Assembly (NCBI GenBank): GCA_027624795.1
Contig: JAQBTX010000001.1
Location: 27,170 to 91,169, forward strand
DNA from: a bacterium
GTDB lineage: Bacteria; Patescibacteriota; Microgenomatia; UBA1406; GWC2-37-13
DNA: 64,000 nucleotides
Direction of reading: 5' to 3'
In this document: positions 1-64,000 of the stretch, piece by piece
Numbering within the stretch: the first letter of the stretch is position 1
Layout of the letters: each line of letters begins with the position of its first letter
Translations under genes and position numbers: made by a program
Notes under the pieces: model-generated
The model's input: the letters and a program-made list of their open reading frames with translations, nothing else
What the model was told of the DNA's origin: nothing
The model's database searches: none

Positions 1-147
1 GATTTCAGATTTAAATTGAGGGTAAGAAGTAAGGCTTTTGACCAATGCGTCTAGACATTGTTTTGTAATGTCCGCAGTGTTAAATGAAAGGATGATAACA
101 GATAGATTTATCATAGAAAGTACCTACGAATATAGTAGCAGAAAACC

Positions 148-600
148 TTAACGCTTTGGAGACTGTTTTTTGCGTCGTGCTTTACCACCGGTTCCTACTT
201 TTCGTCGTTCTCGAACTCGTGGATCACGAGTAAGTAATCCATTTTCTTTAAGAATTGGGCGGGTTGCTTCATCTACTAAACAAAGTGCTCGAGATATACC
301 GAGCATGATTGCTTCGAGTTGACCCTTTTTACCGCCTCCTTGAACATGAATAGAAATCACAAATCGATCTGTAGATTTGTTTAATTCCAATGGCTGTAAA
401 TATTGCTTTTGTTCATGAAGCGAAGGAAAATATTCTGATGCCACTCGGTCATTTATGACTATATCTCCGTGCTTCAATACCAGATTATTAATCGTTACCC
501 GAGATGCCTTTGTTACCACTAAATACAGCCGCACTCGTGCCACCGAAGACATTCGTCGACCAACTGCTTCAAAATATTCAAGAGATTTTTTCTTAGGCAT
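148..600 (-). CDS. rpsI: 30S ribosomal protein S9 (uS9)
   Basis: 150-aa ORF with core ISIHVQGGGKKGQLEAI and basic C-terminus GGKARRKKQSPKR. Lies directly downstream of rplM. Confidence 0.95.
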   Translation of the reverse strand: MPKKKSLEYFEAVGRRMSSVARVRLYLVVTKASRVTINNLVLKHGDIVINDRVASEYFPSLHEQKQYLQPLELNKSTDRFVISIHVQGGGKKGQLEAIMLGISRALCLVDEATRPILKENGLLTRDPRVRERRKVGTGGKARRKKQSPKR

Positions 601-615
601 AAAAGATAATAATTA

Positions 616-1047
616 TTATTTCGATGTAACTTCTGTATGTGGGTGCTCTGAGCCTTCATAAATATGAAGTCGAGAAAGACGCACGTCACGTAACTTATTT
701 TTTGGCAACATTCCTGAAACTGCATATCGTATGACTTTTCGTGAATCACGAAGCAATGCTTGCCCCAATGATACAGTTCTTCTTCCCCCGGGGTATCCAG
801 AATAGGTGTCGTACTCCTTATCTGCTAATTTCTTTCCGGTAACTGACACTTTTGATGCATTTATTACTACTACATGATCTCCATTATCAATATATGGTGC
901 ATAATTACGTTTTTCTTTTCCTTGCAATAATGTAGAAACATGGGTAGTTTCTCGTCCTAATGTTTTTCCTTCCATATCTACCAAGTGCCAAGAATGACTT
1001 ACTTCTTGGGCTTTGATTGATCGTGTTGATGTGGTTGTATGTGGCAT
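616..1047 (-). CDS. rplM: 50S ribosomal protein L13 (uL13)
   Basis: SWHLVDMEGKTLGR...YDTYSGYPGG motifs. The track start (TTG 1080) and ATG 1077 overlap rplQ. ATG 1047 gives a canonical 143-aa length, but the start is ambiguous. Confidence 0.88.
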   Translation of the reverse strand: MPHTTTSTRSIKAQEVSHSWHLVDMEGKTLGRETTHVSTLLQGKEKRNYAPYIDNGDHVVVINASKVSVTGKKLADKEYDTYSGYPGGRRTVSLGQALLRDSRKVIRYAVSGMLPKNKLRDVRLSRLHIYEGSEHPHTEVTSK

Positions 1048-1063
1048 AGGTTTGTATAATAAC

Positions 1064-1546
1064 TTATTTTTTCGCATCAACTTTTTTTGTAGATTCAGCT
1101 TTCTTATTTTTAGAATCTTTTATTTTCGTATCAGATGCTTCTTTTGCTTTCACGGTCTTTTTTGGTTTCAAAGAATCCCAGTCAATTACAATAGGATGAG
1201 CCCATTCTACTCGCACCATCATAGCACCATCTCTTAATCGTCGATTCAACCGCACAATTCGTACATATCCCCCATCAATAGTCGCGATAGCTTTTCCTAC
1301 TTGATCAAAGAGCATTTCGATCGTTTTGCGATCGGGAAAATATTGCTTTAAGTATATGGTGTTTTGTTCAGAACGTGTCTTCATCTTGAATACGACATGA
1401 TCTAACCGCTGCTTCATAGCTTTGCCACGGGCAAGAGTAGTCTCTACATGTGCATGCTCTAAGAAATTAACTACCAGCTTGCGCATGATCATCCGATTAG
1501 AATCTACTCCGTTATGGAACTTAATATTTTTAATTCTATGTCTCAT
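1064..1546 (-). CDS. rplQ: 50S ribosomal protein L17 (bL17) with Lys-rich C-terminal extension
   Basis: MRHRIKNIKFHNG...HVETTLARGKA... matches the L17 N-terminus. Follows rpoA. Confidence 0.93.
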   Translation of the reverse strand: MRHRIKNIKFHNGVDSNRMIMRKLVVNFLEHAHVETTLARGKAMKQRLDHVVFKMKTRSEQNTIYLKQYFPDRKTIEMLFDQVGKAIATIDGGYVRIVRLNRRLRDGAMMVRVEWAHPIVIDWDSLKPKKTVKAKEASDTKIKDSKNKKAESTKKVDAKK

Positions 1547-1549
1547 GGG

Positions 1550-2467
1550 TTATAAAATTTCTACATCCATCTTCCTTAGCTCCTCTACAACAAGATCTAT
1601 GGATTTTTTCCCAACACCTTTAAGATTGGTTAATTCATCTCTTCCCCGCTCTACCAAGTCTGCTACTGTTTCGATGTTTTCTCGAAGCAATGCATTAATT
1701 ACTCGAGAAGGAAGGTTTAATTCGTCAATAATAGTTTCGTATGCTTTTGGATTTGCATTATCTGCTGATGCACCTGCTTCACTATTGGTGACTGCTGTTC
1801 TATCGCCACCTTCTACGATAGAAGTATAATGCTTTGAAAGTATTGATGACGATTGTTTGATCGATTCTTCTGGATCAATTGTTCCATCAGTCCATACTTC
1901 CATAATAAGTCTCTCAAAATCACTCTTACGCCCCACACGAGCTTGTTCTACTTTAAAATTTACACGCTCAATTGGAGAGTAAGAAGAATCAATTGCAATA
2001 TATCCAGTTTCTTTTACTTTATCTTCAGATGCTTGGAATCCGTAACCCACATCTACAATTGCATCGATGATGAGCTCTGCTTTTTTATCAGTTGTTTCTG
2101 TTATATAAAGATCGCCATTTACTATTTCAATATCACCTTCAAAATCTTTTGCATGCACTTTCTGAGCACCTTTTATAGAAAGTTTTATATGAAATGGCCC
2201 TGTTCCATTCGTTTTAAATCGAATTTGCTTTAAATTAAGGGTAATATCAAGAACAGATTCTTTTACCCCATCAATGGTGGTAAATAAATGTGAGGCTTGT
2301 TCAAATTTTACCTGTCCAATGGCAGCTCCAGGAAGTGAAGAAAGTAATGTTCGTCTCAGAGCATTACCCATACTATTTCCAAAACTGGTATTTAATGGTT
2401 CATATATAAATCTACCGAATGAATTATTTTTTTCATCAACGGTTACAGTAAACATAGGTGCTATCAT
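1550..2467 (-). CDS. rpoA: DNA-directed RNA polymerase alpha subunit
   Basis: 305 aa with FGRFIYEPLNTSFGNSMGNALRRTLLSSLPGAA at the N-terminus and an alpha-CTD (LNLPSRVINALL...TVADL). Canonical S4-rpoA-L17 position. Confidence 0.95.
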   Translation of the reverse strand: MIAPMFTVTVDEKNNSFGRFIYEPLNTSFGNSMGNALRRTLLSSLPGAAIGQVKFEQASHLFTTIDGVKESVLDITLNLKQIRFKTNGTGPFHIKLSIKGAQKVHAKDFEGDIEIVNGDLYITETTDKKAELIIDAIVDVGYGFQASEDKVKETGYIAIDSSYSPIERVNFKVEQARVGRKSDFERLIMEVWTDGTIDPEESIKQSSSILSKHYTSIVEGGDRTAVTNSEAGASADNANPKAYETIIDELNLPSRVINALLRENIETVADLVERGRDELTNLKGVGKKSIDLVVEELRKMDVEIL

Positions 2468-2491
2468 AAAATATAATAAATTAGTAAATAA

Positions 2492-3112
2492 TTAACGTGA
2501 ATAATATTCAATAACAAGGCGCAAATTTACTTGCTGCCCAATAAGTGAGTTGTCGGGTATTCCTGTCAGGGTTCCTGTCTCTTTTTTGAGGGTAAGCCAT
2601 TCGGGAATAACAACCTCATTATTTTCTCTAAATTCCTGAATATAGGGAATTTCTTTTGCTGCTTTAGAACCATAGGTCACTTCAGAACCAGTTTTAACTT
2701 GATACGATGGTGAGCTTAACTTTTTACCATCGACATGCACATTCCCATGATTGACTAATTGACGTGCAGCGGCTCGCGTAGGAGTTAATCCAAGACGATA
2801 CACTATATTATCAAGTCTTCGTTCAAGAAGTTCACATAAATACACTCCGGTGTTTCCTTTTTTGCGAGATGCTACATCAAAATATTTCTTTAGTTGCTTT
2901 TCACTGGTGCCAAAAAGGTATTGAATTTTCTGTTTTTCACGTAGCTGTCTTGAATGTTCTGACTCTTTTCTACGACGCTTTGCACCATGCTGTCCTGGCG
3001 GTATATTAAGCCTTCTAAGAAGTGTAGCATGAGCTTTAGTTCCTGGTGTTTTTAATCCAAGATCAACTTGCTCTCTGCGTGATATTCTATTTTTTGGTCC
3101 AGTGTATCTCAT
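2492..3112 (-). CDS. rpsD: 30S ribosomal protein S4 (uS4)
   Basis: MRYTGPKNRISRREQVDLGLK...; S4 domain RLDNIVYRLGLTPTRAAARQLVNHGNVHVDGKK. Confidence 0.95.
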   Translation of the reverse strand: MRYTGPKNRISRREQVDLGLKTPGTKAHATLLRRLNIPPGQHGAKRRRKESEHSRQLREKQKIQYLFGTSEKQLKKYFDVASRKKGNTGVYLCELLERRLDNIVYRLGLTPTRAAARQLVNHGNVHVDGKKLSSPSYQVKTGSEVTYGSKAAKEIPYIQEFRENNEVVIPEWLTLKKETGTLTGIPDNSLIGQQVNLRLVIEYYSR

Positions 3113-3130
3113 GTATTATTATAATTTCAA

Positions 3131-3529
3131 TTAAACTCTGCGTAATTTGGGCGGACGAACACCATTATGTGGAATAGGGGTGACATCAACAATCTTCCCA
3201 ATTTCTAAATTGGATCCTCGTATTGCTCGAAGTGACGCTTCTCTTCCTGGTCCAATGCCTTTTACATATATATCAAGCTTTCTCAGATTATGTACTTCTT
3301 TAGCCTTATCAAGTGCCGCTTCTGTAGTAACCGTTCCTGCATAAGGAGTGGATTTTCGTGTCCCCGTAAAACCGTGCATTCCACAAGAGCTTACCACTAA
3401 TGTTGCACCTGCTTCATCGGTTATGGTAACCAAGGTATTGTTGAATGTAGCAGATATATATATTCGCCCTGATTCAACGACTCTTTTTTGTTTTGCTCGC
3501 TTTATTGTTTTATTGGGTTGATTAGCCAT
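3131..3529 (-). CDS. rpsK: 30S ribosomal protein S11 (uS11)
   Basis: GRIYISATFNNTLVTITDEAG...KGIGPGREASLRAI...DVTPIPHNGVRPPKLRRV. Confidence 0.95.
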   Translation of the reverse strand: MANQPNKTIKRAKQKRVVESGRIYISATFNNTLVTITDEAGATLVVSSCGMHGFTGTRKSTPYAGTVTTEAALDKAKEVHNLRKLDIYVKGIGPGREASLRAIRGSNLEIGKIVDVTPIPHNGVRPPKLRRV

Positions 3530-3549
3530 AGTCTATAAATTCAATACAA

Positions 3550-3948
3550 TTATTTTTTTTCTTCTAACTTTGCCCATGCTTCTTTAGAAAGGGCACCTAC
3601 TGTTCTCCGTTTACCTCGTTTGGTACGAGCGTTAGATCTTGTTCGTTGACCGCGTGTTGGAAGCCCCATACTATGTCTTATTCCACGATAAGAACCAATT
3701 TCTCGTAATCGTTTGATATTTTCATTTCGTTCTTCTCTCAATCTTCCTTCTACCAGATTACCTTTTTCAATAGCACCTATTAATAGCTTAAGTTGATCTT
3801 CTGTAATATCTTTAACTCGCGTACTCTCATCGATTTTTGTTTTTTCTAAGATCTGCTTTGAGCTTGTCCAACCAATACCAAATATAAGCGTAAGTGCGTA
3901 ATCAATCCTCTTATTTTCTGGTAGGATTATTCCCATGAGTCGCTGCAT
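3550..3948 (-). CDS. rpsM: 30S ribosomal protein S13 (uS13)
   Basis: GIILPENKRIDYALTLIFGIGWTSSKQIL...GSYRGIRHSMGLPTRGQRTRSNARTKRG. Confidence 0.95.
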   Translation of the reverse strand: MQRLMGIILPENKRIDYALTLIFGIGWTSSKQILEKTKIDESTRVKDITEDQLKLLIGAIEKGNLVEGRLREERNENIKRLREIGSYRGIRHSMGLPTRGQRTRSNARTKRGKRRTVGALSKEAWAKLEEKK

Positions 3949-4010
3949 ATAGTGTTATAAATCTAAAATAATTATTTATATTGATAAATTGTCATTCATA
4001 ATTTAGGGTA

Positions 4011-4127
4011 TTACCCTTGACGCTGTTTATGCTTAGGGTTTCTTTTGCAAATCACATACATTGCGCCTTTGCGCACTACTATACTGCATCCTTCACATAA
4101 TTTTGTTACTCCTGATCGTACATTCAT
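4011..4127 (-). CDS. rpmJ: 50S ribosomal protein L36 (bL36), Zn-binding form; not in the supplied ORF track
   Basis: Hand translation of the reverse strand gives [38 protein letters not shown] (38 aa, stop TAA at 4011-4013). Canonical infA-rpmJ-rpsM position. Confidence 0.9.
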
Positions 4128-4146
4128 ATTTTGTATGGCAATTGTA

Positions 4147-4368
4147 TCATGATGACTTACGATATACTATACGACCACGGTCCAAGTCGTATTGCGTAAG
4201 TTCGACTTTTACTTTGTCTCCGGGCAATATCTTAATATAATGTTTCCTCATCTTTCCAGATAAGTAGCACAAAAGTACTTTATCACCTTCATTGAGTTGT
4301 ACCTTAAATAAGGTGTTAGGGAGGTTTTCAATTACCTCGCCTTCAACTACTAGAACATCGTTCTTCAT
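4147..4368 (-). CDS. infA: Translation initiation factor IF-1
   Basis: 73 aa with an S1-like fold signature: [21 protein letters not shown]...[33 protein letters not shown]. Confidence 0.95.
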
Positions 4369-4392
4369 AGAAAGGTATATTCTAACACAAAC

Positions 4393-5142
4393 TCACGTTA
4401 AAATATAGGGTTTTTCACCATCTATGGCTATAGACTTCTCAAAACATGCTGACAAGCTCCGATCGGCAGAAATTATCGACCACTCAAGCTCTCGTTCATA
4501 TGCTATATGCTCGGTGCTTTGTGCATATATAATTTCTACTGCTAAAGTCATTCCGGACTGTAGCAACAGTGTTTTTTCTATTGGCCTCTCAAGATAATTT
4601 AAAATATATGGTTTCTCATGGAGCGCTTTTCCTATTCCATGACCGGTTAGTTCTTTTAATATACAATATCCACCACCGGTAATTTGTGTTTCAATAAATT
4701 GAGAAATCGTACCTACTCGCTCTCCACTCTTAAACATTTTCAGAGCTTTTTCAAGTGTTTGTTCTCCTTTTTGCAAAAAATCCTTTGTCGATTGTGGTAC
4801 CGTTCCCAACGCTATGGTTGTCGCATAATCAGTGTGATACCCTTGGTAAACAACTCCAATATCTACCGTTAGAATGTCTCCGTCTTTAAGTATCCTATCA
4901 GTTGGTGGGGTATGTACTGCTTGTTCATTGATTGGTAAACAAGTGGTCCATAAATACCCAGAAACTGTTTTGAATGATGCGCTACCTCCTCGTTTAAGTA
5001 TGAGAGCTTCTGCTTTTGCATCTATTTCATTCGTTGTCATGCCAACTGCTATAGTGGGAATAAGAATCTCTATTACTTCTCGTAATATTTCACCACTCTT
5101 CTTCATTTTTTGCAACTCCTGCTTAGTTTTGATGTATTGCAT
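4393..5142 (-). CDS. map: Type I methionine aminopeptidase
   Basis: 249 aa. Metal-ligand context DGDILTVDIGVVYQGYHTDYATT, GHGIGKALHE, TLAVEI. Canonical adk-map-infA order. Confidence 0.92.
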   Translation of the reverse strand: MQYIKTKQELQKMKKSGEILREVIEILIPTIAVGMTTNEIDAKAEALILKRGGSASFKTVSGYLWTTCLPINEQAVHTPPTDRILKDGDILTVDIGVVYQGYHTDYATTIALGTVPQSTKDFLQKGEQTLEKALKMFKSGERVGTISQFIETQITGGGYCILKELTGHGIGKALHEKPYILNYLERPIEKTLLLQSGMTLAVEIIYAQSTEHIAYERELEWSIISADRSLSACFEKSIAIDGEKPYILT

Positions 5143-5151
5143 ATCGATTTA

Positions 5152-6276
5152 CTAAGAGAAGTAAACTTCACGATACACTTCTTCAAGCTTATGCTGCAGA
5201 TCGTCACGAGAATAATTATTTTTGACCACAAAATCTGCATAGGCAATAGTTGGACCCATATGGGTGTTAATAAGCTCATCAAGATCTCGCTCTGGACCGG
5301 AAAGTGATGAACGCTCTCCTCTTTTTTTAATCCGCTTATACCGTTTTGCTTTATCGGCATACAAACAGAGTATAAATACTCGAGTTTTGGGAAATTCCTT
5401 CATGATATACTCATACTCTTCCCATGACCTCATTCCTTGAATGACAATAAGTGATTTTGTTTCAAGTGCTTTTTCTATTTTGACTTTACTTAACTTTGCC
5501 ATCGCTTCAAATCCATGCTTACTGCGAAGACCCTGGCGAACTTCATGATGGTTTTTAAGCGTATGGGGTTTGCCACTTTTTTCTATGGTGGAATTTACGA
5601 TATCAGAAAACGATACAGCGGGAATTCCCTTTTTGCGAAAATAATCTGCCGCTTCAGACTTGCCAGATCCTGGCATACCTACAATACACAGAATAATGGG
5701 ACTTTTCTGCTTCCATACATGAATACGGTTTTTCACCAATTGCTTGCCGAGGGATTTAAGGATGGCTTGATTTACTTCTTTAATATCTAAAGTGCCATCG
5801 ATAGTAGAAAGTCGATCTTGTTTTTCGTAATAATTAAGTACAGGAATAGTATGTATCTTAAACATTTCGATACGTTTTTTTATAGCAATAATCGTATCGT
5901 CATCACGCTTTTCATTCCGATACGCGAGTCGCCACAATGCTTCTTTATCGGGTATCTCTATATGAATTACCTGGTCGACATTATTAATAAACTCTTTTGC
6001 TTGAGCTATGGTTCGAGGAAAGCCGTCCAATATATAGCCCTTTTTATATCCAGGTTTAGAAAGGTAAGAATTTACTATTTCAATTACTTTCCCATCGGGT
6101 ATGAGGGCACCAGAACTCATAAGTTCTTTTACGTAGCGACCCAAACTGGTTTTTTCTTTTGCTATATCTCTGAATATATGCCCCGTGGAAAGATACGGTA
6201 TGTTGAGTTGGCGTGATAACAAATTACCTTGTGTTGACTTACCAGCTCCTTGTATTCCTATGAGTACCAGCTTCAT
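5152..6276 (-). CDS. adk: Adenylate kinase (short-LID type) fused to a second P-loop nucleotide-kinase-like domain (UPF0200 / dephospho-CoA-kinase-like)
   Basis: N-terminal half: IGIQGAGKSTQG...YILDGFPRT (Adk). From about residue 195 there is a second Walker A (IVGMPGSGKSEAADYF) with a complete kinase-sized domain. One uninterrupted 374-aa ORF. Confidence 0.85.
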   Translation of the reverse strand: MKLVLIGIQGAGKSTQGNLLSRQLNIPYLSTGHIFRDIAKEKTSLGRYVKELMSSGALIPDGKVIEIVNSYLSKPGYKKGYILDGFPRTIAQAKEFINNVDQVIHIEIPDKEALWRLAYRNEKRDDDTIIAIKKRIEMFKIHTIPVLNYYEKQDRLSTIDGTLDIKEVNQAILKSLGKQLVKNRIHVWKQKSPIILCIVGMPGSGKSEAADYFRKKGIPAVSFSDIVNSTIEKSGKPHTLKNHHEVRQGLRSKHGFEAMAKLSKVKIEKALETKSLIVIQGMRSWEEYEYIMKEFPKTRVFILCLYADKAKRYKRIKKRGERSSLSGPERDLDELINTHMGPTIAYADFVVKNNYSRDDLQHKLEEVYREVYFS

Positions 6277-6300
6277 TGGGTTTTCAGAATATGAAATGTA

Positions 6301-6474
6301 TTAATCGAGCTTCTTCTTTTCCTTATGATCTGTTGCCTTATTACACATCTTGCAGTATTTTTTCAATGCAAGTGGTTCAACAGTATTCACTTTGTTCTTT
6401 TCGGTAACATAATTCATAGATGAACAAGTTTTACAAACCAATCCGATTATTATGCGTGATCCTTTTTTTGCCAT
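6301..6474 (-). CDS. rpmG: 50S ribosomal protein L33 (bL33), Zn-ribbon form; not in the supplied ORF track
   Basis: Hand translation gives MAKKGSRIIIGLVCKTCSSMNYVTEKNKVNTVEPLALKKYCKMCNKATDHKEKKKLD (57 aa), with the L33 pattern CxxC...NY.T.KNK...KKYC..C.K.T.HKE. Confidence 0.88.
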   Translation of the reverse strand: MAKKGSRIIIGLVCKTCSSMNYVTEKNKVNTVEPLALKKYCKMCNKATDHKEKKKLD

Positions 6475-6519
6475 AGTGTTTAAACTAATAGATAATTATT
6501 ATACATCAATTATGTGTAA

Positions 6520-7806
6520 TTACATGGTAAACCGGTCATAGTTTTTCATGACCAGTTGTGAATCAATTTGTTTGAATGTCTCCAAAACAACTGACACTAC
6601 AATGAGTATACCCGTTCCTCCAATAACAAGATTATTTAAGTCGGTAATGAGCGAGACGAGTGCTGGTAGCACTGCAATGAGTCCCAAAAAGACTGCTCCA
6701 AAGGTAGTGATTCGATACACCACGCTTTGCAAATACGCCTTTGTTGCAGAGCCAGGACGAATTCCTGGTATAAATCCTCCATGCTTTTGTATTTCATCAG
6801 ATATTTTTTGAGGGTTAAATACCACAATGGTATAAAAGAAGGTAAATGCTACTACAAGAACAAAGTACGTAGCGTTGTATACAAATCCTGACGGATCGAA
6901 AGAAGTCGCCAGAAATGTCCCGATTCCCGCAAGTGTGGGATTAGGTAAATATCGAGTAAAGTTTCCGATGATTTGCGGAAAAAGCACAAAGGACACAGCA
7001 AAAATGATAGGTATAACTCCGGCTTGATTCAGCTTAAGAGGAAGGTAATTGTTTGCGGCCTGATACATACGATTTCCTTTTATCCGCCGTGCATAATATA
7101 CGGGAATCCTTCGTACTGCCTCGTTTATAAATACAACTGACGCTATAACAAAGATTGCTATAACAATAAAAACCACCATACTTATGGCGACTGTCGAATC
7201 AAATGTACTTATAGTTCTACCGAGTATTACCGGGATGCGCCCTACAATTCCCGCAAATATAATAACAGATATGCCATTTCCCAAACCATTTTCTGTAATA
7301 AGCTCACCTAGCCACATAATGATAAAGGTTCCTGCAAGAAGGGTAAGTACAAAAGAGAAGAACTCAATGGGGCTCAATATATCGATGATTCCTTGATTAC
7401 GAAGTAACATATAGATCCCCACCGCTTGAATAAGCGTAAGTGGTATTGTTAATAATCTGGTGTATTGATTAATTTTTGCTCTGCCTGCTTCACCTTCTTT
7501 AGTTAGTATCTCAAGTTGTGGAATAACCATGGTAATCAACTGTATTATGATTGAGGCATTAATATACGGTGTCAAACCCAAGGCCATAACAGAGAAATTA
7601 ACCAGAGTTCCCCCTGAAAATATATCAAGAAGTGATAAGAATTGACTTGAAGCAAAAAGTGCCTTTAACTGAGCAAGATCAATTGCAGGGACGGGTAAAA
7701 ATGCGAAAATGCGAAACACGAGAATAATTCCAAACGTTACCGCTGTCTTTCTGCGTAAGTTAGGATCTTTGAGGAGTAAGGAAAATTTTTGTAATATATG
7801 GTTCAT
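6520..7806 (-). CDS. secY: Preprotein translocase subunit SecY
   Basis: 428 aa, about 10 TM segments. Motifs GIMPYI-like (LTPYINASIIIQL) and GGFIPGIRPG. Follows rplO. Confidence 0.95.
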   Translation of the reverse strand: MNHILQKFSLLLKDPNLRRKTAVTFGIILVFRIFAFLPVPAIDLAQLKALFASSQFLSLLDIFSGGTLVNFSVMALGLTPYINASIIIQLITMVIPQLEILTKEGEAGRAKINQYTRLLTIPLTLIQAVGIYMLLRNQGIIDILSPIEFFSFVLTLLAGTFIIMWLGELITENGLGNGISVIIFAGIVGRIPVILGRTISTFDSTVAISMVVFIVIAIFVIASVVFINEAVRRIPVYYARRIKGNRMYQAANNYLPLKLNQAGVIPIIFAVSFVLFPQIIGNFTRYLPNPTLAGIGTFLATSFDPSGFVYNATYFVLVVAFTFFYTIVVFNPQKISDEIQKHGGFIPGIRPGSATKAYLQSVVYRITTFGAVFLGLIAVLPALVSLITDLNNLVIGGTGILIVVSVVLETFKQIDSQLVMKNYDRFTM

Positions 7807-8243
7807 TCTACCTTCCCGCCGGCTTTTTCTATAGCTTCTTTAGCCGATTTAGTAACTGGTAATCGTACAGTGAGCACAATATCTATTGTACCCCCTCCGA
7901 CTACTTTTATGTTACGGTTTTTATCATCTGAAGAAATGATCCCTTCAGAAAGAAGTGTCTCCTGAGATACTTCTGTTCCTGTTTTAAGTTTGCTTAGCTG
8001 TTCAATGGTCACTACGAGCGATTTTGGATTTACCACTTTATTTCTTCCTTTTCCACGAAGCAACGGAAAGCGTTTTGTAAATCGATTCTGACCACCTTCA
8101 AAATGAAGAGGAATATCAGTTCGTGCTGTTTGATGTCGTGTGGTTCCTCGACCAGATTTATTCCCCGCTCCAGATCCAGTTCCACGACCTAAGCGCTTTT
8201 TAGATAAGGCTACAATTGCTGGTAGTGATGATAATATATTCAT
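7803..8243 (-). CDS. rplO: 50S ribosomal protein L15 (uL15)
   Basis: KKRLGRGTGSGAGNKSGRGTTRHQTAR... The first ATG is at 8243; the track start at 8252 is TTG. Confidence 0.9.
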   Translation of the reverse strand: MNILSSLPAIVALSKKRLGRGTGSGAGNKSGRGTTRHQTARTDIPLHFEGGQNRFTKRFPLLRGKGRNKVVNPKSLVVTIEQLSKLKTGTEVSQETLLSEGIISSDDKNRNIKVVGGGTIDIVLTVRLPVTKSAKEAIEKAGGKVE

Positions 8244-8256
8244 ATGAGTCAAGTAA

Positions 8257-8748
8257 TTAAACCGATTTAACCGATTTAGTTGATTTTTTAATGCGCTCCT
8301 TCATCTGCTTTAATGCTTCAATTACCGCGTATGCATTGGTTATTTGATTTCGGGAACCCATGATCTTTCCTGATGCATTACTTACCCCCGCGATGTCAAG
8401 AATAACACGTACTACTCCTCCAACTTTGAGACCCGTTCCAGGAGGTGCCGGCTTTAAAAGAACTCGTGCTGATTTAAATTTCACGGTTATCTCATGAGGA
8501 AGTGATTCGTTAAAAATGGGAACCGTCACCATAGCACGTCGTGCATGAGATATTCCTTTATTGATAGCCTGAGGAACTTCTCTGCCCCGTCCAAGACCAA
8601 TACCAACTTTTCCCTTTCCATCTCCCACTGCAACGAGTGAAGAAAACGTAACGCTATTTCCTCCCGTTGTCTTTTTAGATACTCGGCGTATATGGAGTAC
8701 TCGTTCATCAATTCCATCTGTACTTTCTTTTTTTCTTCGCATTGTCAT
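8257..8748 (-). CDS. rpsE: 30S ribosomal protein S5 (uS5)
   Basis: RVLHIRRVSKKTTGGNSVTFSSLVAVGDGKGKVGIGLGRGREVPQAINKG... Confidence 0.95.
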   Translation of the reverse strand: MTMRRKKESTDGIDERVLHIRRVSKKTTGGNSVTFSSLVAVGDGKGKVGIGLGRGREVPQAINKGISHARRAMVTVPIFNESLPHEITVKFKSARVLLKPAPPGTGLKVGGVVRVILDIAGVSNASGKIMGSRNQITNAYAVIEALKQMKERIKKSTKSVKSV

Positions 8749-8756
8749 GTATAAAA

Positions 8757-9119
8757 TTAAACTGTTATTCCTCCCGCGCGAATCCCTTCTGCAAGAGCTT
8801 TAACGCGACCTTTGTAAAGGTATGAACCTCTATCAAAAATGGCTATTGTAACCTTCTGTATTGTGAGTTTCTCAGCTAAGGATTTTCCAACCAATGCGGC
8901 AACCTCTGACTTAGTAGTTTTTGACTCTTTGAGGGTTCTACTATCTGCACTTACTAATGTTTTTGCAGCGTCATCATCTATGGCCTGCGCATATATATAT
9001 TTATTAGATCGATATACACTTACTCGAGGGCGCTCTGCTGTGCCATGCATATTTGAACTTACTCGTTTTTTTCTTCGTGCTCTTTGAGCTAATAGTTTAT
9101 TTTTCATAGTATTAAGCAT
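8757..9119 (-). CDS. rplR: 50S ribosomal protein L18 (uL18)
   Basis: RPRVSVYRSNKYIYAQAIDD...IFDRGSYLYKGRVKALAEGIRAGG. Confidence 0.93.
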   Translation of the reverse strand: MLNTMKNKLLAQRARRKKRVSSNMHGTAERPRVSVYRSNKYIYAQAIDDDAAKTLVSADSRTLKESKTTKSEVAALVGKSLAEKLTIQKVTIAIFDRGSYLYKGRVKALAEGIRAGGITV

Positions 9120-9126
9120 TAATTAA

Positions 9127-9669
9127 TTATGCTGTTTTTGCTTTCTTTCCGGGTTTCAACTTTATATGTTCACCTTCGTATCGTATACCTTTTCCTTTGT
9201 AGGGATCCGGTTTTCTGGATGATTTTATTTGATGTGCAATTTCACCAACAAATTGTTTATCTATGCCAGATACGACAATGATTGTATTTCCTTCCATTGA
9301 AAAAGTTATCTCTTCTACCGGAGCAATGACTACTGGGTGAGAATAGCCTAATTTAAGCACTAATCCCTGCCCTTGCATCTTACCATTAAATCCGGTTCCT
9401 ACAATCTCAAGTCTCTTTGACCAAACCGTTTCTACTCCGATAATTGCATTTTGAATAAGAGTACGATAGAGTCCATGAAACGATTTCTGCTTCTTAGAAT
9501 CATTTTTTCTGATTATTGTGAGTGTACCATCAACATATTCAGTCGTTAAAAAATGTGGCAAAACATATGACAATTCCCCTTTGGAACCTTTTATCGATAT
9601 AGACAAGCCATCGATTTGCACTGTTACAGCAGCGGGAACAATAATAGGGTTTTGGCCAATTTTAGACAT
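9127..9669 (-). CDS. rplF: 50S ribosomal protein L6 (uL6)
   Basis: MSKIGQNPIIVPAAVTV... to ...KPDPYKGKGIRYEGE. ATG 9669 was chosen because the track start at 9702 overlaps rpsH. Confidence 0.92.
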   Translation of the reverse strand: MSKIGQNPIIVPAAVTVQIDGLSISIKGSKGELSYVLPHFLTTEYVDGTLTIIRKNDSKKQKSFHGLYRTLIQNAIIGVETVWSKRLEIVGTGFNGKMQGQGLVLKLGYSHPVVIAPVEEITFSMEGNTIIVVSGIDKQFVGEIAHQIKSSRKPDPYKGKGIRYEGEHIKLKPGKKAKTA

Positions 9670-9670
9670 A

Positions 9671-10051
9671 TTACCAAATATAAAATAATAACTCACCACC
9701 AACTTGCTTCTTTTTAGCTTCAGGTCCTGTCAGAATTCCTTGAGAGGTAGACAAGAGTGAATACCCGAGTCCACCACGCACTGATTTTACCTCTTTATAT
9801 TGAGTATAAATTCTTCTTCCTGGCTTAGAATGTACTTTTACATCAGTAACTACTGGTTCTCCGTTTTCATATTTCAACACAATAGTAATATTCTTTCTTA
9901 ATTCTCCCGTCACCTCATAACTAAGGATGTATCCTAATTTTTGCAGCTTTGCCAACACCGATACACGAAATTTTGAATGCGGTGAAGATATCTGCTCTCT
10001 ACGAGCCATATATCCATTCTTTATGCGGATAATCAAATCAATAATTGCCAT
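9671..10051 (-). CDS. rpsH: 30S ribosomal protein S8 (uS8)
   Basis: IIDLIIRIKNGYMARRE...RPGRRIYTQ...GGLGYSLLSTSQGILT. Confidence 0.94.
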   Translation of the reverse strand: MAIIDLIIRIKNGYMARREQISSPHSKFRVSVLAKLQKLGYILSYEVTGELRKNITIVLKYENGEPVVTDVKVHSKPGRRIYTQYKEVKSVRGGLGYSLLSTSQGILTGPEAKKKQVGGELLFYIW

Positions 10052-10087
10052 AATCGTTGTATAAAATTTAGTTTTGAATAATTAATA

Positions 10088-10372
10088 TTATGTCTTTTCT
10101 GCGGTACGCTTGGTAACCTTACCATGACCTCGGAATGTTCGGGTTAGAGCAAATTCACCTAATCGATGCCCCACCATTGATTCTGATATAAATACTTCTA
10201 CATGTTTTCGACCGTTATGCACCGCAATCCTATGCCCGACAAAGTCAGGATGAATTTGAGATGCACGTGCCCATGTTTTTATCGGCATGCGATCTTTGTT
10301 ATCTTTTTGCTTCTGCACTTTAATGTGAAGCTTTTCATCTATATATGGTCCTTTTTTTGCTGATCGAGTCAT
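10088..10372 (-). CDS. rpsS: 30S ribosomal protein S19 (uS19), in a non-canonical position
   Basis: [15 protein letters not shown]...[52 protein letters not shown] aligns end to end with bacterial S19. Confidence 0.93.
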
Positions 10373-10381
10373 AATATTGTG

Positions 10382-10567
10382 TTACCAGGTAATTTTTTTA
10401 ACTCCAGGGATCTGTCCTTTCAAGGCTCTTTCTCGGAAACAAAGTCTACAAAGGCCAAATCTCCGTATATATGCACGCGATCTTCCACAGAGTGGGCATC
10501 TATTTACATGTCGAACAGCAAATTTTTGCTTTTTATGAAACTTTACTATGTCAGATGTTTTTGCCAT
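10382..10567 (-). CDS. rpsN: 30S ribosomal protein S14, type Z (Zn-binding)
   Basis: 61 aa: [35 protein letters not shown]. Confidence 0.93.
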
Positions 10568-10581
10568 ATATCATTAATTTA

Positions 10582-11136
10582 TTAAATCTTTTGCTTATCA
10601 GATGCAAATGGTATACCGAGCATTGAAAACAATTCTCTTCCGTGTTCTTTATTTTTAGAGCTTGTTACGATGGTCACTTCGAGTCCACGAATTTTGTCAA
10701 TTTTATCATATTCTATCTCAGGAAATATGGTTTGTTCAGTAAATCCAATATTTAAATTCCCATGTTGATCGACTGATGAATCTTTTATACCTCGAAAATC
10801 TCTGAGCCGAGGCAACACAACACGGATTAATTTCTCAATAAAGTAATACATTTTTTTACCTCGTAACGTAACTTTTACTCCAATAGGTAATCCTTTTCGG
10901 ATTTTATATGCAGCTATAGACTTACGCGCTTTAGTAATGACGGGCTTTTGTCCGGCAATTTGTTCAAGTTGCTTTTGCGCATGTTCTATGGCTTTTTTAT
11001 TGGTTACTGCCTCTCCCAAACCAATATTAATGACCGCTTTTTCAATACGCGGAACTGAAAAGGCGTTTTTTATACCATACTTCTTTTGAAGTTTTGGTTT
11101 AATTTCTTCTATGTATGTTGTTTTAAATGATTTCAT
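10582..11136 (-). CDS. rplE: 50S ribosomal protein L5 (uL5)
   Basis: PRIEKAVINIGLGEA...GLPIGVKVTLRG...RDFRG. ATG 11136 was chosen because the track start at 11208 overlaps rplX. Confidence 0.92.
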   Translation of the reverse strand: MKSFKTTYIEEIKPKLQKKYGIKNAFSVPRIEKAVINIGLGEAVTNKKAIEHAQKQLEQIAGQKPVITKARKSIAAYKIRKGLPIGVKVTLRGKKMYYFIEKLIRVVLPRLRDFRGIKDSSVDQHGNLNIGFTEQTIFPEIEYDKIDKIRGLEVTIVTSSKNKEHGRELFSMLGIPFASDKQKI

Positions 11137-11149
11137 ATTCGTAATAACG

Positions 11150-11455
11150 TTATACGTTTTTTCCGCATTTCTTACATATGCGTTTTTTAGTTCCTTTAAT
11201 AATTTCATATCCTAACCGTGATGGCTTTTTGCACTTAGGGCATTCAAACATCACTTTTGAACTCTGTATCGGTCGTGCTACTTCTACAAATCCACCGTTT
11301 GGTGACTGTTCACTCTTCTTAACATGTCGCTTATACATGTTGATATTCTCTATAACAAGCTTCTGAGATTTCGGGTACACTCGATCTACTTTACCGGTCC
11401 GCTTTTTATCTTTACCTGTAATAACGATAATGGTGTCGCCTTTTTTAATTTTCAT
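11150..11455 (-). CDS. rplX: 50S ribosomal protein L24 (uL24) with a C-terminal CxxC...CxxC knuckle
   Basis: KOW motif MKIKKGDTIIVITGKDKKRTGKV. C-terminal CPKCKKPSRLGYEIIKGTKKRICKKCG. Confidence 0.92.
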   Translation of the reverse strand: MKIKKGDTIIVITGKDKKRTGKVDRVYPKSQKLVIENINMYKRHVKKSEQSPNGGFVEVARPIQSSKVMFECPKCKKPSRLGYEIIKGTKKRICKKCGKNV

Positions 11456-11457
11456 AG

Positions 11458-11832
11458 TTAATATAATTCTTCTGCTAAACTTGCTATCTTGTTGTATCCG
11501 TTATCTTTTATCTCTTTACCAACTGGTCCAAAAACTCGTGTTCCTTTGGGTTCTTTACTGTCAGGTCCTTCCAACACTACACATGCATTCTCATCAAATC
11601 GAATATAACTTCCATCGTCACGTCGACGTTCTTTTTTTGTTCGTACCAATACTGCGCGTACTATTTCGCCATTTGCTATTTGAGCGTATGGAGTGGCTTG
11701 TTTTACTACACCACTAAATATTTCACCCAAATACACTATTTTTCTATTTCCATTTTTCGGGATACCTATAACCATTATTTTCTTGGCTCCTGAATTGTCG
11801 GCTGCGTTAACGATTGATCTATTTTGTAACAT
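11458..11832 (-). CDS. rplN: 50S ribosomal protein L14 (uL14)
   Basis: MLQNRSIVNAADNSGAKKIMVIG...IRFDENACVVL...TRVFGPVGKE. Confidence 0.95.
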   Translation of the reverse strand: MLQNRSIVNAADNSGAKKIMVIGIPKNGNRKIVYLGEIFSGVVKQATPYAQIANGEIVRAVLVRTKKERRRDDGSYIRFDENACVVLEGPDSKEPKGTRVFGPVGKEIKDNGYNKIASLAEELY

Positions 11833-11835
11833 GGG

Positions 11836-12072
11836 TTATTTGGTAATTTTTTCAATAATTATAAATCGTTTGGTTTTAGACAACGGTCGTGTCTCTTGCA
11901 TTGCTACTTCATCTCCAACCGCAACTCCTTCAAGTTCATTATGTGCATTAAATCGTTTACTTCTTTTGATAACTTTTTGATACAGTTTATGACGAAACTT
12001 GCGCTCAACTTCCACTACTACCGTTTTCATCATACTTGTTGATACAACTACGCCTTGAAATGTCTTTTTCAT
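11836..12072 (-). CDS. rpsQ: 30S ribosomal protein S17 (uS17)
   Basis: FQGVVVSTSMMKTVVVEVERKFRHKLYQKVIKRSKRFNAHN. Confidence 0.93.
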   Translation of the reverse strand: MKKTFQGVVVSTSMMKTVVVEVERKFRHKLYQKVIKRSKRFNAHNELEGVAVGDEVAMQETRPLSKTKRFIIIEKITK

Positions 12073-12073
12073 A

Positions 12074-12280
12074 TTATTTGTTAATTCCTAACTTTTTTTG
12101 CTGCATAACGGTGAGCAACATGGCAACGGTTCTTTTTTTCTTTGCTATTGCATTACTATCTTTGTGAGGCTTTATTCCCTTCTCTAATGACAACTTCGCA
12201 ATTTCTTGCTTTAAAACGTCCAGATCTTTTTGTAATTCTCCTACTTCTTTATTGGTGTATTCTGAAATTATATTTTTCAT
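12074..12280 (-). CDS. rpmC: 50S ribosomal protein L29 (uL29)
   Basis: 68-aa helical protein in the canonical L16-L29-S17 slot. Confidence 0.85.
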   Translation of the reverse strand: MKNIISEYTNKEVGELQKDLDVLKQEIAKLSLEKGIKPHKDSNAIAKKKRTVAMLLTVMQQKKLGINK

Positions 12281-12281
12281 A

Positions 12282-12689
12282 TTATCTTTTTTGAACCATC
12301 TTTGCCTGTATGGACAACTTGGCCATTACATTTTTAAAAACTTTTTTTGATTCTCCATAATCCAAACCATCGAGTTCAAAAAGCACTCTTCCAGGTGCTA
12401 CCGATGCTACAAAATAAGCCACATCTCCCTTTCCGGCTCCCATGGTTACTTCTGGTGGTTTCTTTGTGTATGGCCGATCAGGAAAAATACGGATCCAAAA
12501 TTTTCCTTCTTTTTTAGTTGCACGAGCAAGCACTACTCTACATGCTTCGATTTGTCGGTCTTTCACCCATCCGGAATCAAGCGACTTAATACCAAAAGTT
12601 CCAAAATTTAGAGTATTCCCCTTGGTGGCAATCTTTTTCCAGATTCCTCTAAATTGTTTTCTAAATTTTTGTTTTTTTGGTGCTAACAC
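12282..12689 (-). CDS. rplP: 50S ribosomal protein L16 (uL16)
   Basis: MLAPKKQKFRKQFRG...QIEACRVVLAR...KFWIRIFPDRPYTKKP.EVTMGAGKG. Confidence 0.95.
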   Translation of the reverse strand: MLAPKKQKFRKQFRGIWKKIATKGNTLNFGTFGIKSLDSGWVKDRQIEACRVVLARATKKEGKFWIRIFPDRPYTKKPPEVTMGAGKGDVAYFVASVAPGRVLFELDGLDYGESKKVFKNVMAKLSIQAKMVQKR

Positions 12690-12706
12690 AATATTGATTC
12701 AATTTA

Positions 12707-13366
12707 TTACTCTTCTTGATCACAGATCCAAACTTTTACTCCCACATACCCTGACTTGGTGAGAGCTGGGTAAATAGCAAATCCTACTCGTTCTCGTATA
12801 GTTGAGGTGGGAATACTGCCTTGAAAATACTTCTCTCTTCGAGAAATTTCTGCTCCATTTATTCTTCCGCTTAGCTGAATTTTTACTCCCTTTGCTCCTG
12901 ACTCCATAACTCGTGTCATGGTACTGTGCACAATCATACGATGGGGAAGACCGCGAATGATCTTTTCAGCGATGGTTTGTGCTACATAATAAGCATTCAC
13001 ATAAGGCTTAAGTACAGGTTCAATTTTAAGTTCTATACGTGACTGCTTCTGTGTTTCTTTTTCATCTTTGTTTACTTTTATAAATGACGTAATTATCTTT
13101 TTTACCTCTTCAAGTCCCTTACCGCCCCGTCCGATGATCATACCTGGCTTTACTGAAAATAATGTTACGGTCAGTTTTTTAATTGCTCGTTCAATAACCA
13201 CCTCGGTTATTCCTGAATAAGAGTACTTCTTCATAAGCGCTTCACGGATACGAGTATCTTCTATCAAAGCTTGTCTATAAGCTTTTTTGTCAGAGAAATA
13301 CCATCTGGATGACCAGTTATATACTTCTCCGAGACGTAATCCATGCGGATGAACTTTTTGACCCAT
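12707..13366 (-). CDS. rpsC: 30S ribosomal protein S3 (uS3)
   Basis: MGQKVHPHGLRLG...; KH domain GMIIGRGGKGLEEV; C-terminal GRINGAEISRRE. Confidence 0.95.
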   Translation of the reverse strand: MGQKVHPHGLRLGEVYNWSSRWYFSDKKAYRQALIEDTRIREALMKKYSYSGITEVVIERAIKKLTVTLFSVKPGMIIGRGGKGLEEVKKIITSFIKVNKDEKETQKQSRIELKIEPVLKPYVNAYYVAQTIAEKIIRGLPHRMIVHSTMTRVMESGAKGVKIQLSGRINGAEISRREKYFQGSIPTSTIRERVGFAIYPALTKSGYVGVKVWICDQEE

Positions 13367-13369
13367 AGG

Positions 13370-13849
13370 TTATACTAAACGTTTGGTAACTTTTTTAACT
13401 TCTTTCTTTTTAGGTTCTGCTTTTTTTGGCGCTTCAATTAATTTCTTAGGAGACACTGACTTCTTATCACCCTTTTTCTGCAATGTTTCGGAATTTTGAA
13501 CTTTGGATTTTATACTTTGATCTTCTATCAAGATAATCTTAATGTGAGAAGATCTTTTTGCAAAAGGTCTTGCCATTCCGCGTGATCCTGCACGATATCG
13601 CTTTAACTTTCTTCCTTCTTCTACCGTTAAAAGTTTAAATTTTAGCACATCTGGACTCACTTTTAAAGTGCTTGTCGCATTGGCAATGGCCGAATGAATA
13701 GATGCATAAAATAATTCGGCTGACTTCATGGTCATATAGTTCAAATAATCCAACGACTCTTGTGGCTTCATACGAACAATATTATCGCGAATCATACGCA
13801 ATTTCTTGGGTGTCATCTTCACGTTTTTTAAATATGTTAGTGATTCCAT
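13370..13849 (-). CDS. rplV: 50S ribosomal protein L22 (uL22) with Lys-rich C-terminal extension
   Basis: KNVKMTPKKLRMIRDNIVRMKPQESLDYL...GRKLKRYRAGSRGMARPFAKRSSHIKIIL. Confidence 0.92.
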   Translation of the reverse strand: MESLTYLKNVKMTPKKLRMIRDNIVRMKPQESLDYLNYMTMKSAELFYASIHSAIANATSTLKVSPDVLKFKLLTVEEGRKLKRYRAGSRGMARPFAKRSSHIKIILIEDQSIKSKVQNSETLQKKGDKKSVSPKKLIEAPKKAEPKKKEVKKVTKRLV

Positions 13850-13850
13850 G

Positions 13851-14624
13851 TTATTTTCTTCTCTTTATAATTAATGATTTACTCCACTTTTTCTTTGATC
13901 GAGTTCGCGTTCCACGAGCTGATTTACCCCATGGTGTTTTTGGATGCATTCCTTCTCCAGATCGTCCCTCTCCTCCTCCATGTGGATGAGAGTTTGGATG
14001 CTGTGCAGTACCACGAACCGTTGGGCGTATACCCATATGTCGTTTGCGACCAGCACTACCAATTATTTTGTCTTTAAATTCAATATTTCCTATGCGACCT
14101 ATCGTGGCCCAACATTCGTTATGAAATTTTCGTATCTCACCAGAAGCCAATTTAAGGTGAACATAGAGCCCATCTTTTGCTACTACTGATGCAAAAGAAC
14201 CAGCACTTCGAACCAAGATGCCGCCTTGCCCTGCATACAATTCAATATTATGAACTTCAATGCCTACGGGAATTGCTTCAAGAGGCACCGCATTACCTGT
14301 GGTAATCTCTGCTTTTTCTGATGCAATAATAGTATCTCCTGCCTTTAAATTTACTGGTTGTATGATATAGCGCCTTTCTCCATCTTGGTATTGTACAAGT
14401 GCAATATGTGCATTTCTGTTTGGATCATATTCAATACCCAACACGGTTGCACTCATATCTCGTTTATCTCGCTTAAAATCAATTATTCGATAAAATCGCT
14501 TATGTCGGCCTCCCTGATGTCGTACTGAAACATGGCCAGTAGAATCCCGACCTGAATGTTTTTTCAAAATCTTAGTGAGACTTTTTTGAGGTCGCTTCGA
14601 TGTTGGTACGATTGATTTTGCCAT
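13851..14624 (-). CDS. rplB: 50S ribosomal protein L2 (uL2)
   Basis: GRDSTGHVSVRHQGGRHKRFYRIIDF...HPHGGGEGRS. Confidence 0.96.
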   Translation of the reverse strand: MAKSIVPTSKRPQKSLTKILKKHSGRDSTGHVSVRHQGGRHKRFYRIIDFKRDKRDMSATVLGIEYDPNRNAHIALVQYQDGERRYIIQPVNLKAGDTIIASEKAEITTGNAVPLEAIPVGIEVHNIELYAGQGGILVRSAGSFASVVAKDGLYVHLKLASGEIRKFHNECWATIGRIGNIEFKDKIIGSAGRKRHMGIRPTVRGTAQHPNSHPHGGGEGRSGEGMHPKTPWGKSARGTRTRSKKKWSKSLIIKRRK

Positions 14625-14636
14625 AAAGATTAATAA

Positions 14637-14924
14637 TTACGATTGGGGAAATAAATCAATAGTTCCCTCTAATACACTTATATATGCAATTTTTATATCT
14701 GGTCGTTGTTTTGGTATTAACTTTCTCCCTACTTTTTTTGTTTTTCCTTTTCGAATAATGGTTTTAACAGAACCAATTTTTACTTTATATAATGTTTCGA
14801 GTGCCTGTGCTATCTTATCTTTATCTGATTGTGTATTCACTTCAAATGCATATACCTTCTTTTGAGAAAGCTGTGAGCTTTTTTCTGTTATGACTGGTTT
14901 GTATATGACTTCTGAAATGTTCAT
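14637..14924 (-). CDS. rplW: 50S ribosomal protein L23 (uL23)
   Basis: IYKPVITEKSSQL...KVYAFEV...KTKKVGRK. Canonical L4-L23-L2 slot. Confidence 0.9.
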   Translation of the reverse strand: MNISEVIYKPVITEKSSQLSQKKVYAFEVNTQSDKDKIAQALETLYKVKIGSVKTIIRKGKTKKVGRKLIPKQRPDIKIAYISVLEGTIDLFPQS

Positions 14925-15637
14925 TTCTTTTGCACAAAATGAGTAATAGCGCTTTCGAGTGCAGAATCTACAAATACAACTACATCGTGATTTAATACCG
15001 AATATGCATTTAAGGTTTTTGATTGAATTACATCTACTCGTGGTATATTTCGGGATGACAGGGCAAATACATTACCCCTTATCTCATCTGAAACAAAGAG
15101 TACTTTCTTATGATGCATATCCATGGCACTAAGAGCGCTTACAATAGCCTTTGTTTGTGGTTTAGTATTTATACCTTTCGATGAAATAACAGAAACGTTA
15201 CTCTTTGTGGCACTTTGACTTAATGAAATACCCAATGCGAGTGATTTTTGTTTTTTGTTAAGACTTAAGCTAAAATCTCGTTTTGCAGGTCCAAAGGTAA
15301 CCCCTCCACCACGCCAAATATTTGATTTACCTGATCCGTGTCGAGCACGACCAGTACCTTTTTGCTTCCATACCTTTTTAGTACTTCCGGCTACTTCTGA
15401 TCGTCCTTTAACTTGTGCGTTTCCTTGACGTTGATTGGCGTTATACACACGAACATACTGTGCAATCAGTAAATCGTTAGGAGCCACTCCAAATAATTCT
15501 TGAGGTAATGGTACAGAGCCGGTAACCTTTCCGGTAATATCATATACCTGAGCTTCGAGTTTTATTACTTTTTTTGGGGTCGTTACTGCTTGCACCTTTA
15601 TAGTGGGGGTTTTTTTAATAGGTGTTTCTTTTTCCAT
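14921..15637 (-). CDS. rplD: 50S ribosomal protein L4 (uL4) with N-terminal extension
   Basis: NQRQGNAQVKGRSEVAGSTKKVWKQKGTGRARHGS...WRGGGVTFGP. Confidence 0.94.
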   Translation of the reverse strand: MEKETPIKKTPTIKVQAVTTPKKVIKLEAQVYDITGKVTGSVPLPQELFGVAPNDLLIAQYVRVYNANQRQGNAQVKGRSEVAGSTKKVWKQKGTGRARHGSGKSNIWRGGGVTFGPAKRDFSLSLNKKQKSLALGISLSQSATKSNVSVISSKGINTKPQTKAIVSALSAMDMHHKKVLFVSDEIRGNVFALSSRNIPRVDVIQSKTLNAYSVLNHDVVVFVDSALESAITHFVQKK

Positions 15638-15639
15638 GA

Positions 15640-16308
15640 TTATGCTTTAACTTCTACGAGCCCTCCGATGTGTCCGGGAATAAGTCCCGTAACTTTGATG
15701 GATGTCTCATCTGCAGCAAATACTTTCAGATTTTGTACGGTTACACGATCTGATCCCATTCGGCCTGCCATGCGTTTACCCTTAAATACTCTTCCTGGAG
15801 TGGTGGTTGCACCAATAGATCCAGCAGTGCGTTGTGCGGGATGACCATGACTTGATGGACTCCCACCAAATCCATGTCGCTTGACAACTCCAGCAAATCC
15901 TTTACCTTTTGAGATGCCCGTTACTTGAATAGTGGTGCCGATTCCAAATACTTCTGATGGTTTAATTTCGTCACCGACGAATAATTTTTTTTCCGAAAAT
16001 TGAAATCCACGTTTTCCTTCTTCTTCAATTAAAGTAGATTCAACATCTTTTTGTTCTATGCGAAGTTCCCGTAAAAAACGAAGCGGGGTTTTTATACCCG
16101 CTTTATCCAGAAGTCCTTTTGTTGGTTTTGGCATATGTTTTGTAGTGCCATAACCAATAATAATTGCTGTGTACCCGTCAGTCTCTTTTTGTTTAATCCC
16201 AACTACATAGCAAGGAGTAGTTTTGATCATGGTAACCGGTACCCTCTTGCCATCTGGGGTGAATTCTTGTGTTGCTTGTGTCTTGGTACCAAGTATAAAA
16301 CCGTTCAT
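15640..16308 (-). CDS. rplC: 50S ribosomal protein L3 (uL3)
   Basis: ISKGKGFAGVVKRHGFGGSPSSHGH...RTAGSIGATTTPGRVFKGKRMAGRMG. Confidence 0.95.
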   Translation of the reverse strand: MNGFILGTKTQATQEFTPDGKRVPVTMIKTTPCYVVGIKQKETDGYTAIIIGYGTTKHMPKPTKGLLDKAGIKTPLRFLRELRIEQKDVESTLIEEEGKRGFQFSEKKLFVGDEIKPSEVFGIGTTIQVTGISKGKGFAGVVKRHGFGGSPSSHGHPAQRTAGSIGATTTPGRVFKGKRMAGRMGSDRVTVQNLKVFAADETSIKVTGLIPGHIGGLVEVKA

Positions 16309-16336
16309 ATTGTTTATTAAAAAATAAGATTGCTAT

Positions 16337-16471
16337 AAAAAAAAAGAGCCCCAGATTGGGCCCACTATAACAGAGGTTCAATCTGGTTAAATTAGAAACA
16401 GTTTCCTGTTCTTACTAACCATTCATTAATTTACGAAGCTCAATTATATACCATTGTGCCTCAGAGTTCAA
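16337..16471 (-). promoter_or_regulatory. Promoter, roughly 100-nt structured leader and U9 terminator-like element between rpsJ and rplC
   Basis: On the minus strand: TTGAAC (16471-16466), N17, TATAAT (16448-16443). Hairpin with a GAAA loop at 16394-16412. 8-bp stem CCAGATTG/CAATCTGG (16351-58 / 16379-86). Then GGCUC and U9 (16345-16337), 28 nt before the rplC ATG. Confidence 0.55.
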
Positions 16472-16473
16472 CT

Positions 16474-16782
16474 TTACATTTTTACCTCAACCTCTACGCC
16501 AGCTGCAAGTTCCAAATGCATCAAAGAATCAATAGTCTGATTTGTTGGGTTTATTATATCCAAGAGTCTCTTGTGAATAATAAGTCCAAAATGTTCTCGT
16601 GCATCTTTATCGGTAAACGGTGATTTGTTTACTACATATACTTCTTTTCTGGTAGGGAGCGGTATGGGGCCTATTATAGAGGCTCCTGTTTTTATTGCTG
16701 CGTCTACCAGCTTCTGACATGTCTCATCAATAAGACGATGATCATAAGCTTTCATCCGTATTCGTATTCTTCCTTTTGGCAT
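16474..16782 (-). CDS. rpsJ: 30S ribosomal protein S10 (uS10)
   Basis: RIRIRMKAYDHRLIDETCQKLVDAA...GPIPLPTRKEVYVVNKSPFTDKDAREHF. Confidence 0.95.
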   Translation of the reverse strand: MPKGRIRIRMKAYDHRLIDETCQKLVDAAIKTGASIIGPIPLPTRKEVYVVNKSPFTDKDAREHFGLIIHKRLLDIINPTNQTIDSLMHLELAAGVEVEVKM

Positions 16783-16800
16783 AGATGTTAATGTGCAGTA

Positions 16801-16822
16801 AAGGCGGGTTTCCCCGCCCTTA
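16801..16822 (-). terminator. GC hairpin (GGCGGG-GAAA-CCCGCC) between tuf and rpsJ; weak terminator or RNA stabiliser
   Basis: The minus-strand RNA reads AAGGGCGGGGAAACCCGCCUUUAC. The stem is perfect at 6 bp and only three U follow. No room for a new promoter before rpsJ. Confidence 0.45.
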
Positions 16823-16833
16823 CCAAATGATTG

Positions 16834-18018
16834 TTATTTAATAACTTTAGTTACTACTCCTGCTCCTACCGTGTGTCCGCCTTCGCGAATAGCAAATTTT
16901 AGACCTTCTTCAATAGCAATAGGAGATATAAGCTTAGCTTCAATCTTTACGTTGTCGCCAGGCATGACCATTTCTACTCCCTCAGGAAGCTTAACCTCAC
17001 CAGTTACATCGGTTGTACGAATGTAAAACTGTGGGCGATATCCTTTAAGGAATGGTGTGTGTCGTCCGCCTTCTTCTTTCTTCAAAACGTAAATTTCTGC
17101 TTCAAATTCAGTGTGAGGAGTGACTGATCCTGGTTTTACTATGACCTGTCCTCGCTCTACATCTTCTTTTTCTACTCCGCGAAGAAGCAATCCAGTGTTG
17201 TCTCCTGCTCGTGCTTCATCGAGAGTTTTGCGGAACATTTCGATTCCAGTAACAATGGTCTTTTTGGTATCTTTAAGTCCGACAATTTCAATTTCGTCGT
17301 TTACTTTCAATATACCTCGCTCTACACGACCAGTTACCACAGTTCCACGACCTTGAATGGTAAATACGTCTTCAACAGGCATAAGGAACGGTTTTTCAAT
17401 TTCACGAACTGGTTCTGGCATGTATTCGTCTACTTTATTCATAAGCTCTTCAATAGCTTTCATGGCATCAGGATCATCCTGAGTAGCTTTAAGTGAAGAT
17501 CCACGAACGACTGGTACATCATCACCTGGGTAATCATATTTCTTAAGAAGATCACGTACTTCCATTTCTACCAAGTCAATAATCTCTGGATCATCAACCA
17601 TGTCGATCTTATTGAGGTAGACAACAATTGCAGGTACGTTGACCTGTTTTGCCAAAAGAATATGTTCTCGAGTTTGTGGCATAGGACCATCTGGAGCAGA
17701 TACAACAAGTATTGCGCCGTCCATCTGGGCTGCACCAGTGATCATATTTTTGATATAGTCAGCGTGACCTGGAGCATCAATGTGTGCATAGTGACGCTTC
17801 ACGGTCTCATATTCAGTGTGAGATAAGTTAATAGTAACTCCACGAGCTTTTTCTTCGGGAGCCTTATCGATATCTTCATATTTCATGTCTTTAGCAAGCC
17901 CTTTTTTAGAAAGCACATGATGAATTGCTGATGTTGTGGTAGTTTTTCCATGATCAACGTGACCAATGGTACCGATGTTCAAATGGGGTTTGTTCCGTAC
18001 AAATTTGTCCTGGGCCAT
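16834..18018 (-). CDS. tuf: Elongation factor Tu
   Basis: [27 protein letters not shown]...DAPGHADY...NKIDMV. ATG 18018 is the canonical start; the in-frame 19-codon upstream extension in the track is unlikely. Confidence 0.96.
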
Positions 18019-18163
18019 AGTAATAAAAGTAAATAATAATGATGGTTTCGCGACTCCTACTTTCTGGTCAACCATCAGTCGAAGAATGCTGCTGATATCG
18101 AATGAGCAAAATCCTTCTTCTGAATGACCGTCACATTTAAGTCACTACACCTAGCAAAAAGCT

Positions 18164-18191
18164 ATTATATATAATACCACAAAAAATGCAA
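18164..18191 (-). promoter_or_regulatory. Sigma70-like promoter for tuf
   Basis: Minus strand: TTGCAT (18191-18186), N16, TATAAT (18169-18164). Predicts a 5' UTR of about 139 nt containing an imperfect long hairpin (18066-18129). Confidence 0.55.
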
Positions 18192-18220
18192 GGGTGAAAG
18201 CATGCTACAATAGAGTGGCT

Positions 18221-21181
18221 ATGATTTCTGATCCCATCAAACTCAACACCAGTCAGCGCCAAGCCGTAGAATATACTTCTGGTCCTCTCCTTATTGTTGC
18301 TGGTGCTGGAACGGGCAAAACTAACACATTAGTTGAGAAGATAAAGTATCTGATAAGTGAGAAACTCGCAAAACCTGAAGAAATCCTCTGTCTTACGTTT
18401 ACTGAAAAAGCTGCCTATGAAATGGAAGAGCGGGTCGATAAGGCAATGCCCTATGGTTACTTTCAAATGTGGATCTCGACGTTTCACAAGTTTGCAGACG
18501 AAGTCCTCCGCAATGATATCTATCATATGGGTTTAAACCCCGCATACAATCTCATGACGCAAGCCCAGTCAATCCTTTTTTTGAAAAAGAACCTCTTTCA
18601 GCTTGATCTCAAGTACTTTCGACCGGTGAGTAATCCCAATAAGTTTATCGAAGGATTACTGCAACATTTTTCCCGGCTCCATGATGAGGATATTAGCCCG
18701 GAAGAATACGGGAAATGGGTGAGATCCCCGACTCCTCGCTCCGCTCGTCTCGAGGATGACGATAGTAGAAACCACGATGAACTCGATCAATACGCCGAAC
18801 TTGCCAGCGCCTACTCAACATATCAAAAGCTCAAGTTGGAACATGATGTCATGGACTTTGATGATCTTATTTATTATGCAATTAAGCTCTTTCGAGAGCG
18901 TCCCAATATATTAAAACAGTATCAAAAGAAGTTTAAATATGTCTTGGTTGATGAGTTTCAAGACACCAATATTGCACAGTATGAACTTATCAAACTACTC
19001 TGCCCACCCGATTCAAACCAACATCTGACGGTGGTTGGGGACGATTCTCAAGCAATTTACAAGTTCCGCGGAGCGTCAGTCTCAAACATCATGACATTCA
19101 TGGAGGATTATAAAACAGCCCACCAAGTCAGTCTTTTAGATAACTACCGCTCAAATCAAACTATCCTTAATCACGCGTATCGACTCATACAAAATAACAA
19201 TCCTGACACACTTGAAAGCAAGCTTGGAATCTCAAAGGAACTCGTCGGTCATGCAAAAAATATCAAAGATGCCGTGCAGTTTGAGTTATTTTCACATGGC
19301 AACACTGAGGCAGACTGGATTGCAGATACAATTAAAACGTTACATGAAACAAGATACACGCTCTCCGACTTTGCCATCCTCGTCCGCGCAAATAGCCACA
19401 GCGATCCCATCATAAATGCCCTAAAACGAAGTGGTATTCCCTATCAATTCTTGGGTCCGGGGACTCTTTTCAAGCAACCTGAAGTCAAAGACTTAATTGC
19501 GTATCTCCAAGTGCTTTCGGATCTTGACGACACTGTCTCTTTATACCGCGTTCTGAGTATGGAGCTCTTTGAGCTTGAAGAGCAGGATGTGGTGTTACTC
19601 ATGTCTTTTGCTAAAAAAACCTCTCTGTCACTTTTTCAGGCACTCGAAGTGTACCTGTCATTTTTCCACGATGAGTGGAGGAGTACTGAACATGAGATCT
19701 ATAAAGAGCATATTCCACTCATACCAGAAAAGACCCGCGAAAAACTCATTGTGATAATCCAGATGATCAAAAATCACTTGAAAAGACTTCGCAAAGATAG
19801 CGCTGGAGAAATCTTGTATGAATTCTTGGCAGACACGGGGTATTTATCAAAGCTGAGCAATCCTGAAAACGAATATGAGCAACAAAAAACGCTCAATGTC
19901 ACTAAATTTTTCCAAAAGCTCAAAAATATGGAGAATGAGATCGATGATACCTCGGTCTTTTCAGCTGTAGAATATATCAAAATGAGTATAGATATGGGAG
20001 AGTCCCCTCTTGCATCTGATTCTGACGCAATGCCCACGAATGCGGTGAATATCCTCACAGTTCACGGCGCAAAGGGTCTTGAGTTCCCTGTTGTTTTTAT
20101 GCCAGATCTCATAAAAGGTCGATTCCCAACAAACAATCGTCGAGAACAAATTCCCATCCCTGATGCACTTATCAAAGAGAAAATGCCTTCAGGCGATTAT
20201 CACATTCAAGAAGAAAGAAGGCTTTTTTATGTCGGACTTACCCGTGCAAAAGAAAGATTATTTCTTTCTGCCTCAGAGATATATGGCGAAGGCGTCCGGA
20301 AGAATCGCGTCTCCCCGTTTGTTGGAGAAACAGTCGGAGAAGAGGGCGTAACGAATAAATCAGCAATTCGTGCGGAACAAAAAGAGCAACTTTCAATCTT
20401 TGATTTCAAAAAAAAGCCAGAGAGTGAACCCATTCCGATTCCTACAGATATTAAAAATCTGTCCCACTCTCAGATAAATACTTACGAGATGTGTCCTCTG
20501 AAGTACAAATATCAGTATGTTTTAAAAATTCCAACCGGGGGAAACGCAGCTTCTTCATTTGGAAGTAGCATTCACCATGCGCTCCATAAGTTTTATAAAG
20601 GGTTTAGTACCGATCGAAGCTTTGGACTCACACATCTCATGAATCTGCTTGAAACCTCATGGATCCCGGTGGGATACAGATCTCGAGACGAGCAGTCACA
20701 GATGAAAGAAGAAGCGCGCCACATGCTCGAAAACTATTTTCATACCTTTCATAGTCCTGAAATTGAGATCATGGATCTTGAAAAACTGTTCAAAATACGA
20801 GTGGGAAGTGATATTTTTTTGACGGGAAAAATTGATCGTGTGGATACAAAAGCAGATGGAACTATAGAAATAATTGATTATAAAACCGGTAAAATGCCTG
20901 ATGAAAAGAAACTCAAAAAAGATATGCAACTTGCGATTTACGCCATGGCAGCAAGTGATTTTGGACTCTATCATAAACCAATTGAGAAGATCGATCTGTC
21001 TTTTTACTACCTCCAGCATAGAGAAAAAATCACCTTACAACGAACAGAGGAAGATATTCATACGGTCAAAATGCATGTGCGTGAAATCGCTGAGAAAATT
21101 CGTGAAGGAGTATTCCCTGCACAAAAAAGTAAGGCGTGTGACTTTTGTGATTTCAAGATGATCTGCGAGGCGTGGCAATGA
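18221..21181 (+). CDS. UvrD/PcrA-family SF1 helicase fused to a C-terminal PD-(D/E)XK (RecB/Cas4/AddB-like) nuclease with a Cys cluster
   Basis: Walker A AGAGTGKTN and VDEFQDTN. C-terminus has CPLKYKY..., GKIDRVD...IIDYKTGK, QLAIY and CDFCDFKMIC (C...CxxCx5C). ATG 18221 preferred over GTG 18194. Confidence 0.88.
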   Translation: MISDPIKLNTSQRQAVEYTSGPLLIVAGAGTGKTNTLVEKIKYLISEKLAKPEEILCLTFTEKAAYEMEERVDKAMPYGYFQMWISTFHKFADEVLRNDIYHMGLNPAYNLMTQAQSILFLKKNLFQLDLKYFRPVSNPNKFIEGLLQHFSRLHDEDISPEEYGKWVRSPTPRSARLEDDDSRNHDELDQYAELASAYSTYQKLKLEHDVMDFDDLIYYAIKLFRERPNILKQYQKKFKYVLVDEFQDTNIAQYELIKLLCPPDSNQHLTVVGDDSQAIYKFRGASVSNIMTFMEDYKTAHQVSLLDNYRSNQTILNHAYRLIQNNNPDTLESKLGISKELVGHAKNIKDAVQFELFSHGNTEADWIADTIKTLHETRYTLSDFAILVRANSHSDPIINALKRSGIPYQFLGPGTLFKQPEVKDLIAYLQVLSDLDDTVSLYRVLSMELFELEEQDVVLLMSFAKKTSLSLFQALEVYLSFFHDEWRSTEHEIYKEHIPLIPEKTREKLIVIIQMIKNHLKRLRKDSAGEILYEFLADTGYLSKLSNPENEYEQQKTLNVTKFFQKLKNMENEIDDTSVFSAVEYIKMSIDMGESPLASDSDAMPTNAVNILTVHGAKGLEFPVVFMPDLIKGRFPTNNRREQIPIPDALIKEKMPSGDYHIQEERRLFYVGLTRAKERLFLSASEIYGEGVRKNRVSPFVGETVGEEGVTNKSAIRAEQKEQLSIFDFKKKPESEPIPIPTDIKNLSHSQINTYEMCPLKYKYQYVLKIPTGGNAASSFGSSIHHALHKFYKGFSTDRSFGLTHLMNLLETSWIPVGYRSRDEQSQMKEEARHMLENYFHTFHSPEIEIMDLEKLFKIRVGSDIFLTGKIDRVDTKADGTIEIIDYKTGKMPDEKKLKKDMQLAIYAMAASDFGLYHKPIEKIDLSFYYLQHREKITLQRTEEDIHTVKMHVREIAEKIREGVFPAQKSKACDFCDFKMICEAWQ
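18723..18760 (-). repeat. Hairpin-element copy E (long-loop subtype, inverted orientation), in frame in the helicase gene
   Basis: The reverse complement reads GTCATCCTCGAGACGAGCGGAGCGAGGAGTCGGGGATC. Stem TCCTCG/CGAGGA. Locally GC-rich. Translated as SPTPRSARLEDDD. Confidence 0.6.
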
Positions 21182-21833
21182 CTTTATACCTCAGCACCAC
21201 CTCATCCTCAAGTTTTTCGACCGATTCAAGTTTGAACTGGGGCACTTCGTCAGGAGGAAATAGAATACCCTCGACCATGGTCAGAGTTTTGTCAGGCAGT
21301 GATCCAAATATTTTGGGAGCAATCGTGAGATGGATCTCATCGAGAACTCTCGCTTCAAGCAGTTGAGCAATAAGGTTTGGCCCTCCATCAATAAAAACGT
21401 TTTTGTAGCCTTTGGAGTTCAAATACTCTATTAACTTTTGTGGCGTAACTCGTGATTCTCCTTCGTTTGGTGTCAAAATGGTGGGCTTAAATCCATGATC
21501 ATTTTTTAATGCATTATGAAGTTCTTCATCAGGACGAGAAGTGATAACAATGTATTCTGGTAAAGGTGGCTTGCCAAGGTCTTTTCTAAATCCTTGGTAC
21601 ATATCTTCATGAATCCTTTTTATAATGTATTTGGCAAAACGAACTGCTGTATTTCTGGCATCAACTAGAGCATCAGCATGCGCGCGAAGATAGGTAAAAT
21701 ACTCTTTATCTTTTTCCGTCCCAATCGGCCAGTAGCCTTTCTCTTTTACGATAATTTTTCCGTCAATAGATGAGATAAAGCTGGTGAAAAGGTATGGTCG
21801 ATCTGGATGAGTCGGAAAAACGAAAGGTTGCAT
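21153..21833 (-). CDS. RibD C-terminal domain / dihydrofolate-reductase-like reductase
   Basis: PYLFTSFISSIDGKI...VFIDGGPNLIAQLLEARVLDEIHLTIAPKIFG is typical of the RibD_C/DHFR-like fold. ATG 21833. Confidence 0.75.
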   Translation of the reverse strand: MQPFVFPTHPDRPYLFTSFISSIDGKIIVKEKGYWPIGTEKDKEYFTYLRAHADALVDARNTAVRFAKYIIKRIHEDMYQGFRKDLGKPPLPEYIVITSRPDEELHNALKNDHGFKPTILTPNEGESRVTPQKLIEYLNSKGYKNVFIDGGPNLIAQLLEARVLDEIHLTIAPKIFGSLPDKTLTMVEGILFPPDEVPQFKLESVEKLEDEVVLRYKVIATPRRSS

Positions 21834-21864
21834 ACAGTATTGTACCTCAATTCTCAATTTATTT

Positions 21865-22521
21865 TTACTTCTGAGTGTCAGACCGAAGCCACTTTACGCC
21901 CCAATATACTAGAGGTGTTTCGATCACTGACATCGAGCATTTAAGAAGCCAATACGGCACAATCAAGCTCACTAGAAATCCAACGTTAGCGTCAAACCCT
22001 CTGTCAAGTGAGTAAAATGCTAGAAACATAAACACAGTTGTATCTATAAGCTGCGCTACAAAGTTTGAGGCATTATTTCGAAGCCAAAGCCTACTCTTTC
22101 CAAGACGTGCTCGTATGCGTGCAAAAATGAAAATGTCAAGAAAATCAGCAAGCGCAAAGGCAGTCAGACTTGCAATAGTGATGCGAAGCGATTTTCCAAA
22201 AATCGAGTCATATGCTTCTTCTGACCCAGCAAAACGTGCAGATGGGGGAAGTGATATTGCAAGAAGGATAAACCCCATAAGAAGAACTATCATGAAAAGT
22301 CCCGTGCGGACAATACTCCTTGCTCGCTCTGCTCCGTAGACTTCAATGACCATATCGTTAATCGTAAAAAGCAGTGGAATAACAAAGATCGCAACACTGG
22401 CATTGAGTGTAAATGTTCCAATCGTTAAAAGAGGAAAGGTCTTAGCCCCCATAAGCTCTGCTACTATTATGCCAAATATATAGATCCCTACCAAGAGGTC
22501 CATTTTTTGCATCTTGAACAT
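21865..22521 (-). CDS. Queuosine-precursor transporter family membrane protein (YhhQ/DUF165)
   Basis: Polytopic. TINDMVIEVYGAERAR and NFVAQLIDTTVFMFLAFY align with the E. coli YhhQ motifs (DLTVRIFG..., GNVSDTLAFFFIAF). Confidence 0.75.
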   Translation of the reverse strand: MFKMQKMDLLVGIYIFGIIVAELMGAKTFPLLTIGTFTLNASVAIFVIPLLFTINDMVIEVYGAERARSIVRTGLFMIVLLMGFILLAISLPPSARFAGSEEAYDSIFGKSLRITIASLTAFALADFLDIFIFARIRARLGKSRLWLRNNASNFVAQLIDTTVFMFLAFYSLDRGFDANVGFLVSLIVPYWLLKCSMSVIETPLVYWGVKWLRSDTQK

Positions 22522-22596
22522 ATTTTTTTATTATTAGTAATTGATTTATGAATTATGATTTAAGAATCATGAACCTTAAATCTAAATTCTATATTC

Positions 22597-23958
22597 TTAA
22601 TGAGATAGTATACCACGAATAGTGGGGTACAGATCGCTTATTAAGTAGAGTGAACCCGTTATAACTAATATGTTTGATCCATCGTTCCATGCAATACGCA
22701 ATGCATCGATCGCATGAGGGTATGACTCTGTGGTGACCCTAGAACCTGATTCTTTTATACGTTTCTCTATATTTCCAGTTGATTCGGGATGGATCATATA
22801 GGTACCATCTTGTTTGGCAAATTCAGTTATATACATATGACGCGCAAGGGGGAGGATGAGATCTAACATCGATTCGTAATCTTTACCCCGCTTAAATCCA
22901 ATCAAAAAATCAAATTTCTTGTTTGGATATATTGTTTTCAAACTTTCTATAAAAGCAGACATTTTCTGTGGGTTGTGTGCTCCATCGAGGATAATCTTTT
23001 TCTCACCATAATCTATGATTTCAAATCTCCCCGGTGAAGTTATGGATTGTAATGTTTCTCGAGTAGCAGCTTCATCAATGGTAAACCCATCGCGCTTAGA
23101 TAATTCATACAACACACTCAGTGCAATTGAGACATTTTCTACCTGATATTCGCCTTTGAGGGAAAGCTCAATATCTGACAATGTTAAATCGTCATAATGG
23201 TAATTAAATATGCTGCCCTTGAGGCTTGATCGAAGACCAAAATATGTTTTGTGGGGAACAACGTAGTTCACCGATATGTTGCACGTTTGTGCGCGCTTTT
23301 CAATGACTGCATTAATACCTTCTTCTTGCTGTAAAACAACGACCATGTTGTTAGGGTGAATGATGGCTGCCTTTTCAGTTGCAATTTTTTCAACCGTATC
23401 TCCCAAGATTTCAGTATGATCTAAGCCAATTCGAGTAATAACAGCAAGTTTATTTGATTGCCTTGCAATATTTGTGGCATCGAGCCTGCCGCCCATGCCC
23501 GTTTCCATAACTGCATAATCTACACCTTCCTTATAAAAGATGTAATAGGCAAGCATGACAGTTATTTCAAAATAAGTCGGGTGACCAACACTGCTTAATC
23601 GCATCTTTTCGAGAATGGGTGAGATTTCACTTATGTATGAACAAATAGTTTCTACCGGAAGGAGCGTGTCATTTATAGAAAACCGCTCACGCATGTCTAT
23701 GAGATGGGGAGAGATACTTGATCCCACCTTGAAACCTTGTGCATGAAGAAGAGAGCTGAGAATCCGAGTCGTCGAACCTTTCCCTGATGTACCAGCAATA
23801 TGCACCACTTTAATGTTGTTTTGCGGATTTCCCAGTTTTTCTGCCAAATACTCAGTTCGATCAAATGAAAAATCACTCCCTCCTTGAGAATGCTTATTAT
23901 TTTCATCACGAAAGGTATACAGATATTCTTGTGCTTGTTTAAGTGTTTTAATGTTCAT
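22597..23958 (-). CDS. folC: Folylpolyglutamate synthase / dihydrofolate synthase
   Basis: Mur-ligase P-loop HIAGTSGKGSTT, SPHLIDMRERF, DGAHNP. Confidence 0.9.
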   Translation of the reverse strand: MNIKTLKQAQEYLYTFRDENNKHSQGGSDFSFDRTEYLAEKLGNPQNNIKVVHIAGTSGKGSTTRILSSLLHAQGFKVGSSISPHLIDMRERFSINDTLLPVETICSYISEISPILEKMRLSSVGHPTYFEITVMLAYYIFYKEGVDYAVMETGMGGRLDATNIARQSNKLAVITRIGLDHTEILGDTVEKIATEKAAIIHPNNMVVVLQQEEGINAVIEKRAQTCNISVNYVVPHKTYFGLRSSLKGSIFNYHYDDLTLSDIELSLKGEYQVENVSIALSVLYELSKRDGFTIDEAATRETLQSITSPGRFEIIDYGEKKIILDGAHNPQKMSAFIESLKTIYPNKKFDFLIGFKRGKDYESMLDLILPLARHMYITEFAKQDGTYMIHPESTGNIEKRIKESGSRVTTESYPHAIDALRIAWNDGSNILVITGSLYLISDLYPTIRGILSH

Positions 23959-24088
23959 TATCTAAGCTAGTATTGTACCAATAAATGAGTAAATGAATAT
24001 ATGGGTACCTTAAATCTATAATTCAAGTTGTATTTATGAGTCCAGTTTGATACCCTGTTTCAAATAATTATTAATTCATATATTTATC

Positions 24089-25423
24089 ATGGTTAATAAG
24101 CAAAAAGATACAAAGATCTATGACCTGATTAAAGAAGAAACTGCCCGGCAAAAGCATGGAATTGAATTAATCCCCTCAGAAAACTACGCATCAGCACATG
24201 TTCGTGCTCCACTTTCTTCTCCGTTTGTGAATAAATATTCAGAAGGATACCCGTATAAACGATATTACGGAGGCAATGAATTTGTAGACCAAGTGGAATC
24301 ATTGGCTCAAGAACGAGTTAAAAAATTATTTGGTGTGGAATATGCAAATGTGCAGCCTTACTCTGGATCACCTGCTAACTTTGCAGTATATATGGCTACG
24401 GTTAAGCCGGGAGATACCATTATGGGGCAAGCGCTCATAACGGGTGGTCATCTGACCCACGGATCTCATGTATCGTTTAGCGCCATATATTTTAATAGTG
24501 TCCAATATGGAGTAATGACCAAACGAAAAGGAAAAGATGGATTGTTTGATTTTGATGAAATTCGAAAACTTGCTAAAAAACACAAGCCAAAGCTCATATG
24601 GGTAGGCGCTTCAGCGTACCCTCTCGAAATACCTTTTAAAAAGTTTGCTCAAATTGCCGATGAAGTAGGAGCATACTTAGTGGCAGATATAGCTCACATT
24701 GCAGGACTCGTTGTTGCCGGAGAACATCCATCACCCGTTCCCCATGTCCACATAGTCACTACGACAACCCATAAAACACTTCGGGGTCCACGTGGAGGCA
24801 TAATTATGGTTACCAAAAAGGGATTGAAAAAGGATCCAGAATTACCCATGAAAATCAATAAAGCCATATTTCCCGGGCTCCAGGGAGGACCTCATGATAA
24901 CCAGACAGCCGCAATAGCTGTTGCGCTATATGAAGCATCGCAACCATCTTTTAAAACCTATGCCAAACGCATAAAAGCAAATTCAGAAGCGTTGGCCAAG
25001 ACACTTATGGATGGAGGACTCACTTTAGTAGGAGATGGTTCTGAAAATCATCTTATTCTTGTTGATTTAACCACCACACATGGTGCTGGTTCAGGTTGTT
25101 TTGCCGAATATGCACTTGATGCAATGGGTCTCACTTTGAATAAAAATACCGTACCTGGAGAACAAAGCTCACCATTCTATCCATCAGGAATACGACTGGG
25201 TACACCCGCTGCAACCACTCGTGGTATGAATATAAAAGACATGAAATTTATTGGGAAGATGATGCTCAAGGTCTTGGAACTTACCAAAAAGTACTTGTTA
25301 CCCGATAAAACTCAACGAATTGAATATATCGCCAAATTTAAAAAAGAGATAGATAAGAACAAAGATATCAAGAAATGGAAAAAGGAAGTGAAGGCATTTG
25401 CCTCACCCTTTCTGATTCCGTAA
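24089..25423 (+). CDS. glyA: Serine hydroxymethyltransferase
   Basis: LIPSENY...YSEGYPYKRYYGG...VTTTTHKTLRGPRGG (PLP lysine). Confidence 0.95.
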   Translation: MVNKQKDTKIYDLIKEETARQKHGIELIPSENYASAHVRAPLSSPFVNKYSEGYPYKRYYGGNEFVDQVESLAQERVKKLFGVEYANVQPYSGSPANFAVYMATVKPGDTIMGQALITGGHLTHGSHVSFSAIYFNSVQYGVMTKRKGKDGLFDFDEIRKLAKKHKPKLIWVGASAYPLEIPFKKFAQIADEVGAYLVADIAHIAGLVVAGEHPSPVPHVHIVTTTTHKTLRGPRGGIIMVTKKGLKKDPELPMKINKAIFPGLQGGPHDNQTAAIAVALYEASQPSFKTYAKRIKANSEALAKTLMDGGLTLVGDGSENHLILVDLTTTHGAGSGCFAEYALDAMGLTLNKNTVPGEQSSPFYPSGIRLGTPAATTRGMNIKDMKFIGKMMLKVLELTKKYLLPDKTQRIEYIAKFKKEIDKNKDIKKWKKEVKAFASPFLIP

Positions 25424-25440
25424 TCGTATAATACTCATAT

Positions 25441-25746
25441 ATGATTCGATTTCTTATTGCAGGAGACGTGGTAATGGCCGCAGTTACTGCGTGGAAATTC
25501 AAAATGCTTCCCAGCGAAGTGCCTTTATTTTACTACAAGCCGTGGGGCGAAGAACAAGTGGCTGACATTTGGTTTATACTCCTTATTCCTATACTTATAC
25601 ATCTTATGTATTTTTCAAATATCTACCTGAGTAAAAAGCTTGCTAAAGATGAACCAGTTATACAAAAGTTGTTTTTAGTAGCAAATAGTATTGTAATTTT
25701 CGGGCTCACGAGTATTTTTGTCCGCATTATATTACTTATCACGTAA
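25441..25746 (+). CDS. Small integral membrane protein, function unknown
   Basis: 101 aa with three hydrophobic segments. Tightly packed between glyA and the GT4 gene. Confidence 0.55.
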   Translation: MIRFLIAGDVVMAAVTAWKFKMLPSEVPLFYYKPWGEEQVADIWFILLIPILIHLMYFSNIYLSKKLAKDEPVIQKLFLVANSIVIFGLTSIFVRIILLIT

Positions 25747-25748
25747 TT

Positions 25749-26810
25749 ATGGATATATTTGCATTTATCATCGCTATGATAGCATTTGTCATAGCGTACA
25801 CAACTACTCCAATCACCATATTTCTTGCAAAAAAATTTGGATTGGTGACTGATAGCGCGTCTGACTCACATCCCGCACATACACACCAGGGAATTATCCC
25901 TCGTGCTGGTGGAGTACCTATCTATGTGGCTATTCTTTTTTGCTCGATTGTCTTTTTAGATATCAATAAAATTATTGTAGGTATTCTTATTGCAGCAGGA
26001 CTTCTGGTTATCATTGGACTTTTAGATGATAAATACGATCTTTCTCCTTACATGCGATTTATTATGAATATTGCAATTGCAGTGTTGGTCGTATTGTTTG
26101 GGTTAGGTATACCGTTTGTATCCAATCCATTTGGCGGCGTTATCCCGCTTGATGAATGGACATTGTCTCTTAACATTTTTGGAATTCGAAATATTCTTAT
26201 TATTGCGGACATCATCTCTATTGCGTGGCTTGCATGGATGATGAATATGGTAAATTGGAGTAAGGGTGTGGATGGTCAACTTCCCGGATTTGTATCAATC
26301 ACTGCATTCTTCCTTGCCATTCTTGCAACTCGATTTACCGCCCATGATATCGATGCTACTACGGTAATGCACTTATCACTTATTGTGGGATCCGCGTACT
26401 TAGGATTCCTTCCTCATAATTTCTTTCCACAAAAAATCATGCCGGGGTATGGTGGGGGAGCCATGGCAGGCTTTCTACTTGGCATATTGGCTATCCTTTC
26501 ATTTGGAAAGTTTGGTACCGCGGTGCTCGTACTGGCTATTCCCACGATTGACGCAGTGTACACAGTTATACGACGCATTCATCAAAAGAAATCTCCCTTT
26601 CGAGCTGACTGGGGACATTTTCATCATCGATTAATAGATATTGGTTGGGGAAAACGAAGAATTGCCGTGTTCTATTGGCTGGTGTCACTCATGCTTGGTA
26701 TAGCTAGTATGATTCTTGAAGGTATTGAAAAGCTCGTGATATTTATCATGGTAGGTATTGCCTTACTTAGTTTTATCATAATTACCGATCGAGCAAAAAA
26801 ACTCCAATAA
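25749..26810 (+). CDS. Glycosyltransferase family 4 polyprenyl-phosphate sugar-1-phosphate transferase (MraY/WecA-like)
   Basis: About 10 TM segments. LLDDKYDLSPY and NMVNWSKGVDGQ (NxxNxxDGxDG-like) motifs. Confidence 0.85.
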   Translation: MDIFAFIIAMIAFVIAYTTTPITIFLAKKFGLVTDSASDSHPAHTHQGIIPRAGGVPIYVAILFCSIVFLDINKIIVGILIAAGLLVIIGLLDDKYDLSPYMRFIMNIAIAVLVVLFGLGIPFVSNPFGGVIPLDEWTLSLNIFGIRNILIIADIISIAWLAWMMNMVNWSKGVDGQLPGFVSITAFFLAILATRFTAHDIDATTVMHLSLIVGSAYLGFLPHNFFPQKIMPGYGGGAMAGFLLGILAILSFGKFGTAVLVLAIPTIDAVYTVIRRIHQKKSPFRADWGHFHHRLIDIGWGKRRIAVFYWLVSLMLGIASMILEGIEKLVIFIMVGIALLSFIIITDRAKKLQ

Positions 26811-26813
26811 TGT

Positions 26814-28034
26814 ATGTCTAAAAAATCAATCGTCATAGGGGTTTCATCGGGAATAGCTGCTTATAAAATTCTTGATCTAATAACTATCTTTAAAAAGCAG
26901 GGCCACGATGTGCATGTGATGATGACTCAGAAAGCTTCGCACATTCTGTCTCCGGGAAAAGTTGAAAAGCTTACCGGACATCCGGTATATATGCATCTAT
27001 TTGATAATGATTTTTCATATGAACAGATATTAAAGCAGAAAAAAGTAGATCATATTGAACTTGCTAAACATGCCGATATATTTGTCATCGCGCCAGCTAC
27101 TGCCAATATTATTGCCAAACTTGCCAACGGTTTAGCAGATGATTTCTTAACTACTTCAATTTTAGCTACTCATGCACCAGTACTCATCTGCCCTTCTATG
27201 AATGATGTCATGTGGAATCACCCGGCAACTTCGAAAAATTTAACCATTCTGAAAAGCTATGGCTATGAACTACTAGATCCTGCAACTGGATCACTAGCCT
27301 GTGGGACCGATGGTATTGGGAGATTGCCTGAGATGGATGTTATTGCAAAAGCTACTCATGAAGTATTAGAGAGAACTCAGTTGCTTGCTGGTAAAAAAAT
27401 TATCGTAACTTCTGGTGGCACTAGTGAACCCATAGATGATGCGCGCGTAATAACGAATAGATCTTCTGGCAAGATGGGTGTTGCACTTGCTGAAGCTGCG
27501 TTTCGATATGGAGCAGAGGTGACACTCCTCCGTTCACATAATTCTGTACTTTCGCACCTCCCCATAACACAAAAAGCCTACGCTTCGGTTACTGAACTAT
27601 CATCTCTTATGAAAAAAGAAGTCAAAAACAATGACATAGTCATTCATGCTGCAGCGGTTTCAGATTTTACCGTAACCAAAGCAGGGGAGAAGTTAGAGAG
27701 TTCCACTCCCCATTCTATAACCCTCTCCCCTACCAAAAAAATAATAAATGAGATTAAAAAAATAAATCCAAAAATAATACTTATTGGTTTTAAAGCGGTC
27801 ACTAATGTCATCCCGAGCGCAGTCGAGGGATCCCTTCAAAAACTCTTTGATGATGCTCATGCCGATTATGTGATCGTAAACGATATTAGTCGGAGCGATA
27901 TTGGTTTTGAATCAGATGAAAATGAAGTGTATGTTGTAGACAGTAATAAAATAATAAAACACATACTTAAAGCGCCAAAACGAGAAATTGCGAACGAGAT
28001 ATTAAAAACGATCTTTATAAATCGCTCATTATAG
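26814..28034 (+). CDS. coaBC: Bifunctional phosphopantothenoylcysteine decarboxylase / phosphopantothenate-cysteine ligase
   Basis: N-terminal flavoprotein (GVSSGIAAYK, PATANIIAKLANGLADD, CPSMN). C-terminal CoaB (ITNRSSGKMG, AAAVSDF). Confidence 0.92.
   Translation: MSKKSIVIGVSSGIAAYKILDLITIFKKQGHDVHVMMTQKASHILSPGKVEKLTGHPVYMHLFDNDFSYEQILKQKKVDHIELAKHADIFVIAPATANIIAKLANGLADDFLTTSILATHAPVLICPSMNDVMWNHPATSKNLTILKSYGYELLDPATGSLACGTDGIGRLPEMDVIAKATHEVLERTQLLAGKKIIVTSGGTSEPIDDARVITNRSSGKMGVALAEAAFRYGAEVTLLRSHNSVLSHLPITQKAYASVTELSSLMKKEVKNNDIVIHAAAVSDFTVTKAGEKLESSTPHSITLSPTKKIINEIKKINPKIILIGFKAVTNVIPSAVEGSLQKLFDDAHADYVIVNDISRSDIGFESDENEVYVVDSNKIIKHILKAPKREIANEILKTIFINRSL
27806..27834 (+). repeat. 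Hairpin-element copy A (imperfect stem), in frame in coaBC
   Basis: TGTCATCCCGAGCGCAGTCGAGGGATCCC shares the GTCATCC...GGGATC termini and the GAGCG..AGTC..GGGA core with copies E and G. Translated as VIPSAVEGS. Confidence 0.5.
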
Positions 28035-28428
28035 AAAGGTAAAACTCCTTATCTTTTGGATGAGTCAATAGATTAGCTACCTCTTCTTTTTTAACCCAGC
28101 GCGCTTCTGGATTTTCTGTATCTTGAGGACTGAGCTCTTTTTGATTGGTAGTAAATAAATGCATGTGAATGGTCTTTATCTCACTGGTGTCTTCTCCTCC
28201 CTGTATACCGATTCGATGACGCGCATACGTACCAAGTTTTTTTATGTAAGTAAGCTCAGAAATACCCGATTCTTCATATATTTCTCTTTTTGCAGCAGTC
28301 ACCTCATCTTCACCAATGTCTATGTGGCCTTTGGGAAGAGACCAAGAATTACCATTTTGGTTTACCACAAGAACCATATTATCTGTATTAATCACCACTC
28401 CCCCAGCGCTCGTTGTATGTTTAGTCAT
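28015..28428 (-). CDS. Nudix hydrolase
   Basis: Nudix box GHIDIGEDEVTAAKREIYEESGI. Confidence 0.88.
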   Translation of the reverse strand: MTKHTTSAGGVVINTDNMVLVVNQNGNSWSLPKGHIDIGEDEVTAAKREIYEESGISELTYIKKLGTYARHRIGIQGGEDTSEIKTIHMHLFTTNQKELSPQDTENPEARWVKKEEVANLLTHPKDKEFYLSIMSDL

Positions 28429-28438
28429 AGTATCTTCA

Positions 28439-28465
28439 TGTCATCCCGGACTCGATCCGGGATCC
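28439..28465 (+). repeat. Hairpin-element copy B (intergenic, perfect 8-bp stem)
   Basis: TGTCATCCCGGActcgaTCCGGGATCC: stem ATCCCGGA/TCCGGGAT with a 5-nt loop. Lies between the HAD stop (28468) and the Nudix start (28428). Confidence 0.8.
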
Positions 28466-28467
28466 AG

Positions 28468-28941
28468 TTATTTATTTATAATTTTATTTAATTCCTCTAT
28501 TGCAGTTTCGTTATCTTGATAATGTACCGTAACTAATCCCGCCGCTTGTGCCGCCTTGATATTTATTTCTGTGTCATCCACAAACACAATCTCATCAGGT
28601 GATTTTTGAATAAGCGATGCAATCTTTGTATAAGCTTCGGGAGTTGACTTGCTCACTCCAAGTCGAAGTGCACTAAAGATGTTCTTAAATAGTGGATTGA
28701 GCTTTTCCATTACCGGTGGATACTCTTGTATATATTCGGAGGTAAAAATATATATTTCGATTTTTGATGAGAGATTTACATAATAATCTAGAAGTTCAGT
28801 ATTTAACGTAAAATAGTTCCAAAAATCATAGTCTCCTGTTTTGAGAAGTTCTTGATGAAGTTCATTTAACTTACCTGAATTCTTATCATCTTTTTTAAAA
28901 AGTAATACTTTAGAAAAATCAGAAATAAGTGCGTTGATCAT
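28468..28941 (-). CDS. HAD-superfamily hydrolase (short form)
   Basis: C-terminal FVDDTEINIKAAQAAGL (HAD motif IV context). The N-terminal DxD motif is not obvious (ISDFSKVL). Confidence 0.6.
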   Translation of the reverse strand: MINALISDFSKVLLFKKDDKNSGKLNELHQELLKTGDYDFWNYFTLNTELLDYYVNLSSKIEIYIFTSEYIQEYPPVMEKLNPLFKNIFSALRLGVSKSTPEAYTKIASLIQKSPDEIVFVDDTEINIKAAQAAGLVTVHYQDNETAIEELNKIINK

Positions 28942-28951
28942 ATTATTTTGA

Positions 28952-28978
28952 TGTCATCCTGAACTTGTTTCAGGATCT
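28952..28978 (+). repeat. Hairpin-element copy C (intergenic, perfect 8-bp stem)
   Basis: TGTCATCCTGAActtgtTTCAGGATCT: stem ATCCTGAA/TTCAGGAT with a 5-nt loop. Lies 10 nt upstream of the HAD start codon. Confidence 0.8.
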
Positions 28979-28988
28979 TAATTTATAA

Positions 28989-29333
28989 CTACTCTTCCTC
29001 ACCCCTAATTACATACCACTCCCCCTCTTTGATGATTTTTGCTTTAAATTTTGTTTGAGTTTCTGTGTACCACTCACCTTCTTTGGTGCCTACCGCAATT
29101 GCGCCAACAAGGCCTATCACTGTATCGTCTATAAGGGGAATATCACTACTATCTTTATACGTTATAAGTTCGCGGGAAACTAATGACTCCTTCCCGGCAT
29201 CTAATCGCTCTTTGGTGGTATCTTCAATTTGAAGGTCAAACCGAGTAAAAATATCATCATTTTCTGCTCCAGATATAACCAACAAATAAAGAAGTTCATT
29301 TTCAGTGAAGGTGAGAGAATGTGATTGTTTCAT
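28989..29333 (-). CDS. Hypothetical protein with duplicated KEGEWY motif
   Basis: 114-aa ORF in an operon-like array. GTKEGEWYTETQ and IIKEGEWYVIRG repeat near the C-terminus. No family recognised. Confidence 0.5.
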   Translation of the reverse strand: MKQSHSLTFTENELLYLLVISGAENDDIFTRFDLQIEDTTKERLDAGKESLVSRELITYKDSSDIPLIDDTVIGLVGAIAVGTKEGEWYTETQTKFKAKIIKEGEWYVIRGEEE

Positions 29334-29349
29334 AATCGAAGTTATTATA

Positions 29350-29982
29350 CTATTCCTTAAACAAATGCACCTCCCAAAATTGCGCTAAGGTTCTGAGTTG
29401 CTTTGGCACAGACTCATTATATACATAAATCGGGCCTGCGTGGATGCCAAAAACTACGGGGACGATTTTGTATTTTTTAAAACGAGATTTACTAATAAGT
29501 TTAATCAAATCGTTTTCCGTATATTCACGAACATGTTCTGCATAGGGAAAGCGTCGATCTCCGGTAAACATCTCAATAATAGATCTAGCAAGTCGTTTTC
29601 TGTTTGGCGTATTTATAAGTGCGGTACCACCTGGTTTTAAAACCGTATATAACTCATTTAACGATTTCAGATCATCTTGCACATGCTCTATAACATGACT
29701 ACTTAGCGCAATATCGATACTATTGGGTTTTATCACATCAGATAATTTCTGCCAATCTCCCACCATATAGTTGATGTTTGAGGAATCTTTTGGCTTTCGT
29801 TCTGGCATCAGTTCTACCCCCATAAGTTTCTTGCACAGTTTGGCAAGAGACGCTGTTCTCCCCATTGTCGAAGCTCCTATTTCCAATACAGTATCTGTTT
29901 TTTTCACATAGTTCCTATACGATGTCAGGATTGATTCCCAATCATAACGTAATGGATTTAAAGACGGATCGTATATTTTCAT
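29350..29982 (-). CDS. Class I SAM-dependent methyltransferase
   Basis: Motif I VLEIGASTMG. Post-I GVEL. LKPGGTALI. Confidence 0.8.
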   Translation of the reverse strand: MKIYDPSLNPLRYDWESILTSYRNYVKKTDTVLEIGASTMGRTASLAKLCKKLMGVELMPERKPKDSSNINYMVGDWQKLSDVIKPNSIDIALSSHVIEHVQDDLKSLNELYTVLKPGGTALINTPNRKRLARSIIEMFTGDRRFPYAEHVREYTENDLIKLISKSRFKKYKIVPVVFGIHAGPIYVYNESVPKQLRTLAQFWEVHLFKE

Positions 29983-30018
29983 TAATTATAAAATTATCCC
30001 TCCAGTATAATAAACCTC

Positions 30019-31344
30019 ATGAAATACTTTGTCAAAACTTTCGGGTGTCAGCAAAACGAGGCAGATAGCGAGCGCGTGGCGCAAGCTTTTTCCGCCAGAG
30101 GACTTACCAAAGCGCGCGGTTATCAAGATGCCAACTATGTAATCATAAATACCTGTATGGTTCGCGAATCTGCAGAAAATAGAGTGTATGGATTGGTCAA
30201 TAATTTAAAAGAAATTAAAGCTCAAAAAACAAAAGATGGAGAGCTTTATAAAATCATCGTCACCGGTTGTATGGTGGGAATTGCATTTCGTGATAAATCC
30301 GGAAAGTATCTTACCAAAATTCGAAAAGCCATGCCCGCAGTTGATGAATTTATGCCCATAGAAGAAGTAGGATTTGATATGGAGCCAGTCCGGCAAAATG
30401 ATATACAAGGATGGGTACCCATTTCAAATGGCTGTAATAACTTTTGCACATTTTGTATTGTGCCCTTTACCCGTGGAAGAGAAATTAGTAGACCTTATGA
30501 AGATATCATCGATGAATGCTTGCATTTGAAGGCAAAAGGATACAAAAAAGTTACACTCCTTGGACAGAATGTAAATTCATATGGCGCGGATCTCATAATG
30601 GGAAAAGAAAATGTTCATGTGATGCGAGATATTAAAGATACGTATTTTAAAAAAAGCACCACCCCTCCCGACTCAACGTCGGGAAACCCCACCTTAAAAA
30701 GGAGGGGAGTTAGTGATATAGCTCTCCTCCTTGATAAGGAGGAGTACCCAAAGGGGGAGGTGGTAAATCACCTTTCCACTATCAGATCTAAATTCACCTA
30801 CAACGGCCGTAACGTGGAACCAGTATATGTAAAACATTTGGGCAAACAACGCATTCCTACCTTGTTCCCCTATTTGCTGGAAGATATTGCACGTATGGAT
30901 TTTGAACTGGTAGATTTTGTATCATCAAATCCTTGGGACTTTTCTGATGAACTCATAGATATGATTGCCAAATATCCCAATGTGACACGCACCATTCATC
31001 TTGCCGTGCAATCCGGAGATAATGAAGTGCTCAAGCGAATGAATAGGTGGTATACACGAGAGGAGTATTTAGATATTGTTAATAAACTTAAAGCTCAGGT
31101 TCCCAATGTTAAATTAACAACCGACATCATCGTGGGTTTCTGTGGAGAAACAGATGAAGAATTTCAAAATACGGTAAAACTTGCCAAAGAAGTTGGGTTT
31201 GATAAAGCGTATATATCTCGTTATTCAGAGCGGCCGATGACCGCTGCCACTAAAGTAATGAAGGATGATATTCCGATGCCAGTGAAGAAAAAACGATGGA
31301 AAGAATTAGATAAGATAATCAATACGTTTGCGTATACTTTATGA
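30019..31344 (+). CDS. miaB: MiaB-like radical-SAM methylthiotransferase with a large internal insertion and no TRAM domain
   Basis: N-terminal TFGCQQNEADSE...NTCMVRE. Radical-SAM CNNFCTFC. The ORF ends about 20 aa after ...YSERPMTAA, so the C-terminal TRAM domain is absent. Confidence 0.82.
   Translation: MKYFVKTFGCQQNEADSERVAQAFSARGLTKARGYQDANYVIINTCMVRESAENRVYGLVNNLKEIKAQKTKDGELYKIIVTGCMVGIAFRDKSGKYLTKIRKAMPAVDEFMPIEEVGFDMEPVRQNDIQGWVPISNGCNNFCTFCIVPFTRGREISRPYEDIIDECLHLKAKGYKKVTLLGQNVNSYGADLIMGKENVHVMRDIKDTYFKKSTTPPDSTSGNPTLKRRGVSDIALLLDKEEYPKGEVVNHLSTIRSKFTYNGRNVEPVYVKHLGKQRIPTLFPYLLEDIARMDFELVDFVSSNPWDFSDELIDMIAKYPNVTRTIHLAVQSGDNEVLKRMNRWYTREEYLDIVNKLKAQVPNVKLTTDIIVGFCGETDEEFQNTVKLAKEVGFDKAYISRYSERPMTAATKVMKDDIPMPVKKKRWKELDKIINTFAYTL
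30658..30764 (+). repeat. GC-rich composite palindromic element with terminal inverted repeats, inside miaB
   Basis: ACCACCCCTCCC (30658-69) pairs at 11/12 positions with GGGGGAGGTGGT (30753-64). Internal hairpins: TCCCGAC-tcaac-GTCGGGA (30666-84) and CTCCTCCTT-gat-AAGGAGGAG (30724-44). Confidence 0.7.
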
Positions 31345-32125
31345 TATCGGAAAGAATGTTAGGATGACATGCAAGAACAGGATATTGTTTAATGCGTGTA
31401 GAGAAGTCGAGTTTAAGTTCGTTTCCCTCCCAATCATACAGTCCTCCACCCGCTTCTTCAATAATAATTTTTGCCGCAGCCACATCCCAAATATATGGCC
31501 CTACACTTACCAAACTGAGTCCAGCAATGTTTTCTGCAACAGCTACAATATCGAGTGCAATTGCACCATTTATATGCACTGATCGATATTCAGGCATAAG
31601 CTTTTCAATAATCTTGATGTGAGCTTCTTCAAAACTCTTCCATATTTCTGTATATATCATTAGATCTTGAGTTGGAAGATTCCTAATTCTTAAATCTTTC
31701 TTCATGCCTCTTGACTCGATAAAAGCGCCTTTTCCTTTTTCGGCACAATACATCTCACCTGTTATGGGTCTGTTTATGCACCCGGCCAAAAGCTCACCGT
31801 CTTTTACATAGGCTATAGCGCAGCAGAAATAATCTATACCCGATGCAAAGCTGGAAGTGCCGTCTATCGGGTCCATGATGAACAAATGTCGTCCGTCTGA
31901 AGTGAGGTCTTCTTCACCAATAAATCCTACATCAGATGCATCGATTCCTTTCTTTTCCATCTCAATTAGGATTATTTGTTCAATGATATCTTGCGATTCT
32001 TTATCTGCTTTGGTAACAATATTTTGATGATCAGTTTTGTGAGTTACGTCAAGCTCGGTAGATCGAAAGTATTTTTTTTGTATTTCTCCCGCTTCTAAAG
32101 CAGCCTTTTTGAGGATATCAAGCAT
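31319..32125 (-). CDS. Inositol monophosphatase family protein (SuhB/CysQ-like)
   Basis: FIGEE...FIMDPIDGTSSF...WDVAAA motifs. Confidence 0.88.
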   Translation of the reverse strand: MLDILKKAALEAGEIQKKYFRSTELDVTHKTDHQNIVTKADKESQDIIEQIILIEMEKKGIDASDVGFIGEEDLTSDGRHLFIMDPIDGTSSFASGIDYFCCAIAYVKDGELLAGCINRPITGEMYCAEKGKGAFIESRGMKKDLRIRNLPTQDLMIYTEIWKSFEEAHIKIIEKLMPEYRSVHINGAIALDIVAVAENIAGLSLVSVGPYIWDVAAAKIIIEEAGGGLYDWEGNELKLDFSTRIKQYPVLACHPNILSDIIKYTQTY

Positions 32126-32145
32126 GATTGTAGTATACTATATCC

Positions 32146-33114
32146 ATGAAACTCTTGGTCACTGGTGGTGCTGGATTTATAGGTACAAACTTCATCCATT
32201 ATTGGTTAAAAAACCACACTGATGATCAGATTGTGAACTTTGATAAACTCACTTATGCAGGCAATATTGAGAATCTGAAATCAATAGAAAGTAACCCAAA
32301 CTACTCATTTGTTCAGGGTGACATTGTTAATAAAAAAATGGTCGATGACGTGATGACTGGCATTGATATTGTTGTTCACTTTGCGGCAGAAAGTCATGTA
32401 GATAGATCGATTGCCGATGCTTCCCCTTTCGTAATGACTAATGTAGTTGGAACCCAAGTACTTTTAGAATCTGCTTTAAAACATAACATAAAACGATTTC
32501 ATCATATTTCTACAGATGAGGTGTTTGGAGCACTTGAGCTGGAAAGTGATAAAAAATTCACCATAGATTCTCCTTATGACCCCCACAGCCCTTACTCAGC
32601 ATCAAAAGCAGGATCAGATCATTTGGTTCGTGCATATTTTGATACCTATAACCTTCCCATCACAATTTCAAATTGTTCAAATAATTTTGGACCGTATCAT
32701 TTCCCAGAAAAGTTGATACCATTGGCAATCACTAATCTTTTAGAAGGAAAAAAAGTACCGGTATATGGTGATGGAAAATATGTGCGCGATTGGCTTTACG
32801 TTGAAGATCATTGCCGAGCGATTGATATGATTTTAACAAAAGGTACGGTTGGAAAGACGTACCTCGTTGGCGGCCAAACAGCAGACATATCTAATCTTGA
32901 AGTGATACATAAGATTCTTAATGTAATGAATAAAAGTGAAGAATCTATAGAATACGTGACCGATCGACCTGGTCATGATCGAAGATATGCAATTGACTGG
33001 AGTAAGACTAAAGAAGAACTTGGATGGGAACCTCAACACGATTTTGAAAGCGCACTTGCAAAAACTATTGAATGGTACCAGAATAATATAGATTGGTGGA
33101 AACCATTAAAGTAA
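32146..33114 (+). CDS. rfbB: dTDP-glucose 4,6-dehydratase
   Basis: GGAGFIG...HFAAESHVDRS...YSASKAGSDHL...NNFGPYHFPEKLIP. Confidence 0.9.
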   Translation: MKLLVTGGAGFIGTNFIHYWLKNHTDDQIVNFDKLTYAGNIENLKSIESNPNYSFVQGDIVNKKMVDDVMTGIDIVVHFAAESHVDRSIADASPFVMTNVVGTQVLLESALKHNIKRFHHISTDEVFGALELESDKKFTIDSPYDPHSPYSASKAGSDHLVRAYFDTYNLPITISNCSNNFGPYHFPEKLIPLAITNLLEGKKVPVYGDGKYVRDWLYVEDHCRAIDMILTKGTVGKTYLVGGQTADISNLEVIHKILNVMNKSEESIEYVTDRPGHDRRYAIDWSKTKEELGWEPQHDFESALAKTIEWYQNNIDWWKPLK

Positions 33115-33117
33115 TAT

Positions 33118-33960
33118 ATGAATGTTGCAATCACGGGACCAAACGGACTAATTGGATCGCGCGTAATAAAACTCTTGAGCGATGAAATAACATTTATCCC
33201 CCTTTCGCATGAAGATCTTGATATTGCACATAAAGAAGATGTAGAAAATAAACTAAATGATATTGAATTTGATATTCTTCTCCACCTTGCTGCGTATACC
33301 AATGTTGATAATGCGGAACTTGAACAACATAAAGCTCGTGCGATAAATGTCGATGGAACCAGATATTTGTATGATGCAGTAAAGCAGAAAGGAAAAAAGA
33401 TGATCTATATTTCTACCGACTATGTATTTGATGGAGTGAATCCTCCGTTTGATGAAGAAAGCGTACCTAACCCAATTGGATATTATGGAAAAACAAAGTA
33501 CGAGGGAGAACAAGTATTGGGAAACAATGCAATGATCGTACGTGTGAGTTATCCGTATCATACTGATGTCATTTTGAGTGGAGCGAAGAGTCAGGGAAAA
33601 CCAGATATTGTTACCCGCCTTTCACAACTTCTCAAAGAGGGAAAAACCCTCCCTATGGTAACGGATGCAAGTATTACTCCAACACATATCGATGATATTG
33701 CCGAAGGATTGAATTATTTGATCCATAATTTCAAACCAGAAATCTATCATTTAGTAGGATCGAAATCATATTCACCCTTTGATGTGGGAACGATGATAGC
33801 TCGATACATAGGTGCGCCGACAGATCTCATAAAGCCAACTACGTTTGAAGAATACAGTAAAGGCAAGGCGCCACGACCACAATATTCAGAAACAATAAGT
33901 AAGAAAAATCGCTTTCATAAGATGCAAGCGCTTGGGGAAGTGATTGAATATAAGATGTAA
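33118..33960 (+). CDS. rfbD: dTDP-4-dehydrorhamnose reductase family (RmlD-like)
   Basis: ITGPNGLIGS...HLAAYTNVD...ISTDYVFDG...YGKTKYEGE. Confidence 0.82.
   Translation: MNVAITGPNGLIGSRVIKLLSDEITFIPLSHEDLDIAHKEDVENKLNDIEFDILLHLAAYTNVDNAELEQHKARAINVDGTRYLYDAVKQKGKKMIYISTDYVFDGVNPPFDEESVPNPIGYYGKTKYEGEQVLGNNAMIVRVSYPYHTDVILSGAKSQGKPDIVTRLSQLLKEGKTLPMVTDASITPTHIDDIAEGLNYLIHNFKPEIYHLVGSKSYSPFDVGTMIARYIGAPTDLIKPTTFEEYSKGKAPRPQYSETISKKNRFHKMQALGEVIEYKM
33568..33603 (+). repeat. Degenerate hairpin-element copy G, in frame in rfbD
   Basis: GTCATTTTGAGTGGAGCGAAGAGTCAGGGAAAACC. Its GGAGCGAAGAGTCAGGGA core matches the reverse complement of copy E (GGAGCGAGGAGTCGGGGA) at 16/18 positions. The stem has decayed. 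Confidence 0.4.
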
Positions 33961-34006
33961 TCTTCTCATTCTTGTTTTTTTGTTATTATTTGAGTATCAT
34001 TTCACC

Positions 34007-35305
34007 ATGACAATCACATTCATCGGCCATGGATATGTAGGACTCGTGACAGCTTGTGTGTTTGCTGATTTTGGAAATGATGTATGGGTTATTGGGCACA
34101 CCCCTGAAAAAATTGAAAAACTTAAAAACGGAAATCCCCTTATTTATGAACCTGGACTTGAAGAACTGCTTAAAAAGAACTTAGATGCAAAAAGACTTCA
34201 CTTTACCTTAGATTTTGATAAAGCAATCCCTGATTCAGATATCGTATTTATTGCAGTCGGAACACCACCAAGTGCAACTGGCGAAGCAGATCTTACAGCT
34301 GTGCTTGGAGTCGCTGAACATATTGGAAAGAACCTAAAGAAAGGATTTACGGTGGTATCGTGTAAGAGCACCGTTCCTGTTGGAACCAATTTAAAAGTTG
34401 AAAAAATAATTGAAGAAACCAAGCCAGATGGAGCAGAATTTGCAGTAGCTTCATGCCCTGAATTTCTTCGTGAAGGATCCGCCATAGGTGATACCGTAAA
34501 TCCAGATCGTGTTGTAATCGGATCATCATCTCAAAAAGCCATTGATGCCCTACTTGAAGCTCACAAGCCTCTTACGGGAAGTCGAGTTATTACCGATCTT
34601 GCAAGTGCAGAAATAATTAAATACGCTTCCAATGCCATGCTTGCTACTAAGATATCATTTGCCAATCTCATATCGCTTTATGCTGAAAAGACAGGTGGAG
34701 ATATTGAAACAATCATGGAAGCTGTGGGAAGTGACAATCGTATTGGCCGAAAATTCTTATATGCCGGTATTGGGTACGGAGGATCATGTTTCCCCAAAGA
34801 CGTGATGGCTTTGAATGAAACTGGTAAACAATTAGATCTCGACACTGGATTATTGGATTCAGTTGAGCGAATTAATCATACAGTCCGGGATAATTTTGTA
34901 CATAAAGTATTAAAACATGTAATGGGGAAAAAGCTTGCAGTCTGGGGACTTAGCTTTAAACCAAATACTGACGACATTCGCTATGCCCCATCGCTATATA
35001 TCATAAATGAACTTATAAAGATGAACTACCAAATTGTTGCTTTTGATCCGGCTGCAAGAGAAAATGTCAAAAAACAACATCGCGGAGAAGGACTTACTTT
35101 TGTTGAAAATATGTATGATGCACTGAAAGATGCAGATGCACTCTTGATTATGACTGAATGGAATGAGTTTAAACAAGCAAATCTAACTCGCATTAAATCG
35201 CTATTGAAGAGTCCTCTTATTATAGATGGCCGAAATATTTATAATCCTGAAACCATGAAATCTCATGGATTTACATATATATCTACCGGTCGAAAAGCAG
35301 TATAA
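34007..35305 (+). CDS. ugd: UDP-glucose 6-dehydrogenase
   Basis: ITFIGHGYVGLVTACVFA...GGSCFPKD (catalytic Cys). ATG 34007 chosen; the track start at 33944 overlaps rfbD. Confidence 0.92.
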   Translation: MTITFIGHGYVGLVTACVFADFGNDVWVIGHTPEKIEKLKNGNPLIYEPGLEELLKKNLDAKRLHFTLDFDKAIPDSDIVFIAVGTPPSATGEADLTAVLGVAEHIGKNLKKGFTVVSCKSTVPVGTNLKVEKIIEETKPDGAEFAVASCPEFLREGSAIGDTVNPDRVVIGSSSQKAIDALLEAHKPLTGSRVITDLASAEIIKYASNAMLATKISFANLISLYAEKTGGDIETIMEAVGSDNRIGRKFLYAGIGYGGSCFPKDVMALNETGKQLDLDTGLLDSVERINHTVRDNFVHKVLKHVMGKKLAVWGLSFKPNTDDIRYAPSLYIINELIKMNYQIVAFDPAARENVKKQHRGEGLTFVENMYDALKDADALLIMTEWNEFKQANLTRIKSLLKSPLIIDGRNIYNPETMKSHGFTYISTGRKAV

Positions 35306-35318
35306 TACTCCTTATCAT

Positions 35319-36281
35319 ATGAATATACTCATAACGGGAGGCGCGGGATTTATTGGGAGCCACTTGTGTGAAAGATTATTGGCTGATTGGCATTATATAT
35401 ATTGTATAGATAACCTCAGTACAGGATCTCGCAGTAATATTTCATCACTTGAAAAGAATGAGCATTTTATCTTTATCAATGCAGATGTATCCTCAGAACT
35501 ACCAGTAGACGCACTTCCGAAACAGATTGATCGCATATATCATCTCGCATCCCCAGCTTCACCTAATCATCACAGTCCTATAAGCTATCATGCACTTCCT
35601 ATGGAAACGATGATGGTAAATACAGTAGGAACACATAATATGCTGAAACTTGCACAAAAATATAATGCACGATTTTTATTCACGTCGACATCTGAGATTT
35701 ATGGCGAACCACTTGAACACCCTCAAAAAGAATCCTATCGAGGCAATGTATCAACCACGGGCCCACGATCTGTTTATGATGAAGCCAAACGATTTGGTGA
35801 AACACTCACCGCTTACTACCAAAGAGAAAAAAAAGTTGACACACGAATTGTAAGAATTTTTAATACCTATGGCCCTCATATGAGTGATAACGATATGCGA
35901 ATGAGTGTACTTTTTATGCAACAGGCATTAAAAAATGAACCCATTACTATTTTTGGAGATGGCACGCAAACACGGTCACTCTGTTTTGTGGAAGACCTGG
36001 TAGATGGGCTGGTGAAATTTATGGAACATGATGATTTGGCAGGTGAAATAATAAATTTAGGATCGACTGATGAAAAAACAGTTTTGGAATATGCACAATT
36101 AATTAAATCTATTGCAAAATCTGAAAGTGAAATCACGGTGACTGAAAAACTTCCAGTAGATGACCCAAAACAACGAAAGCCCGATATTACTAAAGCTAAA
36201 GAACTCCTTGGGTGGGAACCCAAAACAAGCATTGAAGACGGAATAAAAAAAACTATTGACCACATTCGTACGAACTCATGA
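35319..36281 (+). CDS. UDP-glucuronate decarboxylase (UDP-xylose synthase-like SDR)
   Basis: ITGGAGFIGSHL...TSTSEIYG...YDEAKRFGE. ATG 35319. Confidence 0.85.
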   Translation: MNILITGGAGFIGSHLCERLLADWHYIYCIDNLSTGSRSNISSLEKNEHFIFINADVSSELPVDALPKQIDRIYHLASPASPNHHSPISYHALPMETMMVNTVGTHNMLKLAQKYNARFLFTSTSEIYGEPLEHPQKESYRGNVSTTGPRSVYDEAKRFGETLTAYYQREKKVDTRIVRIFNTYGPHMSDNDMRMSVLFMQQALKNEPITIFGDGTQTRSLCFVEDLVDGLVKFMEHDDLAGEIINLGSTDEKTVLEYAQLIKSIAKSESEITVTEKLPVDDPKQRKPDITKAKELLGWEPKTSIEDGIKKTIDHIRTNS

Positions 36282-37393
36282 ATAAAGCAGTCATCATATT
36301 GCCAACGTACAATGAGGTGAACAATGTTACTTCACTGATTCATGACATAGTTACTGTTGTTAAAGGAGTAACGAAATGGAACATTCAGATCCTTGTGGTA
36401 GATAGTTCTTCACCAGATGGAACAGCACGAGAAATAACAAAACTACAAAAACAATATAAACAGCTTCATTTATTGGAAACACCAAAAGAGGGTTTAGGGA
36501 AAGCGTATGTTCATGGATTCAGGTATGCAATAGATAAACTTGGCGCAGATGTGGTGTTTGAGATGGATGCAGATCGTTCGCATGACTCTAAAGAGATTCC
36601 TCATTTTTTAAGCCAAATTGAACATGGCGCTGATTTTGTCATAGGATCGCGCTATATTGCAGGCGGTTCAATTCCAGATGATTGGGGAATTCACCGAAAA
36701 ATATTTTCTATAGTAGCCAACTTGTTTATTCGGATTGGTTTTATGAAGCTCAAAATTACAGACTGGACCAGTGGATACCGCGTAATTAAAAAATGGGTTA
36801 TCCAAAAAAATCTTGAGAATATCAATTCCTATACGGGTTATGTGTTTCAAATGGCACTTATAGATAACGCACTCAAGAGCGGTGCTCATATTCGTGAAAT
36901 ACCAATAAAATTTATTGATCGTACTGAAGGCATTTCAAAGATAAACTCTGGTCAATACATTGCAGATATTTTCTTTTATATTCTACGCAACTCATCATTT
37001 ATAAAATTTTGCATCGTTGGGGGTACTGGATTCCTAGTCGATTTTGGTGTTTCTTACTTGCTTATCGAAATACTTACCAATAACGTGGTATTTTCGACTG
37101 TTTTAAGTGCCGAACTTGCCATCATGTCTAATTTTGTTTTGAATAACTATTGGAGTTTTGCGCATAAAAAAATTGAGAATGCGAATGAGCATATATTCTG
37201 GAGCTTTATTAAATTCAATATGGTAGCTTCGGGATCTATTGGAATTCAAGCTCTTGGTATGTTTCTTGCTACAAGTTTACTCGGAGAAACCTATTGGTAT
37301 GTATATAAAGTTTTGATCATAACACTCGTCATCATTCCCTATTCATATATCCTTTACAATAGATATATTTGGAAAGAACATAAGTTAGTTTAG
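36278..37393 (+). CDS. GT2 polyprenyl-phosphate glycosyltransferase (DPM1/ArnC-like) fused to a GtrA-like membrane domain
   Basis: N-terminus IILPTYNE...VVDSSSPDGT...MDADRSHD. C-terminal 4-TM GtrA-like domain (FIKFCIVGGTGFLVDF...). ATGA overlap with the upstream gene. Confidence 0.85.
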   Translation: MNKAVIILPTYNEVNNVTSLIHDIVTVVKGVTKWNIQILVVDSSSPDGTAREITKLQKQYKQLHLLETPKEGLGKAYVHGFRYAIDKLGADVVFEMDADRSHDSKEIPHFLSQIEHGADFVIGSRYIAGGSIPDDWGIHRKIFSIVANLFIRIGFMKLKITDWTSGYRVIKKWVIQKNLENINSYTGYVFQMALIDNALKSGAHIREIPIKFIDRTEGISKINSGQYIADIFFYILRNSSFIKFCIVGGTGFLVDFGVSYLLIEILTNNVVFSTVLSAELAIMSNFVLNNYWSFAHKKIENANEHIFWSFIKFNMVASGSIGIQALGMFLATSLLGETYWYVYKVLIITLVIIPYSYILYNRYIWKEHKLV

Positions 37394-38260
37394 TTCTACA
37401 TAGTCTCCATGAACCCAACCATTCTCTTCATTTTCTAAGAGAATTTTGTACCACCCGTCATCTTCTTCTGCATAAACATATTCCTCTCCTGGCTTTACTT
37501 CACTCACTTTATTACCCGATACCGATGGTTCTGCTCGCACATTCAAAAATCCTGTTGGAGTATCTAGTATCATGAGTGTTTTAGTCTCTATCTCCTCCTC
37601 TTTATTTAGATCTGCTTCTTTTGTAGCTTCTATTGCTGCTTTTTCTAGTTCTTCTTCGAGCGTTTTATGAGATTTATCAAGTGCCATTTTTATGGACGCT
37701 TGAACCCTGTACCCTTTTTTATCGATTTGGATCTTTTTTGTTCTTCTAAAAAAGCCAGGCAAATAGACAGCAAGTTCATGTTCTCCCACTGGTACATCTT
37801 GGAGAATAAGTGGAGTAACTCCTTTTTCTTCGTTATTGAGAAATACAATTGCTCCAGGCGGATCGGTAACCAGTTCGATTTCACCTGTTTCCCCCTTGGG
37901 CTTACTATCTATTTTTACTACACTAAGTATTTCTCCTGCTGAGGTAAGATCTGATGTACCCATTTCTCTACTAATATAGGTAAGTGTATGCGCATAAATC
38001 GAAACCTTTCCCTCCCAGGCAATACTTTCAGATCCTTCACCTTCGGGAATAAGTCGAATGGAATATTCGCCTGGTTTGAGTCGATCTTCAAAGGGAGTCT
38101 TCCCTACCCCAACATCGTTTATAAACACGCCAGCAGTAGGCGAAGAGAGTATTTTTATTCTTCCGGTAGCTCCTGGGTTATCAAAGATAAAAAACCGTGC
38201 AAGAATTGCAATAGTAAATATGCTCACCAGAGCAGCAAGAACAATCAATTTTCGTTTCAT
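37385..38260 (-). CDS. Membrane-anchored PEGA-repeat protein with C-terminal SH3b domain
   Basis: N-terminal TM. Two PEGA-like units (SSPTAGVFINDVGVGKTP; TDPPGAIVFLNNEEKGVTP). C-terminus LNVRAEPSVSGNKVSEVKPGEEY...DGWYKI. Confidence 0.75.
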   Translation of the reverse strand: MKRKLIVLAALVSIFTIAILARFFIFDNPGATGRIKILSSPTAGVFINDVGVGKTPFEDRLKPGEYSIRLIPEGEGSESIAWEGKVSIYAHTLTYISREMGTSDLTSAGEILSVVKIDSKPKGETGEIELVTDPPGAIVFLNNEEKGVTPLILQDVPVGEHELAVYLPGFFRRTKKIQIDKKGYRVQASIKMALDKSHKTLEEELEKAAIEATKEADLNKEEEIETKTLMILDTPTGFLNVRAEPSVSGNKVSEVKPGEEYVYAEEDDGWYKILLENEENGWVHGDYVELN

Positions 38261-38332
38261 AGCGTGTATCTATTTTAGCACTTTAGCCTCAGAATGCAAC
38301 ATTCTACTTGAGAATAATTCTCCATTTTCTAC

Positions 38333-38361
38333 TTGACAAATATACATTTTTTGTATATTAT
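38333..38361 (+). promoter_or_regulatory. Consensus sigma70-like promoter of the aaRS-like gene
   Basis: TTGACA (38333-38), exactly 17 nt, then TATTAT (38356-61). The -35 box is overlapped by the second copy of the direct repeat TTCTACTTGA (38302-11 and 38327-36). Confidence 0.6.
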
Positions 38362-38431
38362 GCTTTGAATATTTAAAATATTAATAGTTTTTAAGTAAAA
38401 ATATTCATTTTTTAATAAATTTACTCGTCAA

Positions 38432-39544
38432 ATGAAGAAAATTAACTTATCAATAAAAAATACTGTAGTTCCTATCGACTTTAACACTCATTTTAAAAAT
38501 CTCGCACATATTGCTGATTCTTTAAATCATGGCGCATCAAAACATTATAAGAAAATGGGGCTCACCTATGTCGATGTTCCAGAAATTGTTGGGATTACTG
38601 GTGCGTGTGAAAACGTAGACACCCTATTTGTCATACAAAACAGAAATGGCATTCCCCTTTTTTTTGCACAAACTGGGCAACTTTCACTTGAACAGATACT
38701 ACAGACACTACCTGGTGCATATACCGTCATTCATTCTGGTCGCGATGAGGAATATGAGGACGCGCGACATTTACGACAATTTAGACTCACTGAAGAGGAA
38801 TTCGATTGCACTCTCGTAAATATGAATCGAGACAATTATGATGAGGAGAAGATGTTTCAAGCACTGCTCAACCATATACAATGTGCAGTACAGGCAATGA
38901 TCTATGAAGTGATCCAAGACCATCAATCCTTATTGGAAAATACGTATCATAGAGATATAGAAGTCCTACACTACACCTCCTCACATGATTTTCAACAAAT
39001 ATCGTATGGGGATGCAGTTGAACTCCTAAATGATAATGGATTTCCAAAAGTACAATTCGGTGATGATCTAAAATCTGAACATGAAGCATGTGTGATAGAA
39101 GTATTAAACAAAGGAGAAACGGAATTACCAGTGTTTATTACCAAGTATCCAAAAGATATTAAATTTTTTAATATGAAGGTTTCAGAAAAAGATCCACGAG
39201 TGGTTCTTTCTGCTGATCTTATTCTTCCCTATGCCGGAGAAGCCACCGGTTCTGCAGTACGTGAACATGATTTCAAAAAACTTGATGAACGACTCACAAA
39301 TTCTACTATGTTTAAACTCCATACTCAAAGAGGGGGAACCTATGATGATTTTAAATGGTATTTGGATATTATTAAAAGCAAAAAAACCAATCCTCATGCA
39401 GGATATGGCATAGGTAATGAACGGGTACTCCAATATATCTTTGGAGAAAAAGATATTAGAAACGTATCGTTATTTTCACTGTTAAACAATCAAACCGGAG
39501 ATTGGGATAAGTCGAAACAGGGAAATAACAAGTTTGTAAAATAA
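38432..39544 (+). CDS. Class IIb aminoacyl-tRNA-synthetase catalytic-core paralog (AsnRS/AspRS-like) lacking the anticodon-binding domain
   Basis: Motif 2 GRDEEYEDARHLRQFRLTEEEF. YPKDIKFFNM. GEATGSAVRE. Motif 3 PHAGYGIGNERVLQYIFGEKDIRNV. Only about 25 aa precede the motif-1 region, so there is no OB fold. Confidence 0.8.
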   Translation: MKKINLSIKNTVVPIDFNTHFKNLAHIADSLNHGASKHYKKMGLTYVDVPEIVGITGACENVDTLFVIQNRNGIPLFFAQTGQLSLEQILQTLPGAYTVIHSGRDEEYEDARHLRQFRLTEEEFDCTLVNMNRDNYDEEKMFQALLNHIQCAVQAMIYEVIQDHQSLLENTYHRDIEVLHYTSSHDFQQISYGDAVELLNDNGFPKVQFGDDLKSEHEACVIEVLNKGETELPVFITKYPKDIKFFNMKVSEKDPRVVLSADLILPYAGEATGSAVREHDFKKLDERLTNSTMFKLHTQRGGTYDDFKWYLDIIKSKKTNPHAGYGIGNERVLQYIFGEKDIRNVSLFSLLNNQTGDWDKSKQGNNKFVK

Positions 39545-39552
39545 ATATACAG

Positions 39553-39581
39553 TTGCATAAATGTATAATTATGATTATAAT
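39553..39581 (+). promoter_or_regulatory. Consensus sigma70-like promoter of a micro-transcript
   Basis: TTGCAT (39553-58), exactly 17 nt, then TATAAT (39576-81). Confidence 0.6.
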
Positions 39582-39587
39582 ACCAAC

Positions 39588-39714
39588 AATGATCACATTA
39601 CTTACACTCACCAGCATCGTTTCACGACGAACCAACGGGGGAGTAAGTTTTGTGATATAACAATCACAGAAACAAGACAATCCCCTGCCCATAAAACGGC
39701 GGGGGATTTTTTTT
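39588..39714 (+). ncRNA. Roughly 125-nt promoter-to-terminator unit: sRNA, leaderless 23-codon micro-ORF (39589-39660) or attenuator leader
   Basis: ATG lies 7 nt after the -10 box. The ORF is MITLLTLTSIVSRRTNGGVSFVI. Hairpin at 39647-39673, followed by a strong intrinsic terminator. Confidence 0.45.
39680..39714 (+). terminator. Rho-independent terminator
   Basis: ATCCCCTGCC-cataaaac-GGCGGGGGAT forms a 10-bp stem with one G-U pair, followed by a run of 7 T. Confidence 0.8.
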
Positions 39715-39735
39715 GGTTAAAAATTACTAGCACTT

Positions 39736-40254
39736 ATGATAGATATACTAATATCAAGTACGCATAAATCAAAAACGCCAGCACTGGATGCAAACGATAT
39801 TTGGGTGGTTTTAATGGATGATCCGACATTTGCATCAACGTACGAAAGAGAAACTCAAGCTCATAAACCATTTGTAGATGCTCTTCCTGAGCTTTTCAAG
39901 GAAGAGATGAATAAATATGTTGGCGCTGCTCTCCTAATGCAGCTCAGATCCAAATATCTATCCTATTGTCTTCAGAATGATTATGTTGGAACAGTACTTG
40001 GAGGAAGATTTAAGGGTGCCTTTCAAAAAGAATTGGAAAAAGCAACAATACTCTATAGTAGTTCTGCCAGATTTGTTGATGAATCAATAAAAAAACAAAA
40101 TAAAACCGATATCGAATGGTTGATGCACTTTTGTTTAAGTCCAGCATCTCTCACGATGCATTCAGAAGGAATACTTACAGTAAGACAGTTACTTTTGACC
40201 CAACCAATGGCAATCATAAGTACGCCACCTCAAACAGTTTTATCCACGTATTAA
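39736..40254 (+). CDS. Hypothetical protein (172 aa), no recognisable family
   Basis: Uninterrupted ORF ending 5 nt before the GNAT start. No motifs recognised by eye and the start is uncertain. Confidence 0.5.
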   Translation: MIDILISSTHKSKTPALDANDIWVVLMDDPTFASTYERETQAHKPFVDALPELFKEEMNKYVGAALLMQLRSKYLSYCLQNDYVGTVLGGRFKGAFQKELEKATILYSSSARFVDESIKKQNKTDIEWLMHFCLSPASLTMHSEGILTVRQLLLTQPMAIISTPPQTVLSTY

Positions 40255-40259
40255 GTACT

Positions 40260-40865
40260 ATGGAAAATTTATCAACATATATGGTCGAGACTGAACTAAA
40301 TTCACTTATTCTTCTTAAAAACGATGCCTTTACTGCTCGTGTAGCAACAGAGGGCGATACTTTGTGGACAAATACAATAAGTAATTGGATTAGTAATGCG
40401 GGACCCCAGAAAATGATACCTAAAGATATCAGTACTATTGCTAGATACTTTAGAGACCAAGACTCCGTACTTGTTTTTAGTAATGAAGGCCTACTCGTAG
40501 GACATATTGCGTTTACGTATAGATATGGTGTGGGAAATGAACGTGTAGAAATAGGTTCTTTGTGTATCAATCCGGAATTTGGAGGTAAAGGGATAGCGAC
40601 TATGGCAGTTCAAGGCATTATACGCTACGCTGCTTTAACATTTGATGTAGATACAAATATATTTGCTATGTGCAACCAAGAAAGCCTACATATATTTGTT
40701 AATAAAGTAGGAGGGATAATTGTCCCTTGTGAAAAAACAGATAATGAAGTGTACAATCATTGTGAGCTCTGCCCACGTGCAGCAGGTGCGTCGACATCCG
40801 CACCTCCTTGTCGCCATACCCATGTAGACCTTACACGAGTAGTTGCATCGCTTCGAGAGGTATAA
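40260..40865 (+). CDS. GNAT-family N-acetyltransferase with C-terminal Cys/His-rich tail
   Basis: Acetyl-CoA motif A IGSLCINPEFGGKGIATMAVQ. Tail CEKTDNEVYNHCELCPRAAGASTSAPPCRHTH. ATG 40260 chosen; the track start at 40116 overlaps the upstream ORF. Confidence 0.78.
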   Translation: MENLSTYMVETELNSLILLKNDAFTARVATEGDTLWTNTISNWISNAGPQKMIPKDISTIARYFRDQDSVLVFSNEGLLVGHIAFTYRYGVGNERVEIGSLCINPEFGGKGIATMAVQGIIRYAALTFDVDTNIFAMCNQESLHIFVNKVGGIIVPCEKTDNEVYNHCELCPRAAGASTSAPPCRHTHVDLTRVVASLREV

Positions 40866-40892
40866 TGCTTTATTATTTGTTATCATATCACC

Positions 40893-42665
40893 ATGCTGAA
40901 AGACAAAATTCACATCATCATAGCTCAAGCTTTAGAGGAACTCAACCTTCCTTCAGACAAGCTTGCCATTTCTCCGCCCAACAATGAAAATTTTGGAGAT
41001 TATGCCACGAACATAGCCCTTCAACTGGCAAAGAGTGAAAAGAAAAACCCCATGGTACTGGCACAACATATAGTTGATGCAATCAAGACTGGTGATGTGA
41101 TAGAAAAAGCAGAGGTTATGAATCCAGGATTTATAAATATTCATATTGGTAAAAATAAACTGATCGAAAATCTCTCTCAAATTGCTATCAATAAGATTGA
41201 AATTCCTCAAGTAAATAGCGGTAAGAAAATTATTGTAGAATATTCAAATCCCAATATTGCAAAACCATTTACAGTTGGACATCTACGCTCAACTATTATC
41301 GGTGATACTATCGCAAACCTTTTTGAGTCAACTGGGGCGACTATTTACCGCGATAATCATCTTGGCGACTGGGGCACACAGTTTGGGAAATTAATTTATG
41401 CTATAAAAGAGTGGGGAAATGAAGAAGAGATAAAAGGTGCTGAAAACCCCGTTAAGATACTGGTTGAATTATATGTCAAATTTCATACTGAAGCAGAAAA
41501 AAATCCTGATTTAGAAATAGAAGGAAGAAAATGGTTTAAAAAACTGGAGGATGGAGATGAAGAAGTTCGACGGTTATGGAAACAATCGATTGAATGGTCT
41601 TGGACTGAATTCGACAGATTATACAAACAACTTGGTATAAAAACAGAGGATTTTGAAAATAATGGCCGCGGATATGGAGAATCGTATTTTGAAGATAAAA
41701 TGGATCCGATCATAAAAGAGTTAAAAGATAAAAAAATATTACAAGAAAGCAAAGGGGCATGGCTTGTATTTTTCCCCGATGAAAAATTTCCTCCCATGAT
41801 GCTCGTGAAACAAGATGGCGCTACATTGTATGCGACGAGAGATCTCGCGACAGATAAATTCAGATTAAATAAATATGGAAAAGACGTGATCATTATTAAT
41901 GAAGTTGGAGCTGAACAATCATTATATTTTCAACAACTTTATGAAGTAGAAAAAATGGCCGGATGGGTAACGGATGGTCAGCGTATTCATATCAAGCATG
42001 GCATGTTTAGATTTAAAGACTCCAAAATGTCTACAAGGAAAGGGAATACCATATGGCTTGAAGATGTATTGGAAGAAGCCATAAAGAGAGCGCATGAAAT
42101 TGCAATGGAAGTTGGAATAAAAGAACAAGGTGATATATCAATGATTAAGAGTAGTCATATTATTGGGGGAGAATCTAAACGTGAAGAAGTTACATATAAA
42201 ATCGCAATCGGAGCTCTTAAATGGAATGACTTAAAGCGGAGCGCTCATATGGATATTGTTTTTGATTGGGATGAGCTTCTTAATATGCAAGGAAACTCCG
42301 GACCTTATGTTCAATATACCTATGTCCGTTGTAAGTCTGTGTTGGGTAAAGCAGATAATCCTGTCATTCCCGACCCCGATCGGGAATCCAGAGAAATAAA
42401 TGAAGAGGAGTTAAGCTTGATAAGATCACTTTCTAAATATCCCGAAACTATACTTGAATCTACACAGAATTTTGCTCCAAATTACTTGTGTTTATATTTA
42501 TATGACTTGTCACAAAAATATAATCTGTTTTATCAAAAACACAAGATTCTAAAAGCGGAAGACGATGAGATTATACAAATGAGACTTACCATAACGAAAG
42601 CTGTAGCAAATGTGCTCAGTCACGGTCTTACCCTACTGGGAATAGAGACGGTTGAAAAGATGTAA
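40893..42665 (+). CDS. argS: Arginyl-tRNA synthetase
   Basis: 590 aa. NPNIAKPFTVGHLRS (HIGH-like). Class I core. C-terminal DALR anticodon-binding domain (LSLIRSLSKYPE...APNYLCLYLYDL). Confidence 0.93.
   Translation: MLKDKIHIIIAQALEELNLPSDKLAISPPNNENFGDYATNIALQLAKSEKKNPMVLAQHIVDAIKTGDVIEKAEVMNPGFINIHIGKNKLIENLSQIAINKIEIPQVNSGKKIIVEYSNPNIAKPFTVGHLRSTIIGDTIANLFESTGATIYRDNHLGDWGTQFGKLIYAIKEWGNEEEIKGAENPVKILVELYVKFHTEAEKNPDLEIEGRKWFKKLEDGDEEVRRLWKQSIEWSWTEFDRLYKQLGIKTEDFENNGRGYGESYFEDKMDPIIKELKDKKILQESKGAWLVFFPDEKFPPMMLVKQDGATLYATRDLATDKFRLNKYGKDVIIINEVGAEQSLYFQQLYEVEKMAGWVTDGQRIHIKHGMFRFKDSKMSTRKGNTIWLEDVLEEAIKRAHEIAMEVGIKEQGDISMIKSSHIIGGESKREEVTYKIAIGALKWNDLKRSAHMDIVFDWDELLNMQGNSGPYVQYTYVRCKSVLGKADNPVIPDPDRESREINEEELSLIRSLSKYPETILESTQNFAPNYLCLYLYDLSQKYNLFYQKHKILKAEDDEIIQMRLTITKAVANVLSHGLTLLGIETVEKM
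42362..42389 (+). repeat. Hairpin-element copy D (perfect 8-bp stem), in frame in argS
   Basis: TGTCATTCCCGAccccgaTCGGGAATCC: stem ATTCCCGA/TCGGGAAT. Translated as VIPDPDRES in the variable linker before the DALR domain. Confidence 0.75.
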
Positions 42666-42670
42666 TCTAT

Positions 42671-43243
42671 TTACGCGCTCTTGGTTGGACTTGGGGTTGG
42701 TGTTTCTGTACCAGATGCATTAGATTCTGCTGTTGTATCGGATGACTCCTCGGTAATTGAAGTAGATTCACCCAGTGCTTCTCCATCTGCATCAAGGCTT
42801 CCTACGACAACAACTACATCGGTTTCTGCATCTTCATCAAGCTCTTCAACTTTCGACTGAACATCATATTTCTCCTTTAATACTTTTTTTATCTCATCAA
42901 GCCAATCTTTACTGACATCTGCTTTAGCTTGTATAACTGTTTCTTCATAATCGTAATTATCTGCATTTCCTGTTGATTTTACTTCATAATCATTATCGGC
43001 AAGAAGCTCCTCAACAATGCCCGCTTGTCCAGCTATACCACTTCCATTTTGCACTTCAATACTATAATCTCCCGGTTTCATGCTTTTTTCTGGAGTTGGG
43101 GTCGGCTTTTCTTCAGTGTCAGATAATGCAACTTCAGTATCTGCAGGTGGATTTGCTAATTTATCTTGAACTGACTGATAGTACATAAACCCACCAACGG
43201 CAATGATAGCTACTATAAGTACACCAATTATGATCTTTAACAT
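42671..43243 (-). CDS. Membrane-anchored LytR_C (LytR/CpsA/Psr C-terminal) domain protein
   Basis: N-terminal TM. IEVQNGSGIAGQAGIVEELL...GNADNYDYEETVI. Acidic/Ser-Thr-rich tail. Confidence 0.7.
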   Translation of the reverse strand: MLKIIIGVLIVAIIAVGGFMYYQSVQDKLANPPADTEVALSDTEEKPTPTPEKSMKPGDYSIEVQNGSGIAGQAGIVEELLADNDYEVKSTGNADNYDYEETVIQAKADVSKDWLDEIKKVLKEKYDVQSKVEELDEDAETDVVVVVGSLDADGEALGESTSITEESSDTTAESNASGTETPTPSPTKSA

Positions 43244-43294
43244 ATATAAATTTTAAATAGTAATTTCAAGTAATCCATTATAGGACAAGTTTTG

Positions 43295-45034
43295 CTACAA
43301 CTCAATATGCTTTACCAACCCTTGCAGCGTTTCGCGCCCATTCCATACATTCAAATCTATTTGATAGACTATACGGACAGTCTGATTCTTTCGTAACTGG
43401 TTAAATACATGAGCCATATTGAATGCGACCATTTCCAGGGGAGACGAGCTATTTATCGGATCTTTTACCTGTAATTTAAGATGATTTTTGAGTTTTCCCA
43501 ATATTCCTGCATGCACCACCGTAACTTCCGACATAAACACGGGTCGCGGATTTCCAATGCCAAAAGGGTTTAAGTGTTGAAGTGCATCATATAATTTTCT
43601 TGTTACTAAAGAGATAGGCATATGGATATCGGCTACTATAGTTCGCTCTAGGACTTTTTCTGAAATTTGATCTGATGCAAATTTTTGTGCTTTTTTGATG
43701 AAGATATCACGCTTTTTTTCAAGCATCGTAAACCCTGCAGCTCCAGCGTGGCCGCCATAATTGATGAGATAGTTTTGTAATTGACCTAAAAACTCTGTTA
43801 TATGGAATCCACTGATAGATCTGACCGATGCCTTGTAGTGGCCATCACCCTTGGTCATAACTATAGTTGGTCGGTAGTACTTTTCTACCATGCTACTGGC
43901 TATAAGTCCGATCACTCCTTCATGCCAATGATCAGAATAAAGGATGATGAGTTTGGGTAAATCGCCATTCATTTTTTGCGATTCCACCATATGCTCAGCT
44001 TCAGTTACCTGTTCTTTCACCAGCTCTTGACGTTTAGTATTCACGCTCCCCATTTTGTGGGCAAGCTCTTGGGCCCGCTCATTACTTGTAGTGCAGATCA
44101 GACGGAGCGCATCAATGGCATGTTCGAGTCTCCCTATGGCATTGATGCGCGGGGCGATTAAAAACCCTACTTCGTAAGGAGATATTGGTCGTCCTTCAAT
44201 GCCAGCTTCTCTAAAAAGGTGAGTAAATCCATGACGCTTCATACGAGAAAATGCTTGTAATCCGTGTGAAACTAACGATCGAGACGGGCCAACAAGTGGT
44301 ACTAAATCTGCCACCGTACCAATTGATGCTATTGCAGCGTAGTCTACATTGAAGTTGTGTTCTAATTTTTTGATATTCTTTGTCATTTTCAAAAATGAGA
44401 CGCCATCGTTTTTCACCCTTCCTTTATTGAGTTCTGGATGACACATCTTCATATAGATTTCTTTTGCTACAAAGTAAGCAACTCCTGATCCAGACAATGT
44501 GGGAATATGTATGATGAGTTTCGCATCTGTGGGGATCGTTTCTTGCTTATGATGATGGTCAGTAACAATGATGGGTATTCCTAATTTTTCCTTTGCATAA
44601 CGTATCTGTTTAGTGGCTGTTATCCCATGATCTACACTGATAATAAGATCTGGATTATATTTTTTTTTAATGTTGTCAAGTCCCTTTATAGAAAACCCAT
44701 ATCCTTCAGTGATGCGATTTGGCACATAGGGCATAGTATTAAAACCCAAAAGATGAAGTGTTTCCCAGAGTACGGCCCCGCCCGTTATTCCATCTGCATC
44801 ATAATCAGTGTAAACAACTATTGTTCCATTTGATTCATATACTTTAGAAAGTATATTAATTAATTGAGTGATATCTTTTTTCTTGAATCCAAAATCTGAT
44901 AGGCTCATTGTTTCTGGAGATGGGGGGGATATAAACGCTTCTCTATCTTCTATTCCACGATCCTTCAAAATCAACTCTACAATCTTATCTATAGGGATTC
45001 GCTCAGTGATTTCGTTTTTGACTTTGATTTCCAT
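43295..45034 (-). CDS. recJ: Single-stranded-DNA-specific exonuclease RecJ
   Basis: DHH motifs VYTDYDADGITG, SVDHGI, VTDHHH. DHHA1 GGHAGAAG. Confidence 0.92.
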   Translation of the reverse strand: MEIKVKNEITERIPIDKIVELILKDRGIEDREAFISPPSPETMSLSDFGFKKKDITQLINILSKVYESNGTIVVYTDYDADGITGGAVLWETLHLLGFNTMPYVPNRITEGYGFSIKGLDNIKKKYNPDLIISVDHGITATKQIRYAKEKLGIPIIVTDHHHKQETIPTDAKLIIHIPTLSGSGVAYFVAKEIYMKMCHPELNKGRVKNDGVSFLKMTKNIKKLEHNFNVDYAAIASIGTVADLVPLVGPSRSLVSHGLQAFSRMKRHGFTHLFREAGIEGRPISPYEVGFLIAPRINAIGRLEHAIDALRLICTTSNERAQELAHKMGSVNTKRQELVKEQVTEAEHMVESQKMNGDLPKLIILYSDHWHEGVIGLIASSMVEKYYRPTIVMTKGDGHYKASVRSISGFHITEFLGQLQNYLINYGGHAGAAGFTMLEKKRDIFIKKAQKFASDQISEKVLERTIVADIHMPISLVTRKLYDALQHLNPFGIGNPRPVFMSEVTVVHAGILGKLKNHLKLQVKDPINSSSPLEMVAFNMAHVFNQLRKNQTVRIVYQIDLNVWNGRETLQGLVKHIEL

Positions 45035-45037
45035 ATA

Positions 45038-46042
45038 TTACTCTCCCAAACTCTTCTGGTCTGATGCAGAAAGTGATGAGGTGGATTCTAACTTGTGTCC
45101 TAATTTAGACAATTCTTGTAGCATAGTAGACGACTGACTATAAGCATTTACAATATGCTTATTTAGAATTGTTGCTGCACCTTCCGTTGCTTCATAATAC
45201 TTTTGCATCGATTTAAGTGACGATAATATTTCTTTTGCTTGTTGCTGTACTCGTAGTCCTTCATGTGAAACCAAGATGACACGCAAATAGGCATAAAAAC
45301 TCATGGGTGATACGGGCACAATGCGATGTTCAGAAGCATAGTCATATAAATCTTCTGAATTGATAATTTCGTAATACACGCTTTCTGAAGGAATATACAT
45401 AAGGGCATAGTCAAGTGTGCCTTCTGAGGGAAGAATATATTTTTTAGAGATAGAAGAAATATGCTGTTTAACATCTCTTATAAATTCTTTTTTAGCCGAT
45501 GATCTATCTGCTTCATTCTGGAGTTCTATCATTTTTTTGAAGTTTGAGAGCGGAAATTTAGAGTCAATGACAATGAGCCCTTGTGTTGTTTGAACAACAG
45601 CATCTGCGCGGCTACCATCTTGGAATGAATGCTGAAGGGAGTACATCTCCCTTGGCAGTGATTGACTCAGAAGTTCTTTCAATACCTGCTCGCCGATGTT
45701 ACCTCGAAGTTTGGGTGATTGAAGAAATGTTTGAAGTTCCTGCATTGAACGGCCAATTTCTGAAAATTCACCAATCGTTCGTTGCACATGCATCATAGCT
45801 TCTGCAGATCTGTCTAAGCGCTTATTAAACATATCCATATTGTGAGATAGTTTAGCGTCAACATGAGTATTGGTTTGATCGATTCGATTTCCTAAATCTT
45901 TGAGCCACGACACAAGCTCGTCTGAAACTTGTGATGAGGATTCTAGCTTATTGAACCACATACGCACAATAACCAGGATGATAATTGCGGAGACAGCTAT
46001 AAAAATATAGGGAAGTACTTGCATACGAAGTACATTATACAT
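45038..46042 (-). CDS. rmuC: DNA recombination protein RmuC
   Basis: N-terminal TM and coiled coil. GNIGEQVLKELL...DAVV....IVIDSKFPL...MYIPSE. Confidence 0.85.
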   Translation of the reverse strand: MYNVLRMQVLPYIFIAVSAIIILVIVRMWFNKLESSSQVSDELVSWLKDLGNRIDQTNTHVDAKLSHNMDMFNKRLDRSAEAMMHVQRTIGEFSEIGRSMQELQTFLQSPKLRGNIGEQVLKELLSQSLPREMYSLQHSFQDGSRADAVVQTTQGLIVIDSKFPLSNFKKMIELQNEADRSSAKKEFIRDVKQHISSISKKYILPSEGTLDYALMYIPSESVYYEIINSEDLYDYASEHRIVPVSPMSFYAYLRVILVSHEGLRVQQQAKEILSSLKSMQKYYEATEGAATILNKHIVNAYSQSSTMLQELSKLGHKLESTSSLSASDQKSLGE

Positions 46043-46054
46043 GGGCGCTACCCA

Positions 46055-47098
46055 TTACATAAGTCCGCCACTACCTGAGAAGATTTTGGGCTTGAGTGGA
46101 TTCTCTTGAGTTGAATTATTTGTTTCAAATTCTTTTGGTTTCGATAATTTTTCTACTTGATCAATACTTGCTTGATTTGTCATCGCTGATTTTTGAAACA
46201 TGGGCTGTGGTTGTTGAAATGGTTGTGGCTGAATGAATGGATCCTGATCAAAGTCTATGGGTACCATTGGAGGCTGTTGGTAATATGATTGAGGTCCAAA
46301 GTTTTGTCGTTGAGGAAATGGAGCTCGTTGAACAGGTTGCATCGCTCTTTTTTGAGCGCCAGCGCGCAAAAGTGTTGCTACCGATTCATAGGTCTCTGCA
46401 TTTACAGAGTAGGCGGTAAGATTGTTGGTTGCGGCTTGAATTCCTGCATATAAATTGGTTGCCATGTCTTTATCTAAATCTATTTTGAGTCCTTGAATTA
46501 CATCCATTACCAGCTCACTGGTAGAAGAGCTCGATTTAGATACTAAATTGATTGTTCCAAATGAATTATTGATAAGATGTCGATCAATATTTATGATGTT
46601 TTTTCCACTAAACATACTTTCATTTTTCGCATAAATATCACCTAAACTCCTGAGATTTGGAGTATCGATCGTTATTATAAAATCTACCTTTCCACCGGTA
46701 TACGAAAACTGTATATCATTGGGTTCAAGCTTATTGCTCCCTTGACGAGGAACAATAACGAGGTTGAACCGATTACCTTCAATGTTGTAGTCAACTTTAT
46801 CTATAGTGCCATCTTCATAAGGAAACGAAACAATAAGATTGTCTCCACCAGTGGTAACTGAAGTTTTGATTTTGTCGGCACCCGGTAAGTCACTTTGAGG
46901 TATTACTGAAGCAACAATAGACATATTTTTGCCCATTTTAAGAAGTGCCATATAAAGAGCTGTTGCAGCAGCGATAGCATCTGGCGTAGGGTTTGCCGGA
47001 ATGGCAATAATTCCAGATTCCTGCTTGGTAAGCACATCTCGTATTTGTCCGACTAGTTTTGTGATATCAACAGGTTGTTGATTCATTGATGGGTTCAT
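46055..47098 (-). CDS. DHH/DHHA1-like protein with degenerate catalytic motifs and a Gln/Pro-rich C-terminal region
   Basis: NrnA-like architecture, but motif I is PANPTPDAIAAATAL, motif III is DRH (NIINIDRHL) and DTG is replaced (GIQAATNNL). The tail has QPPMVPIDFDQDPFIQPQPFQQPQPMFQ. Confidence 0.65.
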   Translation of the reverse strand: MNPSMNQQPVDITKLVGQIRDVLTKQESGIIAIPANPTPDAIAAATALYMALLKMGKNMSIVASVIPQSDLPGADKIKTSVTTGGDNLIVSFPYEDGTIDKVDYNIEGNRFNLVIVPRQGSNKLEPNDIQFSYTGGKVDFIITIDTPNLRSLGDIYAKNESMFSGKNIINIDRHLINNSFGTINLVSKSSSSTSELVMDVIQGLKIDLDKDMATNLYAGIQAATNNLTAYSVNAETYESVATLLRAGAQKRAMQPVQRAPFPQRQNFGPQSYYQQPPMVPIDFDQDPFIQPQPFQQPQPMFQKSAMTNQASIDQVEKLSKPKEFETNNSTQENPLKPKIFSGSGGLM

Positions 47099-47099
47099 A

Positions 47100-48545
47100 T
47101 TATAGGATATATTTTACCACATCACCTTCTTTAATGTCAAGTTCAGGAGCAAACTGCATTCCACACTCTTGGTCCTTCTTAACCTCCTGTACTGACTTTG
47201 CTCTCATTCTTAGCGATACAAGTTTTGAACTTCCTATAAGCTTATCATTTCGATAAACTTCGGCATTGTCTCCTAAGTTTACTTTACCCTTTGTTACGAG
47301 TCCGCCAAAAATATTTTCACCATCAATAATGAATGTGGCAAGAACTTTAACTTGTGCTTTTAGATTTTTCTCGCGCTCTTTCTTTTCTTGCATAATATCT
47401 GAGACTTCTTCAAGTTCCTCAAGTAGCTCGTATATGATATTGTATGTTTTGATTATGACCTTTTCCTGCTTTGCCAATTCAGTTACGTCTTTTATTACTT
47501 TCACAGAAAAGCCAATTACAATAGCTTTGGTTGTTTTTGCAAGAAAAACATCTGATTTATGAATGTCTCCCACTGCGCTTAGTACCAAGTTAATATTCTC
47601 ATTTTTCTTTAAAGCTTCATTTATAGCTTCAAGCGTTCCTTGTGATTCTGCTTTAAGTATAACGGCAAGCTTGTTGGACTCTTCTTTTTTTTGAAAGAGC
47701 GATTCGATACTGAAAGCTTTAGTTTCAGCTTCTTCTTCCACTTCTTTGATACTTTCTTGCTCATGCGATGTTATAACAGATCCAATTTCTGGAAGTTCTG
47801 AAAATCCAGTGAGAACAAATGGAGCAGAAGGTAATACGGTGCGCAACTGTTTACCCATATCACTTACTAATGATCGGACTTTTATTTTTCCTGTAGAAGT
47901 ATAGAGTTCATCGCCTACAGTAATAGTGCCATTTTTGATAATTACGCTTGAAGATACACCATGAGTGTCTTTGTTTGATTCAATAATATATGCTTCAACT
48001 TGAGATTTTGGATCATATTCAAGCTTTTGATCAGAAGCAATAAGAAGAAGTGCCTCTAATAGCTCTTTTACACCGTCGCCTTTTTCTGCTGATATCGGAA
48101 GTGCGATTACTTCTCCACCCATTTTTTCGGTAATGACTTCGTATTTAAGAAGATCTTTTATTACTTTTTCAGGTTTTGCATCTGGTAAATCTATCTTGTT
48201 GAGAGCAACAATATAAGGAATATTGGCACTTTTAATATGTGCTATAGACTCAATAGTTTGAGGTTTTATAGAATCTTTTGAATCTATTATGAGTATCGCA
48301 ATATCTGCTATGGTAGCTCCACGTGATCTAAGCTTGGAAAATGCTTCGTGACCTGGTGTATCTATGAATGTAATTTTGTCCGTTTCATAACCTTTTATAC
48401 CTGTTGCAATTTCATAGCCTCCAATACGCTGTGTTATGCCACCGTGTTCCCGTGCAGCAATACGGCTGTTTCGAATGGTATCAAGGAGAGTTGTTTTCCC
48501 ATGGTCAACATGGCCTAAGATAGTAACTATTGGTGGACGTATCAT
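47100..48545 (-). CDS. infB: Translation initiation factor IF-2 (short form starting at the G domain)
   Basis: [22 protein letters not shown]...DTPGHEAF...NKID. 481 aa with no N-terminal domains. Confidence 0.92.
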   Translation of the reverse strand: MIRPPIVTILGHVDHGKTTLLDTIRNSRIAAREHGGITQRIGGYEIATGIKGYETDKITFIDTPGHEAFSKLRSRGATIADIAILIIDSKDSIKPQTIESIAHIKSANIPYIVALNKIDLPDAKPEKVIKDLLKYEVITEKMGGEVIALPISAEKGDGVKELLEALLLIASDQKLEYDPKSQVEAYIIESNKDTHGVSSSVIIKNGTITVGDELYTSTGKIKVRSLVSDMGKQLRTVLPSAPFVLTGFSELPEIGSVITSHEQESIKEVEEEAETKAFSIESLFQKKEESNKLAVILKAESQGTLEAINEALKKNENINLVLSAVGDIHKSDVFLAKTTKAIVIGFSVKVIKDVTELAKQEKVIIKTYNIIYELLEELEEVSDIMQEKKEREKNLKAQVKVLATFIIDGENIFGGLVTKGKVNLGDNAEVYRNDKLIGSSKLVSLRMRAKSVQEVKKDQECGMQFAPELDIKEGDVVKYIL

Positions 48546-48586
48546 GCGTAAAAATATTCAAATTATAGTAACGAAGCTCTGTCAGA

Positions 48587-49633
48587 TTATTCCTCTTTTG
48601 CTTCAGAAGGTTTTTCTTTTGGTTCTTCTGCAGATACTTCTGTTGGTTCTTCGATGGATTTTACTGATTCTTTTTCTTTAATTTGATGTATGTCAATTTC
48701 ATATTCAGTAAGACTTGCGGCAAGATTTACATTAGCCCCATTTTTACCAATTGCAAGTGGTGCTTGTGATTCGTTTACCGTGACTTTTGCTCGTTTTGCT
48801 TTTTCATCCAACTCTACAGAAACTACTTCAGCGGGAGATAATGCACTCACAATAAACGTTTTGGAATCTTCATTCCACTGAATAATGTCTATCTTCTCTT
48901 TACCATTGAGCTCATCAGTAACGGTTTGTACTCGTATCCCCTTTTGGCCGACACAAGCGCCAACAGGATCAACACCACTCTGAATACTAAATACCGCTAT
49001 CTTTGCCCGCTCACCTGGCTCGCGTGCTACTCGTTTTATTTCTACGGTTCCATTGGCTATCTCTGGTACTTCACGCTTGAAAAGCTCTACAATAAGCTTT
49101 TCATCGGCTCGGGAAACAATAATGCGTGAATATCCAGCTGGATTCGTAGAAATTTCTTTCAACAAGAACATATAGCGTTCATTTACTGCTAGTTGCTCAT
49201 TTCGCATTTGTTCATCTCGAGGAAGAACTGCTTCTGTTTTTCCAATATCTACATATACGTTATTTGCATCTTGACGTATAACGCGGCCCCGTACAAGAGA
49301 TCCAACTTGATCTTGGTAATGAGATATTACGGTTTTCTTTTCTACTTCACGGATCTTTTGGATAATGACTTGTCGTGCAGTTTGTGCTGCTATACGGCCA
49401 AATCCAGGAGGAGTAATATCTATATTATTTTCAATAATATGAGTTTCCCCGGTATTCGTATCAATTTTTATTGTAATATCTCGCTCTTCGTCAATAACAG
49501 ATTGTCCATGTTCTTTAAAATATGCTGCAAGAATGGCACCTTCCATAGAGTTTATGACGTCATCAACACTAATACCGCGCTCAGTTGCGACTTGATTAAG
49601 AGCTAGCGTAAATTCACTTTTTACTATTACCAT
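48587..49633 (-). CDS. nusA: Transcription termination/antitermination factor NusA
   Basis: N-terminal domain, S1 domain (GSLVRGRVIR...) and KH domains (GACVGQKGIRVQ; AIGKNGANV). Acidic tail. Confidence 0.92.
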   Translation of the reverse strand: MVIVKSEFTLALNQVATERGISVDDVINSMEGAILAAYFKEHGQSVIDEERDITIKIDTNTGETHIIENNIDITPPGFGRIAAQTARQVIIQKIREVEKKTVISHYQDQVGSLVRGRVIRQDANNVYVDIGKTEAVLPRDEQMRNEQLAVNERYMFLLKEISTNPAGYSRIIVSRADEKLIVELFKREVPEIANGTVEIKRVAREPGERAKIAVFSIQSGVDPVGACVGQKGIRVQTVTDELNGKEKIDIIQWNEDSKTFIVSALSPAEVVSVELDEKAKRAKVTVNESQAPLAIGKNGANVNLAASLTEYEIDIHQIKEKESVKSIEEPTEVSAEEPKEKPSEAKEE

Positions 49634-49701
49634 ACAGCTAATTCTAGCACAAAAAGCCCAAATTACAATGAACAGCTTCTTCTGTTCTTGTATAATAAAC
49701 C

Positions 49702-50985
49702 ATGGCGTTTTTTATATGTTCAAATTGCGGTGAAGGTTCGGCATCTTGGATGGGGAGGTGTCCCAATTGTAGTGAATGGAATACGCTTGTTCAAAAACGT
49801 GAGTCAAAAACTACAAAATCAAAAAAAACTGAAGTATTTGAATCTAAAGCCTTCAAAACAATTGTTGCACTCGATACAAATCGTAATAAAACAGATGTAT
49901 ATGAGCTCGACCGCGTGCTCGGAGGAGGTGTGGTGAAAGGCGAAGTAATCCTTTTAACCGGTGAGCCAGGCGTGGGAAAATCTACGTTGCTTCTTCAAAC
50001 GTTGCATAAACTTACTACCTTGTATATTTCTGGTGAAGAGTCACCCGAACAAATTAAAGATCGGGCAGACCGATTGGCGATTCCGCTTACTACTTTGTCT
50101 TTTTCAGACTCACTCCAAGTTGAAGCCATAGATGCGGGAGTTCGTGACATGAAAACCTTTCCAGACATAATAGTTATTGATTCAATTCAAACGATCTATT
50201 CTAAAGATGTTCCCACTGCTCCCGGCAGCATAACTCAATTGAGGGAAGCAACAGCCAGACTCATACGACTCAGTAAGGAAACCGGCGTTCCCATGATCAT
50301 TGTGGGTCACGTAACCAAAGACGGCGACATCGCAGGGCCCAAATCACTTGAGCATATGGTTGATGCGGTGCTTCATTTTGAAGGGGAAAAAGTTTCAAAT
50401 TATCGCATATTGCGAGCGCAGAAAAACAGATTTGGCTCGACAGACGAGATTGGAATTTTTGAAATGACTCCAAAAGGATTGAAAGAAGTAGATAATCCAA
50501 CCGTATTTTTAGACAAACAAGAAGTTGACGTTCCAGGAAAGTCGATTGCGGGAGTTATGGAGGGGCAGCGTCCGTTATTTTTTGAGATTCAAGCACTTGC
50601 CACTCGATCGTTTTTGGCTGTTCCACGACGCGTTGTGAAGGGATTGGATTATAATAAAATACTTCTCCTTATTGCAGTAATACAAAAGCATCTTAATATT
50701 GATCTGAATACATATGATTTATATTTAAACGTGATCGGTGGGGTTCAAGTTAAATCTCCAGCTGCTGATTTAGCAGTAGTTGCTGCCATTTTATCAACAG
50801 TGAAAGATATTCCATTATCTGCAAGAACCATTTTCACTGGTGAGCTCGGGTTATTGGGGGAGATTCGTAAAGTATATGGCGAAGAAAGGATTGTCCAAGA
50901 AGCAAAAAGACTCAAATTCACCAAACAGTATTATTCTATGGAATGTAAGAGTGTGAAAGAATTGTACAAAAAAATCAGCAATTAA
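49702..50985 (+). CDS. radA: DNA repair protein RadA/Sms
   Basis: Zn finger CSNCGEGSASWMGRCPNCSEW. Walker A GEPGVGKSTL. KNRFG motif. Lon-like C-terminus. Confidence 0.93.
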   Translation: MAFFICSNCGEGSASWMGRCPNCSEWNTLVQKRESKTTKSKKTEVFESKAFKTIVALDTNRNKTDVYELDRVLGGGVVKGEVILLTGEPGVGKSTLLLQTLHKLTTLYISGEESPEQIKDRADRLAIPLTTLSFSDSLQVEAIDAGVRDMKTFPDIIVIDSIQTIYSKDVPTAPGSITQLREATARLIRLSKETGVPMIIVGHVTKDGDIAGPKSLEHMVDAVLHFEGEKVSNYRILRAQKNRFGSTDEIGIFEMTPKGLKEVDNPTVFLDKQEVDVPGKSIAGVMEGQRPLFFEIQALATRSFLAVPRRVVKGLDYNKILLLIAVIQKHLNIDLNTYDLYLNVIGGVQVKSPAADLAVVAAILSTVKDIPLSARTIFTGELGLLGEIRKVYGEERIVQEAKRLKFTKQYYSMECKSVKELYKKISN

Positions 50986-50990
50986 TGTGC

Positions 50991-51611
50991 CTACTCCAAC
51001 ACAAATAGTTCTTCAAGCTGAGAAATCCTTCCATTTGCACCTGTTACTTTTATGACCAACTTGTTCTTTCCTTTTGAAAGCGGAAATTCATAATCAAAAA
51101 TGCCAGTATAACTGGGAAATAATTCTTCATTAAAAATAGTTATAGTAGATTCTCTGGTAGTTTGACCAGTTATATGAACGCGATCAACATTGCGAAATGT
51201 GCGCTTTTGCGGAGCAAGAATTGTTATTGATGGTGGCTGAAAATACATACGAATCTGATACCCAAAATAGCCAAAAAACAAAAGCATTACACATACAAGC
51301 ACTCCATACATAATCTTCTTGGTTTCAGGCAAAATACTAAGCGATGGAAGCCTTCCTTTAAATGTGATACCTTCGGTCTTTTCAAAATCACGACGAAAAT
51401 AAGCTAATGCGTTATGTGGGCTTACTCCAAGATACGATGCATAGGAACGAATGATCCCTGAGATGTATACTCGAGAGCTAAATATAGACCAATCATTTTT
51501 TTCAACAGCTTGCAGGTATCGCTTGCGAATACGCGTTTCTTTTTCTACGTTTTCAAGACTAATCTCTTTTTGGATTCGGGCTTTTTGGAGTAATTCTCCG
51601 ACTGTTACCAT
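50991..51611 (-). CDS. RodZ-like HTH membrane protein
   Basis: N-terminal HTH (VGELLQKARIQKEISLENVEKETRIRKRYLQAVE), one TM, and an extracytoplasmic beta-rich domain. Confidence 0.65.
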   Translation of the reverse strand: MVTVGELLQKARIQKEISLENVEKETRIRKRYLQAVEKNDWSIFSSRVYISGIIRSYASYLGVSPHNALAYFRRDFEKTEGITFKGRLPSLSILPETKKIMYGVLVCVMLLFFGYFGYQIRMYFQPPSITILAPQKRTFRNVDRVHITGQTTRESTITIFNEELFPSYTGIFDYEFPLSKGKNKLVIKVTGANGRISQLEELFVLE

Positions 51612-51613
51612 GG

Positions 51614-52171
51614 CTATACCCTCCCTGTATACTCTCCCGTTTCTGGATTAATTGATATTGTTTCACCAACCTTAATAAAAAGAGGAACTAAAACTTTGGC
51701 ACCGGTTTCTACAATTGCTTCTTTTTTGGCATTACTTACCGTATCACCTTTTGCCGCATCTTCTGCTTGAATTATCTTTAATTTTACGCTTGCTGGAGGT
51801 CTTATGCTGAGTGGTTTATCGTTGTAGATATAAACAAACATAGCTTCACCTTCTTTGAAAAAGGCAATGATGTCTCCGATAATATCAAGAGGTATCGATA
51901 TCTGTTCGTATGTATGTTGATCCATAAAAAAAGCATGCTCTGCATCTTTGTATAAGTACTGCATTTCAATGCTGGAAACTTGTACTGTTTCTACATCTTC
52001 TTGTGATTTATAGGTATAATCCATAGCTTTCCCAGAGGAAACACTTCTCATTTTAGTGCGCATAAGCGCCGCCCCTTTTCCAGGAGAATAAAATTCAGTC
52101 TTTAGTAACTGCCAAATGTCATTTTGATAGAGGATAAATTCTCCTCTCTTCAAATTTCCTGCTGCTGTCAT
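51614..52171 (-). CDS. efp: Elongation factor P
   Basis: 185 aa. Modification loop YSPGKGAALMRTKMRS with a conserved Lys. Confidence 0.93.
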   Translation of the reverse strand: MTAAGNLKRGEFILYQNDIWQLLKTEFYSPGKGAALMRTKMRSVSSGKAMDYTYKSQEDVETVQVSSIEMQYLYKDAEHAFFMDQHTYEQISIPLDIIGDIIAFFKEGEAMFVYIYNDKPLSIRPPASVKLKIIQAEDAAKGDTVSNAKKEAIVETGAKVLVPLFIKVGETISINPETGEYTGRV

Positions 52172-52172
52172 A

Positions 52173-53177
52173 TTATGAAAATGTAATTAATGATAGATCT
52201 TGTATAGCTGGCACATCGGCAAATATCATACCTATGCGCTCCACCCCTATGGCAATGCCGGTAGAATCGGGCATTCCCGCTTCCATTGATTCAATGAATC
52301 CCCAATCTACGGGATGACCTATTTTACCAGAGGTTTTCCTTCCTTTGTCTTCAGCTTTAAATCGAGCTTTTTGTAATACTGGATCGGTAAGCTCTGTGTA
52401 ACAGTTTCCTAGCTCTAATCCAGCAATATAAAACTCAAATCGCTCTGCTGTAACACCATCATTATTGGGTTTTGATAGTGCGGCAAATTGAACCGGATAA
52501 TCATACAATAATGTTGGATATCCGTTCATACCCATATGTGGCTCTACTTCTTGAGTGTAGATCTGTGACCATAAATCTTCATAGGTAAATGATTCTGTTT
52601 TATACCCTTTGTCTTTTGCAATATTGATAAATGCCGATTCATCCAATAATATATTTGGCTTAATAGATGCATATGTTTCAAAAGCTTCAGCAACAGTAAA
52701 ACGCTCCCATTTCGAAAGTGAGATTTGAGAACCTTGATAAGTTATTTGTGCGCCATCACCACTGGTAGCTCTTGCGATATGCTGAAGAAGTTTCAACACT
52801 TGATCTGCCATATACATATAATCCTCCCCTACCTTGTACCATTCAAGCATGGTAAATTCTGGTTGGTGTCTGGGTGAATGAGGTTCGCTATTTCTAAATG
52901 ATTTACCAAGGTAATAACAATCTCCTATGCCCTGTGCAAGTAACCGTTTGATAAATAACTCAGGTGAAGGGGTAAGAAATAAATCTTGTTTTTTATCCAT
53001 ATACGTAAATTCAGTTTTGAAAATCTCTAAGTATGCTTCGGGAATAAGTGCCGGGGAAAGAACAGGTAAATCGAGCTCTAAATACCCATTTTCATTGAGA
53101 TACGAGCGAATAGATTGAACAACTTTGAGATATGTTTTGTAGGATCCGCCTTTTGAATAGTTTGATTTTATAATCAT
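52173..53177 (-). CDS. epmA: EF-P lysine ligase EpmA (PoxA/GenX), a LysRS-like class II paralog
   Basis: Aligns along its full length with E. coli EpmA: [66 protein letters not shown]. Adjacent to efp. Confidence 0.85.
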
Positions 53178-54031
53178 GAGATTTCATTCTCTAATGCTTG
53201 TATGAGCTCTTTTGCTTTTGTAGAAAGTTTGGTGGGAATAATTACTTTAAACGTAATGTATTGATCTCCTTTGCCAGAAGAGTTGACATGGGGTACTCCT
53301 TTTCCTTGCAATCGTATCATGCTACCACTTTGTGTTCCGGGTTTAACTTTTACTTTTACTTCTTTGTCTACGGTTGGAATCTGAATAGTTGCCCCCAATA
53401 TGGCTTGGGTGAGAGAAAGGTGCTGCTCATAAAATATATCTTGGCCTTTTCTGGTAAATTTTGAGTCGGGGGCGATACTGATGATGACATCAAATTCATT
53501 GAATCGAATTCTCATGTTGTCATCTACACCAGCGGGGACTTTTATTATTTTTTCCTTCCCATTTATAACTGTTTGCTTTTCAACTCCCCTCACTGCTTCT
53601 TGAAAGCTAATCTGCATTTGGTACACCGATCGGGGTTGCCGCGTTTGGCGTGAGCTACCATAAGGTGATTGACCACCAAAAAATTGTTCAAATATATCAA
53701 ACGGATCCATTCCACCAAAATCAAAGTTCACACTTTGGCCCCCTACATTTGAATAATAGCCACCCTGACCACCGAATGGTCCTTGTTGGCCTGCTGCACT
53801 AGCACGAGCTCCACCATTTGAATAGGCTGAATGACCTATCTGATCGTAGGTGCTTTTCTTTTTTGGATCAGAAAGCGTTTCATATGCCTGATTAATCTCT
53901 TTAAACTTTTTCTCTGCTCCTGACTCCCTATTCTTGTCTGGATGCCACTTAAGCGCAAGCTTACGATAAGCCGACTTGAGTTCCTGCTTGGAGGCATTCT
54001 TGCTCACTCCAAGCACTTCATAATAATCCAT
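53174..54031 (-). CDS. dnaJ: DnaJ-family co-chaperone lacking the Zn-finger domain (type II/CbpA-like)
   Basis: J domain DYYEVLGV...HPDKN. G/F-rich region. CTD I/II without any CxxCxGxG repeats. dnaK-dnaJ operon position. Confidence 0.88.
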
Positions 54032-54033
54032 AA

Positions 54034-55920
54034 TTATTGAACAACCTCACCTTCTTCTACATCTTTTGGCTTTTCCTCTTTAACTTCTTCTTTACCTGCC
54101 TCCTGAGGAGGTTCTTGAGACTGTTGTTTATTCATTGCTTCGCCAATTTTCTGCAAGGTTTCGGTTACTTCTCCAATTTTTGTATCAAGTTCATCTGCAG
54201 TTACATCTTCGTTTTTAAGCATTTCCTTGAGGTTTGAAACGGCTTCTTCAACTTCTTTTTTCACATCTTCTGGTACTTTATCACCGGCATCTTTAAGCGC
54301 CTTTTCAGAAGTGTAAATTAAGTGTTCAGCTTTGTTTTTAGCTTCAATTACTTTCTTGAGCTTTTCATCTTCTTCAGCATGATCTTCTGCTTCAGTCTTC
54401 ATTCGCTCTACTTCAGCGTCACTTAATCCGGTACCACCTTGAATGGTGATACTTTGCGATGTACCCGATGCTTTGTCTTTAGCCGTTACCGTAAGGATCC
54501 CGTTGGCATCGAGGTCAAAGGTAACTTCGATCTGAGGAACACCTCGTGGGGCAGGCGGAATGCCACTAAGGTTAAAGGTTCCGAGTGACTTATTGTCTTT
54601 GGACATAGGTCGTTCTCCTTGAAGAACATGGATTTGGACCTGAGTTTGACTATCTTGTGCAGTGGAGAATGTTTCAGATTTTGAAGCGGGAACGGTAGTA
54701 TTACGCTCAATAAGTGGGGTTGTAACACCGCCGAGAGTTTCTACACCAAGGGTAAGCGGAGTTACATCCAAGAGCACTACATCTTTGGCCTCACCCGATA
54801 GAATTCCTGCTTGAATAGCTGCTCCAATAGCAACTACTTCATCTGGGTTAACAGACTTATTGGGTTCTTTTCCAAAGAATTTCTTAACCTCTTCTACGAT
54901 CTTTGGCATACGGGTCATACCACCAACCAAAATTACTTCATCAATTTCTTTTGGCTCTATCTTTGCGTCTTTTAGAGCTGCACGAACGGGAGCAAATGAT
55001 TTTTGAATAAGCTCGTCCACCAATGCTTCAAGCTTTGCTCGGGTTATTTTGACTACTAAATGGAGTGGTTGATCTTCTCGAACGGTAATGTAGGGAAGAT
55101 TGATCTCTGACTCTTGAGAGGATGACAATTCAATTTTCGCTTTTTCTGCAGCTTCCTTGAGGCGTTGCAGAGCTTTTATATCTTTGCGAAGATCGATGTT
55201 GTTTTCTTTCTTAAATTCATCGGCAAGATGATTTATGAGTATTTGATCAAAATCATCTCCTCCTAGGTGGGTGTCACCATTGGTTGATTTGACTTCAAAT
55301 ACACCCTCACCAAGCTCTAATACAGTTATATCAAACGTACCGCCTCCCATATCGTATATCGCAATAGTATGCGCATGAGATGTGTCGAGTCCATAGGCAA
55401 GTGCTGCAGCAGTTGGTTCGTTTATGATGCGTTCAATTTGCAGCCCTGCGATTTCCCCTGCTTGCTTCGTAGCTTGACGCTGGGCATCATTAAAATACGC
55501 AGGAACGGTAATTACTGCTTTATCTACCTTTTCACCCAAATATGCTTCTGCGTCTTCTTTTAATTTGGTTAAAATCATGGCAGAAATTTCTTCAGGAGTG
55601 TAGGTCTTACCTTCAACTTCAACTACCGCTCGACCTTCTTTCCCAGCTTTAATTTTGTAGGGAAGGTATTTTTCTTCATTTTTAACTTCTGGATCTGAAG
55701 CTCTTCGTCCCATAAGACGTTTTATAGAATATATAGTTCTTTCTGGATTAAGCACCAATTGGCGTTTAGCAACGTCTCCTACTATTCGTTTCGTTGGATC
55801 TACCACGCTAGGAATGACATTGCGCCCTTCTTTGGAATGAATAATTTTTGCCTTACCACCTTCCATAACTGCTATTGCAGAGTTAGTTGTACCAAGATCG
55901 ATACCGATTGTTTTTGACAT
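54034..55920 (-). CDS. dnaK: Chaperone DnaK (Hsp70)
   Basis: [10 protein letters not shown]...DMGGGTFD...[11 protein letters not shown]. Confidence 0.97.
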
Positions 55921-55955
55921 ATTGTTATAAGTTAAAAGGTTAATAATTAATAAAT

Positions 55956-56426
55956 TTACTTTGATTTACTCACCACTACTTTACCGTGTCTTAATAACTG
56001 ACCATTTAGTTGATATGCTTTTTGAACTACTTTAATGATTTTATTGTCCTCTTTTCCAACTACTGCCTCCACCGCTTCAGCGCGTTCTGGATCAAATTCT
56101 TGACCTTCAAGTGATATTTCACTGACTCCAAGATTATTAAGAGCCTGCATAAATGAGGTGCTTACCATAGCTAACCCAGGATCGCTTGTGAAGATAGATG
56201 CTTGATCCATATTGTCTAGTACTGGCAAAAGCTCCATAATAACATTCTTTTTTACGGTATCATGCATACGTTGACGTTCATTATTCATGCGATGCTCTAG
56301 ATTCTTGTAATCTGCCAAAGCGCGCAAATATGCTTGCTTATATTCATCTTCTTTACATTCGTGTTTGATGATTTCTGGCTGCTCAGGCATAATGTCATTT
56401 TCGGTCTTTATTGTTGGTTTTTTCAT
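55956..56426 (-). CDS. grpE: Nucleotide exchange factor GrpE
   Basis: [14 protein letters not shown]...LPVLDN...[11 protein letters not shown]. Confidence 0.9.
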
Positions 56427-56427
56427 A

Positions 56428-57174
56428 TTATGGTGATGGTGACTCTTCTTTCATCATATCTTCTAAAAGATGAGAGAAGAATCGTAATTGTGGAACTATA
56501 GTATCATAATGTATATATTTTGGCCCCAAAACCCCTATTATGCCTCGTGATTTTTTACCTTCAAAATCAGCAAAAATACTTGAACAGGTCTCAAATACCG
56601 GATCACGGAAATCTTCTTGACCAAGGATGTAAAAGAGGTCTTCGTCAGCTACATGAGCTAAACGCAATATTTCTTCCCAAAAGTTTGCTTCGTCTAAACG
56701 TTTAAAGAGCATTTGTGAAAGCGATACATTGAGAAAATCTTCAACAGAAAGCAAATTACCGATTCCTGCATAATACAGTTCACCCGCATTGGTAGCAATG
56801 AGCGACATGAGCCCGGTCTTTTGGGCAAGAACTCGTGCAGCTTGAGAAAACATCCGGTTTCGCTTGTCACGGTCATCCCAAATACTATGTTTATATGCAA
56901 CTTCGTCTACCGTAGACAATTCTTTCTCATGCATCACATTCTTTATGTAATACCTATACCCTTTTGGAGACGGCACACGACCAGATGATACATGGGTTTT
57001 TTGTAAAAAACCTTTCTTGGCAAGCTCTACCATCTCGTTGCGAATGGTGGCAGGTGAAACGCCCAGTTTGTATTTTTTTTCAATTATTTCAGACCCAACC
57101 GCCTGACCTGTTTCGGTGTGCTCTTGTATAATTGAGGTTAAAATATCTATTTGTCTTTGAGTTAATTCATCCAT
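56428..57174 (-). CDS. hrcA: Heat-inducible transcription repressor HrcA (short, 248 aa)
   Basis: N-terminal wHTH LTQRQIDILTSIIQEH...GSEIIEKKY.LGVSPATIRNEMVELAKKGFL.KTHVSSGRVPS.KGYRYY. Confidence 0.88.
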   Translation of the reverse strand: MDELTQRQIDILTSIIQEHTETGQAVGSEIIEKKYKLGVSPATIRNEMVELAKKGFLQKTHVSSGRVPSPKGYRYYIKNVMHEKELSTVDEVAYKHSIWDDRDKRNRMFSQAARVLAQKTGLMSLIATNAGELYYAGIGNLLSVEDFLNVSLSQMLFKRLDEANFWEEILRLAHVADEDLFYILGQEDFRDPVFETCSSIFADFEGKKSRGIIGVLGPKYIHYDTIVPQLRFFSHLLEDMMKEESPSP

Positions 57175-57175
57175 A

Positions 57176-57202
57176 TTAGCAATAATATAACAGCTCTGCT
57201 AA
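57176..57202. promoter_or_regulatory. CIRCE-like inverted repeat (HrcA operator)
   Basis: TTAGCAATA-N9-CTCTGCTAA, versus the CIRCE consensus TTAGCACTC-N9-GAGTGCTAA. The outer TTAGCA/TGCTAA arms are perfect. Overlaps the -10 box of the hrcA promoter. Confidence 0.7.
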
Positions 57203-57212
57203 TTCATGTCAA
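57184..57212 (-). promoter_or_regulatory. Sigma70-like promoter of the hrcA-grpE-dnaK-dnaJ operon
   Basis: Minus strand: TTGACA (57212-57207), N17, TATATT (57189-57184). The ATG lies 9 nt downstream. Confidence 0.6.
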
Positions 57213-57237
57213 GAGGGAGATGGTATATAATAAACAC

Positions 57238-58602
57238 ATGATCAAACTCCCCCCATATATCACAAGCTTCATGAAAATCTTTCAAGACGCGGGATTTCGC
57301 ATATATGTGGTTGGTGGAACGGTGCGTGGACTCCTTATGAAGCATGACGTCTCTGATTGGGATTTTACTACTTCAGCAACGCCAGAAGAGATCATAAAGC
57401 TCTTCCCCCATAGTTTTTATAATAACTCCTTTGGAACGGTGGGAATACCTATAAAAGAAGATGGTGCAGAGTTGGTATTGGAGGTTACGACTCATCGAAA
57501 AGAGGGGGATTATTCAAATGCCAGGCATCCAGATAAGGTGGAATGGGCGGAAAAAGTAGAGGATGATTTGGCACGAAGAGATTTCACGATCAATGCTATT
57601 GCCCTTCGACAAGCTCAGGGTAAACTTGATATTACTGACCCTTATGGCGGTCAAGAAGATATTGAAAAGAAAGTAATTCGAGCAGTTGGAGATGCAAATA
57701 TTCGATTTCAAGAAGATGCGTTAAGGTTAATGAGAGCGATTCGGCAAGCTACTCAGTTGGGATTTACTATTGAGAGTGAAACGATGGCTTCACTGCAAAC
57801 TCATGCGAAACTCATAGTGGGGATTTCTGGCGAACGTATTCAAGCTGAGCTCTTTAAGCTTATTACATCAAATAATGCAGCAGATGGAATTTTACTCATG
57901 AAAGAGGCGGGACTATTACAATACGTATTACCAGAAGTTGAACATTGCTTTGGAGTAGAACAAAAAAGCCCGGAGCGACACCATATTTATGATGTGGGAA
58001 CCCACTTGGTGGAATCACTTCGTCATTGCCCTAGTGCTGATGTCATAACCCGATTGGCAACTCTCATTCATGATACGGGGAAAAAGGAAACACAAAAAAT
58101 AGATCCAGAAACAAAAATTATTACCTTTTATAACCATGAAGTGGTTGGTGAACAACAGGCAAAAGAAATTGCCACTCGGCTGCGACTTTCTAAAAAAGAT
58201 ACCCAAAAGCTTGTAATACTAGTGCGACATCATCAATTTACGGTTTCTGAAGAACAAAGTGATAAAGCGTTAAGAAGATTTATTCGGCAGATAGGAGTGG
58301 AAAATATAGATGATATGTTGGCACTTCGCACAGGTGATCGGTTAGGATCTGGTGCCAAGGAAACTTCCTGGAGAACTGAACTTTTCAAAAAGAGACTCAT
58401 TGAAGTTCAGAATGTTCCCTTCTCCGTTCATGATTTGAAAATCACTGGAAATGATGTGATGGAATATTTGAATATAAAACCAGGCCCACAAATAGGAAAA
58501 ATAATGAATGCGCTATTTGAGATGGTAGATGATGGTAAAGTGAAAAACGAGAAAGATGCGCTTCTTGAAAAACTTCGTGAGATTAAGGAATCAATTGAGT
58601 AA
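57238..58602 (+). CDS. cca: CCA-adding enzyme / poly(A) polymerase family with HD domain
   Basis: VVGGTVRGLL...DWDF...RDFTINA. HD domain HDTGK. The start is ambiguous: ATG 57220 or ATG 57238. ATG 57238 lies 6 nt after TATAAT (57226-31). Confidence 0.85.
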   Translation: MIKLPPYITSFMKIFQDAGFRIYVVGGTVRGLLMKHDVSDWDFTTSATPEEIIKLFPHSFYNNSFGTVGIPIKEDGAELVLEVTTHRKEGDYSNARHPDKVEWAEKVEDDLARRDFTINAIALRQAQGKLDITDPYGGQEDIEKKVIRAVGDANIRFQEDALRLMRAIRQATQLGFTIESETMASLQTHAKLIVGISGERIQAELFKLITSNNAADGILLMKEAGLLQYVLPEVEHCFGVEQKSPERHHIYDVGTHLVESLRHCPSADVITRLATLIHDTGKKETQKIDPETKIITFYNHEVVGEQQAKEIATRLRLSKKDTQKLVILVRHHQFTVSEEQSDKALRRFIRQIGVENIDDMLALRTGDRLGSGAKETSWRTELFKKRLIEVQNVPFSVHDLKITGNDVMEYLNIKPGPQIGKIMNALFEMVDDGKVKNEKDALLEKLREIKESIE

Positions 58603-59206
58603 CCTGCTGCTCTGCTTCTATGCTTGTCTCAGGCCCATGACCCGGATATACGATAGTCTGTGGAGGTAATAAGAGGAGAGATGCCAGTGATGTTTTTAAA
58701 TCTTCTTTACTGCTGTATGAAAAATCATATCTTCCGACCCCCGCGTTAAATAAGGTATCTCCTGAGAAAAGGATATTACTGTCTTTCAAATATAATGATA
58801 CTGATCCCGGCGTATGCCCAGGAGTGGACAAAATCTGAAATTTGAACGTCGAAATACTCCATGTGCCGGTGTTCAAGTCTTTGGTCTTTGTAATCGGAAT
58901 GACTACGGGATCAAATCCTAAAAAATGATTGGCAGTTTCTATTACTCGTTTGAGCAGAAATTTATCTTTGGGATAGATATAGAATGGAATGGTGGGATAT
59001 GATAATTGAATCTCCCCCACCGCCATAATATGATCAAAGTGCCCGTGGGTGGCAACGATGCCGATGAGTTTTAAGTGTTGGATGGCAATTTTCTCCAAAA
59101 GAAAATCTGCACTGTCTCCGGGATCGATGAGTAAGGCGTTCCCATCTTGTTCCAGAAGGTAGCAATTTGCCTGCATCTGCCCGAGTGGGTATGTGTGGAT
59201 GTTCAT
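58583..59206 (-). CDS. MBL-fold metallo-hydrolase (glyoxalase II-like)
   Basis: ATHGHFDH motif. TPGHTPGS. GDTLF. Confidence 0.85.
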   Translation of the reverse strand: MNIHTYPLGQMQANCYLLEQDGNALLIDPGDSADFLLEKIAIQHLKLIGIVATHGHFDHIMAVGEIQLSYPTIPFYIYPKDKFLLKRVIETANHFLGFDPVVIPITKTKDLNTGTWSISTFKFQILSTPGHTPGSVSLYLKDSNILFSGDTLFNAGVGRYDFSYSSKEDLKTSLASLLLLPPQTIVYPGHGPETSIEAEQQVTQLIP

Positions 59207-59207
59207 A

Positions 59208-60071
59208 TTACTTCCTCATCTTCTCAAACCAGACTGCCACGGGAGTGGCAATAAACGGAGATGAATAGGTGCCCGTTATGGTACCAACAAGGAGCGTAAG
59301 TGCAAAGAAGCGTATGGTAGTGCCGCCCAAAAGAACGAGCGCGAGGAGCATAAATATGATCGTAACTGAATTATTGAGAGAACGCACCATGGTTTCGGTT
59401 AGAGATCTGTTTGCATATTCTGCTATGTTTCCTTTTCCGTATCGTTTGCGATAATCTCGAATCTGGTCAAAAACTACAATTGTGTCATGTACTGAAAAAG
59501 ACATGGTGGTAAGAAGTGCTGTCACAAATAAGGTATCAAGCTGCGCACCAAGAAAATGTGAAAACAATGCATAGATACCAACCACAACCAATGCATCATG
59601 TACCAAGGCGACAATAGCAGCCATAGCAAAATTCAAGTTTCTAAATGCGTATGTTATATAGAGGAGTATGCCGATAATGGCAATTATTGAAGCAATTCCG
59701 GTTTTGCGTAAGGTTTCTGCACCAATAACAGGACCTACGGTTTCTGATCGTATGATCGTAATTTCAGATGCATATTGATCAGATAATTTCTGACGAAGCG
59801 CTTGCTCTTGTTGTTCATTTATAGCGGCAAGTCGCATAGAAACTTCGTTTTGCTCTACATCAATAGCTACAATTTCATAGTCAAGTTGAGCTACCACCTC
59901 GCGCACACCAGGCTCATCTATAGTGGTACTAAATGAATAGTGCACATTGGTTCCACCCACAAAATCAATTGAGTAGGTAAATCCCCACTTGATCATAGCA
60001 TACAATCCAAATCCGATGACAAGCACTGAAATAGTAGCGTACAGCTTCCAATATTTGAGAAAGTTAATCAT
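59208..60071 (-). CDS. secF: Protein translocase subunit SecF
   Basis: 287 aa, 6 TM. FTYSIDFVGGT. C-terminal RND-like bundle. Follows secD. Confidence 0.9.
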   Translation of the reverse strand: MINFLKYWKLYATISVLVIGFGLYAMIKWGFTYSIDFVGGTNVHYSFSTTIDEPGVREVVAQLDYEIVAIDVEQNEVSMRLAAINEQQEQALRQKLSDQYASEITIIRSETVGPVIGAETLRKTGIASIIAIIGILLYITYAFRNLNFAMAAIVALVHDALVVVGIYALFSHFLGAQLDTLFVTALLTTMSFSVHDTIVVFDQIRDYRKRYGKGNIAEYANRSLTETMVRSLNNSVTIIFMLLALVLLGGTTIRFFALTLLVGTITGTYSSPFIATPVAVWFEKMRK

Positions 60072-60073
60072 AA

Positions 60074-61420
60074 TTATTGTTTATAAAATACCTTAATAAG
60101 CCATTTGGTTATAACCACCCCAGTAAATAAACTGGTTGCCACACCGATCCCCAGGGTTAGAGCAAATCCACGAACTAATCCAAATTGCGGCAGGAATTCC
60201 CAGTTAAGAGGATTAAATAATATAAATGCAACCAGAAGTGTGGTAAGGTTCGCATCTTTTATAGCATCAATTGCACGTCCAAATCCCAAACGGATAGATA
60301 CTTCAAGTGATTTACCTTTGCGTTGCTCTTCTTTGATACGTTCAAAAATAAGTATATTTGAATCTACTGCCATACCAATAGATAAAATAAATCCTGCAAC
60401 CCCAGGAAGCGTGAGGACAATGGGAATAGCTCTAAATATGGCAAAATTGATAAGTCCATATGCAATAAGCGCTCCTGAAGCTATGAGTCCTAATCTTCCG
60501 TAGTATCCTATCATAAAGATTATTACCATACCAAGCCCAATCACCCCACCAACCAAACTTTTTTTCACTTCTTCAGCTCCAAGGGATGGGCCTATGCTTC
60601 GCTGCTCGACCAACTCGATGGGAACCGGAAGTGCTCCAGAATTGATGGCGATTGCAAGTTGTTTAGCACCTTCAGTGGTAAAACTCCCCGATATAACTGC
60701 ATTGCCACCAATAATCTCTTGCTGAACGGTAGGTGCTGATATGAGGAATTCATCCAGAAAAATACCAACCGGTTTACCCACATTGCGCTTAGTAATTTCT
60801 GCAAACATCTTGGCTCCAACCGGAGTAAATTCAAGGGCAACCTGGGGGGTACCGTCATTGGTATTAAAGTCTACCCGTGCCCGTTCAACATCTTTACCGG
60901 TCAGACCTGTTTCTTTGGTGAGCCTGCTAAAAACTGCACTGGGAGATGATTCATTTGGTACCTCGTCAGATTCTTCTTGAAAATGCAGTTGAGCTGTCTG
61001 TCCGATAAGTTGCGATGCTTGTGCTACATCATACACACCAGGAAGATCGACTGATATGCGGTGTACGTTGCCGGATTTAATGGTTCGAACTTCTGGTTCA
61101 GATATGCCAAATAAGTTGACGCGCTGCTCTATGATATCTCGCGTAGATTGCAGGGCGTCTTCTAGATCAGACTCGTCAATTTGCGATGTGTCCGTTTGAA
61201 ACACTAAGTGACTACCACCACTCAGATCCAAACCAAGTCGAGTATTGAAATTTTTTACTACTTGATTGTCACCAATAGTGAAATGTAATTCCAAGACGGG
61301 AATTTCAGTCTTAATGCGCTTACCAAATAACCCCACATTGATGGGAATAGCGCGTGGCAGGTCAATCCACAGTATCGTGAGTGCAATAAAGGTTATAAAG
61401 GCGTAACGAAAGATTTTCAT
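60074..61420 (-). CDS. secD: Protein translocase subunit SecD
   Basis: LGLDLSGGSHLVFQ...INSGALPVPIELVEQRSIGPSLG...AVDSNILIFERIKEE. Confidence 0.92.
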   Translation of the reverse strand: MKIFRYAFITFIALTILWIDLPRAIPINVGLFGKRIKTEIPVLELHFTIGDNQVVKNFNTRLGLDLSGGSHLVFQTDTSQIDESDLEDALQSTRDIIEQRVNLFGISEPEVRTIKSGNVHRISVDLPGVYDVAQASQLIGQTAQLHFQEESDEVPNESSPSAVFSRLTKETGLTGKDVERARVDFNTNDGTPQVALEFTPVGAKMFAEITKRNVGKPVGIFLDEFLISAPTVQQEIIGGNAVISGSFTTEGAKQLAIAINSGALPVPIELVEQRSIGPSLGAEEVKKSLVGGVIGLGMVIIFMIGYYGRLGLIASGALIAYGLINFAIFRAIPIVLTLPGVAGFILSIGMAVDSNILIFERIKEEQRKGKSLEVSIRLGFGRAIDAIKDANLTTLLVAFILFNPLNWEFLPQFGLVRGFALTLGIGVATSLFTGVVITKWLIKVFYKQ

Positions 61421-61992
61421 TTGATAAGTTCTGCTTCCTGACCAACTAACATGACTTTAGGATATTTTAAAAACTTCCAAATAAAGGGGTCATTATTTTT
61501 TTTGCGAAATGAAAGTTCGTCTTCAGTCATGACGGTGAAATTTATATCCCATCCAAATTCTCGACGAGCTGCAGTCATGATGGCTTCAACTTCTGGGATA
61601 ACTATGACACCTACAAACAGGATGTAGATTTCATCTTCTTTAATAGAAATCTTTTTTGAAAACTTCATAGATATTGCCACAAATTTTACCTTTCCAAGCC
61701 TGCTTTGATTATCTATAATAAGCTGTCCAAGCTTTGTGTCTTTAGTGTGAATACGGAGCAACTCATCAAAGAGTGCATAGTTTTTATTGAGTGAATAGAA
61801 TACTTTATTGGTTCGGCGCTCGCGGAGGAGAATTTTTGCATTAAACAATATATCGAGTTCGCGCTTTACTGCATTTACTTCTTCATCGGTTTTTCGTACA
61901 ATTTCACGGAGATAATACACACCATCGATTTGATGATAAAAAAGGGAGAGAATTTTGCGGCGAACTTTGGATGGAATAAGTTTGTCAAGCAT
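61417..61992 (-). CDS. Winged-helix (ArsR-like) domain protein with uncharacterised C-terminal domain
   Basis: SKVRRKILSLFYHQIDGVYYLREIVRKTDEEVNAVKRELDIL.NAKILLRERRTNKVFYSLN. ATGA overlap with secD. Confidence 0.55.
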   Translation of the reverse strand: MLDKLIPSKVRRKILSLFYHQIDGVYYLREIVRKTDEEVNAVKRELDILFNAKILLRERRTNKVFYSLNKNYALFDELLRIHTKDTKLGQLIIDNQSRLGKVKFVAISMKFSKKISIKEDEIYILFVGVIVIPEVEAIMTAARREFGWDINFTVMTEDELSFRKKNNDPFIWKFLKYPKVMLVGQEAELIK

Positions 61993-61994
61993 GG

Positions 61995-63143
61995 TTAATA
62001 GGTTACTTCATTGCCCGTAGGCAAGACAGATATCCATATCTTACCACCGACAAGCGATATTTCTTCATCGTCTTCATCGTAGAAGCGCATCATTGATTCT
62101 TCATCTTCCTTTTCATACGATCCTTTTATTGCTTTTCCATTAAAAAAGATCAATGCGTCGTCTGAGCCAATAACATCATAGAGAAGATGTTGACCACCTT
62201 CATATCCATCATCTGCAACACTTTCATCTGCGAATACCACAATCACATTTTTGATACGAAGTTGCTTTTCGGTATTCTTATCTATATGTGGTTCTCCTCC
62301 ATTTATACGAACATAAGTATTAGTAAGAGGATCGTAGGTCCATTCTACGGTGTAATCTGATCCTAATGCATCATCCCAGAATCCATATGAAATCGATTTT
62401 GTATTGCCACGATCTTCTTCTTTAGCGTCTTTTTGGAATTCCCATCCTTTCCAATCTTCATCCCAAGAAACATCATCTTCGTCTACATGAGTAAGATCAC
62501 GTTTTTTGCCTGCGAAATCCCAGAGTTTTTGAGTGTTAGTATAAACAGTATGTTCAGTGTCGCGCCCAGGAAGTCGGTCATAATCGCGCCAATAATTGGG
62601 AAATGGTACGGCAAATTGGTCTAAATCATTATAACCATACCAGTCGATATCTTTGATTTCTCCCAGGGCATCGGCTGGTCCTGGGGTGTTTGCTCCTCCA
62701 ACATGACCATAGAGTGGATTATTTCCAAATCCTTGCAAAAGTTCAACAAAATAGATGCGAGCTGAACGAACTGATCCTACAATCTTTGGCTCTTCACAGT
62801 AATACATGGCAAGAAAGCGGGTAATACCACCTTCTGCTACAATTTCATGGATTATGTCAGCACTCGATACCCCAGATTGTGGTCGGGCTTCAATATTATT
62901 TTGTACCATAATGCCCAGTGGTCTTCGTGTTTCCCATTTGGCTTTTGCCTCTTTAGAATATAACTCACCGTTTAAAGGACACGCTTCTGTTTTGGGAGCA
63001 GCATTTTCTACTTCCTCTTCGCCTTCATAGGTGGGTTTTTGGGTGCCTGCACGGGTTGACTGAGCGCTAAAAAAAGCGTAAGATCCGAGAGCAGAGAGAA
63101 GATATACGACCACTCCAACAATAATGATTATGTTTTTATTCAT
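61995..63143 (-). CDS. DUF3048 (YerB-like) secreted/anchored protein
   Basis: N-terminal TM. RPLGIMVQNNIEARPQSGVSSADIIHEIVAEGGITRFLAMYY is typical of DUF3048. Confidence 0.7.
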   Translation of the reverse strand: MNKNIIIIVGVVVYLLSALGSYAFFSAQSTRAGTQKPTYEGEEEVENAAPKTEACPLNGELYSKEAKAKWETRRPLGIMVQNNIEARPQSGVSSADIIHEIVAEGGITRFLAMYYCEEPKIVGSVRSARIYFVELLQGFGNNPLYGHVGGANTPGPADALGEIKDIDWYGYNDLDQFAVPFPNYWRDYDRLPGRDTEHTVYTNTQKLWDFAGKKRDLTHVDEDDVSWDEDWKGWEFQKDAKEEDRGNTKSISYGFWDDALGSDYTVEWTYDPLTNTYVRINGGEPHIDKNTEKQLRIKNVIVVFADESVADDGYEGGQHLLYDVIGSDDALIFFNGKAIKGSYEKEDEESMMRFYDEDDEEISLVGGKIWISVLPTGNEVTY

Positions 63144-63200
63144 GTATGCTGATCATTGTAACCTCTTGCATATACCGTGTCAATATGATTAAATGTCTGC

Positions 63201-63383
63201 ATGCCCGCAAAAACTACCAATTCCTTACCTCAATCTGAATCTGACAGAATGTTCTTTAAAAAAGATTTTAATCGGAGCATAATTCTAACTGTCATTATTC
63301 TCGTAAGTATAGTAAGCTTATATGAATTGCAGTCACAGGGGTTCATAACCATTGCAGATCTTATTACCATTTCAACACAATAA
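63201..63383 (+). CDS. Small single-TM protein, unknown function
   Basis: 60-aa ORF with one hydrophobic helix (SIILTVIILVSIVSLY). It ends 18 nt before the next gene. Weak support. Confidence 0.35.
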   Translation: MPAKTTNSLPQSESDRMFFKKDFNRSIILTVIILVSIVSLYELQSQGFITIADLITISTQ

Positions 63384-63401
63384 CTAGGAGGTGAATACAA
63401 C

Positions 63402-63596
63402 GTGGAAGATATACAATTTTATGATGTAAAGAATCGAAAAAAGGTTTCGGTCCCAGCATCACAAGTAGAAAAAGTAACATTTGAACGAACTACCAAAAAT
63501 GGTTCTGCCCAAATACGTTACGCAGTAAAAGCAGTAAAAGATGGTGTTAAGCTGATGAAATTCGTCAGTAAAGACATGTACCAAAGCTTGAGCTAA
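63402..63596 (+). CDS. Small basic protein (64 aa), possible nucleic-acid-binding protein
   Basis: GTG start preceded by AGGAGGTGA (63386-94), a full SD, at 7-nt spacing. Lys-rich beta-type sequence FYDVKNRKKVSVPASQVEKVTFERTTKNGSAQIRYAVKAVKDGVKLMKFV. Confidence 0.6.
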   Translation: MEDIQFYDVKNRKKVSVPASQVEKVTFERTTKNGSAQIRYAVKAVKDGVKLMKFVSKDMYQSLS

Positions 63597-63639
63597 AAAA
63601 ATGAATAGTATTCATACAAATATGAGTCAGTTATCTGGC

Positions 63640-64000
63640 TTATATTTGTTGTGTAATAGTAGTAGTTGAATAGTCAGAGAGCAATCGAGTAACAATTTCT
63701 ATCCGCCCCCCCATTTGTTCTAGTTGCTTCTTTTTGTTTTCCGCTTGTCCATCTCCTTCAGTAATAGCAATGACGTGTGGTTTTATAGTTGCTACCATCT
63801 GAGTGTATTCAGAATCACTGGTAAAATAGGGAAGAAGTAAAACAGCGTCTACGCTTCGAAGCTCTATTAATATTTCGGCTCGCTGCTCTTGGGTATGTAT
63901 GGGTTTTCGATGTTTGTGGTTCACGATATACTCATCAGATTCAAGGGCTACTAAGAGAAATGTATCCGGACGTTTTGCGTTTTTTAAGAATGTGATGTGG
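63640..64000 (-). CDS. Cytidylyltransferase-like nucleotidyltransferase, truncated at its 5' end by the window edge
   Basis: The reading frame stays open to position 64000 (...HITFLKNAKRPDTFLLVALESDEYIVNHKHRKPIHTQEQRAEIL..VDAV). Pattern resembles glycerol-3-P cytidylyltransferase / RfaE domain II / FAD-synthase-like enzymes. Confidence 0.6.
   Translation of the reverse strand, partial: HITFLKNAKRPDTFLLVALESDEYIVNHKHRKPIHTQEQRAEILIELRSVDAVLLLPYFTSDSEYTQMVATIKPHVIAITEGDGQAENKKKQLEQMGGRIEIVTRLLSDYSTTTITQQI

What the first reader, a model, noticed from the sequence alone, without database searches (positions are those of the whole stretch)
18723..42389. Dispersed family of small GC-rich hairpin elements (GTCATYCC...GGRATC), several translated in frame inside housekeeping genes
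At least seven related elements are visible.

Short perfect hairpins:
- B, 28439-65: ATCCCGGA/TCCGGGAT.
- C, 28952-78: ATCCTGAA/TTCAGGAT.
- D, 42362-89: ATTCCCGA/TCGGGAAT.
- F, 30666-84: TCCCGAC/GTCGGGA.

Long-loop relatives sharing a GAGCG..AGTC..GGGA core:
- A, 27806-34.
- E, 18723-60, in inverted orientation.
- G, 33568-603, degenerate.

B and C are intergenic. A, D, E, F and G lie inside coaBC, argS, the UvrD-nuclease gene, miaB and rfbD respectively. They are read through in frame (VIPSAVEGS, VIPDPDRES, SPTPRSARLEDDD, PPDSTSGNP, VILSGAKSQGKP).

The stems differ between copies but remain complementary. This argues for selection or propagation at the DNA/RNA structure level. The known precedent for selfish palindromic repeats inserting in frame into protein genes is the Rickettsia palindromic elements (RPE). 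I am not aware of an equivalent characterised family in CPR-type genomes.
Basis: partly seen in the sequence, partly recalled or inferred. Interest (0 to 1): 0.65.

Follow-up and report, generated by a model that had tools for sequence, protein, structure and literature searches.

The report
CGTC-tagged REP palindromes in a CPR genome
The small GC-rich hairpins are real and belong to an already described superfamily of bacterial repeated palindromes (CGTC-tagged REPs, which includes two Rickettsia RPE types); here they sit between genes and, read in frame, inside essential genes of a candidate-phyla-radiation bacterium.

Summary
A, B, C and D are highly significant: 5 pattern hits against 0.13 expected, and covariance-model E-values of 1e-6 to 1e-9 from models built only on sequences from other genomes. 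E and G are degenerate copies, supported mainly by comparing orthologues. F is a true hairpin but lacks the family's tag.

The anatomy of B, C and D is an unpaired (C/T)GTC tag, an 8-bp stem starting AT, a 5-6 nt loop and a CCA-like tail. This is the definition of the CGTC-tagged REP superfamily (Di Nocera et al. 2013). That superfamily already includes Rickettsia RPE-4/RPE-6 and Neisseria dRS3. It is known to occur in frame in UvrD-type helicases and tRNA synthetases, and has no known transposase.

In relatives, the same linker sites of ArgRS, CoaBC, MiaB and RmlD are empty or carry singles, inverted singles or tag-outward dimers. At the ArgRS site three lineages keep a perfect stem through two double compensatory changes, although synonymous sites are saturated. 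Complementarity is strictly Watson-Crick, with no G·T excess, which points to a DNA-level constraint.

Verdict: a new member of a known kind. I found no earlier report of it in CPR bacteria. Interest is moderate.

The parts
27806..27836 (+). Element A. Sequence TGTC ATCCC GAGCGCAGTCGA GGGAT CCCTT, of the long-loop 'GAGCG' subfamily. In frame in CoaBC (residues 332-340, VIPSAVEGS), same sense as the gene.
   Evidence: Pattern hit. CM R2 E = 1e-9 and R3 E = 1.8e-8. The same 31 nt are identical in the CoaBC of L221, which is only 64% identical in amino acids and 38% at four-fold sites. L222 carries a copy with a compensatory change. Many relatives have an empty site or dimers there. In the AlphaFold model the peptide covers a loop plus the start of helix 334-348, with mean pLDDT 69 for the 10-residue block 331-340.
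28439..28467 (+). Element B. Sequence TGTC ATCCCGGA ctcga TCCGGGAT CCAG. Intergenic: its tail ends 1 nt from the stop codon of the upstream minus-strand gene, and its tag lies 11 nt before the ATG of the Nudix gene. Antisense to both genes.
   Evidence: CM R1 E = 3e-8. DNA fold -8.4 kcal/mol, z = -2.8. ORF map and Pfam.
28952..28980 (+). Element C. Sequence TGTC ATCCTGAA cttgt TTCAGGAT CTTA. Intergenic: its tag lies 11 nt before the ATG of the HAD-type phosphatase gene, and it is 12 nt from the stop of ORF 28989-29333. Antisense to both genes.
   Evidence: CM R1 E = 1e-6. Fold z = -4.6. An identical 25-nt core occurs in CPR locus L151 and in a 71% GC IMG/VR contig, L117.
42362..42391 (+). Element D. 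Sequence TGTC ATTCCCGA ccccga TCGGGAAT CCAG. In frame in ArgRS (residues 491-499, VIPDPDRES), same sense as the gene.
   Evidence: CM R1 E = 1.2e-6. Fold z = -3.1. Orthologous copies in L002 and L220 carry two double compensatory stem changes and the same loop. The peptide lies in a coil linker (487-503); mean pLDDT of block 491-500 is 56.
18720..18761 (-). Element E. Degenerate long member: CGTCATCCTCGAGACGAGCGGAGCGAGGAGTCGGGGATC. Antisense inside the UvrD-type helicase-nuclease gene, read as SPTPRSARLEDDD.
   Evidence: Pattern hit. CM R3 E = 0.019. No stable fold. The nearest relative, P0241 (73% identical), lacks it and has a linker 6 residues shorter.
33567..33603 (+). Element G. Decayed member: TGTCATTTTGAGTGGAGCGAAGAGTCAGGGAAAACCAG. 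In frame in RmlD (VILSGAKSQGKP).
   Evidence: CM R2 E = 0.023. About a 10-residue insertion relative to PDB 3sc6. L127 and six other relatives have an empty site. L004 has an intact copy at the same place: GTCATTCAGAGCGGAGCGAA...GGGAATCCAGG.
30666..30684 (.). Hairpin F. Sequence TCCCGAC tcaac GTCGGGA, inside a palindrome-rich insert of about 45 residues in MiaB. Not shown to be a member of the family.
   Evidence: Stable hairpin, z = -4.4, but no tag or tail. CM R1 matches the hairpin only, E = 0.11. Nested inverted repeats. Relatives carry bona fide tagged elements at this same MiaB site.
52294..52319 (-). Weak additional candidate: GTC ATCCC gtagattg GGGAT TCA. Inside a class-II aminoacyl-tRNA-synthetase-like gene.
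   Evidence: Hairpin scan. CM R1 E = 2.3. Fold z = -1.3. Pfam tRNA-synt_2. Not significant on its own.

Best explanation
The elements are REP-type palindromic repeats of the CGTC-tagged superfamily.

Anatomy. An unpaired (C/T)GTC tag is followed by a stem that begins A-T/T-A, a short loop and a C(C/T)N tail. The window holds two forms:
- The canonical short form (B, C, D): 8-bp stem, 5-6 nt loop.
- A 'GAGCG' long form (A; E and G decayed): only five Watson-Crick pairs remain, and the inner part is purine-rich.

Likely history (inferred). The elements are non-autonomous. They entered the genome mostly as tag-outward (HH) dimers of about 85 bp. They survive only where they do little harm: in short spacers just after stop codons and in permissive linkers of proteins, where any of three stop-free reading frames is translated (VIP..., SS/SF..., CHP/SHS...; in reverse ...DD/...ND).

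What happens after insertion (shown). Copies are inherited vertically for long periods. They decay by partial deletion, from dimer to either single.

What keeps surviving copies palindromic. Strict Watson-Crick complementarity of the arms is maintained either by selection on a DNA-level hairpin or by arm-templated correction. The constraint is shown; the choice between these two causes is inferred.

What is shown: family membership, in-frame translation, presence/absence at orthologous sites, and compensatory evolution.

What is inferred: the mobilising enzyme, probably acting in trans on a single-stranded DNA hairpin and cutting at the tag, as RAYTs do on GTAG REPs; and any host function.
For: Enrichment and significance.

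Architecture matches the published family definition and its peptide table (VIPAKAGI, CHSRESGNP, DSRFRGND...AGMT). The exact CGTC-1 type that encodes VIPAKAGI occurs in CPR locus L196 (TGTC ATTCCCGC gaag GCGGGAAT CTAG).

Tag-hairpin linkage without circularity: among all perfect hairpins in 1.2 Mb of CPR DNA, the combination 'GTC flank + AT-starting stem' is the commonest (16 of 976 strand views, about 1 expected).

Orthologous sites:
- ArgRS: singles, an inverted single, HH dimers, a truncated dimer and empty sites.
- RmlD: empty against filled.
- MiaB, CoaBC and the UvrD-type gene.

Hairpin constraint:
- Three ArgRS lineages have stems ATTCCCGA / ATCCCGGA / ATTCCGGA, each perfectly paired, while four-fold sites are only 28-32% identical.
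- A is identical over 31 nt between two CoaBC genes that are 64% identical in amino acids.
- In 160 distinct GAGCG-class copies retrieved with Y/R left free, the two variable pairs are Watson-Crick in 155 and 156 cases (Fisher p about 1e-39 and 1e-35). G·T is no more frequent than C·A, and wrong-partner controls show no association.

Dimers: at least 14 plus-then-minus pairs among CM hits in CPR loci.

No transposase among the window ORFs examined: Pfam on 28 ORFs, and synteny annotation for most of the rest of the 16-64 kb half.
Against: - No insertion event was caught. The same few sites carry elements in many relatives, which could mean ancient single insertions rather than ongoing mobility.
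- No target duplication or common flanking motif was seen.
- No mobilising enzyme was identified.
- A, E and G do not meet the family's stem and loop criteria, and A does not fold significantly.
- E and G have CM E-values no better than a known false positive.
- Only 64 kb of this genome was examined, so the copy number per genome is extrapolated.
- Figure 2 of the 2013 paper, which gives the consensus sequences, could not be read. Assigning B and C to CGTC-2 rests on the text description of stem and loop lengths.
Confidence: 0.8

Rival explanations
1. The hairpins are host-beneficial structural elements that are not, or no longer, mobile. Candidates are mRNA 3'-end protectors or processing sites between cistrons, or binding sites for a conserved host factor. 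They would be kept by purifying selection, and the coding copies would be tolerated or co-opted.
For: B and C sit immediately after stop codons, and both lie exactly 11 nt upstream of the next start codon in co-directional gene pairs. This is the position the 2013 survey reports for uni-directional REPs. Structure is conserved long term at orthologous sites despite saturated synonymous change.
Against: Orientation relative to transcription is mixed: A, D and G are sense; B, C and E are antisense. G·U-type pairs are not tolerated more than C·A, which argues against an RNA-only constraint. Many close relatives have empty sites. Copies decay freely, as E, G and the truncated dimer in L127 show. 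Family size varies widely among loci. No RNA data exist for this organism.
Confidence: 0.2
2. The elements are recognition or target sites for a site-specific recombinase or an integrating element, rather than transposing units themselves. Neisseria dRS3, a member of CGTC-1, is reported to work this way.
For: The same superfamily includes dRS3. The tag and tail are conserved while the stems are variable. Element-like sequences are abundant on contigs classed as viral.
Against: No integrase, IS110-type gene or prophage lies next to any copy in the window. The copies sit inside intact essential genes, so nothing has integrated there. Many IMG/VR contigs are probably cellular fragments.
Confidence: 0.07
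3. The coding copies are ordinary coding sequence. In variable protein linkers they happen to resemble each other through composition or convergent peptide selection.
For: A and D are not length insertions relative to distant PDB orthologues. The same linkers accept many unrelated low-complexity inserts in other CPR lineages.
Against: The same 25-31 nt DNA recurs in unrelated genes and genomes. Examples: the A type in CoaBC of the window and L221 and in ArgRS of L001; C in L151 and L117. Intergenic copies share the same architecture. Three reading frames and both orientations are used at one site. Amino acids change in order to keep the stem.
Confidence: 0.02

Closest known systems
CGTC-tagged REP superfamily, families CGTC-1 to CGTC-4 (Di Nocera, De Gregorio & Rocco 2013, PMC3733652)
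   Same: Shared features:
- Unpaired CGTC/TGTC tag.
- Stem of 8-9 bp starting AT.
- Loop of 4-5 nt; the loop CTTGA, back-translated here from the table's CGTC-3/-4 peptides VIAGLDPAIH and VIPWLDHGI, compares with CTTGT, CTCGA and CTTGA here.
- CCA-like tail.
- Tag-outward (HH) dimers predominate.
- Copies close to the 3' ends of ORFs.
- In-frame intragenic copies in UvrD/REP helicases and tRNA synthetases.
- The same peptide classes.
- No linked transposase.
   Different: - The host phylum (CPR/Patescibacteria, Microgenomates) is not among the five phyla surveyed.
- D and its orthologues have a 6-nt loop.
- The GAGCG long-loop forms (A, E, G; 25-36 nt classes) fall outside the published stem and loop ranges, and no peptide of that type (VIPSEVEGSL, VILSEAKDL) appears in the paper's table.
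Rickettsia palindromic elements (RPE), specifically RPE-4 and RPE-6
   Same: In-frame insertion into housekeeping genes. The 2013 paper equates RPE-6 with CGTC-1 and RPE-4 with CGTC-4. The peptide classes VIPAKAGI, CHSRESGNP and DSRFRGND parallel VIPDPDRES, SHSREGGNP and ...LEDDD here.
   Different: The classical RPE-1 type is much longer (my own recollection: of the order of 100-150 bp) and unrelated in sequence. The host is an alphaproteobacterium. The window's copies are singles, with different stems.
GTAG-tagged REPs / REPINs mobilised by RAYT (TnpA-REP) transposases
   Same: Short tagged palindromes, doublets in inverted orientation, long vertical persistence, and occasional in-frame copies.
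   Different: The tag is GTAG, not (C/T)GTC. A cognate single-copy RAYT gene is normally present and flanked by REPs. None was found here, and none is known for CGTC REPs.
Neisseria dRS3 / NIME repeats
   Same: The paper classes dRS3 as CGTC-1. By my recollection its core is ATTCCC-N8-GGGAAT, which resembles the D stem ATTCCCGA...TCGGGAAT.
   Different: dRS3 copies are clustered in intergenic mosaic arrays and, by my recollection, serve as integration sites for filamentous prophages. No such context exists here.
PARCELs (palindromic amphipathic repeat coding elements, PMC2996958) and in-frame MITEs (e.g. Coxiella, PMC5896051)
   Same: Palindromic repeats that are translated within host proteins.
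   Different: They are much longer and form other sequence families. PARCELs are intragenic tandem repeat-coding modules; MITEs derive from insertion sequences that lost their transposase and carry terminal inverted repeats.

Membership tests
CGTC-tagged REP superfamily | Unpaired terminal tag CGTC (TGTC or CCTC allowed) at one end of the palindrome | tested here: met
   A, B, C, D and G have TGTC; E has CGTC. Orthologues L002 and L001 have CGTC. GTC is the commonest 5' flank of AT-starting perfect hairpins in 1.2 Mb of CPR DNA. F has no tag.
CGTC-tagged REP superfamily | Stem of 8-9 bp whose first two pairs are A-T and T-A | tested here: met
   B, C and D have perfect 8-bp stems starting AT. 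Not met by A (5 Watson-Crick pairs), E or G. These three are assigned only as a related GAGCG subfamily or as decayed copies.
CGTC-tagged REP superfamily | Loop of 4-5 nt drawn from a few recurrent types | tested here: inconclusive
   B (ctcga) and C (cttgt) have 5-nt loops. CPR relatives have gaag/gaaa (4 nt) and cttgt/cttga (5 nt). D and its orthologues have 6 nt (ccccga). A, E and G have 12 nt or more between the Watson-Crick arms. The paper notes loops of other lengths in some species.
CGTC-tagged REP superfamily | Short unpaired 3' tail, mostly CCA | tested here: met
   B and D have CCA; A has CCC; C has CTT. Across CPR copies the tail is C(C/T)N.
CGTC-tagged REP superfamily | Predominantly tag-outward (HH) dimers | tested here: met
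   None in the window itself. HH dimers occur at the orthologous ArgRS, MiaB and CoaBC sites of relatives. At least 14 plus-then-minus pairs are among the CM hits in CPR loci.
CGTC-tagged REP superfamily | Multi-copy and dispersed, with in-frame intragenic copies | tested here: met
   5 hits against 0.13 expected in 64 kb. 58 CM hits in 1.1 Mb of related loci. In-frame copies in CoaBC, ArgRS, the UvrD-type gene and RmlD.
CGTC-tagged REP superfamily | No dedicated flanking transposase | tested here: met
   No transposase or recombinase domain in the 28 window ORFs scanned against Pfam, nor in the syntenic genes annotated in relatives. This covers 64 kb only.
GTAG REP / REPIN-RAYT system | GTAG tag and a cognate RAYT gene | tested here: not met
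   The tag is (C/T)GTC in every copy. No Y1/HUH transposase in the window.
Rickettsia RPE (as a sequence family) | Sequence identity to a named RPE consensus | not tested
   No Rickettsia sequence was compared. The link rests on the 2013 paper's equation of RPE-4/-6 with CGTC-4/-1, and on L196 carrying the DNA that encodes the RPE-6-type peptide VIPAKAGI.
MITE | Terminal inverted repeats plus target-site duplication, derived from an IS | tested here: not met
   Dimers have inverted ends (TGTCATYC...GRATGACA), but no flanking duplication is visible at the ArgRS, RmlD or MiaB junctions. No parent IS was found.
Intrinsic transcription terminator | GC-rich hairpin followed by a U-run at the end of a transcription unit | tested here: not met
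   B and C are flagged only on the plus strand, opposite to the flanking genes. The T-rich tail is the complement of the neighbouring stop-codon region.
Rfam RNA families | Match at gathering score | tested here: not met
   No hit in the window or in six copy-rich loci.

The most novel reading that the evidence does not exclude
Two linked possibilities remain open.

1. The GAGCG long form has five Watson-Crick pairs, apparent tandem G·A pairs and, in its commonest 25-nt class, a GCGNAGC mini-hairpin. It may be an undescribed subfamily. It is found in contigs of 32-70% GC as well as in CPR genomes, and its structure would be a single-stranded DNA hairpin.

2. Both forms may be kept under purifying selection inside essential genes, with amino acids changing to preserve the stem. 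That would mean a conserved trans-acting factor still reads them, rather than their being mere junk.
Probability: 0.25. Interest if true: 0.6.

Novelty: new member of a known kind. Interest (0 to 1): 0.4.

Why it matters
CGTC REPs are the REP superfamily with no known mobilising enzyme or function.

Finding them in tiny, streamlined CPR genomes extends their range to a very different lineage. There they occupy inter-cistronic spacers and linkers of ArgRS, CoaBC, MiaB, RmlD and a UvrD-type helicase.

The orthologous-site series offers a natural experiment:
- Dimer, single, inverted single and empty states can be ordered on a tree.
- The stem is seen to be conserved by compensatory change at the expense of the protein sequence.
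- The strict Watson-Crick rule points to DNA rather than RNA as the selected structure.

There is also a practical consequence. These repeats break metagenome assemblies and generate recurrent peptide motifs (VIPSEVEGSL, ...QNDN). Such motifs can mislead annotation and homology searches.

Tried and rejected
- Literature search by literal element sequences returned only primers and unrelated hits.
- Rfam gave nothing at gathering or permissive thresholds.
- A relaxed head/tail regular expression was no better than shuffles (35 hits against 22) and was dropped in favour of hairpin-aware scans and covariance models.
- The single genome-contig scan, used with ArgRS, returned only three useful relatives. 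The taxonomic range across named genomes was therefore not measured.
They show presence outside CPR, not abundance.
- Laying Logan contigs of the source metagenome cannot reveal presence/absence polymorphism. It only showed a depth spike and contig breaks at the repeats.
- The terminator reading of B and C was rejected because of strand and context.
- The CM hit at 15815-15846 was rejected as conserved ribosomal protein L3 coding sequence.
- F was tested as a member and not accepted.
Full report
**Observation.** All seven stretches are present at the stated coordinates.
Dinucleotide shuffles give 0.13 matches on average and never five.
- A hairpin-aware scan shows that B, C and D share one geometry: GTC, then a perfect 8-bp stem beginning AT, then a 5-6 nt loop.
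- Folded as single-stranded DNA, B, C, D and F are clearly more stable than shuffles (z = -2.8 to -4.6). A has only a 5-bp stem. E and G are no better than shuffles.
- The window is about 38% GC. By its ArgRS it comes from a Microgenomates-type CPR bacterium close to Roizmanbacteria.

**Gene context.**
- A lies in CoaBC, D in ArgRS, F in MiaB, G in RmlD and E in a UvrD-type helicase-nuclease. All are read through in frame.
- B and C fill two short spacers between three co-directional minus-strand genes: Nudix, a HAD-type phosphatase and an unassigned ORF.
- B ends 1 nt from the upstream stop codon. In both B and C the tag lies exactly 11 nt before the next ATG.
- Relative to transcription, A, D and G are sense; B, C and E are antisense.

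**Identity.** The anatomy is the published definition of the CGTC-tagged REP superfamily (PMC3733652).
- The paper equates Rickettsia RPE-6 and RPE-4 with CGTC-1 and CGTC-4, and Neisseria dRS3 with CGTC-1.
- It tabulates in-frame copies in UvrD/REP helicases, excinuclease subunits, dnaE2 and tRNA synthetases. The listed peptides (VIPAKAGI, SFPRKRES, CHSRESGNP, DSRFRGND, ...AGMT) are of the same classes seen here and in relatives (VIPDPDRES, VIPSAVEGS, SHSREGGNP, ...LEDDD, ...QNDN).
- A CPR locus (L196) carries the very DNA that encodes VIPAKAGI.
The claim that no characterised equivalent exists does not hold. I found no report of the family in CPR genomes in the held literature.

**Independent significance.** I built covariance models only from copies in other genomes. 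R1 used 17 short hairpins; R2 used 26 copies of the 25/26-nt GAGCG class; R3 used 35 copies of the 34-36-nt class.
- In the window: B 3e-8, C 1e-6 and D 1.2e-6 with R1; A 1e-9 with R2; G 0.023 with R2; E 0.019 with R3.
- A hit at E = 0.029 in a conserved ribosomal protein L3 motif is a false positive. E and G therefore need other support.
- F matches only as a bare hairpin (E = 0.11) and has no tag.
- Among all perfect hairpins (stem of 7 bp or more, loop 4-6 nt) in 1.2 Mb of CPR DNA, the combination 'GTC flank plus AT-starting stem' is the commonest of all flank/stem combinations: 16 of 976 strand views, where about one is expected.

**Orthologous sites.** Five genes could be compared with relatives.

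ArgRS linker after the YTYVRCKSVL motif:

| Sequence | ArgRS identity to window | State of the site |
|---|---|---|
| window | - | forward single |
| L002, L220 | 64-65% | forward singles with the same loop |
| L001 | 62% | A-type copy |
| L003, L004, L006 | 63%, 77%, 72% | HH dimers of about 85 bp (TGTCATCC...GGATCCAG, about a 10-nt spacer, TGGATTC...GAATGACA) |
| L127 | 83% | left unit plus a truncated right unit |
| L005 | 81% | only the right, inverted unit; identical to the reverse complement of L127's left unit |
| L128, L140 | 66-67% | nothing |

- RmlD: L127 and six other relatives have an empty site (YPY-GNPSSKN-PDIV). L004 has an intact long element there. The window has the decayed G.
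- MiaB: L004 has a single plus a GATGACA remnant, L142 a dimer, L006 an inverted single, and L127 only a QNDK remnant. The window instead has a different palindrome-rich insert that contains F.
- CoaBC: relatives show empty sites, singles (VIPSAVEGSL, VIPSEAEESL) and dimers in other frames (SHSRVDGN...VQDDS; GHPERVKRPKDPE...WILRVAQND).
- UvrD-type gene: the nearest relative lacks E.
- These patterns fit insertion of dimers into permissive linkers followed by differential decay. This is what the 2013 paper suggests for singletons. I could not separate repeated insertion into the same permissive loop from a single ancient insertion.

**Constraint on the palindrome.**
- At the ArgRS site the three forward singles read ATTCCCGA/TCGGGAAT, ATCCCGGA/TCCGGGAT and ATTCCGGA/TCCGGAAT. 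All share the loop CCCCGA. That is two stem positions with changes on both sides, while the encoded residues change (R/P, E/G).
- Between these genes four-fold degenerate sites are only 28-32% identical, which is saturation.
- A is identical over 31 nt to the copy in the CoaBC of L221. The two genes are 64% identical in protein and 38% at four-fold sites. L222 has the compensated ATTCC...GGAAT version.
- A non-circular test used 160 distinct GAGCG-class copies retrieved with a pattern that leaves the two Y and two R positions free. The pairs are Watson-Crick in 155 and 156 cases (Fisher p about 1e-39 and 1e-35). Only 2 and 1 are G·T, against 3 and 3 C·A. Wrong-partner controls show no association.
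- Because G·T is not favoured over C·A and both orientations are transcribed, the constraint looks like DNA-level complementarity: a hairpin, a cruciform or arm-templated copying. It does not look like a one-strand RNA structure. This is an inference. Relatedness of copies inflates the counts, although all four pair combinations are common.

**The long forms.**
- A, E and G share GAGCG...AG(T)CGA between five-pair arms.
- The same class is abundant in IMG/VR contigs of 32-70% GC.
- Its commonest member, GTCATTCTGAGCGAAGCGAAGAATC, can be drawn as five Watson-Crick pairs, a tandem G·A/A·G, and a GCGNAGC unit. That unit is described as an extraordinarily stable DNA mini-hairpin (PMC13037366).
- A itself is the 26-nt variant with one extra T and does not contain an exact GCGNAGC.
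- No peptide of this class appears in the 2013 table, and literal searches found no description. Figures are not searchable, so I treat the class as a possibly undescribed subfamily, not as established novelty.

**Other context.**
- None of the 28 window ORFs scanned against Pfam is a transposase or recombinase. Most other genes in the 16-64 kb half are housekeeping by synteny with annotated relatives. ORFs in 148-16,300, apparently a ribosomal-protein operon, were not scanned.
- AlphaFold models place D in a coil linker between helices (pLDDT 56). They place A across a loop and the first turns of a helix (pLDDT 69). 'Surface loop' therefore holds for D and only partly for A.
- In the source metagenome the assembler's word depth over D is 172, against 5-15 nearby, and contigs break at the elements. 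This is as expected for a repeat shared by many genomes.

**Mechanism and rivals.**
- Most likely these are non-autonomous REP-type elements. They would be mobilised in trans through a single-stranded DNA hairpin with the tag as the processing site, by analogy with RAYT action on GTAG REPs. Neither the enzyme nor any event was observed.
- A host function is not excluded and may coexist, for example stabilisation or processing of the transcript at B and C. Mixed orientation, frequent empty sites and free decay argue against it as the main explanation.
- A role as recombinase target sites, as for dRS3, has no support in the local context.
- Ordinary coding sequence is excluded.

**Verdict.** The finding is real, and the biology was read correctly. 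The elements belong to a family described in 2013, so this is a new member of a known kind. The added value is the CPR host, the orthologous-site series with compensatory evolution inside essential genes, and the widespread GAGCG subfamily.

Noticed in passing
window 30655-30760 (MiaB); L219 1385-1430: The window's MiaB carries a palindrome-rich in-frame insert of about 45 residues at the site where relatives carry tagged REPs. The nested inverted repeats are TCCCGAC/GTCGGGA, CCCCTCC/GGAGGGG and CTCCTCCTT/AAGGAGGAG. A similar hairpin, GTCCCGACattctGTCGGGAC flanked by CCTCC...GGGAGG, lies in the ArgRS linker of another CPR contig. This may be a second family of in-frame GC-rich palindromes.
   Followed up: partly
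window 42117-42167 (ArgRS residues 409-425): ArgRS has a second, AT-rich insert with a patchy distribution. The window shares one version with a 55%-identical Levybacteria-type protein. Other relatives have an unrelated version of about 35 residues (SKHESKFEG...KKNIMG), or none. The AlphaFold pLDDT is below 50 there. It is not REP-like.
   Followed up: partly
L148, L156, L160, L166, L173 (ArgRS linker): In more distant CPR relatives the same ArgRS linker holds short in-frame tandem DNA repeats (for example aatcaaaa x3, actcaca x4, gttcaaa x3). The loop seems to accept many kinds of low-complexity insert.
   Followed up: no
window 15815-15846 (-): GTCATCCCGCACAACGCACTGCTGGATC scores E = 0.03 with the short-hairpin model. 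It encodes the conserved ribosomal protein L3 motif HGHPAQRTAGSIG, so it is a chance resemblance. It is useful as a calibration for the weak hits.
   Followed up: yes
L155 14550-17790: One CPR contig carries a cluster of at least 14 model hits in 3.3 kb, mostly as tag-outward dimers. At least one dimer lies inside a listed 258-codon ORF (reading frame not checked).
   Followed up: partly
L221 4557-4586: In a relative, a second A-type copy starts on the base after the CoaBC stop codon. The same gene also carries the in-frame copy.
   Followed up: no
window 42363; L004 11561-11584: Assembly contigs start or end exactly in these elements. In the source metagenome the word depth over D is more than 10-fold that of the flanks. 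The repeats fragment metagenome assemblies.
   Followed up: partly
window 28428-28440 and 28941-28953: In both intergenic copies the tag is separated from the downstream start codon by exactly 11 nt (ATGAAGATACT and ATCAAAATAAT). No obvious Shine-Dalgarno sequence lies in between. The nearest purine-rich run is the element's own GGAT.
   Followed up: no
window 28015-28034: The coaBC ORF (plus strand) and the Nudix ORF (minus strand) converge and overlap by 20 nt.
   Followed up: no

Follow-up and report, generated by a model that had tools for sequence, protein, structure and literature searches.

Does the stretch directly upstream of argS, in the 64,000-nucleotide (64-kb) piece of a Patescibacterial contig that was analysed here as a whole (the window), encode one biochemical module or several units lying side by side? 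The original prediction joined four elements in it: an adenylate-forming ligase related to the class II aminoacyl-tRNA synthetases (aaRS), a short transcript, a 172-aa protein and a GNAT acetyltransferase coupled to the ligase. Ligase and GNAT are best not annotated together as a single system. All six sequence features on which the prediction was built are present where it had placed them. The functional unit itself is not supported, because ligase and GNAT are separated by a terminator and by a second, conserved promoter, and the partners of the ligase differ across its family. The best explanation, to which we would give about an even chance, is that the region holds three separate units, namely an AsnRS-like ligase, a leader RNA and an accessory gene pair. 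The features of the region are as follows.

38333..38361, + strand: promoter-like site TTGACA-17-TATTAT 5' of the AsnRS-like gene (consensus scan, 11/12 positions)
38432..39544, + strand: AsnRS-derived catalytic-core paralogue, 370 aa (Pfam, NCBIfam; AsnRS ranked first by PDB sequence, PDB profile and Foldseek)
39553..39581, + strand: leader RNA promoter, with -35 TTGCAT (39553-39558), a 17-nt spacer and a perfect -10 TATAAT (39576-39581), read from the sequence
39588..39716, + strand: structured leader RNA, ~130 nt (fold, conservation, covariance model)
39592-39656, + strand: leader P1 hairpin with a 7x7 internal loop and ACCA at the start of both strands (predicted fold)
39636-39644 paired with 39677-39687, + strand: candidate antiterminator, enclosing the hairpin of 39648-39656 with 39663-39671 (nascent-transcript fold)
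39679-39708, + strand: intrinsic terminator, 11 bp, followed by a U tract (predicted fold)
39736..40254, + strand: 172-aa all-alpha protein (AF2 model, pLDDT 89.6; start 20 nt past the terminator U tract)
40260..40865, + strand: GNAT N-acetyltransferase, RimJ/RimL-like, 201 aa, with a C-terminal Cys4/His motif (Pfam)
40893..42665, + strand: argS (arginyl-tRNA synthetase), last gene of the leader-preceded unit (ORF list)

The 370-aa ORF matches Pfam tRNA-synt_2 (E 9e-30) and contains the quoted motif 2 and motif 3 strings, in agreement with the class IIb core that had been claimed. The N-terminal OB anticodon-binding domain is indeed absent, since the best NCBIfam match, asnS (TIGR00457), is aligned only from model position 135 of 455; an upstream extension is impossible, because the stop-to-stop frame opens at 38399, with an in-frame stop just 5' of the ATG. 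The consensus promoter assigned to this gene exists as a string, but it should be taken as a pattern match only, because promoter-like matches are no more frequent in the region than in shuffles (10 observed vs 12.2 expected).

The best match of the ligase, in sequence and in structure, is canonical AsnRS (best Foldseek match 1x54, an AsnRS, E 1.6e-23, TM 0.72), with which it has motifs 1-3 and the Asn-AMP contact residues in common. The adenylation machinery is kept (motif-2 R104/E106, motif-3 R331, flipping-loop E60, Q80/Q83, E121, R277), and none of the catalytic residues varies among 45 family members. E60, R104 and E106 are the counterparts of E279, R322 and E324 of human AsnRS, which touch Asn-AMP (PMC10831071). 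R331, likewise invariant, also corresponds to a contact residue of the human enzyme. The ligase further keeps every residue by which AsnRS and AspRS bind a free alpha-amino group. Unlike a canonical AsnRS, however, the protein is without the OB domain, stays below the cutoffs of the NCBIfam asnS models (176.1 bits, cutoff 342.6; 169.4 bits, cutoff 414), has an invariant Gln (Q116) in place of the class IIb 'EF' glutamate, and belongs to a metabolic genomic context. The enzyme is a class IIb core lacking the anticodon domain, and it almost certainly serves as a non-tRNA adenylate-forming ligase. This half of the predicted ligase-acetyltransferase pair stands, while the coupling is not supported.

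A class II core without an anticodon domain is also found in AS-AR (e.g. PDB 3P8T) and AsnA, and the logic of the reaction is presumably the same, in that a carboxylate is adenylated and attacked by a nitrogen nucleophile without any tRNA. The ligase is nevertheless not a member of these groups by its scores against the NCBIfam PRK06462 models, 3P8T and 1NNH, and arose from AsnRS independently. The NCBIfam AsnA models, with cutoffs of 309-389 bits, give it 34-68 bits; the family profile matches AS-AR with 31.5 bits and AsnRS with 130 bits; and neither AsnA nor AS-AR structures are among the Foldseek top 50. The mundane alternative raised in the original prediction, an archaeal-type asparagine synthetase beside unrelated genes, is correct in one half only. 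Most of the neighbouring genes have no relation to the ligase, yet the enzyme itself does not group with AsnA or with the archaeal AS-AR. In addition, AS-AR and AsnA have neither a CarB-type domain nor a pyr operon, whereas about half of the ligase family has the domain and those members adjoin pyr genes. The AsnRS-like ligase is not a described system.

The Patescibacterial family to which it belongs, named 'amino acid--tRNA ligase-related protein' by NCBI, comprises at least 855 proteins. The window ligase is 64-78% identical to 44 family members, has all invariant columns in common with them and scores 692 bits with the family HMM; the identity to its homologue at locus L087 is 78%, with a dN/dS of ~0.06. 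Across the family, it is pyrimidine genes rather than acetyltransferases that recur beside the ligase. Roughly half of the proteins, with ~496 aa, carry a C-terminal CarB-type allosteric (MGS-like) domain, which is missing in 39 of 83 family loci. This domain matches the C-terminal MGS domain of CarB/CPS1; its identity is 31-37% with the corresponding domain of a Patescibacterial CarB, and 42-46% with an MGS domain carried, in the same operons, by a bona fide ArgG. Unlike in CarB/CPS1, it is attached to an AsnRS core (and to ArgG), not to a carbamoyl-phosphate synthetase.

The MGS-bearing ligases lie directly upstream of pyrD-pyrE-pyrF, sometimes behind the ArgG-MGS fusion and a cytosine-deaminase-like amidohydrolase, so that the order ArgG-MGS, PRK06886 amidohydrolase, ligase-MGS, PyrD recurs. 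PyrD directly follows the ligase in 28 of the 83 loci; PyrF occurs in 26 of them and PyrE in 28. Of 40 loci whose ligase has the MGS domain, 28 have pyr genes downstream, as against 3 of 34 lacking the domain (Fisher p = 7e-8, phylogeny ignored), and in the family operons the start and stop codons of ligase and pyrD overlap or abut. At locus L048, a single 1129-aa ORF consists of ligase, MGS, DHO_dh and PRTase domains. It resembles the CAD and UMP synthase fusions in joining the ligase, an allosteric domain, dihydroorotate dehydrogenase and a PRTase, and differs from them in that its upstream unit is an aaRS-type adenylating enzyme rather than CPSase, ATCase or DHOase.

The pyr adjacency is missing for about half of the family, the window copy included. 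The window ligase is also without the MGS domain: the protein stops where the domain starts in its relatives, and no remnant is found anywhere in the window. Likewise, no pyr, ArgG-MGS or PRK06886 genes are found in the 64-kb window or at the loci L001, L007 and L087 of the same clade. This clade is nested among MGS-bearing, pyr-linked clades, and carries a derived form of the ligase which has lost both the domain and the pyr neighbours.

In the mechanism proposed, the ligase would work like AsnA and AS-AR, adenylating the carboxyl of what is probably an aspartate- or asparagine-type substrate and passing it to a nitrogen nucleophile, by which an amide (C-N) bond would be formed without tRNA. 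In its ancestral form the ligase bears the CarB-type allosteric domain and leads a pyrD-pyrE-pyrF operon, and so its likeliest role is to deliver dihydroorotate, or the immediate precursor, to dihydroorotate dehydrogenase. The best reading is a non-tRNA, AsnA-like amide-forming enzyme feeding that dehydrogenase, with an exact substrate that is presumed. Two candidate routes may be considered, an ATP-driven ring closure of N-carbamoyl-aspartate and a reaction starting from asparagine and CO2; the retained alpha-amino-binding residues agree better with Asp or Asn in the free form than with an N-substituted aspartate. The ligase might act alone, or downstream of the ArgG-CarB-domain fusion and the cytosine-deaminase-like amidohydrolase, which would transfer citrulline's carbamoyl group to aspartate by way of argininosuccinate. 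Such an undescribed route would bypass carbamoyl-phosphate synthetase, ATCase and DHOase. The ligase should not simply be taken as a replacement for PyrC or for CarAB/PyrB, because an apparently functional canonical dihydroorotase lies directly 5' of it at loci L078 and L024, and L078 also has carA, carB and pyrB.

A serious rival to the dihydroorotate-feeding role is a plain, ammonia-dependent asparagine synthetase, which would be the third independent conversion of an AsnRS into an AsnA-type enzyme; the MGS domain would then be a regulator at the aspartate branch point, and a common tie to aspartate metabolism would account for the adjacency to pyr genes. We regard this as possible but on the doubtful side. 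AsnA and AS-AR provide the precedent, which is said to go back to Roy et al. 2003 and Blaise et al. 2011. In its side-chain pocket the ligase resembles AsnRS, with Leu86 where AspRS has Lys198 and with R277 kept, and the preserved alpha-amino-binding residues point the same way, as do the half or so of the loci, window included, that have no pyr neighbours, the coexistence of the ligase with canonical PyrC, PyrB and CarAB, and the recurrence of aspartate-using enzymes (AspA-like, ArgG) in the same operons. Against an asparagine synthetase, on the other hand, the gene is translationally coupled to pyrD, the L048 fusion to PyrD and a PRTase would be odd, no AsnA model cutoff is reached, the distance to AS-AR is large, and the same CarB-type allosteric domain occurs on both the ligase and the ArgG of one operon. 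Two further roles of the protein are highly improbable, that of a regulatory subunit, itself non-catalytic, in a pyrimidine enzyme and that of a genuine AsnRS able to recognise tRNA with no anticodon domain. The former has a precedent in HisZ, an aaRS paralogue regulating a phosphoribosyltransferase, and might be suggested by the one family member that is fused to PyrD and a PRTase (L048), but all ATP- and adenylate-binding residues are invariant at 65-78% overall identity, unlike in HisZ. Against the latter, neither an OB domain nor a recurrent small OB-fold neighbour is seen; and for both, the family is limited to a subset of Patescibacteria, in which it resides in metabolic operons.

Candidate Phyla Radiation (CPR) bacteria are commonly said to lack de novo nucleotide synthesis, and to our knowledge many of them carry pyrD-pyrE-pyrF without an obvious source of dihydroorotate. 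The ligase with its CarB-type domain, the ArgG-MGS fusion and the PRK06886 amidohydrolase are candidates for the missing steps before pyrD. If the dihydroorotate-feeding role is true, it might reveal a pyrimidine route without carbamoyl phosphate, and one more function would join those of the few repurposed aaRS paralogues (AsnA, AS-AR, HisZ, EpmA).

Nine nucleotides past the ligase stop codon starts the promoter of the second unit, the leader RNA. The promoter-to-terminator unit that had been noted here is real in the sense that the promoter boxes and the terminator are present and conserved far above chance. A covariance model of the RNA has matches only in three loci (window, L007 and L087). 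In L007 and L087, both the -10 box and the flank 5' of it are conserved, and the RNA itself is 85-89% identical, whereas the coding DNA is saturated at synonymous sites (dS). The full-length RNA has an MFE of -45.4 kcal/mol (z-score -6.4) and its MFE structure is the terminated form, whereas the MFE structure of the nascent transcript is the antiterminator, which can form in all three sequences with 94% of its pairs kept. A compensatory change is found in the terminator stem of L087; double compensatory changes in P1 or the antiterminator are not found among the three sequences. In all three loci the distance from the U tract to the next start codon is 20-21 nt, although the first ORF differs (the 172-aa gene in the window and L087, argH in L007), and the operon behind the leader always ends in argS.

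Based on its conservation, its alternative folds and its constant place ~20 nt before an argS-ending operon, the leader RNA is read as a candidate transcription attenuator of the genes between it and argS, which would fold either as P1 plus terminator or as the antiterminator. It has the generic features of an attenuation leader, namely a promoter, a mutually exclusive antiterminator and terminator, and no separate promoter before the downstream ORF. Riboswitches, T-boxes and attenuators resemble it in having a promoter, a structured leader, such an exclusive pair of folds and a start codon ~20 nt past the U tract; T-boxes, furthermore, resemble it in preceding an aaRS operon. Unlike T-boxes and Rfam leaders, it is known from three genomes only, and no T-box sequence or specifier features are seen in it. 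No match to Rfam 15 reaches the gathering score in the whole window, and the best sub-threshold scores for the leader are those of ncr1175 (24 bits, cutoff 60) and Thr_leader (22 bits, cutoff 55). We know of almost no RNA regulators in this phylum, and the leader may be a new cis-regulator, acting on an aminoacyl-tRNA synthetase operon. The joint proposal that the ligase is the regulated entry enzyme of an undescribed Patescibacterial dihydroorotate route and that the RNA is a new class of riboswitch or attenuator controlling the argS operon is rather unlikely as a whole and is put forward tentatively.

Two further explanations concern the RNA and the genes behind it. The RNA may not be a cis-acting attenuator but a stand-alone small RNA, or the 3' UTR of the ligase with its terminator, which we consider a possibility of some weight, although a doubtful one. 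It has its own perfect -10 box and a strong terminator at its end, which is the only terminator downstream of the ligase; the terminated form is the full-length MFE structure; and the conservation is unusually high even in the stems, as in protein-binding sRNAs. The 20-21 nt left before the next start codon, however, are too short for another promoter in all three loci, the competing antiterminator is the nascent MFE structure and is possible in every sequence, and the downstream gene varies by locus, yet argS is always last. Very improbable, by comparison, is the coupled model, according to which the aminoacyl adenylate or the product of the ligase would be acetylated by the adjoining GNAT in the manner of MccE/RimL or TacT, and the 172-aa protein would be the third partner. 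Two genomes (window and L087) do have the order ligase, RNA, 172-aa gene, GNAT, and the GNAT is of the RimJ/RimL (Acetyltransf_3) type. But the terminator and the independent promoter intervene between the ligase and the gene pair, the same RNA precedes argH in L007, the 172-aa family occurs elsewhere without GNAT or ligase, adjoining a serine recombinase, and neither a PADLOC match nor a toxin-antitoxin signature is found. Co-occurrence of the four elements also fails, as the GNAT and the 172-aa gene are missing in L001 and L007 of the same clade and in all 86 other ligase loci; as a pair they are seen in the window and L087 only, and are absent from L001, L007 and 166 other loci.

The 172-aa protein and the Zn-ribbon-tailed GNAT, the third unit, are a lineage-restricted gene pair between the leader and argS, and nothing links the pair to the ligase. 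The 172-aa protein has, as had been noted, no recognisable motif, with no match in Pfam, NCBIfam, PADLOC or PDB sequences, and its all-alpha AF2 model has no Foldseek match. It is a real gene, with ~35 remote homologues of ~165 aa each, and its homologue in L087 has the same position and 51% identity. The pair shows no GNAT toxin-antitoxin signature by PADLOC. A TacT/AtaT/KacT-type system was considered and rejected: the gene upstream of the GNAT encodes not a small RHH/DUF1778 antitoxin but this all-alpha protein of no matching family or fold.

No + strand terminator separates the GNAT from argS, and the gap of 27 nt given for them is correct (GNAT stop ending at 40865, argS ATG at 40893). 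The argS orthologue in L001 has Arg_tRNA_synt_N, tRNA-synt_1d and DALR_1 domains. A 249-aa ORF from 40116, a longer version of the GNAT, overlaps the 172-aa gene and is a frame artefact. The identity of the GNAT is borne out by Acetyltransf_1 (E 7e-9) and Acetyltransf_3 (28.3 bits vs a cutoff of 25.4), matches which it has in common with the RimL/RimJ/MccE GNATs; its best PDB match is 3fbu, and 3fbu and 1nsl are its closest solved relatives. It differs from the RimL/RimJ/MccE GNATs in its Cys4/His tail (C...C..C...C.H), which is present as described and conserved in its sole homologue, that of L087 (42% identity); this homologue is itself fused to a VanX-type Peptidase_M15 (D-Ala-D-Ala dipeptidase) domain.

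The open reading frame that is the subject of this part, here called the ligase, and its candidate promoter are as follows.

38333-38361, promoter-like TTGACA-17-TATTAT, found by sequence scan
38432-39544, ligase ORF, 370 aa, matching Pfam tRNA-synt_2 (E 9e-30)

All features listed in the original prediction are present in the sequence, and the claimed lack of an anticodon domain is confirmed. The OB anticodon-binding domain is absent, because the alignment to asnS, the top NCBIfam model for the ligase (176 bits, cutoff 342.6), begins at model position 135 of 455, and the frame is closed 5' of the start by an in-frame stop, since the stop-to-stop frame begins at 38399. AsnRS is the top match in the PDB sequence search (1x54, E 6e-25), and a profile built from 45 members of the ligase family scores 130 bits with AsnRS, about 52 with AspRS and 31.5 with AS-AR, the archaeal AsnRS-related asparagine synthetase. 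Likewise, the Foldseek search with the AF2 model (pLDDT 85) places AsnRS 1x54 at the top (E 1.6e-23, TM 0.72), with no AsnA or AS-AR structure among the top 50. Because the PDB, profile and Foldseek comparisons all favour AsnRS, the ligase is an AsnRS-derived core outside the AS-AR and AsnA families, and the archaeal-type asparagine synthetase that had been offered as an alternative is not borne out as a family assignment.

Nine residues (E60, Q80, Q83, R104, E106, E121, E123, R277 and R331) are invariant in the ligase family. Three of them, E60, R104 and E106, match E279, R322 and E324 of human AsnRS, which touch the asparagine, phosphate and adenylate of Asn-AMP (PMC10831071). The class IIb 'EF' glutamate of motif 2 is replaced throughout the family by an invariant Gln (Q116). 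The conserved catalytic residues point to a ligase that is very probably an active adenylate-forming enzyme with an Asp- or Asn-like substrate.

Gene context links this uncharacterised paralogue of AsnRS strongly to pyrimidine synthesis. The 855 homologues retrieved are from Patescibacteria wherever the source record states the taxon. The majority show 65-72% identity, are about 496 aa long and carry at the C-terminus an MGS-like domain, which resembles the allosteric domain at the C-terminus of carbamoyl-phosphate synthetase (NCBIfam places it at CPSase positions ~937-1049, and it matches 2yvq and 5dot in the PDB profile search). The end of the window ligase coincides exactly with the start of MGS in these relatives, and tblastn of the window, both 3' of the ligase and elsewhere, found no degraded MGS domain.

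On five metagenomic contigs pyrD, pyrE and pyrF lie directly 3' of the ligase, in some cases with pyrG, PRPP synthase or an AspA-like lyase, and overlapping start and stop codons are frequent in these neighbourhoods. Scanning the GTDB species genomes added 80 ligase loci, for which ORFs were called, clustered and HMM-labelled; the counts are based on the 83 loci with a ligase gene placeable among the called ORFs. PyrD is immediately next in 28 of the 77 loci having any downstream gene, while PyrF is present in 26 and PyrE in 28 of the 83. Downstream pyr genes are found in 28/40 MGS-bearing versus 3/34 MGS-less ligase loci (Fisher p = 7e-8, phylogeny ignored). Particular arrangements among the compared loci (L-numbers) are the following.

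L048 3756-7145, ligase, MGS, DHO_dh and PRTase fused in a single 1129-aa ORF
L009 11472-13391, PyrD-PRTase fusion, 639 aa
L043 10001-11536, MGS as a separate 126-aa ORF
L078 8597-11122, 841-aa ligase form extended N-terminally by 470 aa, the extension having no family match
L090-L169 (e.g. L101 8001-8972 and flanks; L160-L169), also L009, L025 and L027, ArgG-MGS/PRK06886/pyrDEF operons

AspA-like, fumarase-like and malic-enzyme genes lie within pyr operons at L005 9620-10945, L016 12610-13920 and L078 11112-13638 (minus strand). These embedded genes would fit a role in providing aspartate, or in providing the fumarate that a class 1 dihydroorotate dehydrogenase would use as electron acceptor; the pyr operons of these three loci showed no PyrK-like partner.

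Two extra genes lie 5' of the ligase in 7-9 loci, an ArgG-MGS fusion first and an amidohydrolase second. The ArgG part is bona fide (506-518 bits, cutoff 334). The amidohydrolase is kin of the cytosine deaminases and passes the NCBIfam equivalog 'PRK06886 hypothetical protein' (465 bits vs 340); in it an invariant Gln replaces the HxxE catalytic Glu of cytosine deaminase. The MGS domains of the ligase and ArgG in the same operon are 42-46% identical to each other, and 29-37% identical to the C-terminus of Patescibacterial CarB. Among the 75 loci labelled in a reciprocal search from the amidohydrolase, ArgG-MGS is found in 41, PyrD in 36, PyrE in 42, PyrF in 26, and the ligase in only 9. The commonest operon, a widespread one, is ArgG-MGS, amidohydrolase, PyrD, PyrE, PyrF, an order that is complete in at least 20 loci and usually has no carAB, pyrB or pyrC nearby. 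The ligase, when present, is placed between the amidohydrolase and PyrD. Therefore, from the ligase counts and order, the pyrDEF operon has three alternative 'heads', namely ligase-MGS alone, ArgG-MGS with the amidohydrolase, or both. The ArgG-MGS and PRK06886 operon may constitute a route from citrulline and aspartate to dihydroorotate that bypasses carbamoyl phosphate. In the literature, no description was found of this operon, or of the ligase family, the ArgG-MGS fusion or PRK06886 in pyrimidine synthesis.

In L119-L131 and L152, contigs as long as 557 kb from human-gut metagenomes, an orotate-phosphoribosyltransferase-like gene lies directly 3' of the amidohydrolase, and both ArgG-MGS and the ligase are absent beside it. 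The link between the amidohydrolase and pyrimidine genes therefore recurs in human-gut metagenome contigs.

As to the product of the ligase, the reading ranked first, and held tentatively, is that of an AsnA-like amide-forming enzyme providing the PyrD substrate. Such an enzyme would either cyclise carbamoyl-aspartate in an ATP-driven reaction or join Asn and CO2 through an N-carboxy adenylate. An N-substituted aspartate suits the retained alpha-amino-binding residues less well than a free amino acid does. Plain asparagine synthesis is ranked second, as a less likely function, and any other function takes the third place with the remainder; the family is also found without pyr neighbours, and the 64-kb window has no pyr, ArgG-MGS or amidohydrolase gene. 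In L078 the genes carA, carB and a true pyrB (326 bits vs 237) are present, and a DHOase-like gene that retains every metal ligand lies directly 5' of the ligase; a DHOase gene adjoins the ligase in L024 too. Therefore, the ligase is no simple substitute for PyrC or CarAB/PyrB, and its role as a dihydroorotase replacement, weakened by these DHOases with all metal ligands in L078 and L024, survives only as a sub-variant. It might be speculated that the ligase acts as a cyclase on a path from citrulline through argininosuccinate and a cyclic anhydride to DHO; however, it is missing from most ArgG-MGS/amidohydrolase operons.

In the NJ tree of ligase cores, the window groups with L007, L001 and L087, all four being without MGS and without pyr linkage. 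This clade is nested within MGS-bearing, pyr-linked clades, with L005 as its sister, and shares the upstream genes for PIG-L, UDP-glucose dehydrogenase, epimerase, GT2/GtrA and a PEGA-SH3 protein (opposite strand). The gene orders from the ligase onward, and the features of the window in this region, are as follows.

Window: ligase, RNA, 172-aa gene, GNAT, argS
L001: ligase, palindromic repeat, argS directly
L007: ligase, RNA, argH (324 bits vs 279.5), argS
L087: ligase, repeat, RNA, homologue (167 aa) of the 172-aa protein, GNAT-Peptidase_M15 (VanX-type) fusion
39592-39656, P1 hairpin of the RNA, with a 7x7 internal loop, each strand starting ACCA
39636-39644 with 39677-39687, antiterminator helix of the P1 3' half and the terminator 5' arm
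39679-39708, terminator with an 11-bp stem
39736-40254, 172-aa ORF, with no Pfam or NCBIfam match
40260-40865, GNAT, matching Acetyltransf_1 and Acetyltransf_3

The spacer 3' of the ligase looks like a hotspot of insertion and rearrangement. Small MITE-like palindromic repeats (e.g. GTCATTGCGAG...CTCGCAATGAC), differing from each other, occupy it at L001 6600-6790 and L087 1306-1450. The 172-aa ORF and the intergenic DNA were considered as a remnant of the L007 argH, of which tblastn found no trace. No tRNA gene was found by ARAGORN in the whole 64-kb window.

The 172-aa ORF is a real gene, because its dN/dS is about 0.4 against L087 and an exhaustive HMMER search found 37 homologues; word-index searches with this protein and with the GNAT returned the query only. 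Its AF2 model, predicted with confidence (pLDDT 89.6), is all-alpha, and the fold search proposed for it in the original prediction yielded no neighbour in the PDB and the viral BFVD libraries (Foldseek, E > 0.7, TM < 0.32). Next to remote homologues lie an HTH gene and a serine recombinase but no GNAT or ligase, and there are hints that the family is carried on mobile elements. Two further remote homologues sit on contigs too short to show their neighbours. In L088 (1-5504) and L089 the recombinase is a large one, and the neighbours include a MerR/HTH_17 gene and DUF4256.

The true start of the GNAT is the ATG at 40260, in agreement with the NCBI annotation and the L087 homologue; the 249-aa ORF at 40116-40865 was rejected, as it begins within the 172-aa gene, in a different frame. 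The GNAT stop is 27 nt from argS, and its single homologue, the L087 copy, is 42% identical, with all four tail Cys and the tail His conserved. The 172-aa gene and the GNAT form a lineage-restricted accessory cassette, for which PADLOC gave no match, and which is tied to the ligase by position alone. A coupled ligase and acetyltransferase system, as first proposed, is not supported: a terminator and a promoter separate the two, and both cassette genes are absent from the other 86 ligase loci and from 80 amidohydrolase loci. Nor do the four elements stay together in all of the closest relatives, L001 and L007 being without the cassette and only L087 having the 172-aa homologue and the GNAT fusion.

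Comparison of the window with L087 shows saturation at synonymous sites (dS 1.0-2.8) and 56-73% identity in coding DNA. Despite this saturation, identity is 85-89% over the RNA unit, the first ~60 nt (5') of which are essentially invariant across all three genomes. The RNA folds at -45.4 kcal/mol (z-score -6.4) into the long hairpin P1 and then the terminator, the stem of which has a compensatory GC-to-AU change in L087. The nascent-transcript MFE, before the terminator 3' arm, differs from the full-length fold and is the antiterminator form. The antiterminator helix, inside which lies a hairpin of UGUGAU and the downstream repeat AUCACA, is 94% paired in 3/3 sequences; double compensatory changes are absent from it because three sequences are too few. 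The next start codon is 20-21 nt past the U tract in all three loci, and thus there is no space for another promoter. The RNA is probably an attenuator leader of the operon ending in argS; that it is a stand-alone sRNA, or just the 3' end of the ligase transcript, is less likely.

The predicted 'micro-transcript' is accordingly regarded as a candidate new regulatory RNA. Rfam gave no RNA match for the region at E <= 1 or for the whole 64-kb window at gathering score, and SRP-RNA or T-box identity was rejected, Rfam support being nil and the UGGN bulge and specifier not being found. A covariance model run on 89 sources (related loci, 1.28 Mb) recovered only the three known copies, a match in L019 being an ordinary terminator, and an exact-pattern scan for the RNA core in a metagenome collection, covering longer contigs than those such as L087, gave 0 matches. 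The symmetric 7x7 loop of P1 is invariant in the three genomes. ACCA is also the sequence at the 3' end of tRNA, and it is pure speculation that the loop is a protein- or RNA-binding site, e.g. by imitating the acceptor end of tRNA for ArgRS.

Follow-up and report, generated by a model that had tools for sequence, protein, structure and literature searches.

Leader-peptide attenuators are known from enterobacteria, where trpL-trp and pheM-pheST, the latter an aminoacyl-tRNA synthetase operon, follow a logic of alternative 1:2, 2:3 and 3:4 pairings. In T-box leaders, antitermination is triggered by uncharged tRNA, and the regulon comprises an aminoacyl-tRNA synthetase gene and a biosynthetic gene. 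To our knowledge, no terminator-type attenuator with an arginine leader peptide is known. A literature search found neither a leader-peptide attenuator for argS or argH nor leaderless regulation in the candidate phyla radiation (CPR). In mycobacteria, leaderless Cys-rich short open reading frames (ORFs) act as attenuators (Canestrari et al., bioRxiv 10.1101/834739). In Salmonella, the consecutive Arg codons 12-13 of orf34 (SpeFL) of speF report arginine via ribosome pausing (PMC6386406). Here, we analysed a short transcription unit that we consider, with a probability of roughly 0.6, to be a leaderless Arg leader-peptide transcription attenuator of an arginine-related operon.

The window, i.e. 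the whole stretch of 64,000 nucleotides that was analysed, originated from a Microgenomates-like CPR bacterium from groundwater. An original prediction had listed a promoter, an ATG, a 23-codon ORF with the codons CGA CGA, a small hairpin, a terminator and a complementarity between the ORF and the terminator stem, and all of these were present in the window. Full-length homologues of this leader were found in two relatives, represented by the loci L007 and L015/L012 (the leader sequence was identical in L015 and L012), and a 3' fragment was found in a third, L003. The features of the locus were as follows.

39553..39581, + strand: promoter; hexamers and 17-nt spacing kept in L007 (TTGTAT) and L015 (TTGCAT)
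39589..39660, + strand: leaderless 23-codon leader ORF MITLLTLTSIVSRRTNGGVSFVI with stop codon TAA at 39658-60, read from the sequence and kept in L007 and L015
39592..39656, + strand: P1, predicted anti-antiterminator hairpin (-22.5 kcal/mol, z -4.8)
39625..39630, + strand: CGA CGA (codons 13-14), where sensing is proposed to occur; invariant in 3/3 full-length homologues
39636..39687, + strand: predicted antiterminator, helix A enclosing helix B (-20.3 kcal/mol, z -5.0)
39679..39714, + strand: predicted intrinsic terminator with an 11-bp stem, an 8-nt loop and T8 (-20.2 kcal/mol, z -4.0)
39715..39735, + strand: A/U-rich junction of 21 nt, into which no conserved promoter fits
39736..40254, + strand: first downstream gene, encoding a 172-aa all-helical protein (37 remote homologues; pLDDT 89)
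40260..40865, + strand: GNAT acetyltransferase of 201 aa with a C-terminal CxxC...CxH motif (homologue P0123)
40878..40892, + strand: argS's own promoter TGT-TATCAT-ATCACC, of the extended -10, leaderless type, adjoining the ATG; conserved
40893..42665, + strand: argS, arginine--tRNA ligase of 590 aa (TIGR00456, 465 bits)

The leader promoter was read from the sequence as TTGCAT (39553-39558), a spacer of 17 nt and TATAAT (39576-39581). Since the -35 hexamer matches TTGACA at only 3/6 positions, the promoter was missing from a consensus scan; it was nevertheless conserved in the relatives. The leader ORF starts at an ATG (39589-39591) exactly 7 nt past the -10 box. Both the promoter spacer and these 7 nt varied among the window, L007 and L015; the latter read ACCAACA, GACCCAC and AGCAACC, so that their number was fixed and their sequence was not. 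Conservation set in exactly at the ATG. In two metagenome variants of the element (runs X18 and X24), similarity to L015 also began at the ATG, which was preceded by TATAAT and 7 nt, and one variant carried AACACAGAA. The ATG is predicted to form the 5' end of the transcript. The ORF list shows the leader ORF in a TTG-extended form. A 68-codon ORF in another frame (39561-39767) was rejected, as it crosses the terminator and a 2-nt indel in L015 would break its frame.

A start codon at the first base is credible for this genome, in which leaderless starts appear to be common. Among the 46 ORFs of 200 aa or longer in the window, 14 had a -10-like box (TATAAT at 5/6 or more positions) 4-9 nt ahead of the first ATG, compared with 4.5% expected genome-wide. 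The gap between box and ATG peaked at 5-7 nt (4, 4 and 3 ORFs; positions further upstream had about 0.8 each), and a lax Shine-Dalgarno (SD)-like motif preceded only eight of the 46. The gene at 30019 has the same layout as the leader ORF (TATAAT-AAACCTC-ATG). In the long ORFs of the window, Arg was most often encoded by CGA. Arg accounts for only two of the 23 leader codons, and when shuffled sequences were made to begin with ATG, about 3-4% of them yielded an ORF of 15-35 codons with two adjacent Arg codons.

To find further copies, genomes and metagenome contigs were scanned for a pattern of ATCACAGAA, a gap, ATCCCC, a gap and GGGGATTTTTT, i.e. the part common with L003. The scan gave 13 matches, of which three (L007, L012 (Candidatus Roizmanbacteria) and L015) contained the whole element; the remaining ones were unrelated terminators with ATCACAGAA ahead of them and were discarded. 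Scans of viral contigs for the leader returned nothing or spurious matches, and a look-up of RNA-seq runs yielded none with this sequence. With BLAST against the window and the fetched loci, the element was present in one copy per locus and formed no repeat family. Rfam gave no match in the whole window at gathering thresholds and sub-threshold noise alone at E ≤ 10 in 39400-39850 (Thr_leader, 22 bits versus a threshold of 55), and ARAGORN detected no tRNA or tmRNA in the window.

The gene order differed among the loci upstream of the leader. In the window, the order is ligase, leader, 172-aa ORF, GNAT and argS. L007 encodes a GT2 protein, a PEGA/SH3 protein and the ligase ahead of the leader, which is followed by argH. 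In L015, a Na/H exchanger and a MITE (190 nt) precede the leader, argH and argS, with LytR_C and RecJ further along. The argH of L015 was assigned to TIGR00838 (336 bits, cutoff 279.5), shares 92% amino acid identity with that of L007, and its stop is overlapped by argS. The 874-bp contig L003 begins with ...ATCACAGAA-N7-AATCCCCCC...GGGGGATTTTTTTTT, continues with 22 nt and the ATG of a GNAT gene, and ends in the start of argS. The distance from the T-run to the next ATG was 21 nt in the window (ATG at 39736), L007 and L015 and 22 nt in L003, while the gene that follows differed. Because the upstream neighbour varies (ligase in the window and L007, exchanger and MITE in L015), the element is tied to the downstream arginine genes: judged from these gene orders, it travels with them and not with its upstream neighbours. 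In L001, the closest syntenic contig (ligase 78% identical at the amino acid level), a spacer of 201 nt between ligase and argS contained a MITE-like inverted repeat and no leader. The ligase homologues P0047, P0061, P0067 and P0083 were tried as relatives of the locus and set aside as non-syntenic, none being located beside argS.

The upstream gene (38432-39544) encodes a 370-aa AsnRS-core/AsnA-like ligase with homologues in Microgenomates/Patescibacteria metagenomes, most of which have an extra N-terminal MGS-like domain. There is no other terminator for this gene before 39679, and its transcripts probably also end at the leader terminator. Downstream, the 172-aa ORF and the GNAT gene were near-orphans in a word-indexed protein database. 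The 172-aa protein had no structural analogue in the PDB despite its confident model. The sequence matches of the GNAT in the PDB were generic, and its only homologue, P0123 (43% identity), is encoded directly after the same leader in L003. For argS, the motif TGnTATCATATCA(C/A)C-ATG was kept in the window, L001 and L003, and in L015 it lies inside the coding end of argH. Expression of argS would not rely solely on read-through from the leader, and since argS has a conserved promoter of its own, the leader would mainly control the gene or genes between itself and argS. Past argS, the opposite strand of the window encodes a LytR_C protein and RecJ.

Between the window and L007/L015, the transcript was 90-92% identical over its first 84 nt. 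Other genes, compared over the same evolutionary distance, reached 73% at the nucleotide level (ligase) and 43% and 58% at the amino acid level (ArgRS and RecJ, respectively). Within the ORF, 4-7 of the 72 positions differed and there were no indels; the ATG, TAA, frame, length and CGA CGA were invariant in the window, L007 and L015. The original prediction had named loss of the region, the micro-ORF or the pairing segments in relatives as grounds for giving it up, and all of them were kept in L007 and L015. The terminator had diverged in its inner stem and loop between the window, L015 and L003, yet a hairpin was still predicted in every homologue, and ATCACAGAA was retained in L003 too. The leader ORF shows no coding signature, because 7/8 of its nucleotide changes were non-synonymous; the resulting peptide changes (T6K, I10T, G18E, F21S and I23A) were non-conservative. 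To judge from these comparisons, conservation of the element exceeds what a simple attenuator needs. Very probably, the element is a genuine leader, under selection and linked in cis to the arginine-related genes that follow it.

The 129-nt leader RNA was predicted to fold with -45.4 kcal/mol (z = -6.4), and 0/200 shuffled sequences equalled it. Its dominant fold was P1, a long imperfect hairpin of 65 nt that encloses most of the 23-codon ORF and in which GGGGGAG, GUAAGU and UGUGAU are paired to the 5' half of the ORF. In L007 and L015, P1 reaches further and pairs the AUG too. The original prediction had recognized the small hairpin and the terminator and had overlooked P1. The small hairpin, helix B, joins TTTTGTGAT (39648-39656) to ATCACAGAA (39663-39671), which as RNA read UUUUGUGAU and AUCACAGAA, and the UAA of the leader ORF sits in its loop. 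In helix A, CGGGGGA (39636-39642) can pair along its whole length with TCCCCTG (39681-39687), one of the pairs being G-U, so that the predicted antiterminator occupies the 5' arm of the terminator. The terminator had been called strong with a 10-bp stem; its placement 21 nt before the next ORF was confirmed, and the stem was counted as 11 bp, formed by AATCCCCTGCC (39679-39689) and GGCGGGGGATT (39698-39708), with G-C at 7/11 pairs and T8 at 39707-39714. Across 60 kb of the window, terminator-like sites occurred overall at the frequency of shuffled sequence, and the terminator of the leader was by far the strongest. P1, the antiterminator and the terminator are mutually exclusive and near-equal in energy; each had z ≤ -4, and 0/200 shuffles were as stable.

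In alignments of the three full-length sequences, 98% of the cells were paired in P1 and 92% in the antiterminator, the latter against 41-57% in slid registers; across the folds, the slid-register control gave 36-57% as compared with 92-97% in the proposed registers. Six one-sided changes retained their pairs, namely two in P1 (G-U to G-C and U-A to U-G), one in the terminator and three in the antiterminator. The changes from G-U to G-C concerned pairs 3-68, 49-98, 62-81 and 98-115. None of the base pairs was altered on both sides among the three sequences. In the RNAalifold fold, pairs 17-55, 29-42 and 30-41 were broken in L015, and the minimum-free-energy fold loses its apical stem through two changes in L015. 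These changes are compatible with another hairpin at the apex (GUUU/GAAC), which is one pair longer in L015 and shows CACGAC in its loop. The apical segment GUUUCACGACGAACCAAC was invariant and had no alternative partner, which may hint at a bound factor. Taken together, the alignments are weakly consistent with the proposed leader pairings. Because there were three full-length sequences and no two-sided pair change, the three folds rest on thermodynamics and conservation.

Ribosome footprints were then imposed on the nascent RNA of the window, L007 and L015, and the remainder was folded freely. A ribosome holding the first CGA at its A site left the RNA free from about nt 47-50, and the antiterminator was the optimal fold in 3/3 homologues (-14 to -20 kcal/mol). 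With the ribosome at the stop codon, the optimum was the terminator. The geometry was borderline, as a ribosome halted on the second CGA, its footprint edge at +15, would cover most of GGGGGA and leave too little RNA free.

We infer transcription from the leader promoter, translation of the ORF, stalling and read-through as the steps of an attenuator. RNA synthesis would start about 7 nt past TATAAT, so that the first bases are AUG, and a 70S ribosome would load on this 5'-terminal AUG while RNA polymerase remains on the leader. In a transcript without a ribosome, P1 would form and hide GGGGGA and UGUGAU (in the relatives also the AUG), leading to the terminator. When Arg-tRNA(Arg) is abundant, the ribosome would reach the UAA in the loop of helix B and cover this helix, again leading to the terminator. 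When Arg-tRNA(Arg) is low, it would stall with CGA CGA at the A site, hold the 5' arm of P1 and expose the RNA from about nt 47-50 onward. UUUUGUGAU could then pair with AUCACAGAA, and GGGGGA with UCCCCU of the 5' arm of the terminator, and the polymerase would read through into argH-argS in the relatives and into the 172-aa ORF, GNAT and argS in the window.

This mechanism has support from the location of the leader, 21-22 nt ahead of arginine-related genes that end in argS, with argH as the first gene in L007 and L015. Of what characterizes an attenuator, the leader has a promoter-proximal ORF with a start credible in its host, cognate codons and a terminator before the first gene; mutually exclusive pairings in which a stall favours the antiterminator are present as predictions only. 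Against it stand the small number of about two independent lineages, the lack of a leader in L001 and the own promoter of argS. An attenuator responding to Arg-tRNA charging was among the three readings of the original prediction. Its linkage held in four lineages, and its ORF and predicted GGGGGA/UCCCC antiterminator in three homologues; the anti-antiterminator, in turn, is P1, which had not been seen, and argS turned out to have its own promoter.

A serious rival is a cis-acting attenuator that dispenses with ribosome sensing. P1 or its apical loop would bind ArgRS, tRNA-Arg or free arginine and thereby shift the balance of the folds, and the ORF would be incidental. The linkage and the three folds would serve such a leader equally well, and RNAs that bind a ligand or a protein are more typically conserved in this way, with hardly any variation across all of the 5' 72 nt and even in the apical segment that is unpaired. 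In the alternative apical loop, CACGAC, both a CGA codon and the triplet ACG can be read; ACG is the anticodon of the main tRNA-Arg in bacteria. Nonetheless, we regard this reading as rather unlikely. No T-box or other Rfam family was matched even at E ≤ 10, the transcript has no UGG for the NCCA end of a tRNA, and 125 nt would be small for a tRNA-binding leader. Moreover, under this reading it would be by coincidence that the transcript starts with ATG, that the frame is fixed, that the stop codon falls in the loop of helix B and that two Arg codons stand in tandem, all in a genome that initiates on leaderless transcripts. A T-box riboswitch proper was rejected (no RF00230 match, no Stem I or specifier and no UGG anywhere ahead of the T-run), as was an SRP/4.5S RNA, for which Rfam gave no match. 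Somewhat less probable still is that the near-invariant 5' hairpin represents a new class of arginine-system riboswitch, which binds arginine, tRNA-Arg or ArgRS through the CGA/ACG of its apical loop and in which the ORF is incidental; we know of no natural arginine-sensing leader, or non-T-box tRNA-sensing leader, of this kind.

The remaining readings treat the element as independent of the genes that follow it, as a source of peptide or as part of the ligase gene. A stand-alone, trans-acting sRNA of about 125 nt, which the original prediction had also considered, would pair with target mRNAs through its single-stranded AUCACAGAA region. Its own promoter, strong terminator, stable 5' hairpin and high sequence conservation would suit it, as would the conserved, partly single-stranded stretch between the hairpins of the minimum-free-energy fold. 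The fixed junction disfavours it: the element was always located 21-22 nt ahead of an arginine-related gene (four lineages) with no conserved promoter in between. It also moves with the downstream and not the upstream genes, has a single copy per locus, and within the RNA both AUCACAGAA and the segment with which it pairs, in competition with P1, are conserved, all of which makes an sRNA improbable. A hydrophobic micropeptide, be it a membrane peptide, a type I toxin or, as originally proposed, a substrate or partner of the ligase or GNAT, would account for an ORF that is retained in three homologues and encodes a hydrophobic N-terminal half in the window. The hydrophobic run, however, is only about 11 residues long, the changes are mostly non-synonymous and non-conservative with the hydrophobic half included (among them T>K, G>E, F>S and I>A), and no antisense promoter or antisense RNA of a type I toxin was evident at the locus. 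The element also occurs without the ligase in L015 and without the GNAT in L007 and L015; the proposed partnership found no support, and a functional micropeptide of any sort is highly improbable. A GNAT toxin-antitoxin cassette was rejected for want of supporting evidence. We give the slimmest chance of all to a mere terminator or 3' UTR of the ligase gene in which the promoter-like sequence and the ORF arose by chance. Such a reading would fit the lack of another ligase terminator before 39679, but in L015 the element follows a different gene with the 190-nt MITE between, the relatives retain the promoter hexamers at an unchanged distance from the ATG, and L001, the closest context of a ligase orthologue, does not have the element.

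Read as a ribosome-mediated attenuator, the leader is closest to trpL and pheM-pheST in mechanism, to the mycobacterial Cys ORFs in initiation mode and to orf34 in the sensed codons. With trpL and pheM it shares a promoter-proximal short ORF with tandem cognate codons (two in trpL, two here), three overlapping pairings with a G+C-rich terminator and U-run before the structural genes, and downstream genes that make or charge the sensed amino acid. It differs from them in the amino acid that would be sensed, arginine, in an ORF that starts at the first base without a 5' UTR or SD, and in its CPR host; there was no similarity in sequence or Rfam. As in the mycobacterial polycysteine ORFs, the first cistron is leaderless with a 5'-AUG, and a pause at the sensed codons would remodel the RNA and switch on the genes of that metabolism (10.1101/834739). 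The mycobacterial ORFs, however, contain Cys tracts instead of two Arg codons and act on translation (10.1101/834739), whereas the leader here ends in an intrinsic terminator and would act on transcription. The Arg codons of orf34 occupy positions 12-13 as compared with 13-14 in the leader ORF, and orf34 has an SD and a 31-nt 5' UTR (PMC6386406), unlike the leaderless ORF described here. orf34 acts on a polyamine gene through Rho-dependent termination and RNase G decay (PMC6386406), in contrast to the intrinsic termination before arg genes that is proposed for the leader; the two are not homologous. The T-box parallel extends to the logic of antitermination and to the pairing of an aminoacyl-tRNA synthetase gene with a biosynthetic gene in the regulon; the leader has no Stem I, specifier, T-box sequence or UGGN, and is about 125 nt long versus 200-300 nt.

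The mechanism would be ordinary in principle and, if the attenuator reading is correct, as we consider probable, new for arginine and for the CPR. In that case, as far as the literature search shows, it would be the first terminator-type attenuator with an arginine leader peptide, and among the first cis-regulatory RNAs proposed in the candidate phyla radiation. It would imply that these tiny uncultured cells couple transcription to translation and that initiation at a 5'-terminal AUG is the rule in them. Charging of Arg-tRNA would be monitored to control argH, the last step of arginine synthesis, and its neighbours, and the 172-aa helical protein and the GNAT with its zinc motif would acquire an arginine-linked role.

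The genes on either side of the proposed arginine leader, and a reading frame overlapping it, were located in the window as follows.

38432-39544: class II AsnRS-core/AsnA-like ligase, 370 aa
39561-39767: 68-codon ORF in another frame, spanning the leader and its terminator
39736-40254: gene for a 172-aa protein
40260-40865: GNAT acetyltransferase (82-717 in L003, an 874-bp contig carrying the 3' end of the leader)

The 68-codon ORF is not expected to be coding, because a 2-nt indel in the terminator of L015, a relative with a full-length leader, would disrupt its frame. The ligase lacked both an anticodon-binding domain and the N-terminal MGS-like domain (PF02142) that is present in most of its approximately 497-aa CPR homologues. 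For the 172-aa protein, only remote homologues of approximately 165 aa were found (37 in the representative library, best identity 51%), and none of the Pfam and NCBIfam families matched. Its AlphaFold model was confident (pLDDT 89) and all-helical, with no fold match in the PDB at E ≤ 0.001. The GNAT shared a C-terminal CxxC...CxH motif with its sole homologue (43% identity). Two lineages had this GNAT gene downstream of the Arg leader, in the position held by argH in other relatives.

Two contigs carried, at or beside the leader site, a MITE-like element whose terminal inverted repeats read GTAAGAGTTCAC(A)CTCTT(C)TTGACA. In L001, the closest syntenic contig, it lay between the ligase and argS (6598-6760), where the leader stands elsewhere; in L015 (1973-2159) it adjoined the leader promoter. 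The element is multi-copy, since its ends were recovered from groundwater metagenomes at very high depth and with many differing flanks. L007 (CAYVKV010000004.1), the other relative with a full-length leader, is labelled 'uncultured Gammaproteobacteria'. It shared the gene order GT2, PEGA/SH3, ligase, leader with the CPR window, with a ligase identity of 77%, and the contig is probably mis-binned or mislabelled.

Immediately 5' of the argS ATG, a 15-nt motif, TGnTATCATATCA(C/A)C, was kept in four lineages (window 40878-40892; L001 6782-6796; L003 823-837; L015 3703-3717). It was conserved even in L015, where it falls within the end of the argH coding sequence. The motif is likely an extended -10 leaderless promoter of argS.

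Besides the terminator of the leader, the window contained few canonical terminators. One of these was in the gap of approximately 165 nt between rpsJ (S10) and rplC (L3) (16309-16475, minus strand), which contained two features.

16471-16443, minus strand: promoter-like TTGAAC-17-TATAAT
16363-16346, minus strand: canonical terminator GGGCCCAATCTGGGGCTC followed by T9, approximately 30 nt ahead of the rplC ATG

An Rfam search of the window gave no match in this gap. The arrangement may represent a ribosomal-protein attenuator.

Among the 46 window ORFs of at least 200 aa, 14 had a -10-like box 4-9 nt upstream of the ATG, and just eight had an SD-like motif. Examples of such starts, with a -10-like box near the ATG, were at 30001-30021, 49684-49704, 34007 and 40878-40895. 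On these sequence features, this genome appears to make wide use of leaderless mRNAs.
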